DNA of 58,220 nt from a virus (lineage: Duplodnaviria > Caudoviricetes), in the IMG/VR virus record IMGVR_UViG_3300042465_002836, positions 1-58,220 of that record. One strand, given 5' to 3'. This document shows positions 1-58,220 of this stretch, piece after piece. Numbering within the stretch: the first letter of the stretch is position 1; every line of letters begins with the position of its first letter. The notes beneath the pieces are model-generated. The model was not told where the DNA came from. It worked only from the letters and a program-made list of their open reading frames with translations, and ran no database searches. The translations under genes were made by a program, and so were the position numbers.

Positions 1-127
1 AAGGGGAGTAGAGGACCATGGCTGTCAATCTTTCTGCCATTAAGGATCTTCTCCTGCCCGGCCTTCGCGGTGTCGAAGGCAAGTACGAGATGATCCCGTC
101 ACAGTACGACAAGATCTTCACCAAGCA
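1..127. repeat. Terminal direct repeat, identical to 58094-58220 (circular-assembly overlap)
   Basis: aaggggagtagaggaccatg...ttcaccaagca occurs at both ends; length is 127 bp. Confidence 0.95.
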
Positions 128-929
128 TGACTCGAAGATGGCCCTCGAACGTACCGCTGAAATGCGTTACCTCGGGCTGGCCCAGCTTAAGACCGAAGGT
201 GGTCAGACGGCTTTCGACAGCAACGCTGGTGAGCGTTTTGTCTATAACCAGGAACACACGGAAATCGCCCTTGGCTATGCGATCACTCGCAAGGCCATCG
301 ACGATAACCTGTACAAGACCCAGTTCCACCCGTCCAACCTCGGTCTGATTGAGTCTTTCCAGCAGACCAAGGAAATCTACGGGGCGAACCTCCTCAACAC
401 CGCGCAGACCTACAACGCTGCTATCGGTGGTGACGGCCAGGCGCTTTGCTCTTCCAACCATCCGATTGATGGTGGCGTTGTGGCAAACCAGCCCGCCGTC
501 CAGGTTGACCTGAATGAAGCCACGCTGCTGAATGCGATGATCGCAGTCCGCACGAACTTCAAGGACCAGGCTGGCCTAAAGGTGTTCGCACGGGCTCGCA
601 AGCTCATCGTTCCGCCGCAGCTTGAGCCGGTCGCTATTCGTCTGACAAAGACGGAACTGCGCCCCGGTTCTGCGGACAACGACGTGAATGCAATCATGAT
701 GACCGCAGGGGGCCTCCCCGAGGGTTACATGGTCAACGACTTCCTGACCTCGGCTAGCGCATACTTCTTGCTGACGAACATCGACGGCCTTTCCTACATG
801 GAACGGGTGAAGTTCGAGAGCGACATGCAAGTCGACTTTGTGACCGATAACCTGTTGGTTAAGGGTTACGAGCGTTACTCGTTTGGTTACTACAACTTCC
901 GTTCGATTTTCGGTTCGTTCCCGACCTGA
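18..929 (+). CDS. Major capsid protein (HK97-fold, Mu gpT-like group)
   Basis: 303 aa; N-term ...KDLLLPGL, LGYAITRKAIDDNLY, KLIVPPQLE, C-term YERYSFG; follows the scaffold and decoration genes; good RBS. Confidence 0.85.
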   Translation: MAVNLSAIKDLLLPGLRGVEGKYEMIPSQYDKIFTKHDSKMALERTAEMRYLGLAQLKTEGGQTAFDSNAGERFVYNQEHTEIALGYAITRKAIDDNLYKTQFHPSNLGLIESFQQTKEIYGANLLNTAQTYNAAIGGDGQALCSSNHPIDGGVVANQPAVQVDLNEATLLNAMIAVRTNFKDQAGLKVFARARKLIVPPQLEPVAIRLTKTELRPGSADNDVNAIMMTAGGLPEGYMVNDFLTSASAYFLLTNIDGLSYMERVKFESDMQVDFVTDNLLVKGYERYSFGYYNFRSIFGSFPT

Positions 930-943
930 TAATCGGCCCAGAT

Positions 944-965
944 CCCCGCCTCAAGAGGGGCGGGG
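944..965 (+). terminator. GC-rich hairpin after the capsid gene (no U tract; stabiliser or weak terminator)
   Basis: ccccgcctc-aaga-ggggcgggg. Confidence 0.5.
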
Positions 966-988
966 GTTCCACCTAAAGGAGCTTTAAA

Positions 989-1621
989 ATGGGTGCTACC
1001 CATTTCACCGGACCCGTAGTGTCGGAAGCTGGTTTCATCACCGGCTCCTCTGATGCTACTTCGGGTACATATGGCGGGGCGGGAACGCCTGCCTCTCCGA
1101 TTAATCTTGGGACCACGCCTGACCAGAAGATGGTCGCCAACTATGCTACGACGGCGGCGACTACTGGTGATACCCGGCTTGTGTACGACAAGCTCACCTT
1201 CACAGCGGCTGGTTCCGGCGAAACGCTCCGTGCGTTTTCTGCCGTCACGACTGGCACCGCTGCCGTAGGCGGGACTGTCAACGGCGCTCATATCTCTCTT
1301 GAGGTAAACGGTTCCGGCGCAATCTCGGGTGCAGGCAATGCTATTCGAGCCACCCTTGGCGGCTCGGCAGCTTCTCCCGGCGGCACTCTGGCGGCTATCC
1401 AACTGGATAGTGCCTTTGCTGCGGGCGTGACGCTTCCAGCGATCACGGCGTTCCTCCGCGTGACGGACACCAACACGACTAAGATCCCCAACCTTCTTAG
1501 TCTTCCGGCTCCGTCTGCGGGCACGATCTTCTCGACGAAAACATCTGCGGCTGTTTCGCACGTCATCAAGATCAACGCCGCAGGGACGACTTACTACATC
1601 ATGGTTTCTGACACCCTCTAA
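989..1621 (+). CDS. Putative minor virion/capsid-associated protein
   Basis: 210 aa, Thr/Ala/Gly-rich, N-term THFTGPV; directly after the capsid gene; aaggag RBS. Confidence 0.6.
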   Translation: MGATHFTGPVVSEAGFITGSSDATSGTYGGAGTPASPINLGTTPDQKMVANYATTAATTGDTRLVYDKLTFTAAGSGETLRAFSAVTTGTAAVGGTVNGAHISLEVNGSGAISGAGNAIRATLGGSAASPGGTLAAIQLDSAFAAGVTLPAITAFLRVTDTNTTKIPNLLSLPAPSAGTIFSTKTSAAVSHVIKINAAGTTYYIMVSDTL

Positions 1622-1645
1622 TAGCGGGCAAGGAAGAAGCTACCC

Positions 1646-1873
1646 ATGATCAGCAAGCCGTTTCTGATTGAGAAAAGAGCAAGCATCGTCAGCCAGCGCG
1701 ACAATGCGCTTGCGGTTTATCATCAAGCCGTTGGCGCATTGGCACTGGTTGATCACCTCATCGAGATGGCGGACCAAATTGAAAATGGGATGTCGCTCGA
1801 AACTTTCGCTGAAGCGATCAACGCCGATGGTGCTGAGATCGTCGATCTCAAACAAGTTACTCGAGGAGAATGA
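1646..1873 (+). CDS. Small helical hypothetical protein
   Basis: 75 aa, RBS, stop overlaps the next start. Confidence 0.6.
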   Translation: MISKPFLIEKRASIVSQRDNALAVYHQAVGALALVDHLIEMADQIENGMSLETFAEAINADGAEIVDLKQVTRGE

Positions 1874-2181
1874 CCATGAAGGGTCGTAAGAGCGGCGGGA
1901 TGGACTCTCCCGCCACTGGGGACAAGGAATACGCGCAGGATCTGGCCAGCAAGCCTAACCGTCGCAACAATGCCCCCAAGATCTTGAATGCTGCCGAGGA
2001 GCGCAAGCGCGGCGGCCGCACCAAGAAGAAGCACGTCATGGTGCCTGACGAGATGGGCAGCGCCCATGCGGGTCGCAAGCCGCGCAAGTCCGGTGGACGC
2101 GCTGGTTGCGACAGCAGCCCGTTCTCGTCCGCTCGGTCTGGTACGCCCGCCAAGGGCCGTAACACCGTCAGCATTGACTAA
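1870..2181 (+). CDS. Basic low-complexity GG-motif protein
   Basis: RKSGG, RKRGG, RKSGG motifs; gaggag RBS. Confidence 0.7.
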   Translation: MTMKGRKSGGMDSPATGDKEYAQDLASKPNRRNNAPKILNAAEERKRGGRTKKKHVMVPDEMGSAHAGRKPRKSGGRAGCDSSPFSSARSGTPAKGRNTVSID

Positions 2182-2189
2182 GATGGGTC

Positions 2190-2216
2190 GGGGGGCTTCG
2201 GCCCCCCTTCCTCTTT
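2190..2216 (+). terminator. Intrinsic terminator-like hairpin with cUUCGg tetraloop
   Basis: ggggggc-ttcg-gcccccc followed by ttcctcttt. Confidence 0.6.
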
Positions 2217-2228
2217 GTGGAGGCTTTC

Positions 2229-2498
2229 ATGTCTGGTGCCTGGACGCGCAAGGAAGGCAAGTCAGCTTCCGGCGGCCTAAACGACAAGGGTCGGGCCTCG
2301 TTGAAGGCTGAAGGCCACAACATCAAGCGCCCCGTTACTGCCGCAGAGGCAAAACATAGTCCCGAAGCAGCCTCAAGGCGTGATAACTTCAGGACCAGGA
2401 TGTGCGGCATGAAGGACAAGCTTACGTCCGCCAAGACCGCGCACGACCCGAACAGCCGCATCAATCTCGCCCTGAAGCGGTGGGATGTGAAATGCTAG
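2229..2498 (+). CDS. Small basic phage protein (DUF6321-like)
   Basis: AWTRKEGK..SGGLN.KGR...F..RM.GMK...DPNSRIN.AL.RW.C pattern; ggagg RBS. Confidence 0.7.
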   Translation: MSGAWTRKEGKSASGGLNDKGRASLKAEGHNIKRPVTAAEAKHSPEAASRRDNFRTRMCGMKDKLTSAKTAHDPNSRINLALKRWDVKC

Positions 2499-2509
2499 AG
2501 GATTGAACA

Positions 2510-3298
2510 ATGGCCGTTACCGCATGGTCCGTCACCCAGAACGGGCGATATGAGCCGTTTGAGCTTCAGGTGGCTCGCGGTCAGATTTCTTGGCACAACA
2601 GCCTCTTCAAGTTTGGCATTAATGGGGATGTCGGCACGTCCGCTGAGACAGTCTGGGCGCAGGGCGGCGTTTACGCCTACCCATCAGCCGCCTCTGTCAT
2701 GAAGATATCCAGCAGCAGCGCGGATGACGCTGCTGCCGGGACCGGCGCCCGGACAATTTCCATTTCTGGCCTCAATGGCAGTTACGCCGAAATCAGCGAA
2801 ACTGTGACCTTGAACGGCCAAACAGAAGTTAACACGGTGAATAGCTATCTGCGGATCAGCCGCATGTATGTTGTCACGGCTGGCAGTGGGGAAACTGCCG
2901 CCGGTACAATTTACGCAGGCACCGGAACAGTGACCTCTGGCGTTCCCGCGAATATCTACGGCATGGTTGCCATTGGCGCGAACCAAACGCAAATGGCCTT
3001 CTGGACCGTCCCTGCTGGGTACACGCTCTATTTGACCGGCATGTTCTTCACGTCGGGCAATACCACCGCAAATGCATACACTAATTTCCAGTTGATCCAG
3101 CGCCCCCTTGGCGGCGTCTTCTGCCAACAAAGCTCCAATAGGATGCCGGGCAATGGCTCGTTTGTTCTGGACCTTCACACGCCCCTGAGCTTCCCCGAGA
3201 AAACGGACTTGCAAGTTCGGGCCGTTACGTCTTCGGGGGCTGCAAGCGTCTCTGCGGAATTTGAAGGCATCTACATCAAGAACGATGCGGCGACCTAA
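2510..3298 (+). CDS. Putative virion structural protein (beta-rich)
   Basis: 262 aa; FELQVARG, KFG.N, SSSADD..GTGART, WTVPAGYT motifs; located in the virion block. Confidence 0.65.
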   Translation: MAVTAWSVTQNGRYEPFELQVARGQISWHNSLFKFGINGDVGTSAETVWAQGGVYAYPSAASVMKISSSSADDAAAGTGARTISISGLNGSYAEISETVTLNGQTEVNTVNSYLRISRMYVVTAGSGETAAGTIYAGTGTVTSGVPANIYGMVAIGANQTQMAFWTVPAGYTLYLTGMFFTSGNTTANAYTNFQLIQRPLGGVFCQQSSNRMPGNGSFVLDLHTPLSFPEKTDLQVRAVTSSGAASVSAEFEGIYIKNDAAT

Positions 3299-3300
3299 TC

Positions 3301-4011
3301 ATGACCAGCAGCGGCACATACACTTACAATCCCAGCCTGGGCGAACTGGTCCTGTATGCCTACAACGTGGCGGGGCTGCGGAGCACGTCGCTGGTGCAGG
3401 AGCATTTTGAGGCCGCCCGCATGGCGAGCAACTTGATGCTCTCAAGCTGGTCCAACCAAGGCGTCAACCTCTGGGCGGTAGATCTGGTGTCAGTGCCCTT
3501 GGTGCAGGGCCAGGCGTCCTATCCCGTGGAAGCAAACACCGTGGTGATCTTGGACGCCTATATGCGGATCACTGAGGGCCAGGAACAGCCGATTGACCGC
3601 ATCATCATGCCGGTCAGCCGCACAGAATACTCGGCCTATCCCAACAAGGATCAGCAAGGCTTCTCCACGACCTTCTGGTTTGACAGGCTGTTGAGCCCGA
3701 CTGTCACCCTGTGGCCCGTTCCAGACGGCGTCAGCGCCCAGTATCTGCAGTATTATCGCGTCACGCAGCTTCAGGATGCGGCTTTCTCCTCGCCCACTGC
3801 CGGTGGCGGGGTGACGGTCAACATTCCTTACTTGTGGATGGAGGCTTTCGCGGACGGCCTCGCCTATCGCCTGGCGAAGATCTGGAACCAAGCGGCGGCG
3901 GTGACGCTGAAGGCGGTTGCAGATGAAAGCTACAAGATCGCCGCAGACCAGAACATTGAAACGGCCAGCCAATACATCTCGCCGCAGATCTCAACCTACT
4001 ACCGCCTGTAA
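3301..4011 (+). CDS. Putative head-tail adaptor/neck protein
   Basis: 236 aa; N-term TSSGT, WSNQGVNLW, YSAYPNK, LWPVPD, GLAYRLA motifs. Confidence 0.65.
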   Translation: MTSSGTYTYNPSLGELVLYAYNVAGLRSTSLVQEHFEAARMASNLMLSSWSNQGVNLWAVDLVSVPLVQGQASYPVEANTVVILDAYMRITEGQEQPIDRIIMPVSRTEYSAYPNKDQQGFSTTFWFDRLLSPTVTLWPVPDGVSAQYLQYYRVTQLQDAAFSSPTAGGGVTVNIPYLWMEAFADGLAYRLAKIWNQAAAVTLKAVADESYKIAADQNIETASQYISPQISTYYRL

Positions 4012-4020
4012 GGGGGACGC

Positions 4021-4740
4021 ATGGGATACGGCTCACGGTCAGGTCGCGCCCGCACAAGCTCCGTTAATCCCCGGGCGCACGCAATATGCGACCGATGTGG
4101 GTTTCGCTATAACCATGACGATCTGCAATGGCAGTACGATTGGGCAGGGGCCTCCCTGATCAACCGAGGCATCTTGGTGTGCTCTCAGTGCATGGACGTG
4201 CCCCAGGAGCAGCTTCGGGCAATCATTGTGCCGGCAGACCCTGTGCCCGTCCTGAACCCCCGTATTGAGTACTTTGGCACATACTCATCCAACAACCGCC
4301 TGACCAACGGCACGCCTTCTGTAGACGCAGCCACAGGCCTCTCATCCCCCAGGGGCGATACCCGGATTACTGAGGATGACGCGACCCGCTCCACTCAGAT
4401 GACCGGCGCGGCGCCTGGCAGCCTCAACACGCTCCCAGGTACAGACCCGAACGCAGTCACATATCGCACTGTGACCAACGCTACAGACAATGGCTCGGGC
4501 CTGATCCGCCTGACTGTGGCAACGACAAACGGCATGATCACAAGCCAGAGAGTAACAGTTCAAGACGTTGGCGGCGTTACGGCGGCGTCCGGCAACTGGA
4601 CCATTACAGTTATCAACAACACGCAGATTGATCTTCAGTCTTCAGCGTTCTCTGGTACTTATACCTCTGGCGGATATGTGGTGAACAACCCCAGTCTGCC
4701 TTACAATTTCACTGAAGTGCCGAAGACGGGGACGCTCTAA
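4021..4740 (+). CDS. Zn-ribbon (CDRCG...CSQC) virion-block protein with a C-terminal FCCH-like beta domain
   Basis: Two CxxC motifs followed by a Thr-rich domain. Confidence 0.65.
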   Translation: MGYGSRSGRARTSSVNPRAHAICDRCGFRYNHDDLQWQYDWAGASLINRGILVCSQCMDVPQEQLRAIIVPADPVPVLNPRIEYFGTYSSNNRLTNGTPSVDAATGLSSPRGDTRITEDDATRSTQMTGAAPGSLNTLPGTDPNAVTYRTVTNATDNGSGLIRLTVATTNGMITSQRVTVQDVGGVTAASGNWTITVINNTQIDLQSSAFSGTYTSGGYVVNNPSLPYNFTEVPKTGTL

Positions 4741-7700
4741 TGGCGAATGTGCAAATTCCCAATCTCACCCCGGCAATCTCGCTGAACGGCACCGAGGAGC
4801 TTGAGGCTGTCCAGGCGTCATCTTCTGTACGGATTACTACGGCCCAGATCGCGTCCTACACCCAAGCGACCTATCCCGTCACCGGCATCACCAGCATCGC
4901 CACGGCAGCCCCAATTTCAGGCGGGACAATCACCTCAAGCGGGACAATCAGCCTTCAGACGGCAGGCGTGACCAACACCTATCTGGCGGCAATGTCTGCC
5001 GGAACGGTAAAAGCCAATGTCACCGGCAACGCGGCTAGCCCCACCGATGCGACCCCGAGCGCGGTTCTGGATATCATTGGCTCCTCGACGGGGTCGATGC
5101 TCTATCGAAGCCCCTCCGCATGGGCGCAACTAAGCCTTGGCTCGACTGACCAGATCCTGACCGTTAGCGGCGGCATCCCTGCTTGGGTGACCCAGATCCC
5201 TTCTGGCAGCATCCCGGCAACCGGCGTCACGGCGGGAGCCTATGGTTCTGCTACTCAGGTCGCGCAATTCACCGTCCTGGCATCGGGTCAAATCAGCGCC
5301 GCATCAAATGTTGCCATTGCCATCCCGTCATCTCAGGTAACGGGCCTTGGCACGATGGCGGTCCAGAATGCTTCTGCCGTGGCAATTACGGGCGGAACTA
5401 TCGCTGGCGTAGGTATCAATAGCTCGACGATTGGCGCTGGCACGCCCTCGACTGGCGCATTCACGACCCTGACCGCCAATTCCAGCCTTAGCGTCACCGG
5501 CACGTCTGTGCTTGGCACCGTGACCTCGGGGACATGGAACGGCACCGCCATTGCCGTGGCGAACGGCGGGACTGGGGATACGACCGCATCAGGGGCGCGG
5601 ACCAACCTTGGCGCGGCGGCCTCTGGAGCCAATAGCGACATAACCAGCCTGTCTGGCCTGACATCTGCCTTGTCTGCTCCGCAGGGCGGCACGGGCTTTA
5701 CCTCGTACACCACGGGCGATCTGCTGTACGCAAACAGCGCAACGTCCCTCGCCCGCCTTAACGACGAGGCTGTCGGCAACGCCCTGATCTCTGGCGGCGT
5801 CGGCGTAGCCCCGGCATGGGGCAAGATCGGCCTCACCACCCACGTCTCTGGCACCCTTGCAGTGGGTAATGGAGGCACGGGCGCCACGACCCTGACGGGC
5901 TACTTGGTGGGCAATGGGACAAGCGCCGTCACCGCCGTGGCGACCATCCCCAACGCTGGCCTGACCAACAGTTCAATCACCATTGGCTCGACCTCAATTG
6001 CCCTTGGCGCAAGCTCACTGGTGCTGGCCGGTCTTACCACCGTCACGGTGACGCAAGACCCGACCACCAGCCTCCAGCTTGCTACCAAGCAGTATGTTGA
6101 TAACACCGTCTCAACGGTGTCCAACACGACCTATCACTTGGCGGTCACGTCCGCGACCACCGCAGCCCTGACGGCCACCTACAGCAATGGCACCGCAGGC
6201 GTCGGAGCCACCCTGACCAATGCAGGGGCGCAGGCGGCGTTCTCAATTGATAGCTATTCGCCAACCGCCACCAGTCGCGTTCTGATTAAGGACCAAGCCT
6301 CCGCGCTCCAGAACGGCATATACACTGTTACCACAGTGGGAACTGGCTCGACGAACTGGGTGCTGACCCGGGCCACTGACTTCGACACCCCGGGCACTGG
6401 GCCTAACTTTATCCAGACCGGCGCGGCGGTTTACATCAGTGATGGCACAATTAACGGCGCGACTTCGTGGCTGATGAACACGACCGGCACGATCACGGTC
6501 GGCACCACGGCGCTGAACTGGACGCAGATCTCATCGGCGGGCAACATTCAAGTCACCGCCCCGATCATCAAGACCGGCAACACCCTAAGCCTCGGCACCG
6601 TCACTGTTGCCAACGGCGGCACGGGCCTAACCTCCTATACGGCGTATGGCCTCTTGTACGCCCCCACCACCTCGTCTGTTGGCGACATCGCGCCCGGCAC
6701 GGTCAACTACCCCCTGGTGTCCACTGGCGCGTCCTCGGCTCCTGCCTACCAGCAGTTGAGCCTGACGGCTGGCGTCACGGGCATCCTGCCGGTGGCAAAC
6801 GGCGGCACCGGGACCAATGCAGCTTTCACGCTGGGGTCTGTCGTGTTTGCTGGGGCCTCGGGCAACTACGCGCAAGACAACGCCCAGTTCTTCTACGATG
6901 ACACGAACAACTACTTGGGCCTTGGCACGGCAGTCCCGAACACGCGCCTGACAATCATCTCGCCCACGCAGACAGTTGTTCCCGGCTCACTGCCTGCCGG
7001 TACTGACATCTTCATTGTGGGCGCTGATGGGGCTTTGACGCGCATCACGCAGGATGCCTACGGAACGGGCTTCTATCCGGCCTATACCGGGCGTGCAGCA
7101 CGCGGCACAGCAGCCTCCCCTACGGCCAGCCAAACCAACGATGACTTGGCGCAGTTCACTGGTCGCGGGTACGGCGCTAGCGCGTTCGGGCCCAACTCGA
7201 CCGGCATCCTTGCCTTCCACGCAGCCGAGAATTTCACCAACACGGCTCAAGGCACCTACGCCTCAATCCTGCTGGCGGCGACCGGCGCGACAACTGCCGT
7301 TGAAAGGTGGCGTTTTGGCCCTGCTGGTCAGCTTGGCATCGGCGGCGGCACCTTTGGCACCTCTGGCTATGTCCTGACCTCTGGCGGGGCCTCTGCGGCC
7401 CCCACATGGTCCCAGGTCAGTTTGTCTACGGGCGTCACGGGCGTCCTCCCCGTAGCCAATGGGGGCACCAACCTCTCATCTTACACGACCGGCGATCTGG
7501 TTTACGCCTCTGGCGCGACCACGCTGGCGGGCCTTGCGGACGTTGCCACGGGCAATGCCCTGATCTCTGGCGGCGTCGGAGTTGCCCCCAGCTACGGCAA
7601 GATTGGCCTTACGACCCATGTCTCAGGCACGCTGCCCATTGCCAACGGCGGCACGGCCCTCACAACCACGCCCACCAACGGCCAACTTCTGATCGGCAAC

Positions 7701-8939
7701 GGTACGGCCTACGCCCTTGCGGCCCTGACGCAGGGCACCGCGATCACGATCACTAATGGTTCCGGCTCCATCACGATTGATAACGCAGGCGTGACGGCGT
7801 TCTCGACCGGCACCACGGGCCTGTCTGTTAACGCCTCGACCGGCTCCCTGACGCTCTCAGGCACCCTGGTCGCGGCAAACGGCGGCACGGGCTTGACCAG
7901 CTATGCCGTGGGCGATCTGCTTTACGCCAGCACGACCTCTGCCTTGAGCAAGCTGGCTGATGTTGCCACCGGCAATGCGCTGATTTCTGGCGGCGTCGGG
8001 GTTGCGCCGTCATACGGCAAGATCGGCCTGACCACGCACATCACAGGCACCCTGCCAGTGGCGAACGGCGGCACCAACATCACCAGCTACACGACCGGCG
8101 ATGTTCTGTACGCATCAGCATCTGGCACGCTCTCTTCTCTGGCCGATGTCGCCACGGGCAATGCAATCATCTCTGGTGGCGTTGGCGTGGCCCCGTCCTA
8201 TGGCAAGATTGGCCTTACGACACATGTCAGCGGGACGCTAGCAGCAACTAACGGCGGCACTGGCTTCGCATCTTATGCAGTCGGCGATCTGCTTTATGCC
8301 AGCACTACAACGGCTCTCAGCAGGCTGGCAGATGTCGCCACCGGCAGCGTTCTGTTGTCGGGCGGCGTTGGCGTGGCCCCGGCATGGGGTCAGGTCAGCC
8401 TCACCGCTGCAGTGACCGGCGTCCTTCCCGCAGCAAACGGCGGCACGGGCGTTGCAAACTCCAGCACCATCACGCTGGGCGGCAACCTGACGCTCTCTGG
8501 TGCGTTTACCACCACGGTAACAGTTTCGGCCAACACAACAGTCACGCTTCCCACAACGGGAACGCTTGCCACGCTGGCGGGCACTGAAACCCTGACGAAC
8601 AAGCGCGTCACGCCTCGGGCAACCACTTCTGGCACGACCTCTGGCAACCAGACACCCACGGGCGACAGCAGCGACCAATACATCATGACGGGCCTGACCG
8701 GCGCGATCACGATGCTGGCCCCGTCTGGCACGCCTACCAACGGCCAGAAACTGGTCCTGCGCTTCCTTGACAACGGCACTGGTCGCGGCATCACATGGAC
8801 CACGTCAGCGGGCGGCTATCGCGCCCTCGGAACGACGCTTCCGACAACGACTGTAGCCAATAAGACCATCTATGTGGGCTGCATCTACAACTCGACATCA
8901 GTCTTCTGGGATGTCGTTGCCGTGACACAGCAGGCATAG
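4740..8939 (+). CDS. Long tail fibre
   Basis: 1399 aa, Thr/Gly/Ala-rich; many GTLPVANGGTG repeats; ATKQYVD and RVLIKDQ...QNGIY...LTRATD fibre motifs. Confidence 0.85.
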   Translation: MANVQIPNLTPAISLNGTEELEAVQASSSVRITTAQIASYTQATYPVTGITSIATAAPISGGTITSSGTISLQTAGVTNTYLAAMSAGTVKANVTGNAASPTDATPSAVLDIIGSSTGSMLYRSPSAWAQLSLGSTDQILTVSGGIPAWVTQIPSGSIPATGVTAGAYGSATQVAQFTVLASGQISAASNVAIAIPSSQVTGLGTMAVQNASAVAITGGTIAGVGINSSTIGAGTPSTGAFTTLTANSSLSVTGTSVLGTVTSGTWNGTAIAVANGGTGDTTASGARTNLGAAASGANSDITSLSGLTSALSAPQGGTGFTSYTTGDLLYANSATSLARLNDEAVGNALISGGVGVAPAWGKIGLTTHVSGTLAVGNGGTGATTLTGYLVGNGTSAVTAVATIPNAGLTNSSITIGSTSIALGASSLVLAGLTTVTVTQDPTTSLQLATKQYVDNTVSTVSNTTYHLAVTSATTAALTATYSNGTAGVGATLTNAGAQAAFSIDSYSPTATSRVLIKDQASALQNGIYTVTTVGTGSTNWVLTRATDFDTPGTGPNFIQTGAAVYISDGTINGATSWLMNTTGTITVGTTALNWTQISSAGNIQVTAPIIKTGNTLSLGTVTVANGGTGLTSYTAYGLLYAPTTSSVGDIAPGTVNYPLVSTGASSAPAYQQLSLTAGVTGILPVANGGTGTNAAFTLGSVVFAGASGNYAQDNAQFFYDDTNNYLGLGTAVPNTRLTIISPTQTVVPGSLPAGTDIFIVGADGALTRITQDAYGTGFYPAYTGRAARGTAASPTASQTNDDLAQFTGRGYGASAFGPNSTGILAFHAAENFTNTAQGTYASILLAATGATTAVERWRFGPAGQLGIGGGTFGTSGYVLTSGGASAAPTWSQVSLSTGVTGVLPVANGGTNLSSYTTGDLVYASGATTLAGLADVATGNALISGGVGVAPSYGKIGLTTHVSGTLPIANGGTALTTTPTNGQLLIGNGTAYALAALTQGTAITITNGSGSITIDNAGVTAFSTGTTGLSVNASTGSLTLSGTLVAANGGTGLTSYAVGDLLYASTTSALSKLADVATGNALISGGVGVAPSYGKIGLTTHITGTLPVANGGTNITSYTTGDVLYASASGTLSSLADVATGNAIISGGVGVAPSYGKIGLTTHVSGTLAATNGGTGFASYAVGDLLYASTTTALSRLADVATGSVLLSGGVGVAPAWGQVSLTAAVTGVLPAANGGTGVANSSTITLGGNLTLSGAFTTTVTVSANTTVTLPTTGTLATLAGTETLTNKRVTPRATTSGTTSGNQTPTGDSSDQYIMTGLTGAITMLAPSGTPTNGQKLVLRFLDNGTGRGITWTTSAGGYRALGTTLPTTTVANKTIYVGCIYNSTSVFWDVVAVTQQA

Positions 8940-8947
8940 GTGATCTG

Positions 8948-9934
8948 ATGCCCACCATCATCTTCACCACCACGGGCGCAAGCACTTGGACGGTCCCTGC
9001 TGACTGGAATGACGCAGGGAGCACGATCCGTGTCATCGGCGCTGGTGCAGGCGGCGGTCGTGGCTCAGGAACGGCTTCTCGCGGCGGCGGCGGTGGTGGA
9101 GCGTACTCATCAGTTTCCGCCATTGGCATCACTGCGGGAGCCACGGTATACCTGTCAATCGGCGCTGGTGGCGCTGGTGGCGTATCAGGAAGCACTAACG
9201 GCGGCACTGGCGGCGACACTTGGCTTAACAAGACCGCCAATTCAGCCCCGACCCTTGCTACTGACGGCGCTCTTGCAAAGGGCGGTGTCGGCGCGACATC
9301 AACAACTGGCGGCGCTGGTGGATCTTCTGCTTCCGGCGTAGGAAGCACAAAGTATTCCGGCGGTACTGGCGGCGCTGGCGTAACCCAATCTTTCAATGGC
9401 GGCCCGGGTGGCGGTTCAGCGGCGGATGATACTGGCAACGGGTCCACTGGCGGCGCCCCAGCAAACGCCACACAAAGCGGCGGCGGCGGCGGTGCCGGTA
9501 CTGGTGGCGCGGGCAACATTGGCACTAGCGGCGGTGGAGCGGGTGGCGCTGGTGGCCTTAGCTATTCAGGCGGCGCTGGCGGTACTGGCGGCACTGCATT
9601 TGGAGGCACTGGCGGTACTGGAGCAAACGGTGCGGGCGGTGGCGGCGGCGGCGGCGCTGTTGGAGGTGCTGCGGGGACTGGCGGCCCCGGCGGCGCTGGC
9701 ACTGAATACACAATCACCGCAGGCGGCACCGCTGGTTCTGGTGGCGGCGGTGGCGGTGGCGGCGGCGCAAACACTAGCTTAGGCGGAACTTTTGGTAGCG
9801 GCGCTGCGGGCGGTTTGTACGGCGGTGGCGGCGGGTCCACTGGCGGCACCGGCACAAGCGGTGGCGCTGGCGCTCAGGGCGTAATCATCATCACTTACAC
9901 CCCGGCAACCAGTAACTTCTTCATGCTGTTCTAG
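8948..9934 (+). CDS. Glycine-rich fibre tip/adhesin (polyglycine II-type)
   Basis: 328 aa; WTVPA, GAGAGGG, GGGGGAY, GAQGVIIITY; C-term FFMLF. Confidence 0.75.
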   Translation: MPTIIFTTTGASTWTVPADWNDAGSTIRVIGAGAGGGRGSGTASRGGGGGGAYSSVSAIGITAGATVYLSIGAGGAGGVSGSTNGGTGGDTWLNKTANSAPTLATDGALAKGGVGATSTTGGAGGSSASGVGSTKYSGGTGGAGVTQSFNGGPGGGSAADDTGNGSTGGAPANATQSGGGGGAGTGGAGNIGTSGGGAGGAGGLSYSGGAGGTGGTAFGGTGGTGANGAGGGGGGGAVGGAAGTGGPGGAGTEYTITAGGTAGSGGGGGGGGGANTSLGGTFGSGAAGGLYGGGGGSTGGTGTSGGAGAQGVIIITYTPATSNFFMLF

Positions 9935-9943
9935 GAGCCAACC

Positions 9944-11137
9944 ATGGCAACCACCAATCTTGCGATGACCCTGCCCACCGTGGGTGGCTCCACAAACGCA
10001 TGGGGCGGCACGCTCAACGACAATCTTGATATCATTGATGCTGTCTTCGCCACGGCGGGGACCGGCACGTCTGTCGGCTTGAACATCGGTTCTGGCAAGA
10101 CCCTGGCGGTTGCCGGCGCGCTTAATGTCACGGGGACAGTGACGCTTCCGGCCACGGCCAACATTACGAACTCCCAGACCTACACGATCAGCACGGTTGT
10201 CGGTAGCGCCAGTTCCGGCGTTGCCACGGTCACTTTCTCTCCCGCTGCCTCTATCATCGTGGGAACCCTCATCACGATCAGCGGGACCACAAATTTCAAT
10301 GGCAATCATACAGTAACGTCATCTTCCGCCGGATCTGCGTCTTTTGCCACGGGGACCACGGCAACTGATGTAGGCGGCAGTCTATATTTCCCGCTTACCA
10401 TTGTTACGGCGTCTGGTGTCCAAACGCTGACCAACAAGACGCTTCAAGACGTTGCTCTGGCCGGTAACGTGACGGGCACCTATTCGCTCCTCGGCACTCC
10501 AACGCTTGGCAGCGCCCTGACCAGCTTGGGAAACATCACATTCACAAAAGCAACGCCCATAATCACGCTTGATAATAGCGGCTCAACTTTTGGATATCGC
10601 TTCCAAGCTGCCGTAGACACTACGGATGGAGGATTTTTCCTTCAACAACGCAGCGGCGTTTCATGGAATACGGCCCTGACCGTAGCAAGCGACCGAGGGC
10701 TTTTGATTGGTGGGGCGTCAGGCGGCTCTCAGGGCGTCGGCACCGTCAACGCAACAGGCTATTATGTGAACGGCAGCCTTCAGCCTATTAACCGTGGCTA
10801 TGCTTCAACCGGCACCATCAATATGACGGTCAATCAAACCATCACCCTAAGCCATGGCATGGCCGTCCTACCTGAAATTGTGACGTTCACCCTGACATGC
10901 ACTGATGCTGGTGGAGATGCGGGCTACGCGCAGAACGATCAGATCATGATCCCGCTTAACAACGGCCAGACCTTCAGCAGCAACAACTACGGCTACTCAA
11001 CCCAGATCTCATCCACCCAAATCATTATCAGGGTTGTGAACGGCGCTGGCCCACTGGTGATTGTGAACAAATCAACCAAGGCCCTGGCCGGATTAAATGA
11101 GAATAAGTGGAGTTTGCTGGTGCGCGCCTACGCCTAA
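9944..11137 (+). CDS. Second tail fibre/spike
   Basis: 397 aa; N-term L.LPTVGG...WG..LN.N...ID anchor motif; QTLTNKTL. Confidence 0.75.
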   Translation: MATTNLAMTLPTVGGSTNAWGGTLNDNLDIIDAVFATAGTGTSVGLNIGSGKTLAVAGALNVTGTVTLPATANITNSQTYTISTVVGSASSGVATVTFSPAASIIVGTLITISGTTNFNGNHTVTSSSAGSASFATGTTATDVGGSLYFPLTIVTASGVQTLTNKTLQDVALAGNVTGTYSLLGTPTLGSALTSLGNITFTKATPIITLDNSGSTFGYRFQAAVDTTDGGFFLQQRSGVSWNTALTVASDRGLLIGGASGGSQGVGTVNATGYYVNGSLQPINRGYASTGTINMTVNQTITLSHGMAVLPEIVTFTLTCTDAGGDAGYAQNDQIMIPLNNGQTFSSNNYGYSTQISSTQIIIRVVNGAGPLVIVNKSTKALAGLNENKWSLLVRAYA

Positions 11138-11183
11138 TCGGGCAATATTCACGCGCGGCGCGGTGCCGCTTAGGAGAACAAAA

Positions 11184-11342
11184 ATGGAAGATAAGGTCAT
11201 TAATATCAGCCTCAAGGCCAGCCAGTGGAATGCCGTCCTTGCGGCCCTTGGCAACGGCCCCTACGTCCAGGTCGCTGAGATCATTGCTGCGATCAAGTCG
11301 CAGGGTGAGGCCGCCCTGGTTCCCGCCAGCGCCGAGGAATAA
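11184..11342 (+). CDS. Small hypothetical protein (possible fibre chaperone)
   Basis: 52 aa from ATG 11184 with aggag RBS. Confidence 0.55.
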   Translation: MEDKVINISLKASQWNAVLAALGNGPYVQVAEIIAAIKSQGEAALVPASAEE

Positions 11343-11346
11343 GCGC

Positions 11347-11592
11347 ATGGACCTCCAGTCTCTAATCAACATTGCGGCTGGAGGTGCCCTTGCGCTGCTT
11401 GGGTGGCTGGGCAGGCAGTTGTGGGACGCGGTGGCTGAACTGCGCCGCGATCTCCACACCTTAGAAAAAGAACTCCCGGCCAAGTATGTACGCCGGGAAG
11501 AGTTCTCAGATGGCCTCCGCGAGATCAAAGAAATCTGTGCCAAGATCTTTGATAAGATAGACGCCCTTGAACATCGGAAGGTGGACAAGTAA
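11347..11592 (+). CDS. Membrane-anchored coiled-coil lysis-cassette protein
   Basis: N-terminal TM helix then a helical region ending KVDK; abuts the holin. Confidence 0.6.
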   Translation: MDLQSLINIAAGGALALLGWLGRQLWDAVAELRRDLHTLEKELPAKYVRREEFSDGLREIKEICAKIFDKIDALEHRKVDK

Positions 11593-11993
11593 TGGACCCA
11601 ATCTCTTCTATTGCTGGCCTCGCCAACACGTTGATTACCAAGATTTGGCCTGATCCCAAGGATCAAGCATCTGCTGAAGCCATGCTAATCAAGACGCAGA
11701 TGGATGCGGCCTTGGCTCAAGCCCAGCAGCAGATCGACATCAACAAGATTGAGGCGGCCTCGACAAACCCTTTTGTCAGCGGCTGGCGGCCTTTTGTCGG
11801 CTGGGCATGTGGCGTGGCGTTTGCCGCACACTTCATCCTGCTGCCTTTGCTTAATTGGCTGGCCCAGTTATTCGGTCATGACCCCATCACCATTCCATTT
11901 GACATGGACACATTATCAACCGTCCTCATGGGCTTGTTGGGCTTGGGGGCCATGCGAACAGCGGAAAAAGTGGCCGGGGTTGCACGCAAATGA
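11592..11993 (+). CDS. Holin (3TM, GTA-holin type)
   Basis: INKIEA...FVSGWRPFVGW.C...LMGLLGLGAMRT.EK signature. Confidence 0.85.
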   Translation: MDPISSIAGLANTLITKIWPDPKDQASAEAMLIKTQMDAALAQAQQQIDINKIEAASTNPFVSGWRPFVGWACGVAFAAHFILLPLLNWLAQLFGHDPITIPFDMDTLSTVLMGLLGLGAMRTAEKVAGVARK

Positions 11994-12502
11994 AGGGCAA
12001 TTTTGACCTCTGCTTGGCGATGCTTTTGTCTCACGAAGGCGGCTTCGTGAACCACAAGTCTGACCCAGGCGGCATGACCAATCTGGGCGTCACGCGACAG
12101 ACTTGGGAGATGCACGTCGGCCACTCCGTTGAGGAGGCTGATATGCGCGCCCTTAAACCGCATATGGTCGCGCCGCTCTACAAGAAGAGCTATTGGGACA
12201 AGGTTAAGGGGGACGCCCTGCCGTCAGGCGTGGACTATGCCGTCTTTGACATCGCCGTTAATTCTGGCGTGTCTCGGGCCGGGCGCATTCTGCAGCAGGC
12301 TCTTGGCCTAATTGATGATGGCATCATCGGACCAAACACCCTTGCGGCGACAAACGGCAAGAACACCCAAGACTTAATCAAGAAGATCTGCGATATTCGC
12401 CTGACGTTCATGCAGCGCCTCCCTACATGGCCTACCTTTGGTCGAGGCTGGGCCAAGCGGGTTGCTGAAGTTCAGGCTGATGCTCTGCTGATGGCAGATT
12501 AA
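11990..12502 (+). CDS. Endolysin, glycoside hydrolase family 108 with PG_binding_3 domain
   Basis: HEGGFVNH.SDPGG.TNLGVT, YW, VFD.AVNSG, DGIIGP.T, FGRGW.KR. Confidence 0.92.
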   Translation: MKGNFDLCLAMLLSHEGGFVNHKSDPGGMTNLGVTRQTWEMHVGHSVEEADMRALKPHMVAPLYKKSYWDKVKGDALPSGVDYAVFDIAVNSGVSRAGRILQQALGLIDDGIIGPNTLAATNGKNTQDLIKKICDIRLTFMQRLPTWPTFGRGWAKRVAEVQADALLMAD

Positions 12503-12511
12503 GGAGCCGCA

Positions 12512-13234
12512 ATGACCACCGGATTGACTTATAATGATTACGTCAACCAGATCTCTACTCTGGCGGTGGTTTCTCCGACTGACTCAGCGTTCCTGACGAT
12601 CCTGCCCCAGATGCTGACCTATGCAGAGAACAGGATCTACCGCGACCTCGACTTCCTCTCGACCACCCAGGCGTTGACAGGGTACAATTTCAGCATTGGT
12701 TCGCGCAGCCTTGCGATCCCAGCAAACGATTTTGTGGCGCTGCAGCAGATCAACGTAATCACGCCGGCAAACGTTGACATAGCAAACAGCGGCACCAGGG
12801 TGACGCTCCTGCCCGCAACTAAAGAATTCATCGACAACGTGTACCCTAGCTCCGCATCTGCTGGGGTTCCCGCCTACTTTGCTCTGTTTAACCAGAGCAC
12901 CATCTTGGTGGGTCCATGGCCTGATCAGGCTTACTCTGTTGAGGTGGTTGGGACGTATCGGCCAGCATCTCTCTCGGCTGATCCGGCAACGCAAACCACG
13001 TTCATCAGCTTGTATCTGCCCGATCTCCTGATCATGGCTTCAATGGTCTATATCTCAGGCTACCAGCGAAATTTTGGTCGAGCGAATGACGATCCTCAGA
13101 TGGCCGTCTCTTACGAGAGCCAATACAAGACCCTGATGCAGGGCGCGATGGTTGAGGAGGCCCGCAAGAAGTTTCAGTCTTCTGGCTGGACCTCAATGTC
13201 GCCGTCGCCCGTCGCAACTCCGACCAGGGGATAA
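12512..13234 (+). CDS. Tail tubular protein A/adaptor-like
   Basis: AENRIYRDL, G.P.YFA, VGPWPD..Y; precedes the nozzle gene. Confidence 0.65.
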   Translation: MTTGLTYNDYVNQISTLAVVSPTDSAFLTILPQMLTYAENRIYRDLDFLSTTQALTGYNFSIGSRSLAIPANDFVALQQINVITPANVDIANSGTRVTLLPATKEFIDNVYPSSASAGVPAYFALFNQSTILVGPWPDQAYSVEVVGTYRPASLSADPATQTTFISLYLPDLLIMASMVYISGYQRNFGRANDDPQMAVSYESQYKTLMQGAMVEEARKKFQSSGWTSMSPSPVATPTRG

Positions 13235-13237
13235 ACC

Positions 13238-16177
13238 ATGCCCCACGCAAGCCTCAAGGTCATTCCCGGGGTTGATCAGAACAAGACGCCCGCCCTCAAT
13301 GAAGCGGCAATCTCGCAGAGCCAGCTTATTCGTTTCATCCCGGACCGAAGCGGCCTTGGCTTGCCTCAGAAGCTGGGCGGCTGGACCAAGTTCTTTGCCA
13401 GCGCAATCAGTTCAACCATCCGCAATATGTGGGCCTGGGCTGACTTAAACGGGACTAACTATCTGGCGGTAGGGGCGGAAACGTCTCTCAACACAATTCA
13501 GCCTGGCGCTCTACTTACGTCCCAAGCAATTACTGACGTTGCCTATACTATTTCTAAGTCCATTACGTCAATCAGCGGCAATGGAACTACTGTTACTTTG
13601 GGGTTTTCTGGGTCGTATACATTCCCTGTTGGAACAAACATTACTGTTTCTGGCACATCTGTTGCTGGATATGATGGAACTTATGTTGTAACGGCATCCA
13701 CTACCACGTCCGTAAGCTATGCAAATACCACAACAGCAGCAGCCACTGGCGGGACGGTAAGTTCAGATACCAACGTGGTGACCCTCACATTTGCCGGTCC
13801 ATACACCTTCCCGGTCGGAACAAACATTGTCGTGACCGGCCTGGTCCCGACCAGCTACAACGGCAATTATGCCGTGCTAGCATCAACGTCCACTACGGTC
13901 AGCTACCTAAGCCCCATTACCGGGGCGGCGACCACGACAGGAAGCGCCGTCTCCGCTTATGGCGATGTTCTCAACGCCATCACCCCGCAGACCTTTACGG
14001 ATAGCTCAACTGTTCGTTTTGAGACTACGGCTGGAAGTTCTTTTGTCACGATTACTGACAGCGTCACCCAGTCCATAACTTCAGTTAGCGGAAATGGAGC
14101 CACCGTAACTCTGGGCTTTACTGGGCCATTTACATATTCGGTTGGCACTGTAATTACTGTTTCTGGGGTGTCTGTTGCTGGCTACAACGGCACATATACA
14201 GTAACCGCCTCAACCACCACATCAGTTAGTTACCGTAATTCTACAACTGCCGCAGCTAGCGGCGGAACTTTCTTTAATGCCAACTCTATTAGCAGCTACA
14301 CTTCTGTATATATTCAAACTCCAGTAAGTGTTGGCGGGCTTATTTTGTTTGGCGCGTACCAGTGTCAAGCGGTAAGTGCTACGGATTACATCATTCAGGC
14401 TCGAGATACACTGGGAAATCCTGAACTTGCTCTATGGACAACCGCATCCGAGACAATCACATCCGGCAGCGGTAGTGGCACGACCGCGACGATGAATTTT
14501 GCCGGCCCGTACACTTTTGAGGTCGGCAGCACTATTACCGTCGCGGGCGTGACGCCTTCTGGTTACAATGGCACCTACATCGTTACTTCGCCTACGACCA
14601 CGACATCGGTCAAATATGCCAACGCCACAACAGCCGCGGTAACCGTTTTCGGCACCGTCTCCAATTTTGGAGCGGTTCCACTATTCACCACAGCATCAGG
14701 GTCATCCTCCGTCACCCTTACTCTGTCCAATCACGGCCTTACGGTGGGCCGGGAATACCCAATCCTGGTTGCCGTGACGGTCGGCGGCCTGACCATGCCG
14801 GTGGGCAACTACATCGTCACGTCAGTGCCATCAGTGTATGAGTTCACGCTCCAGGCCCCATCCCCGGCGACATCCACTGCGTCCGTCTATCAGAACGGCG
14901 GGCTGGTTCAGTTCCAGTATTTTGTCGGCCTCGGCCCTATAACAACGGTCGGCGGAACTTACGGCCAGGGCAATTACGGCGATGGCCCATATGGCACGTC
15001 CTCCGCGCTCTCGCCTGGCAACACTGGAACGGCGATCACTGCCACTGACTGGACGCTCGACAATTACGGCAGCCTGCTGGTCGCTGTGCCGTATGGTGGG
15101 CCGATCTACATCTACGACCCCACCTCTGGCTCTTCCATTGCCACGATCATACCGACCGCGCCGGCAGCTAACGCCGGGGCTTTCGTGGCAATGCCCCAGA
15201 GGCAAATTGTGGCTTGGGGGACAACCTTCAGCGGCATCCAAGACCCTCTCCTGATCCGTTATTCAGACGCAAACGATCTGACCGCTTGGATAGGCACGAC
15301 CGTCAATCAGGCGGGCAGTTATGAAATTCCCCGAGGGTCTGAGATTGTCGGTGCGGTGCAGGCCCAGCAGCAGGGCCTGTTCTGGACTGACTTGGCGCTC
15401 TGGGCCATGCAATACGTTGGCCCCCCCTTGGTGTACGGCTTTAACGAGGTCGGCGTCGGCTGCGGCTTGATTGCGCCCAAGGCGGTCACCGTCATGAGCG
15501 GCGTGGCCTATTGGATGAGCCAAAGCCAGTTCTTCCGGTATGCCGGGGGCGGGGTTGAGCCAATCCTCTGCCCAATCTGGGACGTGATTTTCCAAGATCT
15601 GGACACCACCAAGCTTCGTGAGATCAGGGTGGCCCCAAATAGCCGTTTCAATGAGGTCGGCTGGTTCTACCCCACGACCGATCCGGTTCATCCGGTCAAG
15701 TACGCCAAGTACAACATCGGCCTAAACACCTGGGACTTTGGGAACCTTCACCGTACAGCTTGGATCAACCAATCGGTCCTTGGGCCGCCCATCGGGGCCT
15801 CTGGCGGGACAATCTACCAGCACGAAACCTCCCCTGACGCTGATGGCGAGCCGATGTTGTCGAGCTTCCAAACAGGGTATTTTGCCCTAGACGAGGCGGA
15901 TCAGAAAACCTTTGTGGACCAAATCTGGCCTGACATGCGGTGGGGCTATTACGGCGGGTCGCAAGACGCGACAGTAAGCATCACTTTTTTCGCCACTGAT
16001 TTTGCCGGGCAGACCCCAACGCAGTACGGGCCGTTCCCGGTGACCCAATCCACTACCTACGTCACGCCCAGGATGCGTGGCCGCCTTGTCTCAATCGCGG
16101 TGTCGAGCAGCGACTTGGGCTCGTTCTGGCGTCTGGGCAATATTCGCTACCGTCTCCAGCCTGATGGCCGGTTCTAG
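13238..16177 (+). CDS. Tail nozzle (tubular B/P22 gp10-like) with inserted beta-domain repeats
   Basis: 979 aa; IPGV..., QKLGGW, DPLLIRYSD, NQAG, WTD, CGLIAP, R.RGR...FWRLG.IRY..QPDGR. Confidence 0.8.
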   Translation: MPHASLKVIPGVDQNKTPALNEAAISQSQLIRFIPDRSGLGLPQKLGGWTKFFASAISSTIRNMWAWADLNGTNYLAVGAETSLNTIQPGALLTSQAITDVAYTISKSITSISGNGTTVTLGFSGSYTFPVGTNITVSGTSVAGYDGTYVVTASTTTSVSYANTTTAAATGGTVSSDTNVVTLTFAGPYTFPVGTNIVVTGLVPTSYNGNYAVLASTSTTVSYLSPITGAATTTGSAVSAYGDVLNAITPQTFTDSSTVRFETTAGSSFVTITDSVTQSITSVSGNGATVTLGFTGPFTYSVGTVITVSGVSVAGYNGTYTVTASTTTSVSYRNSTTAAASGGTFFNANSISSYTSVYIQTPVSVGGLILFGAYQCQAVSATDYIIQARDTLGNPELALWTTASETITSGSGSGTTATMNFAGPYTFEVGSTITVAGVTPSGYNGTYIVTSPTTTTSVKYANATTAAVTVFGTVSNFGAVPLFTTASGSSSVTLTLSNHGLTVGREYPILVAVTVGGLTMPVGNYIVTSVPSVYEFTLQAPSPATSTASVYQNGGLVQFQYFVGLGPITTVGGTYGQGNYGDGPYGTSSALSPGNTGTAITATDWTLDNYGSLLVAVPYGGPIYIYDPTSGSSIATIIPTAPAANAGAFVAMPQRQIVAWGTTFSGIQDPLLIRYSDANDLTAWIGTTVNQAGSYEIPRGSEIVGAVQAQQQGLFWTDLALWAMQYVGPPLVYGFNEVGVGCGLIAPKAVTVMSGVAYWMSQSQFFRYAGGGVEPILCPIWDVIFQDLDTTKLREIRVAPNSRFNEVGWFYPTTDPVHPVKYAKYNIGLNTWDFGNLHRTAWINQSVLGPPIGASGGTIYQHETSPDADGEPMLSSFQTGYFALDEADQKTFVDQIWPDMRWGYYGGSQDATVSITFFATDFAGQTPTQYGPFPVTQSTTYVTPRMRGRLVSIAVSSSDLGSFWRLGNIRYRLQPDGRF

Positions 16178-16186
16178 GAGTAGAAA

Positions 16187-16627
16187 ATGGCCGAAGGTGG
16201 CAATCAAAACATGGTTTCTGGCGGCGGGGATATCCTCACCGTCCAGAAGAATGGCGTCATTGCCATCAACAACCTCGCCGTCTTCTTTAAGCGGATTGCG
16301 GATAATCTTGATCAGATATCTCTCAATTCAGGCCCGTCTACGACATCAACGACGGTTGCCGCCAGTACAACCCAGCTTATTGTTGCGGGGACTGGTCGGC
16401 TGTTTGCTGTTTCTATCCCGGCGCACAGCGGCAGCGGTCAAGTGTTTGTCTATGACAGCGCCACAACCGGCGCGGTCGCCGCGACCAACTTGATCTTTGC
16501 CTGCCTCCCGGCAAACACCACTGGCTGGCTGTCCTATTACGCAGTCAATTTGGCCTATTCTAAGGGCCTCGTTATTAAGACCGACGCCAGCATGAACTGC
16601 GCCATTGCGTACACTCCGACCCCGTGA
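16187..16627 (+). CDS. Hypothetical virion-block protein
   Basis: 146 aa, aggag RBS. Confidence 0.6.
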   Translation: MAEGGNQNMVSGGGDILTVQKNGVIAINNLAVFFKRIADNLDQISLNSGPSTTSTTVAASTTQLIVAGTGRLFAVSIPAHSGSGQVFVYDSATTGAVAATNLIFACLPANTTGWLSYYAVNLAYSKGLVIKTDASMNCAIAYTPTP

Positions 16628-16635
16628 GGCCAGAC

Positions 16636-17835
16636 ATGCCCCTATCCAAAGGCCGCAGCCAGAAGACGATCAGCCGGAACGTCTCTGAGATGGTTCGCTC
16701 TGGTCACCCGCAAGATCAGGCGGTGGCGGCTGCGCTGGACGTGGCGCGCCGGGTCGCCAAGGGAGATGGCGGCAGCCTCTCTGATATGAACTCTGACACC
16801 CACAGCATCATCGACGGCCTCAACCGCAGTAAGAATGCCCTGATGAATGGGCTCCCATCTATTCCGGCCCGGGTCATCAGCAGCAATGACATTGACCACC
16901 TGCAACTGTCTCCAGAGCGCGCCGCCGCCTTGGACAAGATGGCTGAAGTCAACCGCAAAAAGGGGGACTTCTTCTCGGCCAGCACGTTTGGTGATGAAGA
17001 CGGGCGGCGATGGAGCGTCGAGGATGTCTTGAACTACGCCGAGAACAAGCCCGTGGTCAAATTGCCCACCAAGGGATTTGTCAAAGACCAAGTTGATCAA
17101 TGGTGGCAGGGCAACGAAGAACGGGCAAAGAAGGCAATTCCCTCAGAGCAGCACCCCATCCTTGTCCTAAAGCACCGCACCGGGAAGGCCCGTGGTGGAG
17201 GCCTCTATGCCAACATCCACGCCAAGCAGGAGCGCATTGCCCGCGGGTCGAAAGAGAAGATGCGGAAGCCCGGGTCTGAAGGCGCGCCTACAGCCGATGC
17301 TTTCAAGGCATCCGAGCGTACCGCCAAGGCGGGCGGCGGGATGCTAGAGTATGCCAAGGGCGGAATGCCCCGTATGGGCGGCACCAAGACCAAGGTCCAC
17401 GTTGGCCCGATCCACAGCACGGTGGCCGGTCGCACTGACCATCTTCCGATCCATGTCCCGTCTGGGGCCTACGTCATTCCTGCCGACATCATTAGTTCAA
17501 TGGGCGAGGGCAACACGATGGCGGGTTTCAAGGTGGCAAAGTCCATCTTCTCTGCCGGGGCTTACGGCCAGAAGAAGCTGGGGGCCGGGATGCCTTACGG
17601 CGGCGGCGGCCTTCCCTACGGCGTGCCATCGCCCGGTAAAGCGGAGGGCGGCCCTACAGACACCGTCCCAATCGTCGCAGCCGGTGGCGAATATGTGATA
17701 TCACCTGAAGATGTTTCCGCCCTAGGCAGCGGAAGCCTAGATGACGGGCACAAGATACTGGATGAGTTCGTCAAGCAGCAGCGGTCAAAGACCGTCAAGA
17801 CATTGAAGAAGCTGCCTGGTCCAAAGAAGGACTAG
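16636..17835 (+). CDS. Modular GG-motif protein (putative internal virion polyprotein)
   Basis: Modules separated by KGDGG, KARGG, KAGGG, YAKGG, KAEGG; duplicated D..P....G.YVI....S.LG.G domain at the C-term. Confidence 0.75.
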   Translation: MPLSKGRSQKTISRNVSEMVRSGHPQDQAVAAALDVARRVAKGDGGSLSDMNSDTHSIIDGLNRSKNALMNGLPSIPARVISSNDIDHLQLSPERAAALDKMAEVNRKKGDFFSASTFGDEDGRRWSVEDVLNYAENKPVVKLPTKGFVKDQVDQWWQGNEERAKKAIPSEQHPILVLKHRTGKARGGGLYANIHAKQERIARGSKEKMRKPGSEGAPTADAFKASERTAKAGGGMLEYAKGGMPRMGGTKTKVHVGPIHSTVAGRTDHLPIHVPSGAYVIPADIISSMGEGNTMAGFKVAKSIFSAGAYGQKKLGAGMPYGGGGLPYGVPSPGKAEGGPTDTVPIVAAGGEYVISPEDVSALGSGSLDDGHKILDEFVKQQRSKTVKTLKKLPGPKKD

Positions 17836-17857
17836 GGAGCAAACCAGGAGATTTGAT

Positions 17858-18382
17858 ATGGAATTGAAAGTGCGAGTGGGCACGCCTGACGATGTTGATC
17901 AGTGCATGTCATTGGCGATGCAGGCATGTGAAGAAAATGGGTTCTTGGTTCCAGAGCCAACAATGATTCTGGAGCATATCTGGTCTGCCCTGAACCAACA
18001 CCAGGGCATTATCGGGATTGTAGGAGAGCCTGGCGGACTGGTTGAAGGTGCCGTTCTTCTGAGGATTGGCAATCTGTGGTACGCCCCTCAAGAGGTAATT
18101 GAAGAAAAGGGCATTTTCATCCATCCTGAGTACAGAAGTGCGAAGGGCGGCAGAGCGCGCCGTCTTTGCGAATTCAGTAAACAAGTTGCCGACACGCTTG
18201 GCCTGCCTCTGGTGATTGGCGTTCTGTCCAACCTCCGCACCCAGGCCAAGGTCAAGATGTACCAGAGGCAATTTGGCGAACCCGCAGGGGCCTTCTGGCT
18301 TTATGGGGCCGAGACAGGGAAATGGCATGAGCCATCCTTGGAGCAAACGCAAGAAGCGGGCAAGCTCTTGCCTGTCACTTGA
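17858..18382 (+). CDS. GNAT-like acetyltransferase-fold protein (position of T7 gp13-like internal protein)
   Basis: VRVGTPDD, WY...IEEKGIFIHPEYR...RARRL, KVKMYQR.F. Confidence 0.65.
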   Translation: MELKVRVGTPDDVDQCMSLAMQACEENGFLVPEPTMILEHIWSALNQHQGIIGIVGEPGGLVEGAVLLRIGNLWYAPQEVIEEKGIFIHPEYRSAKGGRARRLCEFSKQVADTLGLPLVIGVLSNLRTQAKVKMYQRQFGEPAGAFWLYGAETGKWHEPSLEQTQEAGKLLPVT

Positions 18383-18393
18383 AAGGCTAAAAC

Positions 18394-21300
18394 ATGGGCG
18401 GCGGCGGCAAAGGCGGAACTTCATCTTCATCGGTCAAGATACCGAAAGATGTCCTGCGGCGTTATAACCAAGTCAACAAACGTGCCGAAGAAGTCGCCGC
18501 GCAGCCGTTCCAGCGTTATACGGGGCAATTTGTTGCGGGTATGAACCCTCAACAACTGGCGGGCATTGAGGGCATTAACAATGCCGCAAATGTCGGTCAG
18601 AGTTATTTCAATGAGGCTGGTGGCCTTATGCGCGCTGGGTCTGGCACTGCCACGCCTGGCCAGCTTGATATTGATCGTTACTTGAGCCCCTACACTGAGA
18701 ATGTGGTTAACGCCACGCAGCGCACCCAAGAACAACAGAACCGCCAGCAGGCCACGCAACTGGCCGGGAATGCCATTTCTCAGGGTGCGTTTGGCGGCGA
18801 CCGCGCCGGGATTGCACAGGCCAACCTTGCCGGGCAGCAGGCCCTCTCAAACCAGCAGATCCTCGCCCAGCTTCGCCAGCAAGGCTACACGCAGGCTGTG
18901 GGCACGGCCCAGCAGCAGCAGGGGCTGGCATATCAGGCGCAGGCGGCTGATCTTGCCCGCAAACTTGCGGCAGGGCAGGGCATAGGCGGCCTCGGCGCGC
19001 AGGCCCAATCTTCTGCCCTGCAGGGCGCGCAAGCCCAAATCGGCGCCGGTACGCTGCAACAGCAGACTGAGCAGGCTGACTTGTCCGCCCAGTACAACCA
19101 GTTCCTTCAGGAACAAGGTTATCCCTTCCAGGTGGCCCAGTTCTTGGCAAACATCGCCATGGGCACAGGCGCATTGTCCGGGTCCACGACCACGACCACG
19201 CAGCCCGGGGGCTTTTTCTCAGACGAGCGGCTCAAGGAAGACATCAAGCCCGTTGGCAAGACGTTTGACGGCCAGGACATCTATTCTTACCGTTACAAGG
19301 GCGACAACCGGACCCAGATCGGCCTTCTGGCCCAAGAGGTCGAGCGGCATCACCCCAAGGCTGTTGGCCTCGCTGGCGGCTACAAGACCGTGGACTATGA
19401 CCGCGCCACTGAGAAGGCGGCGGATCGAGGGCACTTCTATCGTGGCGGCTTGGTCGCCTCCCAAGGCGGCGGCGTTGGCTATGGCAATGCTGGCGAAGGG
19501 TTTGCGGACGGCGGGATGCCTATTGGCGGCGATATCTACCAAATCCTTGCCGCACAGAAGGCCATGTTCCCGTATCAGACGGCTGGCATGTACGGCCATC
19601 AGCCGGGTACAGGGGCTTACGGCGTTGCCACCCCTGAGCAGAATATCGGGGATCTAGCCAACGTATTTCATTCGCGCTCCGCTGAACCGCCGCAGCAACA
19701 GAAGTCTCCGTTCCAGCAGGCCTTGGACACCGGCACCCAAGTCACTTCGACCTACAAGGGTGGCAAAGACATATACAACACTGCCGGCGACATTTACGAC
19801 TGGGGCAGGGACCAGTATTATTCTACCTTTACAGATCCTCTTATGGCGTCAACCCCGGGCAAAAGAGCTTCCGGCGGCCTTGTTCGTCCCAATTACGACT
19901 TGGGCGGATCTTTGCCTTACGGGCAGTCTCAAGGATCTGTTCTGTCTGATGTTGTCAAAGATACTGAGGCTGACGCCAACAGAGCTAAGTCTTCAGCCCC
20001 CGCATCTCAGTCGGCCCCTACCAGTGGCGGTGGCGATGGCGGCCTTGGTCAGATAGCCGGCACGACCTCTGGTCTAATCAATATGGGCCAAGACATCGGT
20101 TCGCTATTTGGCCCAGCCAAGGAAGGCTTGGAGGCCGCAAAGCTCGCTGGCGCCCTTGGCGAGGCAGGGGGAGCGGCTGCTGGCCTTGGCAGTGCAGGCA
20201 GTGCTGCCGCTGGCCTTGGCAGTGCCGCTGCAGGCGCAGCCGGTGCAGGGACTGCTGCCGCTGGCGCTGCTGGGGCCGCCGGCGCCGCTGGCGGGCTTGC
20301 CGGGATTGGGTCTTCAATCGCTTCGGCCTTGCCTTTCTTGGCGTTTCTTTCAGACAAACGCCTCAAAGAAGACATCCGGCACATCGGCAAGACCTTTGAT
20401 GGGCAGTCGGTCTATTCGTATCGCTATAAGGGCGATCCCCGCACCCAGATCGGGCTGTTGGCGCAGGAGGTCGAGCGCCATCACCCTGATGCTGTTGGCA
20501 GTGCGGGGGACTACAAGACGGTTGATTATGACGCTGCGACCAAGGATGCAGCCAAGCGGGGGCATTTTGCCTCGGGCGGTTTGGCTGGTCGGCGCGGTTA
20601 TGATGTTGGTGGAACTCCAATTACAGACCAACAGCTTCAAGATGCAGTTGATAAGGCCAGAGATCCTGGGCTCTTTGACCGCATTGCCAACGCCACGCCA
20701 GGCTTCATCCGCCGGGGTGTAGAGGCGGTGCCGGGTGCGCTTGATAAGCTATCAAAGGCTGACAACCTGATCCCGCTGGTTTCAGGCATTGCGGCTATGG
20801 GCACGGCCCCGACGCGAGAACTTGGCGTAGCCCTTGCCGCCGGTTTGGGTGCGGGCGCTCAGTCCGCCCAGCAGATGCGCCAGTTCGGCCTTGAGCAGGG
20901 CAGGCTTGGCCTGACGGCTCAACAAGTTGCTCTGCAACGCCTGAAAGCCGGTGCTGAACTGACCTCAATGCTCAGGAAAATAAGGCTGGGCGAGTCAATG
21001 GCTACTGGCGCGCCTCAAACAACTTATAATGATATCTTGGGTGGCCAAGATTTTGCTGACGCATTCCAGAAGTCGCTAGGGGGCTTCCCCACTATTGGTG
21101 GCGGATCTACGACTGTACCTGAAATCCCGACTGCAGGCGGCCTTGTCCCGGCTGGAGGCGCTGCCCCAAGCCTTGGCGGGTCAATGCCTGCAGAGATGCC
21201 GTCACCCACAGCAGCCGCTCCCGGCCTGGCTGGAGGCCCTGCCGTTGGCGGCGGTGCCGCTCCAGGCTTGGGCGGAGCCCAGCCAGCTACTGCCCCGGCC

Positions 21301-22803
21301 TCTCCCGCCGCGCCTGGCGCTGCGCCCGTTGCGCCGGCAATGCCGCCCGCAATTTCGCCCGCAGCAGCCGCGGCTAGCGCAATGCCTGCCGGCAATAGTC
21401 CGTTCTGGCAGGGCGTCCCCCTTAATCAAAATATGCCCAGGCTTGTGGAAAACTATAAGGCGGCCTTGGCTTCAGGAGAATTCGCTGCGGCTGAGACCAT
21501 CAGCAACTCCATGAACGGCATCATGGAGCGCGGCGTTGTCTATAAAGATGGGCAAGTCGTACCTATCCCTGGTTTTGCTGAAGCCAAGGCACGTCAGGTA
21601 GCCATAGAAGCCGCTTCCAGGACTACCGCAGAACGCAGTGCTGCACTTCCCTTTATTGCGCCAGAACTCCGGGCACGGGCCGGGGTTGAGATTGAGACCG
21701 GCACCAGAATTATGCCTGACGGCAGTGTTGTTCGGATACCGCCTGGCGCTGGAGGAGCCCCTGCGGGCGCTCCCGGCGGCGCTCCCGGCGCGGCGCCAGC
21801 GGCAGGCGGCAGACCGGCCGCGGGCAGCGCGACAGCCCCTGTTGAAGCTACTCCCGTCACGCCGGAAGAACAGCCGCCTACTCGTACTAAAGCGGAAGTA
21901 GATCCATCGTTTGGCACAATCAAAACGGCCATCCCCCAAGCTCCTGCTGGCGGCGGCCTTCCCCAAGTGAATTTGCCGCCGGGAGCCGTTCAGCAACAAC
22001 CTTCGCCGGCACAGGCCCAGCAGATTGAGCAAGATGCCGCTTTGGCTAAAGCGACACTGGGCAATCAGGCAAACATTCAAACGTCAATCCACCGCTCTTT
22101 TGCTATGGCTGCGGCGTATAAATCCGTTGCTGCCGGCAGGGTGCCAGACACAGCCCGCCTTATTGCTGAATACGCCACTTCTATAGGCGCCCCTGAAGTC
22201 GCGCAGCAGATTTTGGGCGGCGATATGGATGCGGTGGCGGCAGCAAACTGGTTCCAGAAGAACAAAGTCAACGCCACTATGGAGAACTTGAAGGCCCTCA
22301 ACCCACAGTTCACGCAATCTGAATTTGCCGAAATGAGTGAGTCTGGGTCAGCAACACTAAATCTTGACCCTGTTGCCGCGCACAAACTTGTCAGCGAGCA
22401 GCTTGGCACGCTCATGGCGGCGGACCAGTTCCAGCGAGATTGGCGCGTGGCTCAGACGCAGGGCTGGACCAGTTTGTCGGCCTTCCAGAACGCCTGGACC
22501 GAAGCCAACCCGATGGATGATTTCATCAAGACGGCGGCCTCGCAGATCGGCACCTTCAGGGGTATGGACGTTCCCCCGCCTGACAAGATGACCGTTGGCG
22601 CAACATACGTCTTGCCAGATCGTATGGACCCCCAGGCGGCTGAAGCATACGCCGCCGTGGGCATAAACCCTGGCGACACGTTTGTTTACCTTGGCCCACA
22701 ATACCAGCCTGAGAAGCTCGACAGACCTTTGACACAGAAAGAGCTTTCCCCTGCAGACTACCGCAAGACCCATGGAATACAGGTTCCTGAGACACGGCAG
22801 TGA
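18394..22803 (+). CDS. DNA ejection/internal virion protein with two internal peptidase S74 (auto-cleaving chaperone) domains
   Basis: MGGGGKGG start, Q-rich helices, GAFGGDR; SDERLKEDI...GLLAQEVE...YKTVDY at about 19219-19401 and again at about 20350-20532. Confidence 0.8.
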   Translation: MGGGGKGGTSSSSVKIPKDVLRRYNQVNKRAEEVAAQPFQRYTGQFVAGMNPQQLAGIEGINNAANVGQSYFNEAGGLMRAGSGTATPGQLDIDRYLSPYTENVVNATQRTQEQQNRQQATQLAGNAISQGAFGGDRAGIAQANLAGQQALSNQQILAQLRQQGYTQAVGTAQQQQGLAYQAQAADLARKLAAGQGIGGLGAQAQSSALQGAQAQIGAGTLQQQTEQADLSAQYNQFLQEQGYPFQVAQFLANIAMGTGALSGSTTTTTQPGGFFSDERLKEDIKPVGKTFDGQDIYSYRYKGDNRTQIGLLAQEVERHHPKAVGLAGGYKTVDYDRATEKAADRGHFYRGGLVASQGGGVGYGNAGEGFADGGMPIGGDIYQILAAQKAMFPYQTAGMYGHQPGTGAYGVATPEQNIGDLANVFHSRSAEPPQQQKSPFQQALDTGTQVTSTYKGGKDIYNTAGDIYDWGRDQYYSTFTDPLMASTPGKRASGGLVRPNYDLGGSLPYGQSQGSVLSDVVKDTEADANRAKSSAPASQSAPTSGGGDGGLGQIAGTTSGLINMGQDIGSLFGPAKEGLEAAKLAGALGEAGGAAAGLGSAGSAAAGLGSAAAGAAGAGTAAAGAAGAAGAAGGLAGIGSSIASALPFLAFLSDKRLKEDIRHIGKTFDGQSVYSYRYKGDPRTQIGLLAQEVERHHPDAVGSAGDYKTVDYDAATKDAAKRGHFASGGLAGRRGYDVGGTPITDQQLQDAVDKARDPGLFDRIANATPGFIRRGVEAVPGALDKLSKADNLIPLVSGIAAMGTAPTRELGVALAAGLGAGAQSAQQMRQFGLEQGRLGLTAQQVALQRLKAGAELTSMLRKIRLGESMATGAPQTTYNDILGGQDFADAFQKSLGGFPTIGGGSTTVPEIPTAGGLVPAGGAAPSLGGSMPAEMPSPTAAAPGLAGGPAVGGGAAPGLGGAQPATAPASPAAPGAAPVAPAMPPAISPAAAAASAMPAGNSPFWQGVPLNQNMPRLVENYKAALASGEFAAAETISNSMNGIMERGVVYKDGQVVPIPGFAEAKARQVAIEAASRTTAERSAALPFIAPELRARAGVEIETGTRIMPDGSVVRIPPGAGGAPAGAPGGAPGAAPAAGGRPAAGSATAPVEATPVTPEEQPPTRTKAEVDPSFGTIKTAIPQAPAGGGLPQVNLPPGAVQQQPSPAQAQQIEQDAALAKATLGNQANIQTSIHRSFAMAAAYKSVAAGRVPDTARLIAEYATSIGAPEVAQQILGGDMDAVAAANWFQKNKVNATMENLKALNPQFTQSEFAEMSESGSATLNLDPVAAHKLVSEQLGTLMAADQFQRDWRVAQTQGWTSLSAFQNAWTEANPMDDFIKTAASQIGTFRGMDVPPPDKMTVGATYVLPDRMDPQAAEAYAAVGINPGDTFVYLGPQYQPEKLDRPLTQKELSPADYRKTHGIQVPETRQ

Positions 22804-22812
22804 GGACTGAAA

Positions 22813-25053
22813 ATGGCAACCGAAGTCGATCCAAACAGCCCCTGGGCAAAGTATTCCGCCAAGCCCTCGCCTGCCGCGCAGCCCACGCCCAAGCCCACGC
22901 TGGACGTTAATCAAGCTGCCATAGACAGCGGGACGGTCACCCCAGACGTTCCCGCTGCGGCCGCCATGCGGCCTACGACTGAGTCCACTGCGATATCGCC
23001 TCTCGTAGGTTTCAATCGAGGCTTGGCAAACGTGGTGGGCGCCCTCCCTGACGCCGTCAGCTACGCTATGAGGAAAACCCTGCCAGAGGGATATGCCCCG
23101 AAGTCATCTGCTGACACTGTCATGGGCAGCGACTGGCTCAAGAGCCTCATGCAAGTTGACCAGCCAAGATTTCAGCCCAGAAGCAATATTGAGAACGTGC
23201 TTCAATCGTCTGGGGCGGCTGTCCCATTGGCTCTCTCAATCCCACTTGCAGCAAGGGGCGTTGCAGCCCAGCTTCCAAGCGCAATTTCAAGGATGGCTCC
23301 CACCACTGCCGGCGTCATCCAGACTATTGGCAAGGGCTCACCCACGACGGTCGGTCAGACAGCCAGCCAAGCAACCGGGGAGTTTGCCGGAAGTGCGCTT
23401 GGCACCACTGCAGAGACTTTTGCCCCAGATCCTCTGAAGCCCGCCGCAAACGTACTAGGAAATCTGGTTGGCGGCTTAAGTGCCAATGTTGGCACCGACC
23501 TTTTGGGTTCGCGGTTTTCATATGACCCCAGTTCCGTTGCGGCTTCTGCGAACCGTCTGGGCGTTTCTTTGCCCAACGCCGCCGTGAACCCGTCCCAGCT
23601 TGTTCAGCGTGCGGGCCAAACGCTCAAGATCATTCCTTGGGGCGGTGAACCCTTGTCGCAAGCGTCCGCAAGGTCATTGGGTGAACTGCAGGCGTCTGCA
23701 GCGGGGCTAGTTTCTCGCTTGGGCGGCGGAACCGCAGAACAAGGTGGACAGGCGGCAAAGACGGCCTTGGTTGACTGGATGGGGCCAAAGACAAGTAATG
23801 CGATTGCGGCAAAATATGATGCTGTTGATAACGCCATCACTAACCCCAACGCCACAACACCATTGCTTAATGCAAATCGAATAGCTCAAACGTTGCAGCA
23901 AGAATATGACGCGCAGGGCCTTTACAATTCTCCAATTCCTGCGGTCAAGTTTATTGAGTCTGCGCTTTCTACTCCTCTAACATATGAGGGTGTTAAGGGG
24001 CTAAGAAGCAGGGTTGGCGAGCTTTTAAAAAACCCTCAAGCCATGACCAGCCAAGGCATTTCAAATGGCGAATTGAAACGCATTTATGCCGCTTTGACTG
24101 ATGATCTTGGGCAAGCAGCAGAGAATGCTGGCGGTCCTGCCGCCAAACAAGCCTGGACTGAGGCAAATTCTTTTACAAGGCAAATCAAAGCCACAAATGC
24201 GCGCCTTGCCAAGCTTATGGGCGGCCCAAATGTAGATCCTGACCAAGTTCCGGCGGAAGCCGTGTTTGGGCGCTTGCTGACCGCGGCTTCATCTACAAGA
24301 GGCGCTGATTTGCGCTTGCTGCGGACGGCGAAGAGCATTGTGCCGCCTGATCAATGGAACGAATTTTTGTCTGGGACAATCTCTCAAATGGGCCGCACGG
24401 CTAAAAATGAATTTAGCCCAGGTTCTTTTGCGACATCTCTCAACAAAATGCCCCCCGCAAGCCGGGACATTATGTTTGGTCCAACGGGAAGCCCAACCAG
24501 AGACGCAATTGAAGACATTACAAATGTTGCCAAATTGGGCCAGAAGCTTGAGGGCTTTACCAATCCTTCAGGCACCGCCCAGAATATTGTTATGGCGGGT
24601 GGCGGCGTGGGCCTCTACACAAACATGGCGGAAACGCTTGTAGGCCTTGTAGGGACAAGAGGGCTGTCTGAATATCTGTCAAATCCGGTCAGTGCCCGTC
24701 AGATCAGTAGATGGTCCCGCGCATATCAGGACGCAGTGACAAACAGCCGGGGCGATGCGGATACATTCCGCCGGCTCATGGTGAACCCGACAGCGTCCTT
24801 GATGGCTGAGAACCCAGACAGAGAAGTGCGCGAGGCCCGCCAGGCACAACAACAAGCCGGGGGCCGCGCTGACGGCGGTCGTGTAGGCTATCGCGCTGGC
24901 GGCCGCATCCTTGATCACGCAAGCCAGGCTGGCGCCTTGGTGCGGGCAGCCGAGACGGCAAAGAAGCGGATCAGCCAAACGACCGAACCGCTTCTGGAGA
25001 TGCCGGATGAGGCCGTGGTTAAGGCTTTGAGCGTGGCAAATGAGAATATCTAG
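22813..25053 (+). CDS. Putative DNA ejection/internal virion protein
   Basis: 746 aa, helical and Ala-rich; NPSGTA motif; C-term RADGG/YRAGG; last gene of the virion block. Confidence 0.7.
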   Translation: MATEVDPNSPWAKYSAKPSPAAQPTPKPTLDVNQAAIDSGTVTPDVPAAAAMRPTTESTAISPLVGFNRGLANVVGALPDAVSYAMRKTLPEGYAPKSSADTVMGSDWLKSLMQVDQPRFQPRSNIENVLQSSGAAVPLALSIPLAARGVAAQLPSAISRMAPTTAGVIQTIGKGSPTTVGQTASQATGEFAGSALGTTAETFAPDPLKPAANVLGNLVGGLSANVGTDLLGSRFSYDPSSVAASANRLGVSLPNAAVNPSQLVQRAGQTLKIIPWGGEPLSQASARSLGELQASAAGLVSRLGGGTAEQGGQAAKTALVDWMGPKTSNAIAAKYDAVDNAITNPNATTPLLNANRIAQTLQQEYDAQGLYNSPIPAVKFIESALSTPLTYEGVKGLRSRVGELLKNPQAMTSQGISNGELKRIYAALTDDLGQAAENAGGPAAKQAWTEANSFTRQIKATNARLAKLMGGPNVDPDQVPAEAVFGRLLTAASSTRGADLRLLRTAKSIVPPDQWNEFLSGTISQMGRTAKNEFSPGSFATSLNKMPPASRDIMFGPTGSPTRDAIEDITNVAKLGQKLEGFTNPSGTAQNIVMAGGGVGLYTNMAETLVGLVGTRGLSEYLSNPVSARQISRWSRAYQDAVTNSRGDADTFRRLMVNPTASLMAENPDREVREARQAQQQAGGRADGGRVGYRAGGRILDHASQAGALVRAAETAKKRISQTTEPLLEMPDEAVVKALSVANENI

Positions 25054-25307
25054 TCCACAAACTCCATCACCTTGCCAATAAGGGATGTATTGAGGATCAT
25101 CTTGCCTTTAAGCGTCCAGAGCGTGACTTTGTTCGGGCTTTCCCTGTAGTAATGCTCGCAAAGAATGAAGTCTTCGTTGGTTAATTCTTCGAGGAATTCT
25201 TCAATGCTTTCTACAGGGTAATCGCATATGACCTGATGCACCAGGTTATTGGACTTTGACGCCATGTTCATGGTCACAAGGAAGCGCACAGGGTATCTCC
25301 ATATCAT
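25050..25307 (-). CDS. Hypothetical protein
   Basis: 85 aa; converges on the virion block. Confidence 0.6.
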   Translation of the reverse strand: MIWRYPVRFLVTMNMASKSNNLVHQVICDYPVESIEEFLEELTNEDFILCEHYYRESPNKVTLWTLKGKMILNTSLIGKVMEFVD

Positions 25308-25457
25308 GCCTCAGATCATCATTCTGTCCCCGGCGCAGAATGCACGATACGACACCCTGATGCAAACAAACGTGCCGCCTTGTCCATGGCCCAATCGGGC
25401 ATAGGCTGGAACAAGGCGCCGTCTGTCTCATCCCACCCCGATGAACGGCGGTACATC

Positions 25458-25673
25458 TCAACCCAGGGGGTCGAGAGTATTCGGGCCATCCACAAGATCT
25501 GCTGTTCTGGTGTCACGCTTGCCTCCGCGCCTGACGCGCCGGTTGAATGTCGCCTTTGCCTTCTTTGCATCGCCCGGGCGGCGCTTATGGAACTGCCGTG
25601 CCTTGGTCAACATATCGTACTCATCGCCTCCCTGGAGGCTACAGCCCGTCGATTTCTCGGATGCCATGGACAT
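25458..25673 (-). CDS. Small basic hypothetical protein
   Basis: GGDEYDMLTKAR...KAKATFNRRVRR pattern. Confidence 0.55.
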   Translation of the reverse strand: MSMASEKSTGCSLQGGDEYDMLTKARQFHKRRPGDAKKAKATFNRRVRRGGKRDTRTADLVDGPNTLDPLG

Positions 25674-25872
25674 CTCCCCGCACGCCTACAAGCCCGTTCC
25701 AAGCCCGGGCCAGAGCATAGACAGCATCATCATAGCCCAGGAAATTGTCTGCCGTCCTTGGTGCGTATTTGACCCCCACAAGGCTGGCAATGTGGGCGGG
25801 GGTCCAACCGGCCTCCCGCAGCCACATCACATGCTCCAGGGCAACCTCAACGGCATAATCACTGGGCGTCAT
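25639..25872 (-). CDS. Hypothetical protein
   Basis: 77 aa in a packed leftward operon. Confidence 0.5.
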   Translation of the reverse strand: MTPSDYAVEVALEHVMWLREAGWTPAHIASLVGVKYAPRTADNFLGYDDAVYALARAWNGLVGVRGDVHGIREIDGL

Positions 25873-25950
25873 GGCCGCCCATCAATATGTCCATGATGTT
25901 GAGCAGGACGTGGGCGAGAAACACGCCAATCGTGATCTGCGCGATGAGCA

Positions 25951-26100
25951 TCATTGTGTTAACCTTTCTCGCACCATCATGCGCCATAGCGCAGCTTGTT
26001 CCAAGGTGGGCTGGGCCTCTGGGCCGACCTCATCGGACCAAAGCACCCAGCCGCATAGGCTGATCACCAGCAGGATCAGCAGCCTTAGACAGTGCGCCAT
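25951..26100 (-). CDS. Small membrane protein (49 aa, not in ORF track)
   Basis: Hand translation MAHCLRLLILLVISLCGWVLWSDE... Confidence 0.4.
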   Translation of the reverse strand: MAHCLRLLILLVISLCGWVLWSDEVGPEAQPTLEQAALWRMMVRERLTQ

Positions 26101-26291
26101 ACGCGGACGCAATTTTCGCCTTCAGCCCTGGTCATCCAGCGCATTTTGACGGTCCGCTGCGCCTTTTGGATGGCCGCCCGCAGGCCCATCAGATCTTCCT
26201 TAGACACCAGGATGCTGTCCCCCACGCCCATGTCGGTTAATGGGTATTTGCCGCCGTTAGGAATGGGGACGCCTTTCTCAATCTTGTACAT
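26085..26291 (-). CDS. Small DNA-binding-type phage protein
   Basis: KIEKGVPIP...KYP...M.VGDS...VRVWR; aaggagg RBS. Confidence 0.7.
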   Translation of the reverse strand: MYKIEKGVPIPNGGKYPLTDMGVGDSILVSKEDLMGLRAAIQKAQRTVKMRWMTRAEGENCVRVWRTV

Positions 26292-26301
26292 ATCTGCCTC
26301 C

Positions 26302-26622
26302 TTATTTCAGGTTCATTTCTGCGCGCCGGTTGGCCTGACGCGACCGCCAGGTTTCCCACCGCATCTTGGCGAGGTCGGCCTTGGCCTTTGCAAGACCAGC
26401 GGCGATCCTGGCCGTCGTGGCCTCTTCGCTGGCGCTGATGTATTTCTCATGGCACCTGGCTGCATGTTCAGCCCGGCCAAGAGCGCCGTCCATTGAGGTC
26501 ACGATGGCGCTGAAGATGCTCTTTTCAAGCTTCTCGCAGCGCATCGCTTCCCCTTCAGCCACGGCGGCCTCCTCGAGGACCATCTGACATTCAGTCAGAA
26601 ATTCGTCTATCGACCGCTCCAT
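26302..26622 (-). CDS. Helical hypothetical protein in the recombination module
   Basis: 106 aa, gaggt RBS. Confidence 0.65.
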   Translation of the reverse strand: MERSIDEFLTECQMVLEEAAVAEGEAMRCEKLEKSIFSAIVTSMDGALGRAEHAARCHEKYISASEEATTARIAAGLAKAKADLAKMRWETWRSRQANRRAEMNLK

Positions 26623-26630
26623 GGCTCACC

Positions 26631-26888
26631 TCAGAACGGCACATCATCGTCCAGCGGGCGCTGGCTGGCCCGCCCACGATCTGCGTAGCCGTCCCCGCGC
26701 GACGGTGCGCTGTCACGCTCCCGCGGCACCTGGATGACCATGTTGACCGTGCCACGCTCGTCAGGCAGCGGGAGGCTGTCCAGCCAGACACTGATCGACC
26801 CGTCATCTTTACGCATGGCAGAGCCAATCTTGTGGGCAAACTTTTTGTCCTTGCCCTGTCTGAACACAATTACGTCCATCCTGCTCAT
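26631..26888 (-). CDS. Small SSB-like protein
   Basis: KIGSA...GSISVWLDSLP, acidic tail DDDVPF; follows ERF. Confidence 0.65.
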   Translation of the reverse strand: MSRMDVIVFRQGKDKKFAHKIGSAMRKDDGSISVWLDSLPLPDERGTVNMVIQVPRERDSAPSRGDGYADRGRASQRPLDDDVPF

Positions 26889-26892
26889 GACT

Positions 26893-27528
26893 TCACTCCT
26901 TCTCCAGCAGCATAGCGAGGTGCTTCTCTGCGTGATTTTCAAGCCATTTGACCGCTGATGGAGAGTATTTCCCCAGGCGCTCCAGCAGGCCCGCGCTGTT
27001 CTTCATGATCAACTTGAGGGCAATCTCCCCGGTGCTGTCATCAATGATCGCCCGAAGGTTGTCGGCCTCGGCCTTCAGTTCCGCCGGGATTGCCGGGGGC
27101 TTCGGCTTAACGTCATCCTTGATCGCAGCCACCGCCGTTCGACCAGACGCTGCGTTGCCGTCATCGTCCTCTGGAGCCACGCCGCACACCGCCATGGCGG
27201 CATAGCGCCGGGCGTAGGTGATTGCAGACCCGTAGCCCTGGGGGTCTTCCTTGATCGGGCGCAGGAGATACGTCCCTTCCAGCCACTCACCGCTCTCATG
27301 CAGCAGGCGGGTGACCAGCACCGGCTCCCCATCGTCTATATCGGGCATCTGGACGAGGCTCAGGCCATTCGAGGTCAGCGGCCCGCGGATGGCATCCCAG
27401 ACGGCGGACAAATCGGCATACTTTGAGCGAAATGCCGGATTGGCTCTGTCTTTGACGGCCCCCTCAATAACCGCCTGGGCCTTGGCAAGGGCAGCGGCCA
27501 GAGCGGAGATGCTCTCAGATGTTCTCAT
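26893..27528 (-). CDS. erf: ERF-family single-strand annealing protein
   Basis: NPAFRSKYADL, LLHESGEW, PQGYGSAITYARRY, EDDDGN. Confidence 0.92.
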   Translation of the reverse strand: MRTSESISALAAALAKAQAVIEGAVKDRANPAFRSKYADLSAVWDAIRGPLTSNGLSLVQMPDIDDGEPVLVTRLLHESGEWLEGTYLLRPIKEDPQGYGSAITYARRYAAMAVCGVAPEDDDGNAASGRTAVAAIKDDVKPKPPAIPAELKAEADNLRAIIDDSTGEIALKLIMKNSAGLLERLGKYSPSAVKWLENHAEKHLAMLLEKE

Positions 27529-27529
27529 G

Positions 27530-28315
27530 TCATGCCTCCTTGATCGTGATCGCGCCGTTCTTAGCGCGGGTTACCGTAATACCGTGGCCCTCGGCTTTGC
27601 GGACATCAGCCTCGACCAGCCCCTTTATCGTGGCCTTGGCCGCATCATGCAAAGCCACTGAAAGCCGGGTGCCCAGCCAATCGTCGGCTGCAACGGCCCA
27701 CTCATTGTGTCCCTGCATGGAAACTGTCCGCATGGTTGTGTACTCAACCGGCGGGCCAGCCGGTGCCCAGCCTAGAGGTGGGGTGTCTGTCTGGACGTAC
27801 CGCCAGAACGTCTCGCAGCGGTCGCGGACTTCGGCAGCGTACGCCCAGTCAAAATGGACCCGCCTGATCTCATGGGTCATGGTCCCAATGATCACCGACA
27901 GGTAGGCTTGATGGGCGTCTGTCACCATCATCTGGACGTGGATCTGCGCCGCGTATTTCGCCACGACATCGTCAATTTTGCTAAATTGGTTGACGTGCTT
28001 GGCTTCCACCGGGCACCGCTCGTCCATCAGCCAGCCATCAGGCGTGGCCGTCAGCCACGGAGTATCAGGATGCGTCTGAACGCCCACGCTGCGAGTGATA
28101 GTCATCCCCAGTTTGCGCTGTGCAAAATCCAAATTGAGGCTCTCGGTGGCGATCCCTATTTGCACCGGCAACACGTCGGACAGATCGCTATACGGCTTCC
28201 GTCCGGTTTTGACCCCCCAGAGAGTGAAAACCTCTTCAGGCGTGCCGGTCATGATTATCGTGGCGTCTGAAGCACCGACGCTACTGCGCCGGCGCTCCAG
28301 TTCCATGGGGGTCAC
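27530..28315 (-). CDS. YqaJ/lambda-exonuclease-family nuclease
   Basis: VGASDA, W..KTG, ATPDG, VEAK, Y.AQ...QM.V. Confidence 0.88.
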   Translation of the reverse strand: MTPMELERRRSSVGASDATIIMTGTPEEVFTLWGVKTGRKPYSDLSDVLPVQIGIATESLNLDFAQRKLGMTITRSVGVQTHPDTPWLTATPDGWLMDERCPVEAKHVNQFSKIDDVVAKYAAQIHVQMMVTDAHQAYLSVIIGTMTHEIRRVHFDWAYAAEVRDRCETFWRYVQTDTPPLGWAPAGPPVEYTTMRTVSMQGHNEWAVAADDWLGTRLSVALHDAAKATIKGLVEADVRKAEGHGITVTRAKNGAITIKEA

Positions 28316-28509
28316 TCTGCTGCCTCTTCAGCAACGGCTTCGACCGGGGCGCACAGCGCGGTCAGGTCCGCAGCCAGCTTGAGGGCTTCATCGCGGGTCA
28401 GCGACACATAGGTCGGCCAACCGAACCGGATCACAACGCTATTGTCGGACGGGTGCTTTTGAACCGTCACCGCATCGTCGTTAATCACCGAAATGTTAAC
28501 GTAAGACAT
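28312..28509 (-). CDS. Hypothetical protein
   Basis: 65 aa, gagga RBS. Confidence 0.6.
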   Translation of the reverse strand: MSYVNISVINDDAVTVQKHPSDNSVVIRFGWPTYVSLTRDEALKLAADLTALCAPVEAVAEEAAE

Positions 28510-28511
28510 GA

Positions 28512-28781
28512 TTATTCCTCCCGCATTCCGAGGGCGTGTGTGTACAGATCCAGCAGGGCCTCCTGCTCCTGACGCTCGGCCTTGTCGAGCTTCCGCAGGC
28601 GGATGATCTGGCGCAGGATCTTGGCGTCAAAGCCATCGCCCTTAGCTTCGGCGTAAACGTCGCGGATGTACCCGGCAATTTCAGCCTTCCGCTCCTCAAA
28701 GTTCTCAATGCGGAAGATGATGCCCTGAAGCTGCTCTGCAGCAATGCCCTGTGTCACGTCATAACTCCTCTGATCTTCCAT
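28512..28781 (-). CDS. gapR: GapR-like nucleoid protein (DUF2312)
   Basis: QL..II.RIE..EE.K......IRDVYAEAKG.GFD.KILRQII.LRK......E.EALLDLY..ALGM. Confidence 0.9.
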   Translation of the reverse strand: MEDQRSYDVTQGIAAEQLQGIIFRIENFEERKAEIAGYIRDVYAEAKGDGFDAKILRQIIRLRKLDKAERQEQEALLDLYTHALGMREE

Positions 28782-28802
28782 TGTGGCCTCCCTGTGCGGG
28801 GC

Positions 28803-29096
28803 TCAACGCCCCGCGTGGCACTCCGCAGCGCACTGCGCCGCTTCCCAGATGCTCTGGTAGTTGTGGGGCTCATATTCTTCGTCGTTGATCACGAAGGTTT
28901 CCGCGAGCGGCACATTGGTCGTACCTACATAGACCTGGCTCACCTCAACGTAGGTGTACCGGCTGCCGTCGTAATCGCGCTCTGGCCGCTCGCGGTATGT
29001 CACGCGAAACTTCATGAACTCCAGGTCGAGCATGACCTCGGCTGTGTCGAAGAAGCTTCCAAGCTGGGTATCTGTTGTCTCGCGTGCCATTTTCAT
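28803..29096 (-). CDS. Acidic hypothetical protein, first gene of the leftward early operon
   Basis: 97 aa, gggag RBS. Confidence 0.6.
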   Translation of the reverse strand: MKMARETTDTQLGSFFDTAEVMLDLEFMKFRVTYRERPERDYDGSRYTYVEVSQVYVGTTNVPLAETFVINDEEYEPHNYQSIWEAAQCAAECHAGR

Positions 29097-29117
29097 ATCT
29101 CCCGTCCAACTGAAAAA

Positions 29118-29207
29118 AGATTACCGCAGACAATCACGGACGGTCAACGACAAAAATCATTTTTCTTAAAAAAAATCTTGCACCTCTCCCGGCAGTGATG
29201 GCAGGGT
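29118..29207. promoter_or_regulatory. Divergent promoter region 1
   Basis: Minus strand TTGACC-N18-TAATCT (29147 to 29118); A/T tract; plus strand TTGCAC at 29178. Confidence 0.55.
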
Positions 29208-29231
29208 GGGTCATCAGCAAGGAGGTGACTG

Positions 29232-29723
29232 ATGCAAAAACGATCTGCTGCCCAGATCAAGCAGCTTGCAGATAACCGAAGGAAGGTCTTTGCCTTGGTG
29301 TCTGAGATTGCCGCAGCGCACGAACGCTGCCCGACAGACAGGACGCTGGCCGCGCGTATTGGGCTGTCCAAAAGTTCGTTTGCCAGATGCATCTTGGCAT
29401 TATCGCGCGACGGCAAGATCTCGTCTGAGAAAGTCGGGCCGTGCCGGGTGATCACGATCATGGCGACGGGCCAGAAGACCGCCGCGCACTGCAAAGAGAA
29501 TGCCCCCAAGCGGGAGCAGAAAGCTCCTCGCCCCCCGGCATCCAAGCTTGTGCCAGAGGTTGCCAACCGCGCCATGATGGCGCTGCGGGCTCGGGGGATT
29601 GTCTGCTACGCAGAACGCATTAGCGAGGCCAAGACTGATCTCACGGGCGATTATGTCGTGGGCAAGGAAGTCATCACCCTGGAGGACTTGAAAGCTCGAG
29701 CCGAGCGGAGGATTGCAGCATGA
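29232..29723 (+). CDS. Winged-HTH (LexA-N-like) DNA-binding protein
   Basis: CPT.R.LA.RIGLSKS......L..L...G.I; aaggaggt RBS. Confidence 0.6.
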   Translation: MQKRSAAQIKQLADNRRKVFALVSEIAAAHERCPTDRTLAARIGLSKSSFARCILALSRDGKISSEKVGPCRVITIMATGQKTAAHCKENAPKREQKAPRPPASKLVPEVANRAMMALRARGIVCYAERISEAKTDLTGDYVVGKEVITLEDLKARAERRIAA

Positions 29724-30064
29724 TTTCCCGTCGCAAGGCGCCCAAGGCTGGCATCAGGAAGCCAGCCCAGCTTAGGTCTCCAGCCCACCTCCAATGGGTC
29801 AGGGGCCACATCTGTGCTGTGGATAGCGACCAGTGCCAGGGTGGCATTGAAGCTGCCCACGTCAGGCTTGGCACGGACGGCGGGATGGCGGTGAAGCCAT
29901 CAGACCACTACGTCATCCCCCTGTGCCACTACCACCACGACCAGCAGCACCGGCTCGGCGAGAAGTCGTTCGCCATGCTGCAATTCATTGACCCTTTGAA
30001 GATCGCCAATGAACTTGCCAGCCGATCCCCGGCATTGGCAAAGCTCAGACATGAGGAGAATTGA
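29720..30064 (+). CDS. DUF968-like Zn/HNH-type putative nuclease
   Basis: RS..HL.WVR...C, EAAHVR.G..GG...KPSD...IPLC..HH..QH. Confidence 0.75.
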   Translation: MISRRKAPKAGIRKPAQLRSPAHLQWVRGHICAVDSDQCQGGIEAAHVRLGTDGGMAVKPSDHYVIPLCHYHHDQQHRLGEKSFAMLQFIDPLKIANELASRSPALAKLRHEEN

Positions 30065-30065
30065 G

Positions 30066-30920
30066 ATGATTGTTCGCGTTAATCAGGAGCCAAAAGTGTG
30101 GCTGAACAACATGATTTCCCGTGGGAAGAGAGAATTCTTCAATCTTCCTAGCCCGATCATGATTACGCCGGAAATTGCCGAGGCAATGCTTGAGTGCAAC
30201 TTGCCGGGCAATCGCACTATTCGCACGGCGAAGATCGACGCCTATGTCCAGGCCATGCAGAACGGCGAGTGGCGCGTCACCGCCCAGGGCATCTCGTTTA
30301 CTTGTGAAGGGTATCTGGACAACGGCCAGCACAGGTTGACGGCTGTGATCGCCAGCGGCTGCGAGGTGCCCATGAGCGTCTCTTTCGGGCAGACGGCTGA
30401 TGCCTACCCGACACTGGACAGCGGCAGCGCAAGGACCGCGGGCGACGTGCTTCGGTATCATGGCCTGCCCATGGCGACCCTGCTGGCCGCCACTGCGGGT
30501 CGCGTGGAGACCGTGATTGTCGGCTCAACCGTCAAGCGCGCCAGGCGCTTCTCCCATCAGGAGATCCTGGAGATGGTCGAGCGCCGCCCGATGCTTGTGG
30601 AGGCTTGCCGTCAGGTCAGCAGGATCAAGAAGCTGGGCGGCAGCCCCTCGGCAATCGCGTGCGGGCTGTATTTCTGTTTGCTGCAAAACGAAACTGCGAC
30701 CATTGAGATGGTGGACCGACTGGTGGACGGTATCGGTCTAGGATGGGACAGCCCCATCCGGGTGATGCGCGAGGCGCTGATCGGGCGCAAGTATGCCAAC
30801 AGCGAAGAGGGGCAGTTCGGACTGAGCGCCGACGTGGTCAATACCTTCCTCGCGTGGCGCAAGGGCCAGAAGCGGCGGGCCAAGTGGTCGCAGGGTCAGC
30901 CGTTCCCGCTGGCGCAGTGA
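30066..30920 (+). CDS. ParB/DGQHR-like N-terminal domain protein
   Basis: NR.I....I..Y...M..GEW, G.L.NGQHRL.AV. Confidence 0.7.
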   Translation: MIVRVNQEPKVWLNNMISRGKREFFNLPSPIMITPEIAEAMLECNLPGNRTIRTAKIDAYVQAMQNGEWRVTAQGISFTCEGYLDNGQHRLTAVIASGCEVPMSVSFGQTADAYPTLDSGSARTAGDVLRYHGLPMATLLAATAGRVETVIVGSTVKRARRFSHQEILEMVERRPMLVEACRQVSRIKKLGGSPSAIACGLYFCLLQNETATIEMVDRLVDGIGLGWDSPIRVMREALIGRKYANSEEGQFGLSADVVNTFLAWRKGQKRRAKWSQGQPFPLAQ

Positions 30921-30930
30921 TGGGCGAACG

Positions 30931-30950
30931 GTCGGGGCTTCGGCCCCGGC
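30931..30950 (+). terminator. cUUCGg hairpin
   Basis: gtcggggc-ttcg-gccccggc. Confidence 0.45.
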
Positions 30951-30987
30951 CCCTCTGCGGCATGGAATTATTGTGATGGAGATCCGA

Positions 30988-31824
30988 ATGGCCGCGCTAC
31001 CATACATGCCGCTCTTTGTGGCTGACTACATGGCCGACACCGCGCACCTGACCACCAGGGAGCACGGGGCGTACCTTTTGCTGATCATGACCTACTGGCA
31101 GCGCGGAAAAGCCCTGCCGGCAGACACCGTCAAGTTGGCCCGAATAACGCGCCTCAACAAGCGTGAGTTCGATGTGGTATGGCAAAGTCTGCAAGGCTTC
31201 TTCGTTATAGCCGGTGCGGACCTTGTCCACGGTCGCGTCGAGCATGAATTGCAGCGCGTGCGTGATAAGTCATTGAAAGCAAAGGAGTCAGCCCTAGCGA
31301 ACGCTAGGCGGACGCCCAGCGAACGCTCAACGAACGCTCAACGAACGCCAAGCGAATGCCCAGCGGACGCAGAGCGTACGCCCAGCTATACAGATACAGA
31401 TACAGATACAGATACAAGTATAGCTATTACCCCTAAAGGGGTAACCCCGAATAAGGACAGCCTGGACGCTGCCATCGGCGCTTGGAACGGCATGGCTCTG
31501 GACACTGGGTTGTCAGTGGTCCAGCGCATGACGGAGCCTAGGAGGCGGACCCTGCGCGCCAGGCTTGCTGATGTCGGGGGCTTGGAGGGTTGGGCGCATC
31601 TGATTGACAGGGTCCGGGAGAGCCCGTTCCTGACCGGCTCAAACGACCGCGGGTGGCGAGCCGACTTTGACTTCGTCTGCAAAGAAGCAAACTTTACGAA
31701 AATCTTGGAGGGACGCTATGACCGGAAAGAACAGCTTAGTGCCGCGCAACGCGCCGCCAAACGAATACTCGTCGAAGAAGCTGACGATGTTGCTGGCGAG
31801 ATATTCAAATCACTTCCGTTCTGA
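30988..31824 (+). CDS. Replication initiator (DUF1376/YdaU family, lambda O-like)
   Basis: LPYMPLFVADY.ADT.HL...EHGAYLLL...YW; C-term FL.G.N.RGW.ADFDF......F.KILEG.Y. Confidence 0.88.
   Translation: MAALPYMPLFVADYMADTAHLTTREHGAYLLLIMTYWQRGKALPADTVKLARITRLNKREFDVVWQSLQGFFVIAGADLVHGRVEHELQRVRDKSLKAKESALANARRTPSERSTNAQRTPSECPADAERTPSYTDTDTDTDTSIAITPKGVTPNKDSLDAAIGAWNGMALDTGLSVVQRMTEPRRRTLRARLADVGGLEGWAHLIDRVRESPFLTGSNDRGWRADFDFVCKEANFTKILEGRYDRKEQLSAAQRAAKRILVEEADDVAGEIFKSLPF
31297..31418. repeat. Iteron array (putative replication origin): eight 11-bp tandem repeats plus (TACAGA)4
   Basis: Consensus RCGAACGCYCA at 31297-31384, then tacaga repeats at 31389-31418, inside the initiator gene. Confidence 0.75.
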
Positions 31825-32314
31825 ACGGTCGGAGGACGAGTGGGCCGCACTGTTCAAGGATTACGTCAGGCTGCTGGCAGATGTTCCATACGAATTGGTT
31901 GAGAAGGCTTGCCTTAATCTCTGGCGCACCAAAACTTGGTATCCCAAGGTGGCTGAAATCAGGGAGGAGGCCGAGCGCCTCGCCAAGGCGCAGCACGTCC
32001 AGACGCAGGAGGGCGTCGAGCCGCTCCACGTCAGGCTGGACAAGGAGAGCAAGACCTGGGCGAAGAGCTTCATGCAGGGCGATCTGGGCCGTCAGGCTCG
32101 GGCCGAGGGCTGGGGCGATCTGCTCTCCGGGTGGATCTGCCAGCTTGCCTATCGGGCGCTCTCCAAGGCCCACCTGGAGGGTGGAGAGGCCCGGATGCCG
32201 ACCAGCGTGCCGACCGAAGTGATTGAGCGATACCGCAAGATGCGCCCGCCCTTGGTCAAGCAGGAGGGCAGCCAGTTCGATGCGCTGGCCGCCCGTGCCA
32301 AGAGCATGGTCTAG
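31718..32314 (+). CDS. Putative helicase loader/replication protein
   Basis: Y...L.DVP...V..AC......KTWYPKVAEIRE; follows the initiator. Confidence 0.55.
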   Translation: MTGKNSLVPRNAPPNEYSSKKLTMLLARYSNHFRSERSEDEWAALFKDYVRLLADVPYELVEKACLNLWRTKTWYPKVAEIREEAERLAKAQHVQTQEGVEPLHVRLDKESKTWAKSFMQGDLGRQARAEGWGDLLSGWICQLAYRALSKAHLEGGEARMPTSVPTEVIERYRKMRPPLVKQEGSQFDALAARAKSMV

Positions 32315-32333
32315 GATGACCCTGGAGGGCAAA

Positions 32334-32371
32334 GAGAGGGGCGGCGCGGGAAAGTCCTCGGCCGCCCCTCT
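32334..32371. terminator. Hairpin between convergent operons
   Basis: agaggggcgg...ccgcccctct. Confidence 0.55.
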
Positions 32372-32386
32372 GAAGCCTCCACTGGC

Positions 32387-32557
32387 CTACTCAGGCTCGT
32401 CAGGCGGCTCGACCACGACCGGATCAATCCAGTCTGCCGCATGGACCATCAGATCAGCGTAGATCCGGGCCGTCTTTGGGGTCATGGCCAGGGTAATGCC
32501 CTCGACCACTAGTATCACCTTGTCGTTGACGAACCCCACGCCGATGGTCTTGGTCAA
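32387..32557 (-). CDS. Small hypothetical protein (56 aa, TTG start, not in track)
   Basis: Hand translation TKTIGVGFVNDKVILVVEG...; ggagg RBS. Confidence 0.5.
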   Translation of the reverse strand: MTKTIGVGFVNDKVILVVEGITLAMTPKTARIYADLMVHAADWIDPVVVEPPDEPE

Positions 32558-32811
32558 TGGACGCCTCCCGCGGTCGGCATTTGGGCCAAGATGCTGGCGC
32601 TCCGGTCGTGGATCTCCTGCTGCGCCGACGCGATGTCCGCGCTCATGGTCTCAATGGTCACGACCGGGTCAAGCAAAGCGCACGTCAGATATTCTGACAG
32701 CCAGTCCATGAATTCGCCGAAGTTGGCATGGGCCAGGGCCATGACGCCCAGCAGGGTGCGGACGTTCTCCAACAGTTCAAGCTGGTCAACCTCATTGTTC
32801 TCGTTAAGCAT
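32554..32811 (-). CDS. Hypothetical protein
   Basis: 85 aa from ATG 32811. Confidence 0.55.
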   Translation of the reverse strand: MLNENNEVDQLELLENVRTLLGVMALAHANFGEFMDWLSEYLTCALLDPVVTIETMSADIASAQQEIHDRSASILAQMPTAGGVH

Positions 32812-32986
32812 CTGTCTGCTCCATGTTGAGGATGGTGATGACGGCCTTGGGTATCCGGTGCCTACCGGCCAGCCAGCGGTACACCGTGCGCTCAGTGACG
32901 CCGAACTGGTCGGCAATGGCGGCGACGGTCACCCGTGGCGCCGCCAAGGCCCGCACCAGCGTGGCATGGTCAGCCTCTCTGGTCAT
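32804..32986 (-). CDS. Small HTH regulator (Aca-like)
   Basis: IADQFGVTERTVYRWLAG...IP.AV. Confidence 0.75.
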   Translation of the reverse strand: MTREADHATLVRALAAPRVTVAAIADQFGVTERTVYRWLAGRHRIPKAVITILNMEQTDA

Positions 32987-33258
32987 ATGATGGCCTTCTC
33001 AATGACGGCCAAGGCGCACAGACGGTACGCCCTTTCGCTGACAGCCCGCCCATTCTTCACGGGGACATTTGGGTAGAGGGCGCCGAACATCCGGCCCCGC
33101 TCATAGTCCCATGTGATGTCGATGCTTTTGGGCCACGGCACGCCGATACGCCCATCGGCCACGCCTGCAGCGAATTCTTGGCCCGACATGATCTTGCGGA
33201 GGCTGCCAGCGCGCACGGCAAACTGCTGGTGGGGCTTTTTGACTGGTTCTTTTTTCAT
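32983..33258 (-). CDS. Hypothetical protein
   Basis: 91 aa, WDYERGR motif. Confidence 0.6.
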   Translation of the reverse strand: MKKEPVKKPHQQFAVRAGSLRKIMSGQEFAAGVADGRIGVPWPKSIDITWDYERGRMFGALYPNVPVKNGRAVSERAYRLCALAVIEKAII

Positions 33259-33470
33259 TGTGCGTCCCTATCCCCGTCAAGGATCTCATCAGCGTAGCGG
33301 CCCATGGCGGCATCAAGGATAGCCTCGGCCTCCATGGCGTAGGTGTGCAGCTTGGCCGCCAGATCGGCGGGCGCTCCAGCCTCCACCGCCCGATCATAGA
33401 ACGAGGTGGCAAAAAGATCCTCGCGGAGGGCGTCCAGCAGGGCGCGTTCAATGTCGGTGCATTCAGCCAT
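33255..33470 (-). CDS. Small acidic hypothetical protein
   Basis: 71 aa from ATG 33470, aaggag RBS. Confidence 0.6.
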   Translation of the reverse strand: MAECTDIERALLDALREDLFATSFYDRAVEAGAPADLAAKLHTYAMEAEAILDAAMGRYADEILDGDRDAQ

Positions 33471-33702
33471 TTTCAGTCTCCTTCTGCGCGTCAAGGCGGT
33501 CCTGATAGAACGGAACGAAAATGTCTTCGATGAGGGCAAGAGCCTCGGGGTTGAGGCGGGCAAGCTCCTCGACGATGTGCTCAAAAGCGGCAGCCTTGCG
33601 TGCAGCGATGTAGCGATCCTCGGTCTCGATGCTGCGAATGGAAGCATCAACGAGGGCGGTGAAGGCGCGGGCGCGAATGGTGCGTTCTGCAAAAGTGGTC
33701 AT
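33463..33702 (-). CDS. Small hypothetical protein
   Basis: 79 aa, aggag RBS. Confidence 0.6.
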   Translation of the reverse strand: MTTFAERTIRARAFTALVDASIRSIETEDRYIAARKAAAFEHIVEELARLNPEALALIEDIFVPFYQDRLDAQKETENG

Positions 33703-33752
33703 GTCAGGTCTCCTAGGGCGGGGTGGTGGGGGCCGCAGCCCCCTTGGGTTGA

Positions 33753-34019
33753 TTAGGCTGCGACCTTGGCCTTGACGCGGATCGTCTCGACCAGCGCGAC
33801 CTTGGTGTTGGCCGCAATCTGCTCGGCGGTCAGCAGCGCCTTGACGGCAGTGGTGTCGAGCGAGGTGCGCTCGGACAGGGACAGGGTCACGGTGCAGAAG
33901 TCGCCTTCGATGACCGGCAGGCCAAGCGCCTTGATGTCCTTCTTGACGGCGTCAAGCTGGGCGGTGAGGGCGTCGATCTGGTTCTTGAGGGCGGCGTAGG
34001 TATCAGCGAGGTTGGTCAT
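33753..34019 (-). CDS. Small hypothetical protein (coiled coil plus beta region)
   Basis: 88 aa from ATG 34019; strongly biased codons. Confidence 0.65.
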   Translation of the reverse strand: MTNLADTYAALKNQIDALTAQLDAVKKDIKALGLPVIEGDFCTVTLSLSERTSLDTTAVKALLTAEQIAANTKVALVETIRVKAKVAA

Positions 34020-34061
34020 GGCGTTTTGTCCTATCATGGGGCGCCGCAGCGCGTGAGATGG

Positions 34062-34135
34062 AATATGGACCATGACGTTATGTCATGCAATAGGGAAAAT
34101 GATCTTTTTGCAAAAAAAAGCTCGCGGTGTATGAT
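34062..34135. promoter_or_regulatory. Divergent promoter region 2 with palindromic operator
   Basis: Minus strand TTGCAT-N17-CATATT; CATGAC-gttat-GTCATG at 34071-34087; plus strand TTGCAA...TATGAT. Confidence 0.65.
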
Positions 34136-34156
34136 TATTTTCCAGGAGGCACAGTT

Positions 34157-34387
34157 ATGGCTCGCATCAACACTCAATCTGAGGCCAGGCGCCTTAACGA
34201 CATACATGCTGCATGGAGGGTGGTCGCCCGCCAGACGCCAGGGCACGCGTGGCAATGGACGCTGCCGAATAAAGACGTGTCAGCCTTCCAGTCGCGCCGG
34301 GACCGGCTGGAGATTGCCACCGTCCAGCGCCGCGACCAAGGTGAGATTGTCCTGTTAGCGCGCACCAGCATGACCTATCGAGGCTGA
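34157..34387 (+). CDS. Hypothetical protein
   Basis: 76 aa, aggagg RBS. Confidence 0.55.
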   Translation: MARINTQSEARRLNDIHAAWRVVARQTPGHAWQWTLPNKDVSAFQSRRDRLEIATVQRRDQGEIVLLARTSMTYRG

Positions 34388-34388
34388 C

Positions 34389-34868
34389 GTGATCGTCGGA
34401 ATTGATCCAGGGTACAAAGGCGCCATTGCCTGGCTCAGTGATGATGGTGTGCTGGTGGATGTCGTGGACATGCCCATAGCCAAGTACCGGGGCAAAACCC
34501 GGATCGTCGCGCCCGAGGTCGCCAGGCTCCTCGACGTTCGGTCGGTCGAGACGGCGATGGTGATCATTGAGGCCACGGGCGCTCGGCCTGGGCAGGGCGT
34601 CACCTCAATGTACAACTTTGGCTTTGGCTGCGGCATCATGGAGGGCATCTGCGCGGCGATGTTCCTGCCCTATTTCTATGTGGCGCCACAGACCTGGAAG
34701 CGGCAGATGGGCGTGGGGGCCGACAAAACGGCCTGTCGGGAGATGGCCCAAAAGCTTTGGCCTGGAGCCGCGCATCAGTTCCGGCGGGTGAAGGACGACG
34801 GCAGGGCTGACGCCGCCCTCCTTGCCCGGTGGGCGGTTACTGATCTATCCCGAGCAACAGGTCGCTGA
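34389..34868 (+). CDS. RuvC-like Holliday junction resolvase
   Basis: IVGIDPG..GAIA, IIE, PGQGV.SM..FG...G, P..WK, DGRADAALLA. Confidence 0.88.
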   Translation: MIVGIDPGYKGAIAWLSDDGVLVDVVDMPIAKYRGKTRIVAPEVARLLDVRSVETAMVIIEATGARPGQGVTSMYNFGFGCGIMEGICAAMFLPYFYVAPQTWKRQMGVGADKTACREMAQKLWPGAAHQFRRVKDDGRADAALLARWAVTDLSRATGR

Positions 34869-35013
34869 TCGCGTCTATAACCGCTGAGAGATGACCCAGG
34901 GCGGCGTTGAGGTACTCATCATCGCCGGGGCTATTGCACCAGGCAACCGCGCCCTCAAGGTCGCGCAGAAGCCCGCTAGCGCGAAGCTTCTCAAGGGTAG
35001 CCTCATCCCACAT
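34837..35013 (-). CDS. Small hypothetical protein (58 aa, not in track)
   Basis: Hand translation MWDEATLEKLRASGLLRDLEG... Confidence 0.45.
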   Translation of the reverse strand: MWDEATLEKLRASGLLRDLEGAVAWCNSPGDDEYLNAALGHLSAVIDAISDLLLGIDQ

Positions 35014-35278
35014 CACGACTGGCGTCCTCGCGCATGGCGTTGACCATCAGGGTCGCGTAGCCGACGATGTCCACGCCATTATCAATGTACGTCACGTCGC
35101 CGTTCAGCATCCGACCAATTTTGTGGGCGATTAACTCCAGAGCCTCCCGCTGGGCGTCCGTCAGAAGCGCCCAGTTAGGTGAGGCCATCATCACCCGCTT
35201 GATGCCCTGACTGATGGCCGCATGGTCCGGGAACGCCCCGTAGCGGTTGCCGCGCTCGGCCAAGATTTTTTCAATCAT
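35003..35278 (-). CDS. DUF6378-like protein
   Basis: IL.ERG.RYG.F, EAL..I.HKI.R.L.GD..Y.D...DI.GYA.L. Confidence 0.75.
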   Translation of the reverse strand: MIEKILAERGNRYGAFPDHAAISQGIKRVMMASPNWALLTDAQREALELIAHKIGRMLNGDVTYIDNGVDIVGYATLMVNAMREDASRDVG

Positions 35279-35483
35279 TAGTGCGGTCCTTCGGTGTCGA
35301 GATCGGGATCAGGTGGGGGTAAAGCTGCCAGGCTTCTAGCAGAAGCTCGACCGCCACGGGGATCGTGCTTGTGCCGGCCAGCCAGCGGCGCAGCGTCCTC
35401 AGATCCACACCCAGGCAGAGGGCTGCCTGAGTGCGGTTGAGCAGGAGGCCCCGGAGGGTCAGGTCCAGTTCGCTGGCGATCAT
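35271..35483 (-). CDS. Small HTH regulator (Aca2/DUF1870-like architecture)
   Basis: QAA.CLGVDLRTLRRWLAG...IPVAVELLL; ATGA-coupled to the upstream gene. Confidence 0.75.
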   Translation of the reverse strand: MIASELDLTLRGLLLNRTQAALCLGVDLRTLRRWLAGTSTIPVAVELLLEAWQLYPHLIPISTPKDRTND

Positions 35484-35632
35484 CCGATCAGCGCCCGGAA
35501 CAACACTGCCCAGATGAGGATCGCGCCCCAAAAGGCAAGCAGGGTGAAAAACTCTGCGATAGCCAGCAGGATCTCACGGCGGTGCGGCAGGATCTCGCGG
35601 CGGCGTGGCGGGATGTAAATCGGCTTTTTCAT
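35480..35632 (-). CDS. Small membrane protein (50 aa, not in track)
   Basis: MKKPIYIPPRRREILPHRREILLAIAEFFTLLAFWGAILIWAVLFRALIG*; stop overlaps the HTH start. Confidence 0.55.
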   Translation of the reverse strand: MKKPIYIPPRRREILPHRREILLAIAEFFTLLAFWGAILIWAVLFRALIG

Positions 35633-35683
35633 GTCATTTAAATCCATAGGTTGATGGGGGAGGGGTCGCCTCCCCCGCGGGGT

Positions 35684-35908
35684 TCACTTTGAGCGATAGA
35701 CGGTGCGCCCGTCCAGTTCCCAGACTTTCTCCCACGCGAACCTTTCGGGGTCGGCGGGCTTGCGACCCTTCGGGGGGCAGCAGAAGTAGTGGTTGCCGCA
35801 GACATAGACGGTGGGCCTGTACCACTGGTAGCGACCCTCGGACACCTCTGCCATGTCGTAGCAGAGGTGGGTTGCGATGATTTCGGGTGCGGACTTTGCC
35901 ATGATCAT
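35684..35908 (-). CDS. Small hypothetical early protein
   Basis: 74 aa, gagga RBS. Confidence 0.6.
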   Translation of the reverse strand: MIMAKSAPEIIATHLCYDMAEVSEGRYQWYRPTVYVCGNHYFCCPPKGRKPADPERFAWEKVWELDGRTVYRSK

Positions 35909-35914
35909 ATCCTC

Positions 35915-36106
35915 TCAGAAGTTCCAAGGGCGGGCGTTGTATTCCTTGGCGATGCGGCGAGCCTCAACCTTGCCGCTCACTTCGATCTCAGCGATGCGGT
36001 TGGCAAAGGTGATGTCGCTGTTGCGGCCAATGATTACGCCCTTTTTCTTGCGGCTGGCGTAATAGTGGGCCGTGAGGCCATCGTAGGTATTGAGTGCTGC
36101 GTTCAT
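35915..36106 (-). CDS. Small hypothetical early protein
   Basis: 63 aa, VSGK.EARR.A..Y.A.PWNF; ggag RBS. Confidence 0.65.
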   Translation of the reverse strand: MNAALNTYDGLTAHYYASRKKKGVIIGRNSDITFANRIAEIEVSGKVEARRIAKEYNARPWNF

Positions 36107-36274
36107 ATCGTGTCTCCAGGCCGGTCAGCGCCGGTAGACAGAAGATGGGGCAAAACGCCCTCCCGGTCAACAGGAAAATGAGATAAAATTTTCTGAATTA
36201 TTTTATTGACCCAGGGGGCAAAACGCCCTACTTTCTGTCTCAAGGCAATGACGCCGCACCGGAGACACGAAATG
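36104..36274. promoter_or_regulatory. Divergent promoter region 3: mirrored promoter-operator-RBS units
   Basis: TTGACC-N17-CATCTT (minus) and TTGACC-N17-TACTTT (plus); GGGGCAAAACGCCCT at 36147-36161 and 36215-36229. Confidence 0.8.
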
Positions 36275-36664
36275 ACCCGCCACGATCCCGAGAACATCAC
36301 CCACTACTACGCCAGTAGCCTTCGCGGCGTTGATGTCCGCTCTGACCTCGTCTGGTGCGGTTCAGACCCGGAACTGGCCGACTACGACAATCCCAAGGGC
36401 GAGATCTGGCGCGTCCGCTACTACGTTGAGATCATCACTTCGGCGTGCCCCTATGAGGGTGTCCGCTTCCGCCATCACCACGCATTTGAGGATCAGGCCG
36501 CCGCTGAACGTTTGGCTGATCGCGTCCTTAAGGCCGTCCTTGATGACCGGCTTCCGAACCCCAAGCACTGGTCCTTCTCCGGCCACCTCTATGGCTCTGA
36601 TGCTTACCAGCGCCTTGGCGGCGAGCAAGATCTGGTTTCGTGGGAGGCTGACCGTCCTTGGTAA
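36272..36664 (+). CDS. Hypothetical early protein
   Basis: 130 aa, YGSDAYQ motif; ggag RBS. Confidence 0.65.
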   Translation: MTRHDPENITHYYASSLRGVDVRSDLVWCGSDPELADYDNPKGEIWRVRYYVEIITSACPYEGVRFRHHHAFEDQAAAERLADRVLKAVLDDRLPNPKHWSFSGHLYGSDAYQRLGGEQDLVSWEADRPW

Positions 36665-36724
36665 GGGCGGTCTATTGGCCCCCCTCAAAATCCAAAATAA
36701 CCCCCTATTATCTGGAGATATGAC

Positions 36725-37006
36725 ATGACCTACGCCAAAGCCTTTCCATCCTTTCCCGCCGATGCCATGCCCGCCCTTCCCGCAGGGTTCTATGACGGTA
36801 GCTATCGCAACGATGTTTGCCCGCGCTTCATCAGCAATGATGATCGCGTGTCCATCTGGATTGATTTCCCGGACCCGGATGACCGCGAGTATTGCCTGAT
36901 GCACCAGTATCGCGTCACCCTCGCCAGCATCGACGATGACATTGTGCTGGAGACAGACGATTGGGCGGAAGCCCTTGATGCCGCCATTACGCTCGCAAAC
37001 GGTTAA
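36725..37006 (+). CDS. Small acidic hypothetical early protein
   Basis: 93 aa, D.SY.ND.CP.F motif. Confidence 0.65.
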   Translation: MTYAKAFPSFPADAMPALPAGFYDGSYRNDVCPRFISNDDRVSIWIDFPDPDDREYCLMHQYRVTLASIDDDIVLETDDWAEALDAAITLANG

Positions 37007-37032
37007 CCGCCCCCTATCATTGGAGATATGAA

Positions 37033-37329
37033 ATGAACGTCACCCAGGCCATCGCCCACGCCCGCTCTGTGATCAGCGTCCACGGCACCCACACCAACTG
37101 GATCGTCATCGGCCCCTATGCCGGTATTGACGGACCCTACACTGAGGCTCGCCGCTCCAGCTACGCTGCGGCCAGCCGCCTCGCTGCCGACTGGAAATAC
37201 CAGATTGCCCTGATGGCCTTGGGGTGTTCCAGTGACGATGCCTTCTTCGCGTCAGAGGATCGGTTTGGCCCGTGGGAGCCTCTGGTTCGCCGCTACGCCA
37301 AGGAGAAGCGTGTTGCTTCAATGGCTTAG
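37033..37329 (+). CDS. Small hypothetical early protein
   Basis: 98 aa, ggag RBS. Confidence 0.6.
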   Translation: MNVTQAIAHARSVISVHGTHTNWIVIGPYAGIDGPYTEARRSSYAAASRLAADWKYQIALMALGCSSDDAFFASEDRFGPWEPLVRRYAKEKRVASMA

Positions 37330-37357
37330 TGTGATACCATCAGGCAGGAGATATGAT

Positions 37358-37894
37358 ATGCCCCCTCCCAAGCGAAAGCCGGATGCCAGTAACCGCCTCG
37401 GGGTGCCGAAGGACAAGCTGGCCGCGCCCATAAAGCGGCTTGTTGGTCGCCCGACTAAGTACGACCCCATGTACTGCGACGAGGTCGTGGATCTGGGCGC
37501 CCAGGGCTATGGCCCCACCGCTATCGCCCATCAGCTTGGCGTCCTGCGCGAGAACTTGATTCAGTGGACTGAAAAGCACCCGGAGTTCGCCCGGGCAATG
37601 AAGCTAGCCCGTCAGGCTGAACAGTTCTGGTGGGAAGAGGCTGGCCGGTCTGGCCTCTATCTGGAGCGGTTCAATGCGGCGGTCTGGCGAACCTCGATGC
37701 AGGCTAGGTTCCGCGAGGAATACACTGAACGCAAGGTCACCGAATTGGTCGGCGAGGGTGGTGGCCCCGTCCAGATCCAGCCTATCCGTCTAGCCGTTGA
37801 GGAAATGAGCGTGGAAGCTCGGCAAGCCCTTCGGGAAGCCCTGATCAAAGCCCGCTCGGCGCCCATGATTGAACATGATGAGGATGAGCCATGA
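37358..37894 (+). CDS. terS: Terminase small subunit
   Basis: GRPTKYDP.YC, IA..LGV, W..KHPEF, WWE..GR, ELVG.GGGPVQ. Confidence 0.8.
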   Translation: MPPPKRKPDASNRLGVPKDKLAAPIKRLVGRPTKYDPMYCDEVVDLGAQGYGPTAIAHQLGVLRENLIQWTEKHPEFARAMKLARQAEQFWWEEAGRSGLYLERFNAAVWRTSMQARFREEYTERKVTELVGEGGGPVQIQPIRLAVEEMSVEARQALREALIKARSAPMIEHDEDEP

Positions 37895-39477
37895 GAGGAG
37901 CAACGTTATGCTCTGGGATCGGAGCGCCTGAGTGCGCCGCCCCGGACATCGACTGGATCTGGTCGAGCGACATTGAGGCATTCCCGAACGCCGTCCGGGC
38001 TGTCCGATACCCTGATAGCATTAACCTGGGCGATATGACCGCCGAGGACTTCGTTGAGCGGGCGGCTGCTGTTGGCCTGCCTGACGTGCTGGTCGCCGGG
38101 ACACCGTGCCAGGCTTTCTCCATTGCCGGTCTGCGCCAGTCGCTGTTGGATGACCGCGGCAACCTGACCCTCTTATTCATACGGATATGTGATGCAATTG
38201 ACGATTTACGACGCGCTGCTGGCCTCGACCCACTCTGGATCGTCTGGGAAAACGTCCCCGGCGTCCTCAGTGTCAGCGACAACGCCTTCGGCGCCCTCTT
38301 GGCGGGACTGGGCGGACACGATGCCCCCATCCCACCGGCTGGAGGGCGTCGATGGCCTAACGCTGGTGTGGTTACTGGGCCAAGACGAGGGGTCGCCTGG
38401 CGCACTCTGGACGCCCAGCACTTCGGATTGGCGCAACGACGGCGGCGGGTCTTCTTGCTCGCTCGGGGAGGTGCTGGAAACCTCGACGGTGCCGACGCGC
38501 TACTACCTATCATCGACAGCCTGCAGCGGCATCCTGCGCCGAGCCGCAAAACGGGGCAAGAAGTTGCCGGAACCCTTAGCAGCCGCGCTTCAGGCGGGGG
38601 CGGCGGCCCAGGAGCAGGAACAGATGAGGCCTGCGCCGGATACCTCCAAGCCATAGCGCCTACTTTGGATGCAAGTATGCACCGCAAGTACGGCTCCAAT
38701 CAGTGGGTGGACAACGGCTTCGCGGTCATGTCCTCGGGGCAAGCCAATGCCGGAATGTATACGGATGGCACTACGCCGTCCCTGACGTGTCTGCATGAGG
38801 CCCCGATAGTCACCCACGCCCTGACCACGCGGTGTAGCACTGTGTCTGAAGACGGGACTGGTCGAGGCTCGCCATTGGTGGCCACGCCTTTGCATGATCC
38901 ATCCCCCACCCTTGATGCGTCCTATCACAAAGGCGCTGGAGAGCGGAATGGGATTGAGCGGCAAATAGTCACCGTGGCGTTCACCCAAAATACCCGGGAC
39001 GAGGTCCGCTTGATCAACGGCGATGGTCAGATCGCTGGCGCTCTGGCAGCACAGCCGGGGATGAAGCAGACCACCTATGTCTCTGAAACAGCCCGCAGCC
39101 TAACCGCTCGTCATGACGGAAGCCCTTGCGATGACCGGGGGCCGAACATCGTTGCCACGCCCATTGCCTTTCAGTCATCTCAGTCGGGCGTCAGGGCTGG
39201 CGAACTCCACGCAACGCTGGACTCAAACAACGGCAGCCGCCGCCATAATGGCGTCATCTCACAATCAACGGTCCGCCGCCTGACCCCGCGGGAGTGCGAG
39301 CGCCTACAAGGCTTCCCAGACGATTGGACGTTGATTGAATTGCCACTAAAATCTCGACAGACGAGAGTGCGCTGGGCCGCTGATGCCCCCAGGTACAAGG
39401 CCCTGGGTAATTCAATGGCGGTGCCGGTGATGAAATACATTCTCGACCGGATCAAGCTGGTCAATGAAAGGACATGA
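37891..39477 (+). CDS. DNA cytosine-5 methyltransferase
   Basis: CSGIG, GTPCQAFS.AG.R, WENVPG, LDAQ.FG.AQRRRRVF, RRLTPRECERLQGFPD, YKALGNSMAV. Confidence 0.93.
   Translation: MRGATLCSGIGAPECAAPDIDWIWSSDIEAFPNAVRAVRYPDSINLGDMTAEDFVERAAAVGLPDVLVAGTPCQAFSIAGLRQSLLDDRGNLTLLFIRICDAIDDLRRAAGLDPLWIVWENVPGVLSVSDNAFGALLAGLGGHDAPIPPAGGRRWPNAGVVTGPRRGVAWRTLDAQHFGLAQRRRRVFLLARGGAGNLDGADALLPIIDSLQRHPAPSRKTGQEVAGTLSSRASGGGGGPGAGTDEACAGYLQAIAPTLDASMHRKYGSNQWVDNGFAVMSSGQANAGMYTDGTTPSLTCLHEAPIVTHALTTRCSTVSEDGTGRGSPLVATPLHDPSPTLDASYHKGAGERNGIERQIVTVAFTQNTRDEVRLINGDGQIAGALAAQPGMKQTTYVSETARSLTARHDGSPCDDRGPNIVATPIAFQSSQSGVRAGELHATLDSNNGSRRHNGVISQSTVRRLTPRECERLQGFPDDWTLIELPLKSRQTRVRWAADAPRYKALGNSMAVPVMKYILDRIKLVNERT
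38192..38656 (+). CDS. Out-of-frame nested protein within the MTase gene (EcoHK31I beta-subunit-like)
   Basis: SL.EVLET..VP.RYYLS..AC.GILRRA.KRGK.LP..L..AL. Confidence 0.6.
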   Translation: MQLTIYDALLASTHSGSSGKTSPASSVSATTPSAPSWRDWADTMPPSHRLEGVDGLTLVWLLGQDEGSPGALWTPSTSDWRNDGGGSSCSLGEVLETSTVPTRYYLSSTACSGILRRAAKRGKKLPEPLAAALQAGAAAQEQEQMRPAPDTSKP

Positions 39478-39748
39478 CATGATGGACGCGACCATGACTG
39501 ATTTAGCGTTTGACGTTCTGATCAGCCGTATGATGAACCTCGCCAAGACCGGGACCATCTATGACCATAATGCCCAGGCCGCCAAAGAAATCGGGGAGGG
39601 CCTCGACGCCTTGGGTGGTTTGGAAGCTATGCAGACGGCCTATTATGTTTTCCGGGGCGCATGGCCTCGCCCGTTAGAAGATAGCCCGACCTTCCACCCT
39701 GCAGACTGGTTCGCCGCATGGGATGGCATCGGGGATTGGAGGATCTGA
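39464..39748 (+). CDS. Hypothetical protein
   Basis: EIGE.L...GG.EAMQ...WDGIGDW pattern. Confidence 0.6.
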   Translation: MKGHDMMDATMTDLAFDVLISRMMNLAKTGTIYDHNAQAAKEIGEGLDALGGLEAMQTAYYVFRGAWPRPLEDSPTFHPADWFAAWDGIGDWRI

Positions 39749-39836
39749 TGGACCATATGGCCGCTTACATCACGATGGGCATCATTGCCGTCCCGACCAT
39801 CATCATCCTTGTCCTCGTCGCCGATGGGTGGGATGG

Positions 39837-41513
39837 ATGGCGCTGATCACCCTGGACGGCGCCCTGCTGGACAGTGAGCAGACACTGCGAGACATCGACC
39901 GCGCAGACTGCGAGGAGGATCTGTACACCTTCCTGCAGTACGCCTGGCGCTGGATGGACCCGGCCCCCTTCACTCCAGGGTGGTGCATCGAGGCTCTGGC
40001 AGAACACCTGCAAGCTGTAACTGACGGACAAATACGCCGTTTGGTTGTTAACATCCCGCCCCGGTGCAGCAAGTCCTCAGTGACCTCAGTAGCCTGGCCC
40101 GCATGGACATGGGCGCAGGGATACAAGTCCCCGACCAGCGGCCCCGGCGTCCAATTTCTTACAGCGTCATACGCTGGGCAGCTAAGTTTGAGGGATAACG
40201 TCAAGTCCAGGCGCCTGATTGAGAGCCCGTGGTATCAGAGCCTCTGGGGGGACAGGTTCAGTCTGACCAGCGACCAGAACACCAAGGGTCGATACGATAA
40301 CGACCAGGGCGGGGTCAGGCTGGCGACCTCAGTAGGGTCAGCCGTGACGGGCGAAGGCGCGTCAGTCATTCTCATCGATGACCCGAACGGCGCACAGGAC
40401 GCAGTCTCAGAGGCCGTGATCGAGAGCACCTTGGAGTGGTGGACCAGCGCAATGAGCACGCGCCTCAACGACCCTAAGACGGGAGCGTATGTGGTCATCC
40501 AGCAGCGCCTCGCCGAGCAGGATCTGTCCGGGTATCTGCTGGACAAGCAGGGCCAGGATTATGTCCACCTATGCCTGCCGATGCGCTATGAGCGGGACCG
40601 CAGCTTCTCGACCCTGATCGGCTGGAAAGATCCCCGCACTGAAGAGGGCGAGCTTCTGTGGCCGGAACGCTTCGGCGAGGCCGAGGTTAAGTCCCTGGAG
40701 AGTGAACTAGGGCCATGGGCCGCAGCAGGGCAGCTACAGCAGCGCCCGTCCCCAAAGGGCGGTGGCGTGATCCAGCGCCAGTGGTGGCAGCCGTGGGATG
40801 ACGTGGCCTATCCGCCCATGGAGTTCATCATCGCCAGCCTCGACACGGCTTATACGACCAAGACCAACAACGACTTCAGCGCCCTGACGATCTGGGGCGT
40901 GTTCAGCGGAGCCAAGGCCATTCCGGCGACCAGGTTCGTGCGGCACGACGGCGGCTCAGTGGACTATGAGGAAAGCCAGGGCCGGTTTGATGCTGCCTCC
41001 CAAGCGCACTTCCCGACTGCTCGCATGGGCGGCGGCGATCTGCCCAGGGTGATGCTGATGGACGCCTGGCAGGAGCGGCTCGAGCTTCATGAACTGGTTG
41101 AGAGGGTCTCGGTCACCTGTCGCAAAATGAAGGTTGACCGGCTGCTCATTGAGAATAAGGCCGCGGGGCATTCAGTGGCCCAAGAGATCCGCCGCCTGTA
41201 CGGGCATGAGGACTGGGCCGTGCAGCTAATCGACCCCGGCAGCCAAGACAAGCTCGCCAGGCTCTACAGCATCCAGCACCTCTTCGCCGAGGGCATGATA
41301 CATGCTCCAGATCGGAGGTTTGCTGATCAGGTAATCACCCAGGTGGAGGCATTTCCCAAGGGCAAGCACGACGATCTGGTCGATACTGTCTCCATGGCCC
41401 TGCGTCATATGCGTGACTTGGGCCTGTTAGTACGCGCGCCGGAATGGGCGAGCGAAGTCCATGACTCAATGAAACATAAGGGCAGTGCCCCGGCGCCGCT
41501 CTACCCGACATGA
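39837..41513 (+). CDS. terL: Terminase large subunit
   Basis: VNIPPR.SKS (Walker A), ILIDDP (Walker B), IQQR, QQRP.P, SLDTA, IENKA.G, FPKGKHDDLVD. Confidence 0.93.
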   Translation: MALITLDGALLDSEQTLRDIDRADCEEDLYTFLQYAWRWMDPAPFTPGWCIEALAEHLQAVTDGQIRRLVVNIPPRCSKSSVTSVAWPAWTWAQGYKSPTSGPGVQFLTASYAGQLSLRDNVKSRRLIESPWYQSLWGDRFSLTSDQNTKGRYDNDQGGVRLATSVGSAVTGEGASVILIDDPNGAQDAVSEAVIESTLEWWTSAMSTRLNDPKTGAYVVIQQRLAEQDLSGYLLDKQGQDYVHLCLPMRYERDRSFSTLIGWKDPRTEEGELLWPERFGEAEVKSLESELGPWAAAGQLQQRPSPKGGGVIQRQWWQPWDDVAYPPMEFIIASLDTAYTTKTNNDFSALTIWGVFSGAKAIPATRFVRHDGGSVDYEESQGRFDAASQAHFPTARMGGGDLPRVMLMDAWQERLELHELVERVSVTCRKMKVDRLLIENKAAGHSVAQEIRRLYGHEDWAVQLIDPGSQDKLARLYSIQHLFAEGMIHAPDRRFADQVITQVEAFPKGKHDDLVDTVSMALRHMRDLGLLVRAPEWASEVHDSMKHKGSAPAPLYPT

Positions 41514-41523
41514 AAGATATGAC

Positions 41524-41967
41524 ATGGTCGTGCCGTACCCCGAACCAACCGACAAGTGGGACCAGAGATTCCTGGCCCTCGCCCAGCACTTCGCCGCTTG
41601 GTCCAAAGACCCCTCAACCAAGGTCGGGGCCGTCATCGTGGACAAGCGCCGCCGCATCCTAAGCTCTGGCTACAACGGCTTCCCGGCGGGCATCCCCGAT
41701 GTCGCCCTGGAGCACCGCGACTATAAGTACCCCCGCATCATCCACGCTGAGACAAACGCCCTGCTGTTCGCCACCGCCCCCCTGGTGGGCGCCACGCTGT
41801 ACGTCTGGCCTATGCCGCCCTGCTCGCACTGCGCCGGATCAATCATCCAGGCCGGCATTGAGCGAGTGGTGTCGCCCCCTGCTGGCGAGCGGTGGGAGGA
41901 AAGCTGCCGCATTGGCCTGGAGATGTTTAATCGAGCCGGCATCCGCGTTGAGGAGATCGAGCTATGA
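41524..41967 (+). CDS. dCMP deaminase
   Basis: WSKDPSTKVGAVIV, GYNGFP, HAE.NA, PC..C. Confidence 0.92.
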   Translation: MVVPYPEPTDKWDQRFLALAQHFAAWSKDPSTKVGAVIVDKRRRILSSGYNGFPAGIPDVALEHRDYKYPRIIHAETNALLFATAPLVGATLYVWPMPPCSHCAGSIIQAGIERVVSPPAGERWEESCRIGLEMFNRAGIRVEEIEL

Positions 41968-42608
41968 TCGTTCACTCGTTCCCCACGCTCGACGATGACC
42001 TGACGGTGGTCAACGCCGCCCGGGCATCGTTCGGCAAGGAGAAGGCCGTCTTCGACGAGGCGGACGCCAAGCTGATCCGCTATCTCGCCAAGCACCAGCA
42101 CATCATGCCGTTCGCCCATCCGCACATCCGGTTTAGGATCAGCGCACCGATCTTTGTGGCCCGCCAGCTTGCCAAGCATCAGGTCGGCGGCGTCTGGTCT
42201 GAGGAGAGCCGCCGGTATGTGGATGATGAGCCGACCGTCCATACGCCTGACCAGTGGCGAGGCAGGGCCGACAACGTGAAGCAGGGGTCTGGCGGGCCGC
42301 TTGATGATGGCGATACATACATCTGCAACCGCGCGTACAACGCGGCAGTGGGCATTGCCACGGAGGCTTATTACACGTTGCTGGAGCATGGCGTTGCCCC
42401 TGAGATGGCCCGGGGCGTGCTGCCGCTGGCATCCATGACAACGTGGATCTGGACTGGAAGCCTGCTGTTCTTCTCCCGGGTCTGCAAGCTGCGCCTCGAC
42501 GCCCACGCCCAGGCGGAAACCCGCGAGGTCGCGGAGAAGATCGCATATGAGTGCGCCAAGGTGTTCCCTGTGTCTTGGGCAGCCCTGATGGCCGCCGGTA
42601 AGGAGTGA
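41964..42608 (+). CDS. thyX: Flavin-dependent thymidylate synthase
   Basis: VVNAARASF, APIFVARQL.KH, E.SRRYV, KQGS, APEMAR.VLP, LRL..HAQ.E. Confidence 0.92.
   Translation: MIVHSFPTLDDDLTVVNAARASFGKEKAVFDEADAKLIRYLAKHQHIMPFAHPHIRFRISAPIFVARQLAKHQVGGVWSEESRRYVDDEPTVHTPDQWRGRADNVKQGSGGPLDDGDTYICNRAYNAAVGIATEAYYTLLEHGVAPEMARGVLPLASMTTWIWTGSLLFFSRVCKLRLDAHAQAETREVAEKIAYECAKVFPVSWAALMAAGKE
42553..42592 (+). repeat. 40-bp direct repeat copy 1 (thyX 3' end)
   Basis: 38/40 identical to 43460-43499. Confidence 0.9.
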
Positions 42609-42611
42609 GTG

Positions 42612-43448
42612 ATGAGCCCGTACCGGATTGAAGGGCCAGCGTTGATTTCATTTAGCGGAGGGCGCACCAGCGGCTATATGCTCAAGCAAATGATAGATGC
42701 GTGGGGCGGCGCGCTGCCTGATGACGTGATCCCCGTCTTTGCAAACACGGGCAAGGAACGGCCTGAGACGCTGGACTTTGTCAGGGACTGTGGTGAGCGG
42801 TGGGGTGTGAAGATTGTCTGGCTGGAGTGGCGTGACGGGCCATCTAAGCAGCGGTTTATTGAGGTTTCGCATGAGGCGGCATCTCGAAACGGCGAGCCGT
42901 TCACCGCCCTCATCGACAAGAAGGGCTACCTTCCTAATCCGGTCACGCGCTTCTGCACGTCAGAACTAAAGATCCGGGTGATGCGCGACTTCGCCATGTC
43001 CCTTGGGTGGACAAATTGGACAAACGTGATCGGCTTAAGGGCTGACGAGCCGCGACGGGTCGCAAAGTCTAGGAATAATAGAGACCGCTGGGACAACGCC
43101 ACCCCGCTTTCCGCTGCTATGGTCACCAAGGCGGATGTCGCAGAGTTCTGGCAAAGTCAGCCCTTTGATCTTGCCCTGGAGAATGTTGGGGGCAAAACGC
43201 CTGCCGGGAATTGCGACCTTTGCTTCCTGAAGGGAGCGGCGACGATCTCTGGCCTGATCGCGCAAGATCCTGCGCTAGCGGACTGGTGGATTGCTACTGA
43301 GGCGGCCAGCCGCGCCAGTCGCGCATCAGGCGGGACTTTCAGGAAAGACCGGCCAAACTACGCTGCGCTCAAGCGGGCTGTCCTCGCCCAGATGCCATTG
43401 GACTTTGGCGACATGGACACGCTTGATGATTGCGCTTGTACTGAATGA
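42612..43448 (+). CDS. PAPS reductase-like (PP-loop, Cys cluster) protein
   Basis: SFSGGRTS, FANTGKE, RFCTSELK, IGLRADE.RR, GNCDLCFLK. Confidence 0.85.
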   Translation: MSPYRIEGPALISFSGGRTSGYMLKQMIDAWGGALPDDVIPVFANTGKERPETLDFVRDCGERWGVKIVWLEWRDGPSKQRFIEVSHEAASRNGEPFTALIDKKGYLPNPVTRFCTSELKIRVMRDFAMSLGWTNWTNVIGLRADEPRRVAKSRNNRDRWDNATPLSAAMVTKADVAEFWQSQPFDLALENVGGKTPAGNCDLCFLKGAATISGLIAQDPALADWWIATEAASRASRASGGTFRKDRPNYAALKRAVLAQMPLDFGDMDTLDDCACTE

Positions 43449-43459
43449 ACCACTGATCC

Positions 43460-43499
43460 GCGCCAAGGTCTTCCCTGTGTCTTGGGAAGCCCTGATGGC
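43460..43499 (+). repeat. 40-bp direct repeat copy 2 (orphan thyX 3' end)
   Basis: Encodes AKVFPVSWEALMAD* versus thyX AKVFPVSWAALMA. Confidence 0.9.
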
Positions 43500-43517
43500 T
43501 GACTAACGGAGGTAGAG

Positions 43518-43778
43518 ATGCAAAGCTCAAAGGTCATAACCACGATCCTGATGATCGTTGTCACCATGCTAGCCATAGTGGTCGGCAGCGTTGTGTTCGT
43601 GATGCTAGTCGCTCTGTTTGATGAGCGCGTCAACAACGACGAGATCTTCAAATTGATCGGCCCAGCATTCAATATGATCGTCGGCGCATTCGTTGGCTTG
43701 TTGGGCGGCATCAGCATCAGCCGTCCCCGCAAAGACCCTGATGGGGGTTCGTCTAATGGTAGTGATAGCGGCCTTTGA
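43518..43778 (+). CDS. Two-TM membrane protein
   Basis: Two hydrophobic helices around VNNDEIFKLIGPAF; ggaggt RBS. Confidence 0.65.
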   Translation: MQSSKVITTILMIVVTMLAIVVGSVVFVMLVALFDERVNNDEIFKLIGPAFNMIVGAFVGLLGGISISRPRKDPDGGSSNGSDSGL

Positions 43779-43816
43779 AGCCGAAGATCGGGGTTCGAGT
43801 CCCTGACCCCCAGCCA
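43742..43816 (+). tRNA. tRNA-Gln(UUG)
   Basis: Acceptor stem TGGGGGT/ACCCCCA, D-loop TGGTA, anticodon loop CT-TTG-AA, T-loop TTCGAGT, encoded CCA. Confidence 0.9.
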
Positions 43817-43845
43817 GCTATAACCCCATATAACCGGGTATAAAT

Positions 43846-44073
43846 ATGCATACTCTACAGCAGTTGAACCCGCCGATACCGATGGAGACGCCCAGGGGCA
43901 AGGCACTGGCGCACATGGTCATTGACTACGGGCCAGAGTTTGACTTGCTCTGGGTGTGCTTTGATGACGCAACGGGAGAGTGCTGGACGTGGGCAAACAG
44001 CCTGATCCGAGCACAGAAGAACATCACGATGGGCAGGCATACCGGCCCCAGAGAGGAGAGCAAACATGGCTGA
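43846..44073 (+). CDS. Small hypothetical protein
   Basis: QLNPPIP..TP.G...A...IDYG.E..L.WV.F....GECW. Confidence 0.7.
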   Translation: MHTLQQLNPPIPMETPRGKALAHMVIDYGPEFDLLWVCFDDATGECWTWANSLIRAQKNITMGRHTGPREESKHG

Positions 44074-44150
44074 TCTTGCCCTGCTGATGATCGGATGTGT
44101 TACAATACTGGCTATCGCCTATATGGCGACAAGCACTGGAAGGAAATGAT

Positions 44151-44387
44151 ATGGACGATACGCTTATCATCTGCACGCTGATCGCCGCCGTGGCCTACAG
44201 CATCAAGGACATGATCCCAAGCCACTACGAGATGTTCCACCGGGCGCGGGCCAAGGACGTGGCGGACATCAGGGACGAGCTTAACCACCTCGACAAGCTG
44301 TTCTCCGAACACAACCTCCGCATCTACGGGCTGGAAGAGAAGGCTGGCATGTACAAGGCAGCAGCAAACGAGGTCCGCCATGACTGA
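44151..44387 (+). CDS. Hypothetical protein with N-terminal hydrophobic segment
   Basis: 78 aa, aagga RBS. Confidence 0.5.
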   Translation: MDDTLIICTLIAAVAYSIKDMIPSHYEMFHRARAKDVADIRDELNHLDKLFSEHNLRIYGLEEKAGMYKAAANEVRHD

Positions 44388-44571
44388 TGCAGAGAAGACC
44401 GCCGAGATCCACCGCAAAATGGCTGAGATCGTCGCCGAGGCCCACCGGCTGGCTGCCGAGAGCGAGGCCATCTTCAGCGAGATGCAGAAGGTTGACCCGG
44501 TCGCCTACCTCGACGCGCTGCGGACGCCTCCTGCCGCCCCGCTGCGCCTGATTCAAGGAGGCAAGCGATGA
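44380..44571 (+). CDS. Hypothetical protein
   Basis: 63 aa, overlapping start/stop codons. Confidence 0.55.
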   Translation: MTDAEKTAEIHRKMAEIVAEAHRLAAESEAIFSEMQKVDPVAYLDALRTPPAAPLRLIQGGKR

Positions 44572-44810
44572 CCGACCACGGCCACTGCCCCGCCTGCAAC
44601 GCCGACATGAACGGCGGCTCCATCTGGCAGACCATGCTGGAACAGAGCAACGGCGATGAGGCCGAGGCCGACCGCAAGGCAGCGATGTACGGGGCGACCC
44701 GTACGTCAGGCCGTTGGGGCAAGGCAATGGCCCTGTATGACGTGCGCTTGGACAGGACCGAGCACTACCTGTGCCCGTACTGCGAACATGTTTGGAAGAG
44801 GAAGGACTGA
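44568..44810 (+). CDS. Zn-ribbon small protein
   Basis: CPAC...CPYC; aaggagg RBS. Confidence 0.65.
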   Translation: MTDHGHCPACNADMNGGSIWQTMLEQSNGDEAEADRKAAMYGATRTSGRWGKAMALYDVRLDRTEHYLCPYCEHVWKRKD

Positions 44811-45121
44811 TGGATGATATCGTGGAGAGGATCAAGGACGCCGCCTGCCCAGCAAACACAGGGTGCATGTCAATCAAGACGTGCGTCTGTGATGTTATGG
44901 GCGAGGCTGCAGATTGCATTGAGGAACTGCGTGAGCAGTTGGATCATGAGAAGTATGTCCTGAAGGAAACGCAGGAAGGCTGGGAACTTCTGCACACACA
45001 GAACAAGCGGCTGAGGGAGCGTATCGCTGAACTGGACGGTTTCATCAAGACCATTGAGGAGCAGATCGTTGCGCTTGAGGAAGACAACCGGAGGCTGAGG
45101 GTGGAGGCTGGATACGACTGA
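44810..45121 (+). CDS. Coiled-coil hypothetical protein
   Basis: DIVERI...EAAD.IE.LR. Confidence 0.55.
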   Translation: MDDIVERIKDAACPANTGCMSIKTCVCDVMGEAADCIEELREQLDHEKYVLKETQEGWELLHTQNKRLRERIAELDGFIKTIEEQIVALEEDNRRLRVEAGYD

Positions 45122-45217
45122 TCGCCAAGAAAAGGGTGTAGACGGGCCTGAATAGACAAGTACATTCCAACAGGAACAAGATGTGGTAATCTTTCGTCAC
45201 CCAGAAGGGGGACCAAG

Positions 45218-47548
45218 ATGGCACTTACACCAGGCCTTAGCGCCAATATTCGCCAGCCTATGCAGGCGCTGGATGATGTCGAGCCTCCTGCCGATGTCAT
45301 TATTGATGATACTGATGACGCAGAGGATGCTGCTGGCGGTGATCGCCCGGAGTACAATAGCCGCGGCGAAGTCCTCCGCATTGAACATGAAGACGGATCG
45401 GTCACCATCAGCCTGGATGGCCGGTCGCTGGTGGATGGCCCAGAGCGCCCCAACCTGGACTGGTTCGACAATCTGGTCGATGAGATTGACGATCTTGAAC
45501 TGAACCGAATTTCCGATGATCTTTTGCGCGGCATCCGCGACGATCTGGACAGCCGCAAGGACTGGGTCGAGGATCGAGCCAATGGCATCAAGCTGCTGGG
45601 CCTCAAGCTGGAGGTTCCGTCCCTGGGCGGCGCCGTGGATGGCGCGCCGGTCGAGGGCATGAGCCGGGTCCGCCACCCGCTCCTGCTGGAGGCCGTCCTG
45701 CGCTTCCAGGCTAACGCCCGGTCTGAGCTTCTGCCGGCAGATGGCCCGGTGAAGGTCCGGGTCAACGGCTCTTCTAGCGGCCCCAGCGACAACGTCTTGG
45801 CCGAGGCGCTTGAGGCTGACCTCAACCACTACCTGACCAGCGTGGCAAGCGAGTATTACCCTGACACTGACCGGATGCTCCTCATGCTCGGCTTCGGCGG
45901 CACGGGCTTTAAGAAGGTCTATTTCTGCCCCCTGCGCGAGCGTCCGGTGTCTGAGACGGTTGATGCTGATGACCTGATCGTCAACAACGCCGCCACTGAC
46001 CTGACTAACGCCAAGCGCATCACCCACCGCTCATATATGCGGCCCTCGACCGTCAAGCGGCTCCAGATCCTCGGGGTTTACCGTGACGTTGAGCTTGAGG
46101 CCCCGAAGTCATCTGACCTGGATAGCGTCCAGCGCGAGCAGCGTGCGGTTGAGGGCCTTGACACTGAGAGCTTCCGCCCCGAGGACCGGGACCGGGAAAT
46201 CTATGAATGCTACTGCGAACTAAACCTCCAGGGCTTTGAGCACAAGTGGAAGGGCAAGGTAACGGGGCTTGAGGTTCCGTACCGCGTGACCATTGATGCC
46301 TCTTCCAAGAAGATCCTGAGCATCGCCCGCAACTACGACGAGGAGACGGCCAAGCTGCCTGAGCCCCGGCCCAATTTCGTTAAGTTCACCTTTGTCCCTG
46401 GCTTTGGCTTCTACGACTTGGGCCTGCTGCACATCCTCGGCAACACGACCAACGCCATCACGGCGGCCTGGCGCGAGCTTCTGGATGCCGGCATGTATAG
46501 CAACTTCCCGGGCTTCCTGATGGCTGACACCGGGGCCAGGCAGAACACCAACATCTTTCGGGTGCCTCCGGGCGGCGGCGCGCTGGTCAAGACGGGCGGG
46601 ATGCCAATCTCCCAGGCCATTATGCCCCTGCCGTACAAGGAGCCGTCTGCGGCCCTGATGTCCTTGGTGGACAACATTGCCCAGACCGGCATGAGGGTCG
46701 GCGGCACCAGCGAGGCCCAGGTCGGCGAGGGTCGGGCAGACGCCCCGGTCGGCACCACGCTGGCGATGATCGACCAGGCAACCAAGGTCATGAACGCCGT
46801 CCACAAGCGCCTGCATTCCGCCCAGGCCGAAGAGTTCCGGCTGCTGTGCCGCACCTTCCAAGAGCACCCTGAGAGCTTCTGGCAGCGCAACCGCCGCCCG
46901 TCCTACAAGTGGGACGAGCAGAAGTTCCTGACAGCCCTGGATGACTACGACCTGACGCCCCAGGCTGATCCGAACACCGCCTCGCACACTCAGCGGATCA
47001 TGAAGGTCATGGCCCTGAAGCAGCTTCAGGCGGCCAACCCCAACCTCTATGACGCCGTGGCAATCGACACTGCGGCCCTCCAGGCCATTGGGTGGAACAA
47101 CCCTGAGCAGTTCATGACGCCGCAGAACCTGAACCAGCCGTCGCCCGAAGTGATGAAGGGGATTGCTGACGCCCAAGCCAAGCAGCAGGAGGTCATGTCC
47201 AAGATCGCCGAGACCAACGCCAAGACTGAGGATATGAGGGCTCGCACGGCGCTCGACACGGCCAGGTTCCAAGCGGAGAAACAAGAGGCAGGGCACGGTG
47301 ACCAGCACAAGACCCAGCTTGAGATCGCCCGCCTCCAGATGGACGGCAAGAAGCTCCAGATCGAGGAAGACGCCCAGCTATCCAGCGAGCGTCTGGAACT
47401 GGTGGACCTGGCCCAGAGCCTCGCGGTCCATCCTGAGAGCGCCCAGCTTGTCGCGCCCCTGATGCGGCCCCTGATGGAGGCTGTGCAGGGCAAAAGCACC
47501 AACGTAGCCCAGCAGAGAGGCGGTCTGGTCCCGCCCGGAGGCCAGTAA
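45218..47548 (+). CDS. Portal protein (P22-like)
   Basis: 776 aa; D..SR.DW, HPLL.EA...FQA.A..ELLPADGPVK, G..FKKVY, PG.GFY.LG; C-term coiled coil. Confidence 0.85.
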   Translation: MALTPGLSANIRQPMQALDDVEPPADVIIDDTDDAEDAAGGDRPEYNSRGEVLRIEHEDGSVTISLDGRSLVDGPERPNLDWFDNLVDEIDDLELNRISDDLLRGIRDDLDSRKDWVEDRANGIKLLGLKLEVPSLGGAVDGAPVEGMSRVRHPLLLEAVLRFQANARSELLPADGPVKVRVNGSSSGPSDNVLAEALEADLNHYLTSVASEYYPDTDRMLLMLGFGGTGFKKVYFCPLRERPVSETVDADDLIVNNAATDLTNAKRITHRSYMRPSTVKRLQILGVYRDVELEAPKSSDLDSVQREQRAVEGLDTESFRPEDRDREIYECYCELNLQGFEHKWKGKVTGLEVPYRVTIDASSKKILSIARNYDEETAKLPEPRPNFVKFTFVPGFGFYDLGLLHILGNTTNAITAAWRELLDAGMYSNFPGFLMADTGARQNTNIFRVPPGGGALVKTGGMPISQAIMPLPYKEPSAALMSLVDNIAQTGMRVGGTSEAQVGEGRADAPVGTTLAMIDQATKVMNAVHKRLHSAQAEEFRLLCRTFQEHPESFWQRNRRPSYKWDEQKFLTALDDYDLTPQADPNTASHTQRIMKVMALKQLQAANPNLYDAVAIDTAALQAIGWNNPEQFMTPQNLNQPSPEVMKGIADAQAKQQEVMSKIAETNAKTEDMRARTALDTARFQAEKQEAGHGDQHKTQLEIARLQMDGKKLQIEEDAQLSSERLELVDLAQSLAVHPESAQLVAPLMRPLMEAVQGKSTNVAQQRGGLVPPGGQ

Positions 47549-50500
47549 TGGACAAGGAAGCCCGCCGCGCATTGCTGGTTGCCAAGAACCTACTGCCAGA
47601 GCGTCCGGTAGAGGCCCACCCAGCGTTTTCTTCCTATTTTGCCCGCAGAGGCGCGTCTTCTCCTGATGAGTACGGCGGCCCCAGCGACAGCCGCCTAAAG
47701 GTCTGGGCCAACCGTCCTGATCCCATCACCCGGGCGGATCACATCCTCGACGGGAACACCGTCACCACCCCCGAGGACGAGGTGCTGCGGTTCCCAACAC
47801 GGGAACACGCCGTTGACTACATCGACAGCATGGTCGGGCATTGGCCTAGGTACTCCAAGGGCGGCAGTGCGGGCCTGTCTAAATGGCTGGGGGCCAGTAA
47901 AGTTGTTGATGAGGCCGGCAAGCCGTTGGTGGCTTATAAGGCCATGCGCGGCACCGTCCCTCGCATGAATTCAGAAACAGGCCTGACGCACGTTGCTCTT
48001 GATCCAGACGTGGCAAAGGAATTTTCCAACGGGGGCAAAAGGCCTGTCCATCAAGTTCATGTGATGGCAGAGAACCCTTTTGACTTCCGCAATTCAGAAC
48101 ACATCAAATGGCTTGTAGGCGAGGTCAAGAAGAACCCAGATATCCTCAAGCAGTTTAATGCTTACAACATGACGGGGCCGGATGATTTTGAGGCTGATGA
48201 AAGGTTCCTCACAGGCGCGCTAAAGGATGGCGCCTATCAAGCATATGAAACGCCGGTCATTACAAATTTGATACGGAACAAAGGTCATGACGGGATATAC
48301 ATGACTGAAGAGGGCGAGCGGCATAGACAGCCGAACCTAGGCCTCTTTCGCCCTCATCAAATCAAATCCGCTACTGACAATAACGGCAATTACGACCCGA
48401 CAGACCCCGACATCACCAAGGCCCGTGGCGGCAGCATCCACCCAGCCACCCAGATCCCCGGCGTTCACATCAGCGAGCGCATCCACGGCAAGCCTATCTT
48501 CACCGAGGAGCGGATCGGCAAGGAGGGCGGCGGCCTTCTGACGGGCAAAGACCAGACGCAGGATGATGAGGGCATCATCGCATACCAAGGCGGCCCCCAT
48601 AGCGTAGGCCCCGAGGGATACAGCAACGACAAGATTGGGACGGGGGAGGGCGCACAAGTCTACGGCCATGGGCACTACTTTGCCGAGGCCGAGCCGGTTG
48701 CGCGGGAATACAGAAACAAGTTGTCGGCGGGGATCATTAAGTCCAAGACCGGAGCGTCTTGGGACAAAACGCAATCGTATTTAATGCCTAAAGAAATGGC
48801 TAGTGTTCTTCCCGAGCATTTAAGGGAAAACACCGGAGTTCTGTATCCCGTTGATTTTGGCCTTAATCAAATTCGTGATGGCATGTCAGTTGACGATGCC
48901 ATTTCTTCAATGCGGCATAACTATTCTCACTTCAATCCAGAACACGTTGACGCAGCCGAGAGCGTGCTTCGTCATCACGCCCCAGAAGTTGAGTCTCGCG
49001 GGCACATGCACCAAGTCCTGATTAAAGGGAAGCCCGAGCATTTCCTTGATTGGGATGCCTTGCTGGACGAGCAGTCGCCGCACGTTATGAAGGCTCTGGA
49101 GGCCCAAGAATGGTGGCCCGGTATGCGAGATGCTGCCGAAGATCGAGCGTTCAACCGGGGTCAAAACCCGATTGGCGGCGACCTCATGAGGGAATTGCAC
49201 GTTGATTGGGAGAAGCCCGAGGCCGCTGAGATGTTGGCCCGTGCAGGCATTCGGGGCATCCGTTTCCTAGACCAAGTCAGCCGCAAGAAAGGCGAGGGCA
49301 CCCGCAACTACGTTGTCTTCGACCCCAAGCACATCGACATCCAGCGCCGGTACGCCCGTGGCGGCATGGCATACGGTGATGGCGGCTCAACGCCCGATGC
49401 TGGCGTCCAGAAGGCCCTCGACCTCACCCGCGACCTGAACCCGCAGGGGCTATACTCCCACGCCGCAGAGGCCGCCCTAGCGTCCCCCCAGGCCAAGGGT
49501 CCGCTGCCGCAGATGCTGGCAAGCCTCAAGGGCGTGAAGCCGGATGAGCTGAAATACTCTGGCGTCCAGCAGGCGTTTGCTGGCCAGCCCAAGGTGACCC
49601 GCGATGAATTGGCCCAGCACTTTCAAAAGGGGCTGCCAGACATCCAAGAGACAAGTTTTGATGATCAGGGTGGAATAGCGCGCGAAACAAAGTACGGGCA
49701 ATACACAATCCCGGGCGGCAAAAATTACCGCGAAGTATTACTGCATCTTCCTAGTGAACAAAGCAAAATAAAGAAGCGGTATTCTGTCCGCACTTTTCTT
49801 CCAACCCAACACGATAATTTAGAAGAAGCACGACAAGCTCACGACAATATAATGGGGATTAGGGGGGAGCGCCCTGATCTTCAGGAAAGAATGGACGAAT
49901 TTCCAAACGACATTGTTGATAACAATCCTAGGCATCTGTATGGGCAGGAGAACTTCCGCCATTCTCATTGGCCGGTGCCTAATGTGTTTGCCCATATTCG
50001 TTTCAAAGATCGCACTGGCCCGAACGGGGAGAAGATCCTTCACGTTGAGGAAGTCCAGAGTGACTGGGGGCAGCACGCCCGCAAGGCCGGCACATACGAT
50101 CCAGCGAAGCCATTTGAGGTGTTTGAAACGACATCAGGCAAAGTCTTGTCAAGCCATGCGTCTGAAGAAGAGGCCCAAGCTGAATCGGCAAAGCACCGTT
50201 CTGCTGGCCAAGAAGGTGTTGATTATGGACACGTCATGGATAAGTCGCGGGACCAAAGGCCCGCCCCTGACGCCCCTTACATTGGCAACACCCAGAACTG
50301 GACCGACCTTGCTCTGAAGCGCGTGCTTTATGAAGCGGCGGCGGGCGGCTATGACAAAATCATCTGGACGCCCGGCGCGGAGCAGGCCAAACGATACTCG
50401 CTTAGTAATCACGTTGATGAACTTCGCTACACCAAAAATGGCGATGGAACGTACAATGTAATTCCGTTTAAAGAGCAACGGGCGTTAAACAATATTAAAC

Positions 50501-53427
50501 GCGACAATATTCCAGAAAAAGAATTGGATGCTTTGTTTGGGCAAGACGTAGCCTCAAAGATGCGAGGTCACGAAGGTGATGCTAATGGAGAATTCCGTTC
50601 TTTGTCAGGGCAAGATCTGGAGGTGGGCGGCGAAGGAATGAAGGGTTATTACGACAAGGTTGTGCCCAAGAGCCTTTTGACGCTTGCCAAGCAACACGAT
50701 CCAGAAGCCAAATTGGGAGAGGAGCAGGTGAATGCAGGGCGCGAGAAAGATTTGTATGACCGATACGCCGCCCAGCACCTTATGCCGCCTGGCCCTGGCA
50801 TTTATGAAGCAAACGGATTAATTCGCCCGGTCGGTCAAGAATGGGCCGTTTATACGCCATACGGCGAAACCATGGGACAATTCCCTGACCGTGATTACGC
50901 TGAACAGCTTATTCGCAGCCACATACGATTTATGTTGGGCAATCCAGATCGGCCAACAAAGACTGATCGCATTGTGGCGATGCCTGCGCTGGACGTCACC
51001 CCCCGTATGCGTGAAAGCATCCCAAAGCGTGGCTTCAAGGCCTATGCCCGCGGCGGCGAGGTTGAGGGCTTCAAGTACGGCGGTTCGCCTGAAGATGACC
51101 TTGTCAGGCAGCGCCTAGAGGCCATGCCGTCCATCACCAGCCCTGACCCAGAGGTGGTGAAGCGGGCTCTTGCGATTGCGGCCCAGAGCCACGCTGTCAT
51201 CCCCAATTTCAACTCTGACAAGATGGGCAACACCTACTACAACTTCAAAACCCCGACTGACATTGATGCCGTCCAGGCCACAGTGGGCGCTATCCCCGGC
51301 GTGACCCCCCTTACGACCAAGGACATGTCTTGGGAAGACCTCTACAAAGAGGGCAAGGGTGGCACCATGATCAATTTGGGCGGCGACCGCTCCCGCCTAG
51401 GCCGCTTGACCCATATCCAGGGCAAGGCTCTGGCGTGGCCGGTGGATCTGCACGCAGGCCCAGATTACATGCGCGAGCCTAACGCTGGCGCGGTCTGGGC
51501 AAATGCGTCTGCCCATGCCGGCAGCATCAAGAGGTTGATAGGGGAGCTTCAAGAGAAGGGGCCGGTTTACGGCGCCTACACTCCCATGGGGCCAAAGACG
51601 CTGGACTCATCCGCCCAGATGTCAGACGCCCTGATGTCCCAGATCGCCACGCAGAAGCTTGACCCCAAGATGGCGGAAAAGTTTGACGATGAGATCCGAA
51701 GGGGAATGTTCGCGGAGACTGACAAACGCGCCAAAGCCTCCAAGCACATGGAAGGTTGGCCTGGGATTGAAGATGCGCTGGCCGCCCGAGATTTCCTGCT
51801 GAAAAAGCCGGGGTCAATCCGCAGTTTGATCGTCAAGCATATGGACAAGAAGATGTGGCACGACGGCGGCTTCCCGCATGTCGGCATCACTCGAGTAGCT
51901 TTGACTGATCCTGCCCTGTTGAAAGCGGGTGGCAATATGGTGGGACATCGGGTTGCCCGCCTTAGCCCGGATGACATCACCCCAGGTTCGTTCCAGCACA
52001 ACACATATCCTGTCGCCACGGCGGGCGAATATGTGGGCGACGTTCCGCTGGTCCAGCGGCACTACGCCTTCCCAGAGACCATCCGGCAATTTGCCTTGGA
52101 ACCTAAAGTTCCGGGCGTTTTGCATCCTTATTCAGAAAATCCAAACGCCAGAAACGGCTTCCGCAAGAACACTGAGGACCAGCGAATTACTCAGACGCTT
52201 GATGAACCATGGCTTGAGAGCCTGAGCAAGGGCCTTGAGAACCAGAAGAAATATGGCTTCTCCCGGGGTGGCGATACAAAGCGTCACGGCAAGGCTGGCG
52301 GTGGCTCAGAGGGCGAAATGGCCGGTGACAAGTTTGCCAGCTACAAAGACCCGACCGGCACACCAATTGATGATTGGAAATGGCGCGACCTTCCAGCCGT
52401 CAGGGCTGAACTTGGCAACATCACTGAGATCCCCTCGCACGTTGCGGACTTCGGGCGGTTCATGGATGAGACGGCAAAACGCGCCGCCACCCAAGGCCTG
52501 AAGCCGCGGGATCTGGTCAAATCCTACGCCATCACCTTGGCCTCAATTCAGCGGCGAGCGCAGGACGTGGACAGGATTAGGGCGGCAGGAATGCCGCTTG
52601 AAGGCCTGACGGGCAAGATCCGCCCAGAAGGCGCCATGGGCGAGTGGCTGCAAACTCCTGCTGGCCAGGCGTACTTAGATCGCGCCGTTCGTGGCGAAGT
52701 CCATGAGCCCGCCTTAGATGACATGGTGCAGAAGCTTAAGCCGTTCGGCATGGCCCCTAAGCTCGCAGACTCGCTGCGGTGGGCTGCGGCCAATCTCCCT
52801 GGCAAAGAGGGCTTGGTTTCTCATCTGGTTGCCGCAGGCATGGAACAGGCAAGCTCGCCTGATGAATGGCGCGACTTTGCCAAGGGCCTTCACGGCATTG
52901 ACGTGAGCAAAGCGGGCTTTATCGCGTCCATGCTGGGTCGCGGCGATCAGCCGACCTTTGACGCCCGGCAGCGCATCCTGCAGACCGGGATGACCAGCAC
53001 AGACGCAGGCAAGATGATTGCCGGGCCTAAGATGAACCCAAAGGCTCGGGCTGGCGTAGATCGGCTGGCTGCCCGTCAATCGGCAATGGATCTTGCCCTG
53101 CCAAAAGAACTGGCCCCGTATTACCAGCACTTGGCGCATCACACGATCTGGGACAAAGCCAGCGGCGAAGAAACCACGCATCAGGATCTTATGGATGCTA
53201 TGCGGCACGCTGCTTCTGGCGGTGCGATAGAGAAAAGTCCCATACATGATCACCCTCTTGTTCATGTTATGCGCGGCCTAGGCTTCCCTGGTCTTGAAGA
53301 AACAGGTAAAGCCTCAAACAATAATCGCAGTGTTGTTGATGAAGCTTTGCGTTTAACATCACAAAACGGATCGCCGCTGCCCGATGCCGTAAATCTCGCC
53401 AGGCAGCACAAGCCGGGACGCCGGTAG
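47548..53427 (+). CDS. Large polyvalent (multi-module) internal virion protein
   Basis: 1959 aa; two ART-PolyVal-like modules, an EEVQSDW module and an HhH-like module, separated by GG motifs. Confidence 0.75.
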   Translation: MDKEARRALLVAKNLLPERPVEAHPAFSSYFARRGASSPDEYGGPSDSRLKVWANRPDPITRADHILDGNTVTTPEDEVLRFPTREHAVDYIDSMVGHWPRYSKGGSAGLSKWLGASKVVDEAGKPLVAYKAMRGTVPRMNSETGLTHVALDPDVAKEFSNGGKRPVHQVHVMAENPFDFRNSEHIKWLVGEVKKNPDILKQFNAYNMTGPDDFEADERFLTGALKDGAYQAYETPVITNLIRNKGHDGIYMTEEGERHRQPNLGLFRPHQIKSATDNNGNYDPTDPDITKARGGSIHPATQIPGVHISERIHGKPIFTEERIGKEGGGLLTGKDQTQDDEGIIAYQGGPHSVGPEGYSNDKIGTGEGAQVYGHGHYFAEAEPVAREYRNKLSAGIIKSKTGASWDKTQSYLMPKEMASVLPEHLRENTGVLYPVDFGLNQIRDGMSVDDAISSMRHNYSHFNPEHVDAAESVLRHHAPEVESRGHMHQVLIKGKPEHFLDWDALLDEQSPHVMKALEAQEWWPGMRDAAEDRAFNRGQNPIGGDLMRELHVDWEKPEAAEMLARAGIRGIRFLDQVSRKKGEGTRNYVVFDPKHIDIQRRYARGGMAYGDGGSTPDAGVQKALDLTRDLNPQGLYSHAAEAALASPQAKGPLPQMLASLKGVKPDELKYSGVQQAFAGQPKVTRDELAQHFQKGLPDIQETSFDDQGGIARETKYGQYTIPGGKNYREVLLHLPSEQSKIKKRYSVRTFLPTQHDNLEEARQAHDNIMGIRGERPDLQERMDEFPNDIVDNNPRHLYGQENFRHSHWPVPNVFAHIRFKDRTGPNGEKILHVEEVQSDWGQHARKAGTYDPAKPFEVFETTSGKVLSSHASEEEAQAESAKHRSAGQEGVDYGHVMDKSRDQRPAPDAPYIGNTQNWTDLALKRVLYEAAAGGYDKIIWTPGAEQAKRYSLSNHVDELRYTKNGDGTYNVIPFKEQRALNNIKRDNIPEKELDALFGQDVASKMRGHEGDANGEFRSLSGQDLEVGGEGMKGYYDKVVPKSLLTLAKQHDPEAKLGEEQVNAGREKDLYDRYAAQHLMPPGPGIYEANGLIRPVGQEWAVYTPYGETMGQFPDRDYAEQLIRSHIRFMLGNPDRPTKTDRIVAMPALDVTPRMRESIPKRGFKAYARGGEVEGFKYGGSPEDDLVRQRLEAMPSITSPDPEVVKRALAIAAQSHAVIPNFNSDKMGNTYYNFKTPTDIDAVQATVGAIPGVTPLTTKDMSWEDLYKEGKGGTMINLGGDRSRLGRLTHIQGKALAWPVDLHAGPDYMREPNAGAVWANASAHAGSIKRLIGELQEKGPVYGAYTPMGPKTLDSSAQMSDALMSQIATQKLDPKMAEKFDDEIRRGMFAETDKRAKASKHMEGWPGIEDALAARDFLLKKPGSIRSLIVKHMDKKMWHDGGFPHVGITRVALTDPALLKAGGNMVGHRVARLSPDDITPGSFQHNTYPVATAGEYVGDVPLVQRHYAFPETIRQFALEPKVPGVLHPYSENPNARNGFRKNTEDQRITQTLDEPWLESLSKGLENQKKYGFSRGGDTKRHGKAGGGSEGEMAGDKFASYKDPTGTPIDDWKWRDLPAVRAELGNITEIPSHVADFGRFMDETAKRAATQGLKPRDLVKSYAITLASIQRRAQDVDRIRAAGMPLEGLTGKIRPEGAMGEWLQTPAGQAYLDRAVRGEVHEPALDDMVQKLKPFGMAPKLADSLRWAAANLPGKEGLVSHLVAAGMEQASSPDEWRDFAKGLHGIDVSKAGFIASMLGRGDQPTFDARQRILQTGMTSTDAGKMIAGPKMNPKARAGVDRLAARQSAMDLALPKELAPYYQHLAHHTIWDKASGEETTHQDLMDAMRHAASGGAIEKSPIHDHPLVHVMRGLGFPGLEETGKASNNNRSVVDEALRLTSQNGSPLPDAVNLARQHKPGRR

Positions 53428-53449
53428 AACCCTGATCAGGAGTAAGCGC

Positions 53450-55039
53450 ATGTCTGAAGCAGCTAAGGCCGCTCGAGCGGCAAACAAGGCAAAGGCCAAG
53501 CGCCTCACTGCCGGTGATCCCAGGGCCAAGGTTGACGCCTCGTCGTACACCCCGCCTGAGATGATGAACACTGAGGCCAAGACCGGCCTGCGCCCCGTAT
53601 CTCGCCGCGCCTACAAGAGCGGCGGCAAGGTCCATGGCGAGATGGCCGTGAAGCACGCTGGTCGCAAGCCCCGCAAGTCTGGCGGCGCGACTGAGATTGC
53701 CAACGCCAAGGTCAACCGCAACGTGAAGGAAGCCAACGCTGAGAAGTTTGGCAAGCCCCACACGGGTGGTTATGCCATGGGCGGCTATGCCAAGGGCGGT
53801 CGGTCGGCCAAAGCGGGCGGTGGTGGCTCTGAGAAGGGGCCAGTGCGGCGCGTTAATCTGAAGGGGCCTGGAAGCCCCTACATGGAGATGCACTATCACC
53901 CTGAGAGCGATGACCCTGATGGCCGTTACGAAGTGAAAGTCTTCAAGAACGGGCAGGAAATCAAACACCCCTTGTCAGGCAGGGCTGACAATGGCCAAGC
54001 CCATAACATTCTTGACAATTATGCCGGGCAGTCTTTGCACTATGACCCCTACGGCGATAATGAAGACGAGTATGATCACGACCCCGTGGCGCAGCGCGAG
54101 CGTGGCTCAAGCTACGAAGGCATGAAGAAGGGCGGTCGCGCCAAGAAGATGGACGGCGGCCCCATGGGTGACCCCCGTGCCGCTGCCGCTGCCCAGATGG
54201 CTGATGCCGCCACCCAAGCTGGCGTACCGGCAGGCCGGATGTCTTTCACTGATCGCGCTGGCAGCCCCCTTCCCAACTCTGGGATGAAGAAGGGCGGCAA
54301 GATCAAGAACTTTGAAGGCTCCCCCAAGGACGAGATGCAGGACAAGAAGCTCGCCAAGAAGCGCGGCATGTCTATGCAGGAGTGGGAGGCTTCTGAGGCC
54401 GATGAAAAGCACGACAAGCAGCAGAGCATGGCTGGCCTCAAGAAGGGCGGTCGGACTGGTCGAGCCACTGGTGGCCGCGCTGCCAAGTCTACCGGCGGCG
54501 ATATCCTCAAGGCCCTCTCGCCCATCTCCATGCTGATGAACAAGGGCGGCAAGGCTGGCAGCGGCAACTACACGGGCGGCACGCGCCCAACTGGTGGCCG
54601 GATTGCCAAGGCTGGCGGCGGCCTTCTCAGCAGCCTTATGGGCGGCTCCAAGGCTTCAAGCTCCAGCAGCAAGTCCAAGGGCAAGAAGAAGGGCACCAAC
54701 ATCAATATCGTGATCAACGCCGGCAAGTCCGGGGATCAGGGTATGCCCACCGCGCCCCCGATCCTTCCCGCGCCCCCGATGCTCCCCCCGACCTTGGCTG
54801 GCGCAATGCCCGGCGGCGGCGCGCCCATGGGGATGCCTATGCCTGACGCGCCCGACATGTCCGCAATGGGCGCTCCCGGCGGCGGTATGCCTAACGGTAT
54901 GCCTGGCCTCCCTGGTCGCAAGGCTGGCGGTCGCGTCGGTCACCGCAGCTATTCGTCCTACAAGGACATGGATGCGGGTTCTGGCGGTGGTTTGGGCCGT
55001 CTGGAAAAGACGGAAATTGCCAAGAAGAAGTACAAGTAA
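53450..55039 (+). CDS. Disordered basic GG-repeat protein
   Basis: About 15 xxxGG motifs (YKSGG, YAKGG, MKKGG twice, LKKGG, RATGG, RKAGG and others). Confidence 0.75.
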   Translation: MSEAAKAARAANKAKAKRLTAGDPRAKVDASSYTPPEMMNTEAKTGLRPVSRRAYKSGGKVHGEMAVKHAGRKPRKSGGATEIANAKVNRNVKEANAEKFGKPHTGGYAMGGYAKGGRSAKAGGGGSEKGPVRRVNLKGPGSPYMEMHYHPESDDPDGRYEVKVFKNGQEIKHPLSGRADNGQAHNILDNYAGQSLHYDPYGDNEDEYDHDPVAQRERGSSYEGMKKGGRAKKMDGGPMGDPRAAAAAQMADAATQAGVPAGRMSFTDRAGSPLPNSGMKKGGKIKNFEGSPKDEMQDKKLAKKRGMSMQEWEASEADEKHDKQQSMAGLKKGGRTGRATGGRAAKSTGGDILKALSPISMLMNKGGKAGSGNYTGGTRPTGGRIAKAGGGLLSSLMGGSKASSSSSKSKGKKKGTNINIVINAGKSGDQGMPTAPPILPAPPMLPPTLAGAMPGGGAPMGMPMPDAPDMSAMGAPGGGMPNGMPGLPGRKAGGRVGHRSYSSYKDMDAGSGGGLGRLEKTEIAKKKYK

Positions 55040-55040
55040 T

Positions 55041-55124
55041 CGTTAGCCCTGTCCCCTAGTGGCTAACGCGAGGGGCAGAGGGTAGATGGCTTGCCTCCCC
55101 GTCTATTCTTTGCCCCTCACTTTT
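55041..55124 (+). ncRNA. Candidate two-hairpin structured RNA/terminator with C-rich loops
   Basis: 8-bp perfect stem, then a 20-bp stem with 4 G-U pairs and loop CUUGCCUCC, then TTTT. Confidence 0.45.
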
Positions 55125-55139
55125 ATAATAGGAAATTAC

Positions 55140-55343
55140 ATGATCTCCCAAGCAGCCCAACTTGAAATTGAACTCCTGCGCGTCATTGACCGGGAGATTA
55201 ACCGCCTAAAAGACCAACTTGCCTTGAATAATTTCGAGGATATTGGTCCTTTTAAGTACATCATGGGGCAAATTGCCGCCCTCAAGAACATGGAGGATCT
55301 AATAGAGGAAGCAAAAGAGCACAGTTCACAACGAAACCGTTAA
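55140..55343 (+). CDS. Small helical head-module protein
   Basis: 67 aa, FKYIMGQI.AL. Confidence 0.6.
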   Translation: MISQAAQLEIELLRVIDREINRLKDQLALNNFEDIGPFKYIMGQIAALKNMEDLIEEAKEHSSQRNR

Positions 55344-55366
55344 GATATCCCTGAAAGGTGACAAGA

Positions 55367-55759
55367 ATGCCGTTTATGACGATGAGCCATGATGAAGATC
55401 CCCGCGAAAAGCTTATGAAGGAGCTTGGGGACTTGAGTTCAGTTGAAGTTTTCAACACCCAGATCCTTGTGGCTGTGTATATCCGGCCCCAGAAGACCAA
55501 GAGCGGCATCTATCTGACAGATAAGACCACTGAAGAAGACCGCTATCAGTCAAAAGTTGGTTTGGTTCTGAAGAAAGGCCCCTCGGCCTTTGTTGATGAC
55601 AACAACCAGTGGTTCCAGAACGTGTCTGTGGACATTGGAGACTGGATTGTTCACCGCCCAAGCGACGGATGGAGCATCACAATCAATGGTGTGCTGTGCC
55701 GTATGCTTGAAGACACGTCAATCAAGGGCAAGATCGACGGCCCTGATCGCGTTTGGTAA
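55367..55759 (+). CDS. groES: GroES/Cpn10-like co-chaperonin
   Basis: ILV......KTKSGIYL, G.VLK.GP.AF, IGDWI, R.L.D..I.G. Confidence 0.8.
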   Translation: MPFMTMSHDEDPREKLMKELGDLSSVEVFNTQILVAVYIRPQKTKSGIYLTDKTTEEDRYQSKVGLVLKKGPSAFVDDNNQWFQNVSVDIGDWIVHRPSDGWSITINGVLCRMLEDTSIKGKIDGPDRVW

Positions 55760-55770
55760 GGAGATTTGAC

Positions 55771-56655
55771 ATGAGCACGGACAATAACCCTGAAGTTGAT
55801 TTTGATGCCGTTGATAAGCTGGTCGAGGGCGGCAAAGAAACTGAGGCAGAACGCCACGATGAAGCGGTTGAGGCTGAAAACCCCGCAGACGCCTTGGTAG
55901 AATTCAAGCGCAAGTATGAGAACGAGCGCGCAGCCCGGGTGGACGCCGAACGTCGAGCCCAGGCGGCCGCTGAACACTACCACCGCGCCTCCAATGAGGT
56001 TGATGACACCAACTTGAGGCTGGTTGAGAGCGCGATCCACACGGTTCAGACCGACAGCAACATCCTGAAGGCCCGTTATCGGGACGCCATGGCTGCGGGA
56101 GACTACGATCACGCCGCCGAGGTGCAGGAAGCCATGTCGCACAATGCGGCAAAGCTCCTCCAGCTTCAGAACGGCAAGCAGGCCATGGAGAGCAAGCCTC
56201 GCCAGGCCCCTCCAGCCCCGGCATATGTTGACCCCGTTGAGGCATTTGCCAGCCAACTGACCCCCCAGTCAGCCGCCTGGGTGCGCCGTCACCCTGAATT
56301 CGTCACTGACGCCCGCCTAAACCAGAAGATGATCGCCGCGCACAACCTGGCGGTCGCTGATGGCATTGATCCTGACACCCCGGACTACTTTGGGTACGTC
56401 GAGAACATCCTCCAGGTGCGCCCAACCAATGAAGAGGCGGTTCGTGCGCCCCTTTCATCGGCCTCTGCCCCCGCCCAGCGTCGAGCATCCCCGCCAGCAG
56501 CCCCTGTAAGCCGTTCTCCAGGCGGCACACGCGCTGGAACGGCCAATCTGTCGGCAGAAGAGCGTGAGATGGCGGCCATGATGGGCATGGACGAGGACAA
56601 GTACGCCAAACACAAGGCTGATCTCATCAAAGAAGGCAAGATTGCCCGTCGATAA
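55771..56655 (+). CDS. Putative capsid scaffolding protein
   Basis: Acidic N-term, coiled coil, W...HPEF, C-term LS.EER.MA..MG....YAK. Confidence 0.7.
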   Translation: MSTDNNPEVDFDAVDKLVEGGKETEAERHDEAVEAENPADALVEFKRKYENERAARVDAERRAQAAAEHYHRASNEVDDTNLRLVESAIHTVQTDSNILKARYRDAMAAGDYDHAAEVQEAMSHNAAKLLQLQNGKQAMESKPRQAPPAPAYVDPVEAFASQLTPQSAAWVRRHPEFVTDARLNQKMIAAHNLAVADGIDPDTPDYFGYVENILQVRPTNEEAVRAPLSSASAPAQRRASPPAAPVSRSPGGTRAGTANLSAEEREMAAMMGMDEDKYAKHKADLIKEGKIARR

Positions 56656-56666
56656 GGAGAAGTAAG

Positions 56667-57272
56667 ATGGAAATGACAGCACCACGCCGCCGAGGCCGTC
56701 CTCGCAAGAACCCTGATGAGGCAATCGCCCAAGAAGCCCCCGTCCAGGCCGCTCCGGTCGCTCCCGCGCCTGCTCGCCCGCCTATTCGGCCCAATATGCG
56801 GGAAGAAGATCCCCGGGCGGCGGCAGAACTGCGTGCCCAAGAGATTATGGGCAATATTCAGCAGATTAACGGCACCCAGGACGAATTCTTCTTTGATCCT
56901 AATTCCGTTCCTGACGGCTGGACCTATGAATGGAAGCGCAGGCTCCTGCTCAACCAAGAAGACCCCTCTTATGCCACCCAGCTTGAACAGGTTGGTTGGC
57001 AGCCTGTCCCGGCATCCCGGCATCCGTACATGATGCCCATTGGCGGCAAGTACACCGCCATTGAGCGCAAGGGCATGATGCTGATGGAGCGGCCCCAGGT
57101 GATTACTGACCGCTTTATTGAAACAGACAGACAGCGCGCCCGTGATCAGGTCCGGGTTAAGGAGCAGCAGCTTTCAGCCGCCCCTGATGGACAGTTCACC
57201 CGCGACCACAGTCAGGTTAAGCCTAAGATCAGCAAAGGGTACGAGCCCATGCCTATCCCCAACGACAAGTAA
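56667..57272 (+). CDS. Head-module protein
   Basis: P.GW.YEWKR, GWQPV, G..LM.RP. Confidence 0.65.
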   Translation: MEMTAPRRRGRPRKNPDEAIAQEAPVQAAPVAPAPARPPIRPNMREEDPRAAAELRAQEIMGNIQQINGTQDEFFFDPNSVPDGWTYEWKRRLLLNQEDPSYATQLEQVGWQPVPASRHPYMMPIGGKYTAIERKGMMLMERPQVITDRFIETDRQRARDQVRVKEQQLSAAPDGQFTRDHSQVKPKISKGYEPMPIPNDK

Positions 57273-57282
57273 TTGTCACTTG

Positions 57283-57319
57283 GATGGGGCCGTCTCATTA
57301 ATTTGGGCGGCCCCATTTT
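57283..57319 (+). terminator. Intrinsic terminator
   Basis: atggggccgtct/gggcggccccat stem followed by tttt. Confidence 0.75.
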
Positions 57320-57332
57320 CATCAAATAGCTA

Positions 57333-57462
57333 TTGCGCGTTAATTCGTCCCGTGTATCCTTGATTAACTTCTCCCCGGTGCGAGAAGTAAACCAATCCTT
57401 AGCGATCTAGTCGCCCCGGCGTGCGATGATGGCGCTTCCTCGCAATAGAGGAGGAAACCGTC
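57333..57462 (+). promoter_or_regulatory. Promoter and structured 5' leader of the decoration/capsid operon
   Basis: TTGCGC-N16-TATCCT; three hairpins, the last sequestering GAGGAGG. Confidence 0.55.
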
Positions 57463-58095
57463 GTGGCAAATACAAACGCGCCCTTCGGATTTTTGCAGTA
57501 TCAGGGCGGGGCTGGTGGCGCTCCCACGTTCGCCCAGTCCGCCCGTCGAATTGCTTCTGGCAATACGACCGCGATCTTTACCGGCGACCCGGTAATGCCC
57601 CAGCTTTCCACCCCCGATGGCTACATTACGCGGGCGGCTGCTGGCACAACGACCCTCGCGGGTATCTTTGTGGGCTGCCAGTACCTGTCCACCAGCCAGA
57701 AGCGCACCGTTTGGTCGCGTTATTGGCCTGGCTCTGACGCCACGGGTGACGTTATCGCCTATGTGATCGACGATCCGAACTCTCGGTTCCTTGTTCAGAC
57801 GAGCGGTGCGGCGTTCTGGAACGCCAGCGCGACGGCAACGACCATTGCAGCATTGCCCATCGGCCAATACGCCCAGTTCACCATTGGCACAGGCGACACC
57901 GCCACGGGCAATTCGGCGGCGTTCCTATCGTCTGTGGGCACCACCGTAACCTTCCCGTTCATCATTGTTGACTACGTCTATTTCCCCCCTGGGGCAAATG
58001 GCACTGACCAAGCGTCGGATTATCCGTACGTTATCGTCGGCTTCAACAATGAAATCTTCCGCTCGAACGGGGCCGGCCCGACCGGCATCAGCTAA
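57463..58095 (+). CDS. Capsid decoration/cement-like protein
   Basis: MAN..APFGF, IFTGDPV, GIFVGC.Y, YV.DDP...F.VQ; GTG start; directly upstream of the capsid gene across the junction. Confidence 0.7.
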   Translation: MANTNAPFGFLQYQGGAGGAPTFAQSARRIASGNTTAIFTGDPVMPQLSTPDGYITRAAAGTTTLAGIFVGCQYLSTSQKRTVWSRYWPGSDATGDVIAYVIDDPNSRFLVQTSGAAFWNASATATTIAALPIGQYAQFTIGTGDTATGNSAAFLSSVGTTVTFPFIIVDYVYFPPGANGTDQASDYPYVIVGFNNEIFRSNGAGPTGIS

Positions 58096-58220
58096 GGGGA
58101 GTAGAGGACCATGGCTGTCAATCTTTCTGCCATTAAGGATCTTCTCCTGCCCGGCCTTCGCGGTGTCGAAGGCAAGTACGAGATGATCCCGTCACAGTAC
58201 GACAAGATCTTCACCAAGCA
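58094..58220. repeat. Terminal direct repeat copy (identical to 1-127)
   Basis: Exact match to the window start. Confidence 0.95.

Follow-up and report, generated by a model that had tools for sequence, protein, structure and literature searches.

Motif enrichment in six late-block proteins

The window, i.e., the whole stretch of 58,220 nucleotides analysed here, is the complete 58 kb genome of an uncultured podophage with an SU10-like portal and adaptors and a Mu gpT-like capsid protein. Its head type combines a separate scaffold with a capsid protein of 303 aa, and no maturation protease was recognised. The six open reading frames of interest, A to F, are given below with the genes that form their context; the cargo genes start directly after the portal gene.

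18..929, + strand: major capsid protein (PF10124 Mu-like_gpT, 7.4e-05; PHROG 371), context
1870..2181, + strand: ORF A, 103 aa, pI 10.6, small and basic, GC3 0.77
16636..17835, + strand: ORF B, minimal carrier (PHROG 2423 at aa 5-48, PHROG 16028 at aa 193-235)
18394..22803, + strand: ORF C, DNA-ejection-like (PHROG 4287, "DNA ejection protein")
22813..25053, + strand: ORF D, carrying a C-terminal motif and helix element
45218..47548, + strand: portal gene (PF23899 SU10_portal, 5.9e-16; PHROG 1216), context
47548..53427, + strand: ORF E, polyvalent cargo protein of 1959 aa
53450..55039, + strand: ORF F, 529 aa, pI 10.0, net charge +38, mostly disordered, 16 motif copies
55753..56655, + strand: scaffold-like protein (weak, sub-threshold similarity to the final 30 positions of Mu-like_Pro), context

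The scaffold-like protein has a conserved SR(SP)GG, followed 8-10 aa further on by a C-terminal LSAEEREMA.MMGM helix, and the same arrangement is found in MW202675.1. The neighbouring ORF 56667 has a near-canonical RRRGRPRK at its N-terminus, with an AT_hook score below the cut-off (E 0.068); in the ESM Atlas it retrieved nothing beyond viral clusters without names. The start of B at the ATG at 16636 holds, and the homologue P0146 begins at that point.

The motif [YFMLKR]xxGG is present where the initial annotation had placed it. The total exceeds the hand count of about 40, with 52 copies among the 119 GG dipeptides of the six ORFs (A 3/3, B 7/12, C 9/41, D 5/12, E 12/24, F 16/27). When the residues of each ORF were shuffled 1000 times, the motif exceeded expectation in A (3 vs 0.43, P =.006), B (7 vs 1.66, P =.001), D (5 vs 1.47, P =.011), E (12 vs 5.27, P =.007) and F (16 vs 4.31, reached by 0/1000 shuffles); C alone is not significant (9 vs 5.91, P =.145). 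For the six ORFs pooled, 19.3 ± 4.2 copies are expected and none of the 1000 shuffles gets to 52, so that the enrichment over shuffles, which had been named as a check, is observed. The 61 other ORFs together hold 37 copies vs 30.3 ± 5.3 expected, a number matched or exceeded by 124 of 1000 shuffles, in agreement with the earlier remark that comparable clustering was not seen in the capsid, portal or early proteins; the major capsid protein itself shows no enrichment in residue shuffles (2 vs 0.54, P =.087). Pairs of motifs 5-12 aa apart are likewise more frequent than after shuffling of residues: C has 3 (0.19 expected), E has 3 (0.10) and F has 6 (0.25).

A pure composition artefact is ruled out by these shuffles and by the persistence of the motif in a phage of 36% GC, the pelagiphage HTVC027P, a cultured distant relative, where it is kept in small basic ORFs between the portal and GroES. 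The glycine codons of the motif show a mild bias only (GGC in 76/104 vs 301/508 elsewhere). The motif is short and its information content is low. G001, a relative with a complete genome, shows enrichment of the loose pattern in its F homologue alone (14 vs 4.08); its polyvalent protein (7 vs 4.04) and its homologues of C (6 vs 5.56) and D (2 vs 1.68) are not enriched. Taking into account that relatives share a common ancestry, counts among them are not independent events.

Basic chains and module ends as two contexts of the motif

The single genome-wide code proposed initially had to be abandoned, as the loose pattern mixes two contexts, one basic and one aromatic. The first is the motif [R/M/L/F/Y]-K-x-G-G-[R/K]-[A/V/I] in the disordered pI 10 proteins F and A; the second is an aromatic-x-x-GG cap, often doubled, which closes the folded modules of E and is also found in B, C and D. 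A uniform code was rejected with a PWM from the F homologues, which matches A 3 times (vs 0.07 expected), F 12 times and D, B and C once each, with 0 matches in E and 0 in all other ORFs. The aromatic form, [YFW]xxGG, exceeds expectation in E (8 vs 1.35) and in C (5 vs 1.63). What stands, on the evidence of homologue alignments, is that the motif is under selection and keeps its positions in proteins of the late block. Its extended form, GGR[VI][GA], occurs 151 times in F homologues (vs 1.5 expected) and 23 times in polyvalent homologues (vs 1.3), and also in D. The description of the six proteins as otherwise unrelated needs correction: A is homologous to F over a stretch of 86 bases (71% nucleotide identity), and B-type termini flank the core module of E in other phages.

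The basic class comprises the following elements.

1885-1899, 2002-2016 and 2083-2097, + strand: three RK[SR]GG sites within ORF A
54908-55036, + strand: conserved C-terminal module of ORF F, RKAGGRVGH...YKDMDAG.G.GLGRLEKTEI

F has 2274 homologues at E ≤ 0.001, and its consensus rests on 2450 GG contexts drawn from the 120 proteins listed, which include the window's own fragment. In these contexts, position −3, counted from the first G, holds a hydrophobic residue or Arg, 46% have K at −2, and 46% have R/K at +1; positions +1 and +2 after GG are both conserved. Among 69 sequences, GG is at least 90% conserved at F 58-59, 106-107, 111-112, 282-283, 333-334, 382-383, 390-391 and 493-494, and the spacers between the sites vary freely, with large indels. 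The AlphaFold model of F has a mean pLDDT of 54.3, with 261 of 529 residues below 50, and the ESM Atlas model a pLDDT of 0.45; all 16 motif copies fall in low-confidence or disordered parts of the models. The charge amounts to +0.18 per residue around the motifs vs +0.02 elsewhere. Searches with F gave no megablast match in the phage collection, one tblastn record, no match in the PDB by sequence, and nothing beyond viral clusters without names in the ESM Atlas. A is in effect a miniature F. It has 862 homologues at E ≤ 0.001, and at least three motifs are retained in 112 of 119 aligned homologues; its three GG sites are at least 90% conserved, and so, for the most part, is RKPRKSGGR. At the matching genome place, HTVC027P has 11 small ORFs, mostly very basic.

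The aromatic class is best seen in E.

47560-47583, + strand: N-terminal helix of E
47989-48390, + strand: ART-PolyVal domain (PF18760, 3e-08, above its cut-off)
48409-48435, + strand: junction KARGG
49342-49428, + strand: junction 1 (YARGG-MAYGDGG-helix VQKALDLT), where homology blocks end
49417-51042, + strand: core module 3, a folded core in the AlphaFold model
51043-51180, + strand: junction 2 (YARGG-FKYGG-helix VKRALAIA), where homology blocks end
52258-52305, + strand: junction 3 (FSRGG-KAGGG), where homology blocks end
53335-53358, + strand: C-terminal helix VDEALRLT

The motifs had been placed at domain junctions. This is correct for the block ends of E, 16 of 35 of which lie within 15 aa of a motif GG (5.5 expected; 0/5000 random sets), as the proposed check on module boundaries would have it; but LEVGG at E 1024 lies within a region folded confidently by AlphaFold, and FSNGG at E 159 within the ART domain. 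In the AlphaFold model of E 590-1220, the two GG doublets flanking the core module are low-confidence linkers (pLDDT below 50 at E 599-615 and E 1169-1183). The chain is ordered through the aromatic residue that closes the core module, which still belongs to the ordered part (block pLDDT 81), and drops below 50 from the GG on; in this model the aromatic residue may be a plain structural cap.

The core cargo module has more than 500 members. Among the 120 homologues listed, the anchor TPxMRxxI is present in 102; GG follows 9-10 residues on in 93/100, with F or Y at −3 in 84/102. The residue following GG varies (S 25, E 14, D 13, R 13, A 12 of 100), and beyond this GG the sequences diverge or the protein stops. 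Natural C-termini keep the motif, ending in GG plus 2-6 residues or in GG plus a helix. Across five relatives of 30-60% identity, the junction peptide in the disordered linker has 12 invariant positions; Y20, G23, G24, D28 and the helix positions are invariant, as is the second GG of the doublet. The homologues of E carry PF18760, PF18823, PF07486, PF01464 and PF18013. Foldseek searches with the core module gave 0/320 PDB matches at E ≤ 0.001 and 26 matches in BFVD, all uncharacterised phage polyvalent proteins, which eliminated a protease fold in this module as a candidate. E itself gave no megablast match in the phage collection, and its best PDB match by sequence was a colicin E2 row (E 0.08).

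B, C and D carry the same kind of element at the following places.

16636-16773, + strand: N-terminal handle of B, ending KGDGG, with small inserted modules next
17299-17832, + strand: C-terminal module of B, opening AKAGGG/YAKGG/PRMGG
19219-19365 and 20341-20538, + strand: two Peptidase_S74 chaperone domains of C, predicted self-cleaving (PF13884, 7.1e-21, two stretches)
19426-19533 and 20557-20616, + strand: RGHF[YA]xGG and a second aromatic-xx-GG after each S74 domain of C
24859-25050, + strand: C-terminal element of D, GGRADGGRVGYRAGGRI, a spacer of about 35 aa and the helix VVKALSVA, 12 aa short of the end

In P0146 (1261 aa), B-like N-terminal (57% identity) and C-terminal (51%) modules flank the core module of E, and in the G001 homologue of B the N-terminal handle is joined straight to the C-terminal module after GG. 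The block order of E is permuted in one relative (L005), and the cargo region of relatives consists of 1-3 separate genes. The earlier picture of a plug-in platform fits these relatives, in which modules are permuted, fused or split at motif points. C contains an internal duplication. Both of its S74 copies include SD[EK]RLKEDI with the Ser-Asp domain start, and in the G001 homologue "GHFAGGGLAG" follows both S74 domains. The G001 homologue of D (1034 aa) retains RASGGRI and, after a further 35 aa or so, closes with TVAKALSLADQAI; a related-locus search with D gave 8 pattern matches, 0 of them confirmed.

In E, D and the cargo proteins of relatives, an amphipathic helix, V-x-K-A-L-x-L-T, often comes after the GG; the N- and C-termini of relatives' cargo proteins have this helix too, and the N-terminal handle of B has a similar one. 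The pattern V-x-[KR]-A-L-x-L-T, defined after examples had been seen, occurs in 3 of 69 ORFs of the window (B, D and E), with 4 matches in E vs 0.05 expected. Of 27 cargo ORFs in relatives, 18 have the helix, 15 of these no more than 35 aa from the C-terminus; none of the 54 other ORFs of at least 300 aa has it. The 120 polyvalent homologues hold 132 instances vs 5.7 expected, near the C-terminus in 37 and near the N-terminus in 17; the strict pattern is absent from 59 of them. The invariant Ala is encoded by 4 codons and the invariant Leu by 6, which indicates selection at the protein level. This codon variety and a mean pairwise nucleotide identity of 0.52 (25 instances) rule out a DNA-level recombination linker.

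Possible roles of the GG elements

Gene placement, a single PHROG name and the link to the ART-PolyVal family suggest that A-F are probably packed into the phage head and ejected with the DNA. The reading we prefer, at a probability of roughly 0.4, is that the GG elements are recognised handles that load modular cargo proteins into the head, and not cleavage sites. A GG pair would close each folded or handle module and open a flexible stretch, and the residues around GG would be conserved because something recognises them. The motif, often doubled and placed before the amphipathic helix, would act with it as a universal handle, so that any effector module bearing it would keep its access to the procapsid however modules are fused, split or swapped. 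F and A repeat the motif 3-16 times within basic AT-hook-like patches of disordered chains; this repetition would provide multivalent attachment, probably with DNA contact. Docking by the motif is favoured by inference, and the handles would bind a conserved head component, with the portal, the scaffold, the capsid interior and F as candidates; a complex prediction of the portal with a junction peptide returned no answer (score 0.00) and speaks neither for nor against binding.

The order that ends at the aromatic residue in the E 590-1220 model, the largely disordered state of F, the origin of the two copies of C in an internal duplication and the stretch shared by A and F would all suit a passive hinge. 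Here the aromatic residue anchors the domain end, GG merely breaks secondary structure and nothing recognises the motif; the repeats would stem from shared ancestry and from duplicated units of linker and module, and flexible joints might aid passage through the narrow tail channel. Such a hinge is considered rather unlikely. Despite the disorder of the linker, the second GG of the doublet and its flanks are invariant, and the motif is retained at natural C-termini with nothing after it. Furthermore, the flanks are conserved in F and A, GGR[VI][GA] is common to otherwise unrelated families, and the motif persists in a 36% GC genome.

Alternatively, the GG could be cut sites for an unrecognised phage protease, a host protease or autoproteolysis, freeing the modules of E, B, C and D, with terminal helices removed after targeting as in the T4 capsid-targeting sequence. 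Known cases of GG-X processing in virion polyproteins are adenain, ASFV pS273R and potyvirus HC-Pro, natural C-termini retain a short tail past GG, and the residue past GG is variable. The helix lies 1-8 aa past GG in fused proteins and 4-18 aa from the first Met in stand-alone genes, so that a cut after GG would restore a native-like N-terminus. C, in the same block, has two predicted self-cleaving Peptidase_S74 domains; peptidases of this family cut at their own serine and not at GG, and no result demonstrates the cleavage role considered initially. Scans of 42 ORFs with Pfam, 30 with PHROGs and 10 with NCBIfam, which mostly covered ORFs of about 90 aa or more, revealed no other peptidase family, clan CE cysteine proteases included, and no prohead protease, as the initial annotation had likewise noted. 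An HExxH-type signature is absent from every virion ORF, which also rules out a zincin peptidase in E. The core module of E has no PDB fold match, and the head type itself, with its separate scaffold and 303 aa Mu gpT-like capsid protein, comes without a recognised maturation protease. Cutting of the F arrays, such as GG-3-GG-3-GG-5-GGGG, would leave 5-residue pieces, and F conserves +1 and +2. The hydrophobic residue occupies P5, as does F or Y in the polyvalent core module (84/102), and P4 is Lys in 46% of the F contexts, whereas the adenain consensus (M/I/L)-X-G-G-X has its hydrophobic residue at P4, one position closer to GG. Cleavage is regarded as improbable.

For the basic class alone (F, A and the small basic ORFs of relatives), an AT-hook- or ribosomal-tail-like DNA-binding element of histone-like internal proteins was considered, which would neutralise or escort the packaged genome and leave the junction class of E unrelated. 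The pI and charge of F (10.0, +38) and the pI of A (10.6), the concentration of charge near the motifs, the resemblance of GRKPRKSGG to an AT-hook, the opening of ORF 56667, the 11 small ORFs of HTVC027P and the GG then KK after a basic stretch near the C-termini of T7 gp7.3 and gp6.7 are consistent with it. Nevertheless, A and F have no Pfam AT_hook match and lack the R-G-R-P core, which only ORF 56667 has, and in E and C the same GG element has neutral or acidic surroundings. In tailed-phage assembly, internal proteins enter the procapsid ahead of the DNA, so DNA binding alone cannot explain entry. Taken as the full account, this view is quite improbable; DNA contact as such can be compatible with the handle explanation.

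Extending the handle reading, we tentatively propose that a widespread group of aquatic podophages of roughly 55-70 kb may use a universal and portable loading grammar, with GG and V-x-K-A-L-x-L-T terminating every cargo module, in the absence of a maturation protease, with F as a multivalent hub or DNA-bound matrix. If true, arbitrary effector domains could be exchanged while still entering the procapsid and being ejected into the host. To our knowledge, how a phage chooses its head-loaded, injected proteins is known for few models only (T4, P1, N4, P22). If the handles are loading signals, they would explain the free domain shuffling of polyvalent effector proteins, offer a sequence rule to find injected proteins in metagenomic phages, and provide a small tag to load chosen proteins into phage particles. 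If the sites are cut instead, a new protease activity must exist.

Comparison with known systems

In the gp38 adhesins of T-even phages, glycine-rich motifs bound hypervariable segments and form the polyglycine sandwich of the receptor-binding tip. The alternation of conserved glycine motifs with hypervariable spacers is similar here, but gp38 is a folded receptor-binding tip, while F, whose gene belongs to the head block, is a chain with predicted disorder. T7 gp6.7 and gp7.3, which are ejected with the DNA, are small podophage virion proteins with basic stretches, then GG and KK near the C-terminus; in contrast to F and A, they have one site each, and no homology was detected.

Adenovirus protease and ASFV pS273R process virion polyproteins at GG-X, and HC-Pro cleaves itself at YxVG-G. 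As in these systems, GG follows a hydrophobic or aromatic residue in (here probable) virion core proteins or polyproteins, and basic, putatively DNA-associated core proteins carry the sites. The differences are that no clan CE or other cysteine protease turned up in the family scans, that the hydrophobic register is shifted in F, and that dense tandem arrays occur. A double-glycine leader of the C39 export type does not match either, as the motifs are internal or C-terminal and C39 appears in none of the Pfam scans.

The internal proteins IPI-III and Alt of T4 have a single N-terminal targeting peptide of about 10 residues, removed by the prohead protease gp21. The likeness consists in a short peptide shared by otherwise unrelated and, here, probably packaged proteins (GG 52 vs 19.3 in the six ORFs; helix in 18/27 cargo ORFs vs 0/54 others), which could direct entry into the procapsid and to which heterologous cargo could in principle be attached. 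Unlike in T4, there are multiple elements, mostly C-terminal or at internal junctions and in part N-terminal, each made of GG and helix, and no prohead protease was found to remove them.

A further setting is that of the polyvalent proteins, which are predicted to be packaged and injected and for which processing by a zincin-like peptidase has been discussed (Iyer et al. 2017, PMC5512222). Neither "glycine" nor "linker" appears in the main text of that paper, which describes no junction motif or terminal helix, and literature searches that included the main text of PMC5512222 and PMC9599517 gave no description of the motif. E differs from this scheme in having no zincin peptidase. It shares with polyvalent proteins its large multidomain build, the ART-PolyVal domain and a gene directly after that of the portal, and among its relatives cell-wall hydrolases occur together with ARTs and LPD domains.

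Motif counts in the six proteins

The 58,220-base window, a whole IMG/VR virus record, carries direct terminal repeats and belongs to a tailed phage that has no close relative in culture. The nearest GenBank record by portal is the uncultured phage MW202675.1 (68% identity), followed by the pelagiphages HTVC027P and HTVC023P (~35%), and a megablast of the phage collection returned zero matches for ORFs E and F.

Features of the window
18-929, Mu gpT-like capsid protein; the late block continues across the record's ends
1870-2181, ORF A
2217-2498, DUF6321 protein (5.8e-16), after A
3301-4011 and 12512-13234, two paralogous SU10-adaptor-like genes, 8.5 kb apart
Late block after the adaptors, fibre-like proteins and lysis genes
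16636-17835, ORF B, then an acetyltransferase-like ORF
18394-22803, ORF C
22813-25053, ORF D, end of the late block
26893-28315, minus strand, ERF and YqaJ recombination genes
39723-41513, terminase large subunit (PHROG match)
41964-43448, ThyX and PAPS-reductase-like gene, between terminase and portal
45218-47548, SU10-like portal
47548-53427, ORF E
53450-55039, ORF F, then an 85 aa ORF
55358-55759, GroES-like co-chaperonin, in the head block
55753-56655, helical scaffold-like protein
56667-57272, ORF 56667, then ORF 57463, after the scaffold-like gene

The longest terminase ORF (39723-41513) has a His-rich beginning and its PHROG match runs from residue 57; the true start probably lies further downstream. 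The GroES-like gene is also kept in MW202675.1 and HTVC027P. ORF 56667, 201 aa long and placed between the scaffold and capsid genes, begins with a near-canonical AT-hook (RRRGRPRK), has an ESM Atlas model with pLDDT 0.69 and resembles only unnamed viral clusters. The DUF6321 family also includes HTVC027P gp52 and is fused, as PF19846, into some polyvalent proteins (P0195 and P0209).

The initial annotation had counted by hand about 40 copies of a loose motif, [YFMLKR]xxGG, in ORFs A to F. The motif is indeed present in all six, and the 52 copies found among their 119 GG dipeptides exceed that estimate. Pooled, these 52 copies compare with 19.3 +/- 4.2 expected, a number reached in 0 of 1000 shuffles per protein; taken singly, every one of the six except C (9 vs 5.91, P =.145) is enriched. 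The 61 other window ORFs hold 37 copies vs 30.3 expected, with 124 of 1000 shuffles reaching 37. Furthermore, close motif pairs exceed expectation in C, E and F. The pattern is therefore real and restricted to the six proteins. A 328 aa ORF adjoining a fibre-like gene (8948-9934; 38% glycine, weak Gly_rich_2 match) contains 60 GG dipeptides, which show no preference for the motif (5 copies, 4.38 expected).

The motif occurs in two contexts and follows no single code. A position weight matrix built from F homologues finds 12 matches in F (1.15 expected) and 3 in A (0.07 expected), one each in B, C and D, and none in E or in any other ORF. What is enriched in E (8 vs 1.35) and C (5 vs 1.63), as well as in B and F, is the aromatic form, [YFW]xxGG; the six ORFs together hold 19 copies vs 4.1 expected, and the other ORFs 5 vs 10.2. 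The families are tied together by an extended element, GGR[VI][GA], observed 151 times vs 1.5 in F homologues and 23 times vs 1.3 in homologues of the polyvalent (PolyVal) family, with examples such as YMRGGRVGYADGG in the latter and ADGGRVGYRAGG in D.

The basic class: F and A

F belongs to a large family (of 8000 proteins scored, 2274 reach E<=0.001), in which the first 40 homologues listed carry 11-19 loose motifs per protein. The consensus, [R/M/L/F/Y]-K-x-G-G-[R/K]-[A/V/I], derives from 2450 GG contexts in 120 listed proteins, one of them the window's own fragment. GG sites keep their register across the alignments, with intervening spacers that differ by tens of residues; among 69 sequences about 50% identical to F, glycines are at least 90% conserved at positions 58-59, 106-107, 111-112, 282-283, 333-334, 382-383, 390-391 and 493-494. 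Disorder is predicted for most of F: pLDDT is 0.45 in the ESM Atlas model, and AlphaFold2 (69 sequences) gives a mean pLDDT of 54.3 with 261 of 529 residues below 50. All 16 motif copies lie outside the two small folded islands of the model (131-193 and 290-330). The protein has a pI of 10.0 and a net charge of +38, concentrated near the motifs. Its C-terminal module, RKAGGR.YRSYKDMDAGAGSG.GRLEKTEI (nt 54908-55036), is nearly invariant across homologues; in many of them it is present as a tandem duplicate.

A is a real, conserved gene (GC3 0.77, 862 homologues), and at least three motif copies are kept in 112 of 119 aligned homologues. The segment HAGRKPRKSGGR is largely conserved in the family, most positions at >=90%, and HAGRKPRKSGG from A also stands in F.

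Module ends in E, B, C and D

E carries an ART-PolyVal domain and belongs among the polyvalent proteins described by Iyer et al. 2017 (PMC5512222). Across 23 related loci, the interval between the portal and the F homologue contains between one and three ORFs, which differ widely in length (three in MW202675.1). BLASTP homology blocks between E and these ORFs start or stop at E 291-295, 602-613, 1166-1179, 1571-1575 and 1582-1586; three separate blocks terminate at E 1575, and one related locus shows two blocks in reversed order. With 4 of 23 rows left out as duplicates, 16 of the 35 distinct ends of these blocks fall no further than 15 aa from a motif GG; 5.5 were expected, and none of 5000 random sets reached 16.

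The core module of E (about 624-1165; nt 49417-51042) occurs in at least 539 large proteins, where its partners are cell-wall hydrolases, ARTs and LPD domains, and it may be an uncharacterised enzyme. Its last helix, TPxMRxxI, could be anchored in 102 of 120 listed homologues. In 100 of these 102 the next GG is no more than 30 aa away, and in 93 the distance is 9-10 residues; 84 of the 102 have F or Y at -3. Beyond this GG the sequences are unrelated: 74 continue into a further module and 26 end within 40 residues. AlphaFold2 modelling of E 590-1220 (59 sequences) yields a confidently folded module (mean pLDDT 77.6, pTM 0.74), flanked by segments below 50 pLDDT at 599-615 and 1169-1183 that are exactly the two GG doublets. 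The earlier proposal that the motif marks domain junctions thus holds for these doublets, but LEVGG at E 1024 lies inside the fold, and therefore not every match is a junction. In the core-module alignment, H227, R229, D232, R233, H243, E246, Q248, S249 and W251 (alignment numbering) are invariant, the residue types being His, Arg, Asp, Glu, Gln, Ser and Trp.

A companion helix, V-x-[KR]-A-L-x-L-T, stands after the GG doublets in E and is found in only 3 of 69 window ORFs. E has it at residues 5, 620, 1204 and 1930 (0.05 expected). In D it lies 12 residues before the end, and in B at residue 30 from the true start 16636 (34 from GTG 16624), inside the N-terminal segment here called its handle. 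Among relatives, which share ancestry and were scanned with a pattern written after examples had been seen, the helix is carried by 18 of 27 distinct cargo ORFs, 15 of which have it no more than 35 aa from the C-terminus, and is absent from 54 other ORFs of at least 300 aa (9 portal, 18 F, 13 capsid, 2 scaffold, 12 other); a GG lies <=12 aa upstream in 15 of 26 instances. Stand-alone cargo genes carry it at start and at end: gene 3 of MW202675.1, for example, opens with MTDAVKRALDMV and closes with IDRALSLT and 12 further residues, while the ending of gene 2 is VSKALALTRSFTKR and that of gene 1 YHARGGVAK. The 120 PolyVal homologues contain 132 strict instances vs 5.7 expected, 79 of them with a GG within 20 aa upstream; the helix is near the C-terminus in 37 proteins and near the N-terminus in 17, and a relaxed pattern is present at residues 1-30 in 27 of the 120 but in none of 120 shuffled sequences. 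A DNA recombination joint as the source of this conservation was ruled out: synonymous sites vary freely, so conservation acts at the protein level.

The 1261 aa polyvalent homologue P0146 joins B's N-terminal handle (ending KGDGG), the E core module and B's C-terminal module; B is therefore the minimal form of a carrier within E's combinatorial system. In a complete relative genome, GG is kept after B's handle, GHFAGGGLAG follows each S74 domain of the C homologue, and the D homologue retains the ending RASGGRI, spacer and helix; these homologues of B, C and D show no statistical enrichment of the loose motif. C itself (1469 aa, DNA-ejection-like) contains two tandem Peptidase_S74 intramolecular-chaperone domains (nt 19219-19365 and 20341-20538), so that it may be a polyprotein that processes itself, with the cut at serine rather than at GG; three products would result if both serines were used. 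One C-terminal S74 domain is usual, and two inside one protein are unusual.

Possible roles of the motif

In tailed phages, internal proteins have to reach the inside of the procapsid ahead of the DNA, and each therefore needs a protein-protein signal. As the GG motif, in cargo proteins together with the helix, is the sole feature common to these proteins, we favour recognised loading handles, with a probability of about 0.4. The motif and helix would serve as the signal for procapsid entry; in F and A the handles would be multivalent and lie within basic patches that resemble DNA-binding ones.

A passive hinge, doubtful in our judgement, would not account for the invariant residues of a disordered junction, for motifs kept where a C-terminus is free, or for one extended element shared by unrelated families. 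Cleavage at GG appears less probable still: it fits poorly with arrays spaced by 3-6 residues, and no enzyme was found. Besides S74, scans with Pfam (42 ORFs), PHROGs (30) and NCBIfam (10) revealed no peptidase. Two rows stayed below threshold, a match of the scaffold-like protein to the final 30 positions of Mu-like_Pro and a Peptidase_A24 row at E 0.042. Virion ORFs contain no HExxH, and the E core module has no PDB fold match and matches in BFVD only uncharacterised phage polyvalent proteins. DNA binding alone, applicable to the basic class only, is the least likely explanation.

The motif is very widespread, and its proposed loading role is directly testable. No junction motif was found described in the main text of Iyer et al. 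2017, which lacks the words 'glycine' and 'linker'; nor was a description found in the other literature searched. In HTVC027P (36% GC), 11 small ORFs, most very basic, replace E and F between portal and GroES. Several of them keep the motif: gp47 (112 aa) contains YKVGGRV, SKMGGGK, GMRGGAM and YKKGGSV, gp44 has FKKGGS and gp46 ends FKNGGKK. The T7 virion proteins gp7.3 and gp6.7, each with one basic GG site near the C-terminus, offer a weak analogy. Although the N-terminal position and protease removal that define the T4 capsid-targeting sequence do not characterise the elements here, the motif resembles it as a short peptide common to unrelated, here putatively packaged, proteins.

Follow-up and report, generated by a model that had tools for sequence, protein, structure and literature searches.

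Two internal Peptidase_S74 domains predict a self-processing ejection polyprotein in an uncultured short-tailed phage

The window analysed here is the complete 58-kb genome of an uncultured short-tailed phage (whole record, 58,220 bp). A tail adaptor gene (12512–13234, + strand; Pfam SU10_adaptor) and, 3′ of it, the gene for a nozzle-like virion protein of 979 aa (13238–16177, +) together mark the start of the tail/ejection block (12512–16177), in which the gene order is SU10-type adaptor, nozzle, a 146-aa gene, a 403-aa gene, a GNAT gene, the gene studied here and a 746-aa gene. The gene studied, hereafter the two-S74 gene, is an open frame (P0001; 18394–22803, +; stop codon 22801–22803) encoding 1469 aa, residues 6–341 of which match phrog_4287 ‘DNA ejection protein’ (E 4.9e-32), the best PHROG there; the match spans profile positions 6–389 of 392, which implies a family about 390 aa long with S74 at its end. 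Directly 3′ lies the 746-aa gene (22813–25053, +), for which family searches gave no match and which we judge by position to encode a further internal virion protein; in related loci, the gene 3′ of the S74 gene has a median length of 776 aa. Brucella phage Tb, phiM5 and MW202675 share this order, in which adaptor and nozzle (tail tube) genes come first and the S74 gene lies in the block that follows them. The two-S74 gene is therefore part of the internal-virion (ejection) block, and this placement, with the phrog_4287 match, supports the ejection-protein identity proposed in the initial annotation.

The GNAT-type acetyltransferase gene (174 aa; 17858–18382, +) ends 12 nt before the two-S74 gene and was recognized through phrog_1249 acetyltransferase (1.5e-7), the Pfam Acetyltransf_7 match being weak (0.0048, below cut-off). 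In 68 of 78 related loci the S74 ejection gene is preceded, at a distance of under 400 nt, by the end of a GNAT homologue. MW202675 and Brucella phage Tb show the pairing too, and the acetyltransferase gene is thus conserved alongside that of the S74 protein.

Pfam PF13884 (Peptidase_S74) matched the whole protein in two stretches with 74.7 bits (E 7.1e-21; curated cut-off 22), and a search of all six frames across the 58,220-bp record returned exactly two S74 matches, both within this ORF. The first domain (19219–19449, +; aa 276–352) matches over nt 19219–19365 with 44.8 bits (E 1e-12) and the second (20350–20580, +; aa 653–729) over nt 20350–20496 with 41.8 bits (E 9e-12), single copies covering profile positions 1–57 of 58. 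Two near-identical S74 domains had been reported at these serines from the sequence alone, and both are borne out by the profile, each above the Pfam cut-off. The S-D-x-R-L-K motif is retained in both, as SDERLK beginning at Ser276 (nt 19219) and SDKRLK beginning at Ser653 (nt 20350), from which we predict a first cut before Ser276, with Lys281 as partner, and a second before Ser653, with Lys658 as partner. Residues S276/D277/R279/K281 are invariant in 66/66 aligned sequences and in 55/55 of another set, as are S653/D654/R656/K658 in 66/66 aligned sequences. Among two-copy proteins, the first Ser and the Lys at motif position 6 are kept in 114/114 first and 114/114 second copies, and in a sample drawn independently of S74 content the figures are 124/124 for first and 40/40 for second copies.

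The two copies, spaced 1131 nt apart and in frame, are 81% identical as protein over 72 aa (63% over 111 aa with flanks) and 74% identical as DNA over 224 nt. Identity that is lower in DNA than in protein indicates that both are kept by selection, and judged from these values the pair is an old duplication under selection rather than a recent repeat. Both units are internal (at aa 276 and 653 of 1469) and short, about 77 aa; in the AF2 monomer, pLDDT exceeds 90 over aa 280–340 of the first and is about 90 in the second, with only short helices (aa 335–338 and 340–344) at the C-terminal end of the first, before its GG linker. Short S74 forms do exist as natural C-termini: in gp23 of Brucella phage Tb the chain stops 66 aa past the Ser. 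Over the S74 region, a profile search gave weak matches to the GA-1 neck appendage (3gud, E 0.3) and to a long tail fibre distal subunit (6f45, E 0.23), and in Foldseek the MyRF ICA domain 7dc3_B ranked fifth without reaching significance (E 0.73).

The remainder of the protein falls into three segments. Segment A (18394–19218, +; aa 1–275), with the N-terminus MGGGGKGG, is Gln/Ala/Gly-rich and predicted to be all-helical, AF2 placing helices at 93–129, 137–194 and 202–257 with low pLDDT; its C-terminal end is the conserved FQVAQFLANIAMGTGALSGSTTTTTQPGGFF, and a crude heptad test did not rise above shuffles (101/300 reached the observed value). Segment B (19450–20349, +; aa 353–652) is 20% Gly and 18% Ala and carries an Ala/Gly repeat with a 30-nt period (nt 20143–20304). 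Its Ala/Gly-rich stretch ends in a hydrophobic helix at aa 631–652 (nt 20284–20349) that abuts Ser653; no other part of the protein shows a clear hydrophobic peak like the one at aa 631–654 (Kyte-Doolittle maximum 1.67), so the hydrophobic stretch that the initial annotation placed ahead of the second S74 is real. In segment C (20581–22800, +; aa 730–1469), a hydrophobic stretch near aa 793–830 is conserved, two Pro/Ala/Gly low-complexity tracts span about aa 881–1010 and 1116–1215, and a small helical domain is predicted with confidence at roughly aa 1332–1392. ESM Atlas gave for this segment a weak lead to Inj_translocase (0.86), Foldseek/VIA on the folds of segments A and C gave generic helical matches only, none significant, and a PDB sequence search for likeness to T7 gp15/gp16 or P22 gp7/gp16/gp20 gave no match. 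No peptidoglycan hydrolase domain was found in P0001 at Pfam E ≤ 0.1; the hydrolase that backs an ejection role in homologues is thus absent from the 1469-aa protein itself, a point against the model developed below.

External tail fibres and tailspikes are the usual home of S74, and relatives carry database names such as ‘tail fiber domain-containing protein’ and ‘putative tailspike protein’; PHROG tail-fibre families also match the S74 parts of the protein. These matches, however, cover the S74 region only, neither Pfam nor AF2 revealed a receptor-binding or beta-helix domain, the rest being helical or disordered, and homologues bear lysozyme, SLT and other peptidoglycan hydrolase domains. 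Moreover, the gene sits after nozzle and GNAT, its phiM5 homologue precedes internal virion proteins, and the same genome has a separate 1399-aa fibre-like gene (4740–8939). That the protein is an external fibre or spike is thus barely credible.

Each S74 domain is followed by GG motifs, as had been noticed from the sequence: FYRGG (aa 348–352; 19435–19449) and FADGG (aa 370–374) after the first, and FASGG (aa 725–729; 20566–20580) and YDVGG (aa 736–740) after the second. They form bipartite motifs at aa 345–374, overlapping the tail of the first S74, and at aa 725–740, and we found a third bipartite copy, not previously listed, at aa 490–505. It had been proposed that these motifs are capsid-loading tags removed from the cargo by S74 cleavage before ejection. 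In keeping with a tag, [FY]A.GG occurs 8 times in the 61 genes of the genome against 1.44 expected (0/1000 shuffles reach 8, the motif having been defined post hoc), all 8 in virion-module genes, including those of a 1959-aa polyvalent protein and of the 403-aa and 529-aa proteins, and the motif glycines are invariant across the family (G373, G374, G495 and G505 in 66/66 sequences). However, an S74 that cuts at its own first Ser would leave every GG motif on the two downstream fragments, the largest included, and only fragment 1–275 would be freed of them. GG linkers are also kept in relatives that have no S74 at that junction, which assigns the motifs to the linker and not to the S74 unit. 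Furthermore, across 69 related loci [FY]A.GG is present in the S74 gene in 68/69, in the −2 gene in 15/67 and in the +1 gene in 2/51, the last figure arguing against a general tag of neighbouring virion proteins. A loading tag shed by S74 therefore seems very unlikely.

Segment A alone as query retrieved 5253 cluster representatives. The 138 long matches listed comprise 84 proteins with one S74, 40 with two and 14 without any; one-S74 and two-S74 forms are both common, contrary to the rarity of multiple S74 domains that the initial annotation implied, and the two-S74 layout is common in uncultured phages. On the family tree, S74 copy number changes at least 31 times and close relatives differ. 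Each of two fixed junctions consists of a hydrophobic helix, an optional S74 and a Gly-Gly linker, and in one-S74 relatives the second S74 is missing from that same junction, so that S74 behaves as a cassette at these sites. Among 120 listed homologues, a peptidoglycan hydrolase is present in 31 (located in 32 proteins). In two-S74 homologues picked for having a listed hydrolase Pfam, the hydrolase, from one of six families, starts 16–91 aa after the second S74 in 29/29. MW202675, the closest relative in GenBank, bears the annotation ‘internal virion protein D’ and combines a single S74 with an SLT domain.

Relatives with 0, 1 or 2 S74 domains at the same junctions show that the segments can work while covalently joined, and S74 might serve only as a trimerisation or folding nucleus in a 150-kDa chain that stays uncut, or is cut at one site, in the virion; the short S74 units, which in the AF2 model are without most of the C-terminal helical part, fit this as well. 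A structural role, however, would not require that the dyad Ser and Lys together with the motif Asp and Arg be invariant in both copies, and the dyad residues are indispensable for cleavage in all the characterised S74 proteins that PMC8326128 quotes. We accordingly hold an uncut or once-cut chain to be unlikely, while the forms with no or one S74 indicate that cutting at the junctions is either not essential to the family or done in another way.

In several phages the module occurs as a separate S74-terminated virion protein beside internal virion proteins. Sinorhizobium phage phiM5 gp27 (468 aa, S74 at 391–444) is 29% identical to aa 92–335 (E 2e-23) and carries the GenBank note ‘detected in phage particle proteome’; downstream of it come gp28, ‘internal virion protein/exolysin’, and gp29 and gp31, both labelled internal virion proteins. 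The S74 protein of Planktothrix phage Pag-Yong1 is a split form of 316 aa, and gp23 of Brucella phage Tb, encoded after an acyltransferase, ends in S74, with the gene for the peptidoglycan hydrolase gp25 two genes further on. Long metagenomic contigs likewise encode stand-alone proteins whose exact C-terminus is the S74 (P0218, P0225, P0241, P0221 and P0213). These proteins and PHROG 4287 thus share with the two-S74 protein an S74 at the end of a module and a place beside an acyltransferase and/or internal virion proteins, the shared part being a homologous N-terminal domain in phiM5 gp27 and the pre-S74 hydrophobic helix in Tb gp23, but those genes stop after S74, whereas here the open frame extends over a second module and S74 and takes in a third part of 817 residues.

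Taken together, S74 identity, retention of Ser and Lys and the ejection-block context make a self-processing polyprotein the best reading: the gene of this short-tailed phage would encode an internal virion (ejection) polyprotein that is cut by its own trimeric S74 domains into three pieces, to which we assign a probability of about 0.65. The initial annotation had likewise proposed a self-processing polyprotein with at least three products; its domains and conserved dyads stand as observed, and cleavage itself is predicted from them. A single 150-kDa chain would be translated first, each S74 (intramolecular chaperone auto-processing) domain would then form a trimer, and trimer assembly would switch on the Ser-Lys dyad, as in endosialidase and MYRF, so that the chain is cut just before Ser276 and Ser653. 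The products, at a fixed 1:1:1 stoichiometry, would be the helical A (aa 1–275; 28.6 kDa predicted), S74-1+B (aa 276–652; 37.7 kDa predicted), Gly-rich with the hydrophobic helix at its end, and S74-2+C (aa 653–1469; 83.8 kDa predicted). Each S74 would remain on the N-terminus of the downstream fragment, MYRF-like and unlike tail fibres, and each cut would leave the upstream fragment with a free hydrophobic C-terminus. The pieces would match separate genes of some cultured phages (an S74-terminated virion protein, then exolysin and other internal virion proteins) and would presumably be packaged in the head and later expelled to form a trans-envelope channel. A stable trimer must in that case unfold or thread through the tail channel, which counts against the model.

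In endoNF, K5 lyase, the T5 L-shaped tail fibre and the GA-1 neck appendage, as described in PMC8326128, S74 is present once, at the C-terminus, and is shed from an external beta-helical fibre. The phage fibre chaperones belong to the same PF13884 family, with the same S-D-x-R-x-K start and conserved dyad residues, but here two internal copies of about 77 aa follow helical/hydrophobic segments in an internal virion protein and would stay on the downstream fragment. The same paper gives S911/K916 in endoNF and S587/K592 in MyRF as reference dyads, Lys standing five residues after Ser, and states that in MyRF the dyad cuts only when the ICA domains are trimers, with ICA kept on the downstream membrane fragment. 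The layout is similar in MYRF/MrfA, in which an internal ICA/S74 likewise precedes a long C-terminal region and stays downstream while the N-terminal part is freed by self-cleavage gated by trimerisation. MYRF, however, is eukaryotic and has a single copy that follows a beta-helical stalk; what it releases is a transcription factor, and it has no known virion role. Two features of the comparison run against the model: the region before each S74 is predicted by AF2 to be helical, not a triple beta-helix, and the main trimer driver in MyRF is a C-terminal coiled coil, yet S74 here is short. T7 gp16 and phiKMV-type internal virion protein D are alike in being large proteins encoded after tail tube genes, with a hydrolase in homologues, but sequence and fold searches gave no match to T7 gp16 and the present copy is without a hydrolase domain. 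The ejection-protein review PMC8954989 uses the words autoprocess, proteoly, polyprotein and trimer 0 times each. Our literature search found no published description of an ejection protein with two internal S74 domains.

A tentative extension, possible but clearly less probable than the polyprotein itself, is that S74 domains act as portable, trimer-gated self-cutting separators, gained and lost at two fixed junctions of this very large ejection protein family and thereby permitting fast switching among uncut, once-cut and twice-cut ejectosome precursors. If true, phages would in effect carry out gene fission and fusion at the protein level, obtaining trimeric parts at 1:1:1 and freeing hydrophobic C-termini for membrane attack. 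N-terminal acylation by the adjacent GNAT may be a further addition, and would recall the way in which penetration proteins of non-enveloped animal viruses are acylated and autocleaved.

Exactly two Peptidase_S74 matches were found in a six-frame search of the whole record (58,220 bp, complete, with direct terminal repeats), and both lie on the plus strand within the open 1469-aa reading frame at 18394–22803: S74-1 at nt 19219–19365 (44.8 bits) and S74-2 at nt 20350–20496 (41.8 bits). The product, P0001, matched PF13884 over two stretches with 74.7 bits (Pfam cut-off 22), and the signature motifs are SDERLK at Ser276 and SDKRLK at Ser653, which bears out the two domains that the initial annotation had placed there. 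Judged by HMM score and catalytic residues, both copies are Peptidase_S74 members: the catalytic Ser and Lys are kept in both copies of 114/114 two-copy proteins, as well as in 124/124 first and 40/40 second copies among the matches listed for segment A (aa 1–275, ahead of S74-1), and an alignment of 66 sequences shows no variation at S, D, R or K of either motif. The two copies, in the same frame and separated by 1131 nt, share 81% identity over 72 aa and 74% over 224 nt of DNA. A recent tandem duplication as their source can be ruled out because of this DNA identity and because copies cluster by position, the nearest neighbour of a first copy being another protein's first copy in 108/114 cases and that of a second copy another second copy in 105/114. 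The sole strong hydrophobicity peak of P0001 (aa 631–654) is immediately N-terminal to Ser653. An imperfect 30-nt-periodic repeat at 20143–20304 encodes an Ala/Gly-rich tract (AAGLGSAGSAAAGLGS...) ahead of this hydrophobic helix.

The PHROG family phrog_4287, 'DNA ejection protein', matches aa 6–341 of P0001 at profile positions 6–389 of 392, and hence describes a family of ~390 aa with S74 at its end. Among 50,697 phage records, only MW202675 (61 kb, from an uncultured phage) holds a full-length relative of P0001. Annotated 'internal virion protein D', this 1185-aa homologue carries a single S74 together with an SLT domain, and its gene comes after an acetyltransferase gene; megablast with the gene for P0001 matched none of the phage records. 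By portal (gene at 45218–47548), the nearest cultured phages are Pelagibacter HTVC027P/023P (~35% identity), followed by Caulobacter RW-like, Roseobacter CRP-901 and Planktothrix phages (~28–32%). A word-index search with whole P0001 yielded 1465 matches among 8000 candidates scored, and an HMM built from the copies found two S74 domains in 113 and one in 7 of the 120 matches listed, a sample skewed to two-copy proteins because the query itself has two. A locus search with the single protein yielded only one weak locus, so that a family alignment (A1) was required to reach the family; its patterns gave an IMG/VR sample of at least 80 loci, with relatives encoded in 581/607 pattern stretches, and the 59 complete ORFs in the loci listed have one S74 in 38 cases and two in 21. 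Segment A alone, which is S74-free, matched 5253 of 1.84 billion representatives (50% clustering level) at E ≤ 0.001, with 2861 at ≤ 1e-10 and 1477 at ≤ 1e-30; among the matches listed that have at least 1000 aa (n = 138), one-S74 proteins number 84, two-S74 proteins 40 and S74-less proteins 14. These two less biased samples agree that one- and two-S74 forms are both common, and the two-copy form, whose frequency the initial annotation had left to a survey of homologues, is not rare. In a species-representative genome set, 19/19 related loci were on MAG contigs and 0 in isolates. The two-S74 layout is widespread in uncultured phages, and the fused form has almost no cultured family member in the collections searched.

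Comparison of forms with different copy numbers indicates S74 units inserted or missing at two junctions. Relatives with one S74 have a hydrophobic helix (e.g. ..ALPFLAAL) that continues directly into a GG linker (GGVAGR.GY..G), and in two-S74 proteins S74-2 sits exactly between that helix and that linker; members without any S74 have the conserved segment A terminus (..TTQPxGFF) joined straight to the GG linker. The ejection proteins of loci L056, with two S74, and L073, with a single one, share 81% identity across their first 455 aa and have the post-junction sequence in common, S74-2 being present in L056 only. The second copy of L056 closely resembles its own first copy, as is also seen in some other lineages, and so points to a duplication within the protein in the L056 lineage. 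In a FastTree phylogeny restricted to segment A (131 rows with the S74 columns omitted, SH-like support only), S74 copy number requires at least 31 changes, compared to a mean of 46 after shuffling, with 0/200 shuffles as low; inter-module recombination would mimic gain or loss in such a count. The nearest tree neighbours of P0001 are one two-copy and one one-copy protein.

A Pfam hydrolase scan covered 34 proteins, namely the 31 among the 120 listed homologues for which a hydrolase Pfam match was already recorded, plus P0002, P0010 and P0122. In 29/29 hydrolase-bearing two-S74 proteins the hydrolase starts 16–91 aa after S74-2, and six families alternate at this site (GH108, GH24, SLT, Hydrolase_2, M15 and VanY; homologues P0007–P0121), and in the three hydrolase-bearing one-S74 proteins it lies 250–394 aa beyond S74. 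In P0001 itself Pfam found no peptidoglycan hydrolase domain. In the AF2 models, segment A consists of long helices predicted with low confidence, both S74 units reach pLDDT ~90 or more, and segment C (aa 730–1469) is mostly of low confidence except for a small helical domain at ~aa 1332–1392. The S74 units are short with a brief C-terminal helix, and the segments upstream of them are predicted to be helical, not beta-helical. A heptad test on segment A gave no signal above shuffles, and we therefore do not claim a coiled coil. A predicted complex of three copies of aa 137–356, made with a second family alignment (A2), scored 0.00 against a mark of 0.42, the partner's fold being uncertain, a score that bears on trimerisation in neither direction. 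Whole P0001 had no match in a PDB sequence search. With profile A2, that search was topped by RecA multi-copy fusion constructs, which we rejected as summation artefacts because each stretch contributed only ~5 bits (i-Evalue 90–140); the S74 structures 6f45 and 3gud reached E 0.2–0.3 only. Foldseek with the aa 1–360 model returned nothing at E ≤ 0.001, and a VIA wide search with the aa 653–1469 model (mean pLDDT 47.9) only generic helical matches (Z ≤ 6.4), which leaves segments A and C without an assigned fold. In the ESM Atlas, unnamed viral clusters scored 0.92 and Inj_translocase 0.86, the latter a lead only.

Split forms occur in cultured phages. Sinorhizobium phage phiM5 gp27 (468 aa, S74 at 391–444) is 29% identical to aa 92–335 of P0001 (E 2e-23) and, according to its GenBank note, was detected in the particle proteome; it is followed by gp28, an 'internal virion protein/exolysin', and two more internal virion proteins. 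In Planktothrix phage Pag-Yong1, the S74 protein is 316 aa long. Brucella phage Tb gp23 (328 aa) has S74 at its end, preceded by a hydrophobic helix like that before Ser653, and its gene lies after an acyl-CoA N-acyltransferase and two genes ahead of a peptidoglycan hydrolase. Stand-alone metagenomic forms in which S74 is the exact C-terminus are found on 17–35 kb contigs, a count that left out many other 'short' matches resembling frame-shifted or truncated genes.

Upstream of the S74 ejection gene lie genes for a holin, an endolysin, an SU10-type adaptor (12512–13234), a nozzle-like virion protein of 979 aa, a 146-aa protein, a 403-aa protein and a GNAT-like protein of 174 aa (17858–18382), and a 746-aa gene lies downstream. 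NCBIfam gave no match for GNAT, P0001 or the neighbouring genes. A GNAT-type gene directly precedes the ejection gene in 68/78 of the related loci listed, a pairing also present in MW202675 and Brucella phage Tb; in Bcep22-like phage JC1, acetyltransferase gp63 directly precedes virion-associated gp64, for which no S74 is listed. The N-terminus of the ejection protein is M-G-G-K-[TS] in 101 of the 138 listed matches of at least 1000 aa, and otherwise MSG, MAG or MCG. A small residue at position 2 is typical of proteins that lose Met and are then acetylated or acylated at the N-terminus, and GNAT may therefore modify the N-terminus of the ejection protein. The 403-aa protein (16624–17835) matches two very short PHROG families, phrog_2423 at aa 5–48 and phrog_16028 at aa 193–235, and may have been assembled from small conserved peptides; relatives' genes at its position have a median length of ~197 aa. 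Elsewhere in the record, the gene immediately following that of the portal (47548–53427) encodes a 1959-aa protein that carries an ART-PolyVal domain (ADP-ribosyltransferase of polyvalent proteins, 34.9 bits) and is probably a packaged multi-domain effector, and a C-5 cytosine DNA methylase is encoded at 37891–39477 (Pfam DNA_methylase, E 1.5e-31).

The motifs FYRGG, FADGG, FASGG and YDVGG were found where the initial annotation had them, and a third copy of the bipartite GG motif is present at aa 490–505. Across the 66 aligned sequences, G373, G374, G495 and G505 never vary, and at least 90% of sequences keep G728, G729 and G740. The pattern [FY]A.GG, defined post hoc, occurs eight times in the window genome, compared to 1.44 expected from within-protein shuffles (0/1000 reach eight), always in virion-module genes (13238–16177, 16624–17835, 18394–22803, 47548–53427 and 53450–55039). 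Among the related loci listed, it occurs in the S74 ejection gene in 68/69, in the −2 gene in 15/67 and in the +1 gene in 2/51. The proposal that GG is a loading tag shed by S74 cleavage finds no support in these data: both larger fragments would keep the motif, the GG linkers persist in relatives without S74, and across related loci the motif is nearly confined to the S74 gene. This conserved motif may serve as a docking or protease site. The 746-aa protein ends in GYRAGG, and the portal tail has RGGLVPPGG.

A precedent for S74 domains inside a protein is MyRF. Passages of PMC8326128 state that S74/ICA domains cut via a Ser-Lys dyad (S911/K916 in endoNF, S587/K592 in MyRF), that MyRF cleavage is active only in the trimer, and that the ICA domain remains on the downstream fragment. 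The placement of S74 in P0001 is unlike that of the canonical fibre chaperone and like that in MYRF. By this analogy we infer that the chain would trimerise at two points, S74-1 and S74-2, and that trimer-gated cuts before Ser276 and Ser653 would yield products of 28.6, 37.7 and 83.8 kDa in equal numbers, each upstream fragment gaining a free hydrophobic C-terminal end. Against such self-cutting speak the short S74 units, the helical upstream segments and the lack of a heptad signal. Moreover, relatives with no S74 or one show that cutting, if it occurs, would be dispensable, or replaced, in much of the family.

Little is understood of how short-tailed phages store and mature their ejection proteins and then rebuild them into a trans-envelope channel. 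In a review of these proteins (PMC8954989), terms for autoprocessing, proteolysis, polyprotein and trimer are absent. Among the papers searched, none assigns S74 to ejection proteins or internal virion proteins; papers on Brucella phages and Bcep22-like phages give the domain in tables only, and it is absent from the text of the phiGT1 paper. Databases name family members as tail-fibre proteins, e.g. 'tail fiber domain-containing protein', an annotation that, given the 5253 representatives and the few cultured fused members, is probably wrong for thousands of genes. An assembly-gated protease within the chain would account for the production of several parts in fixed ratio from one gene. Self-cutting would also widen the role of S74 from fibre folding to internal virion proteins and supply a phage counterpart to MYRF processing, and the natural series with zero, one and two cassettes offers ready-made experimental controls.
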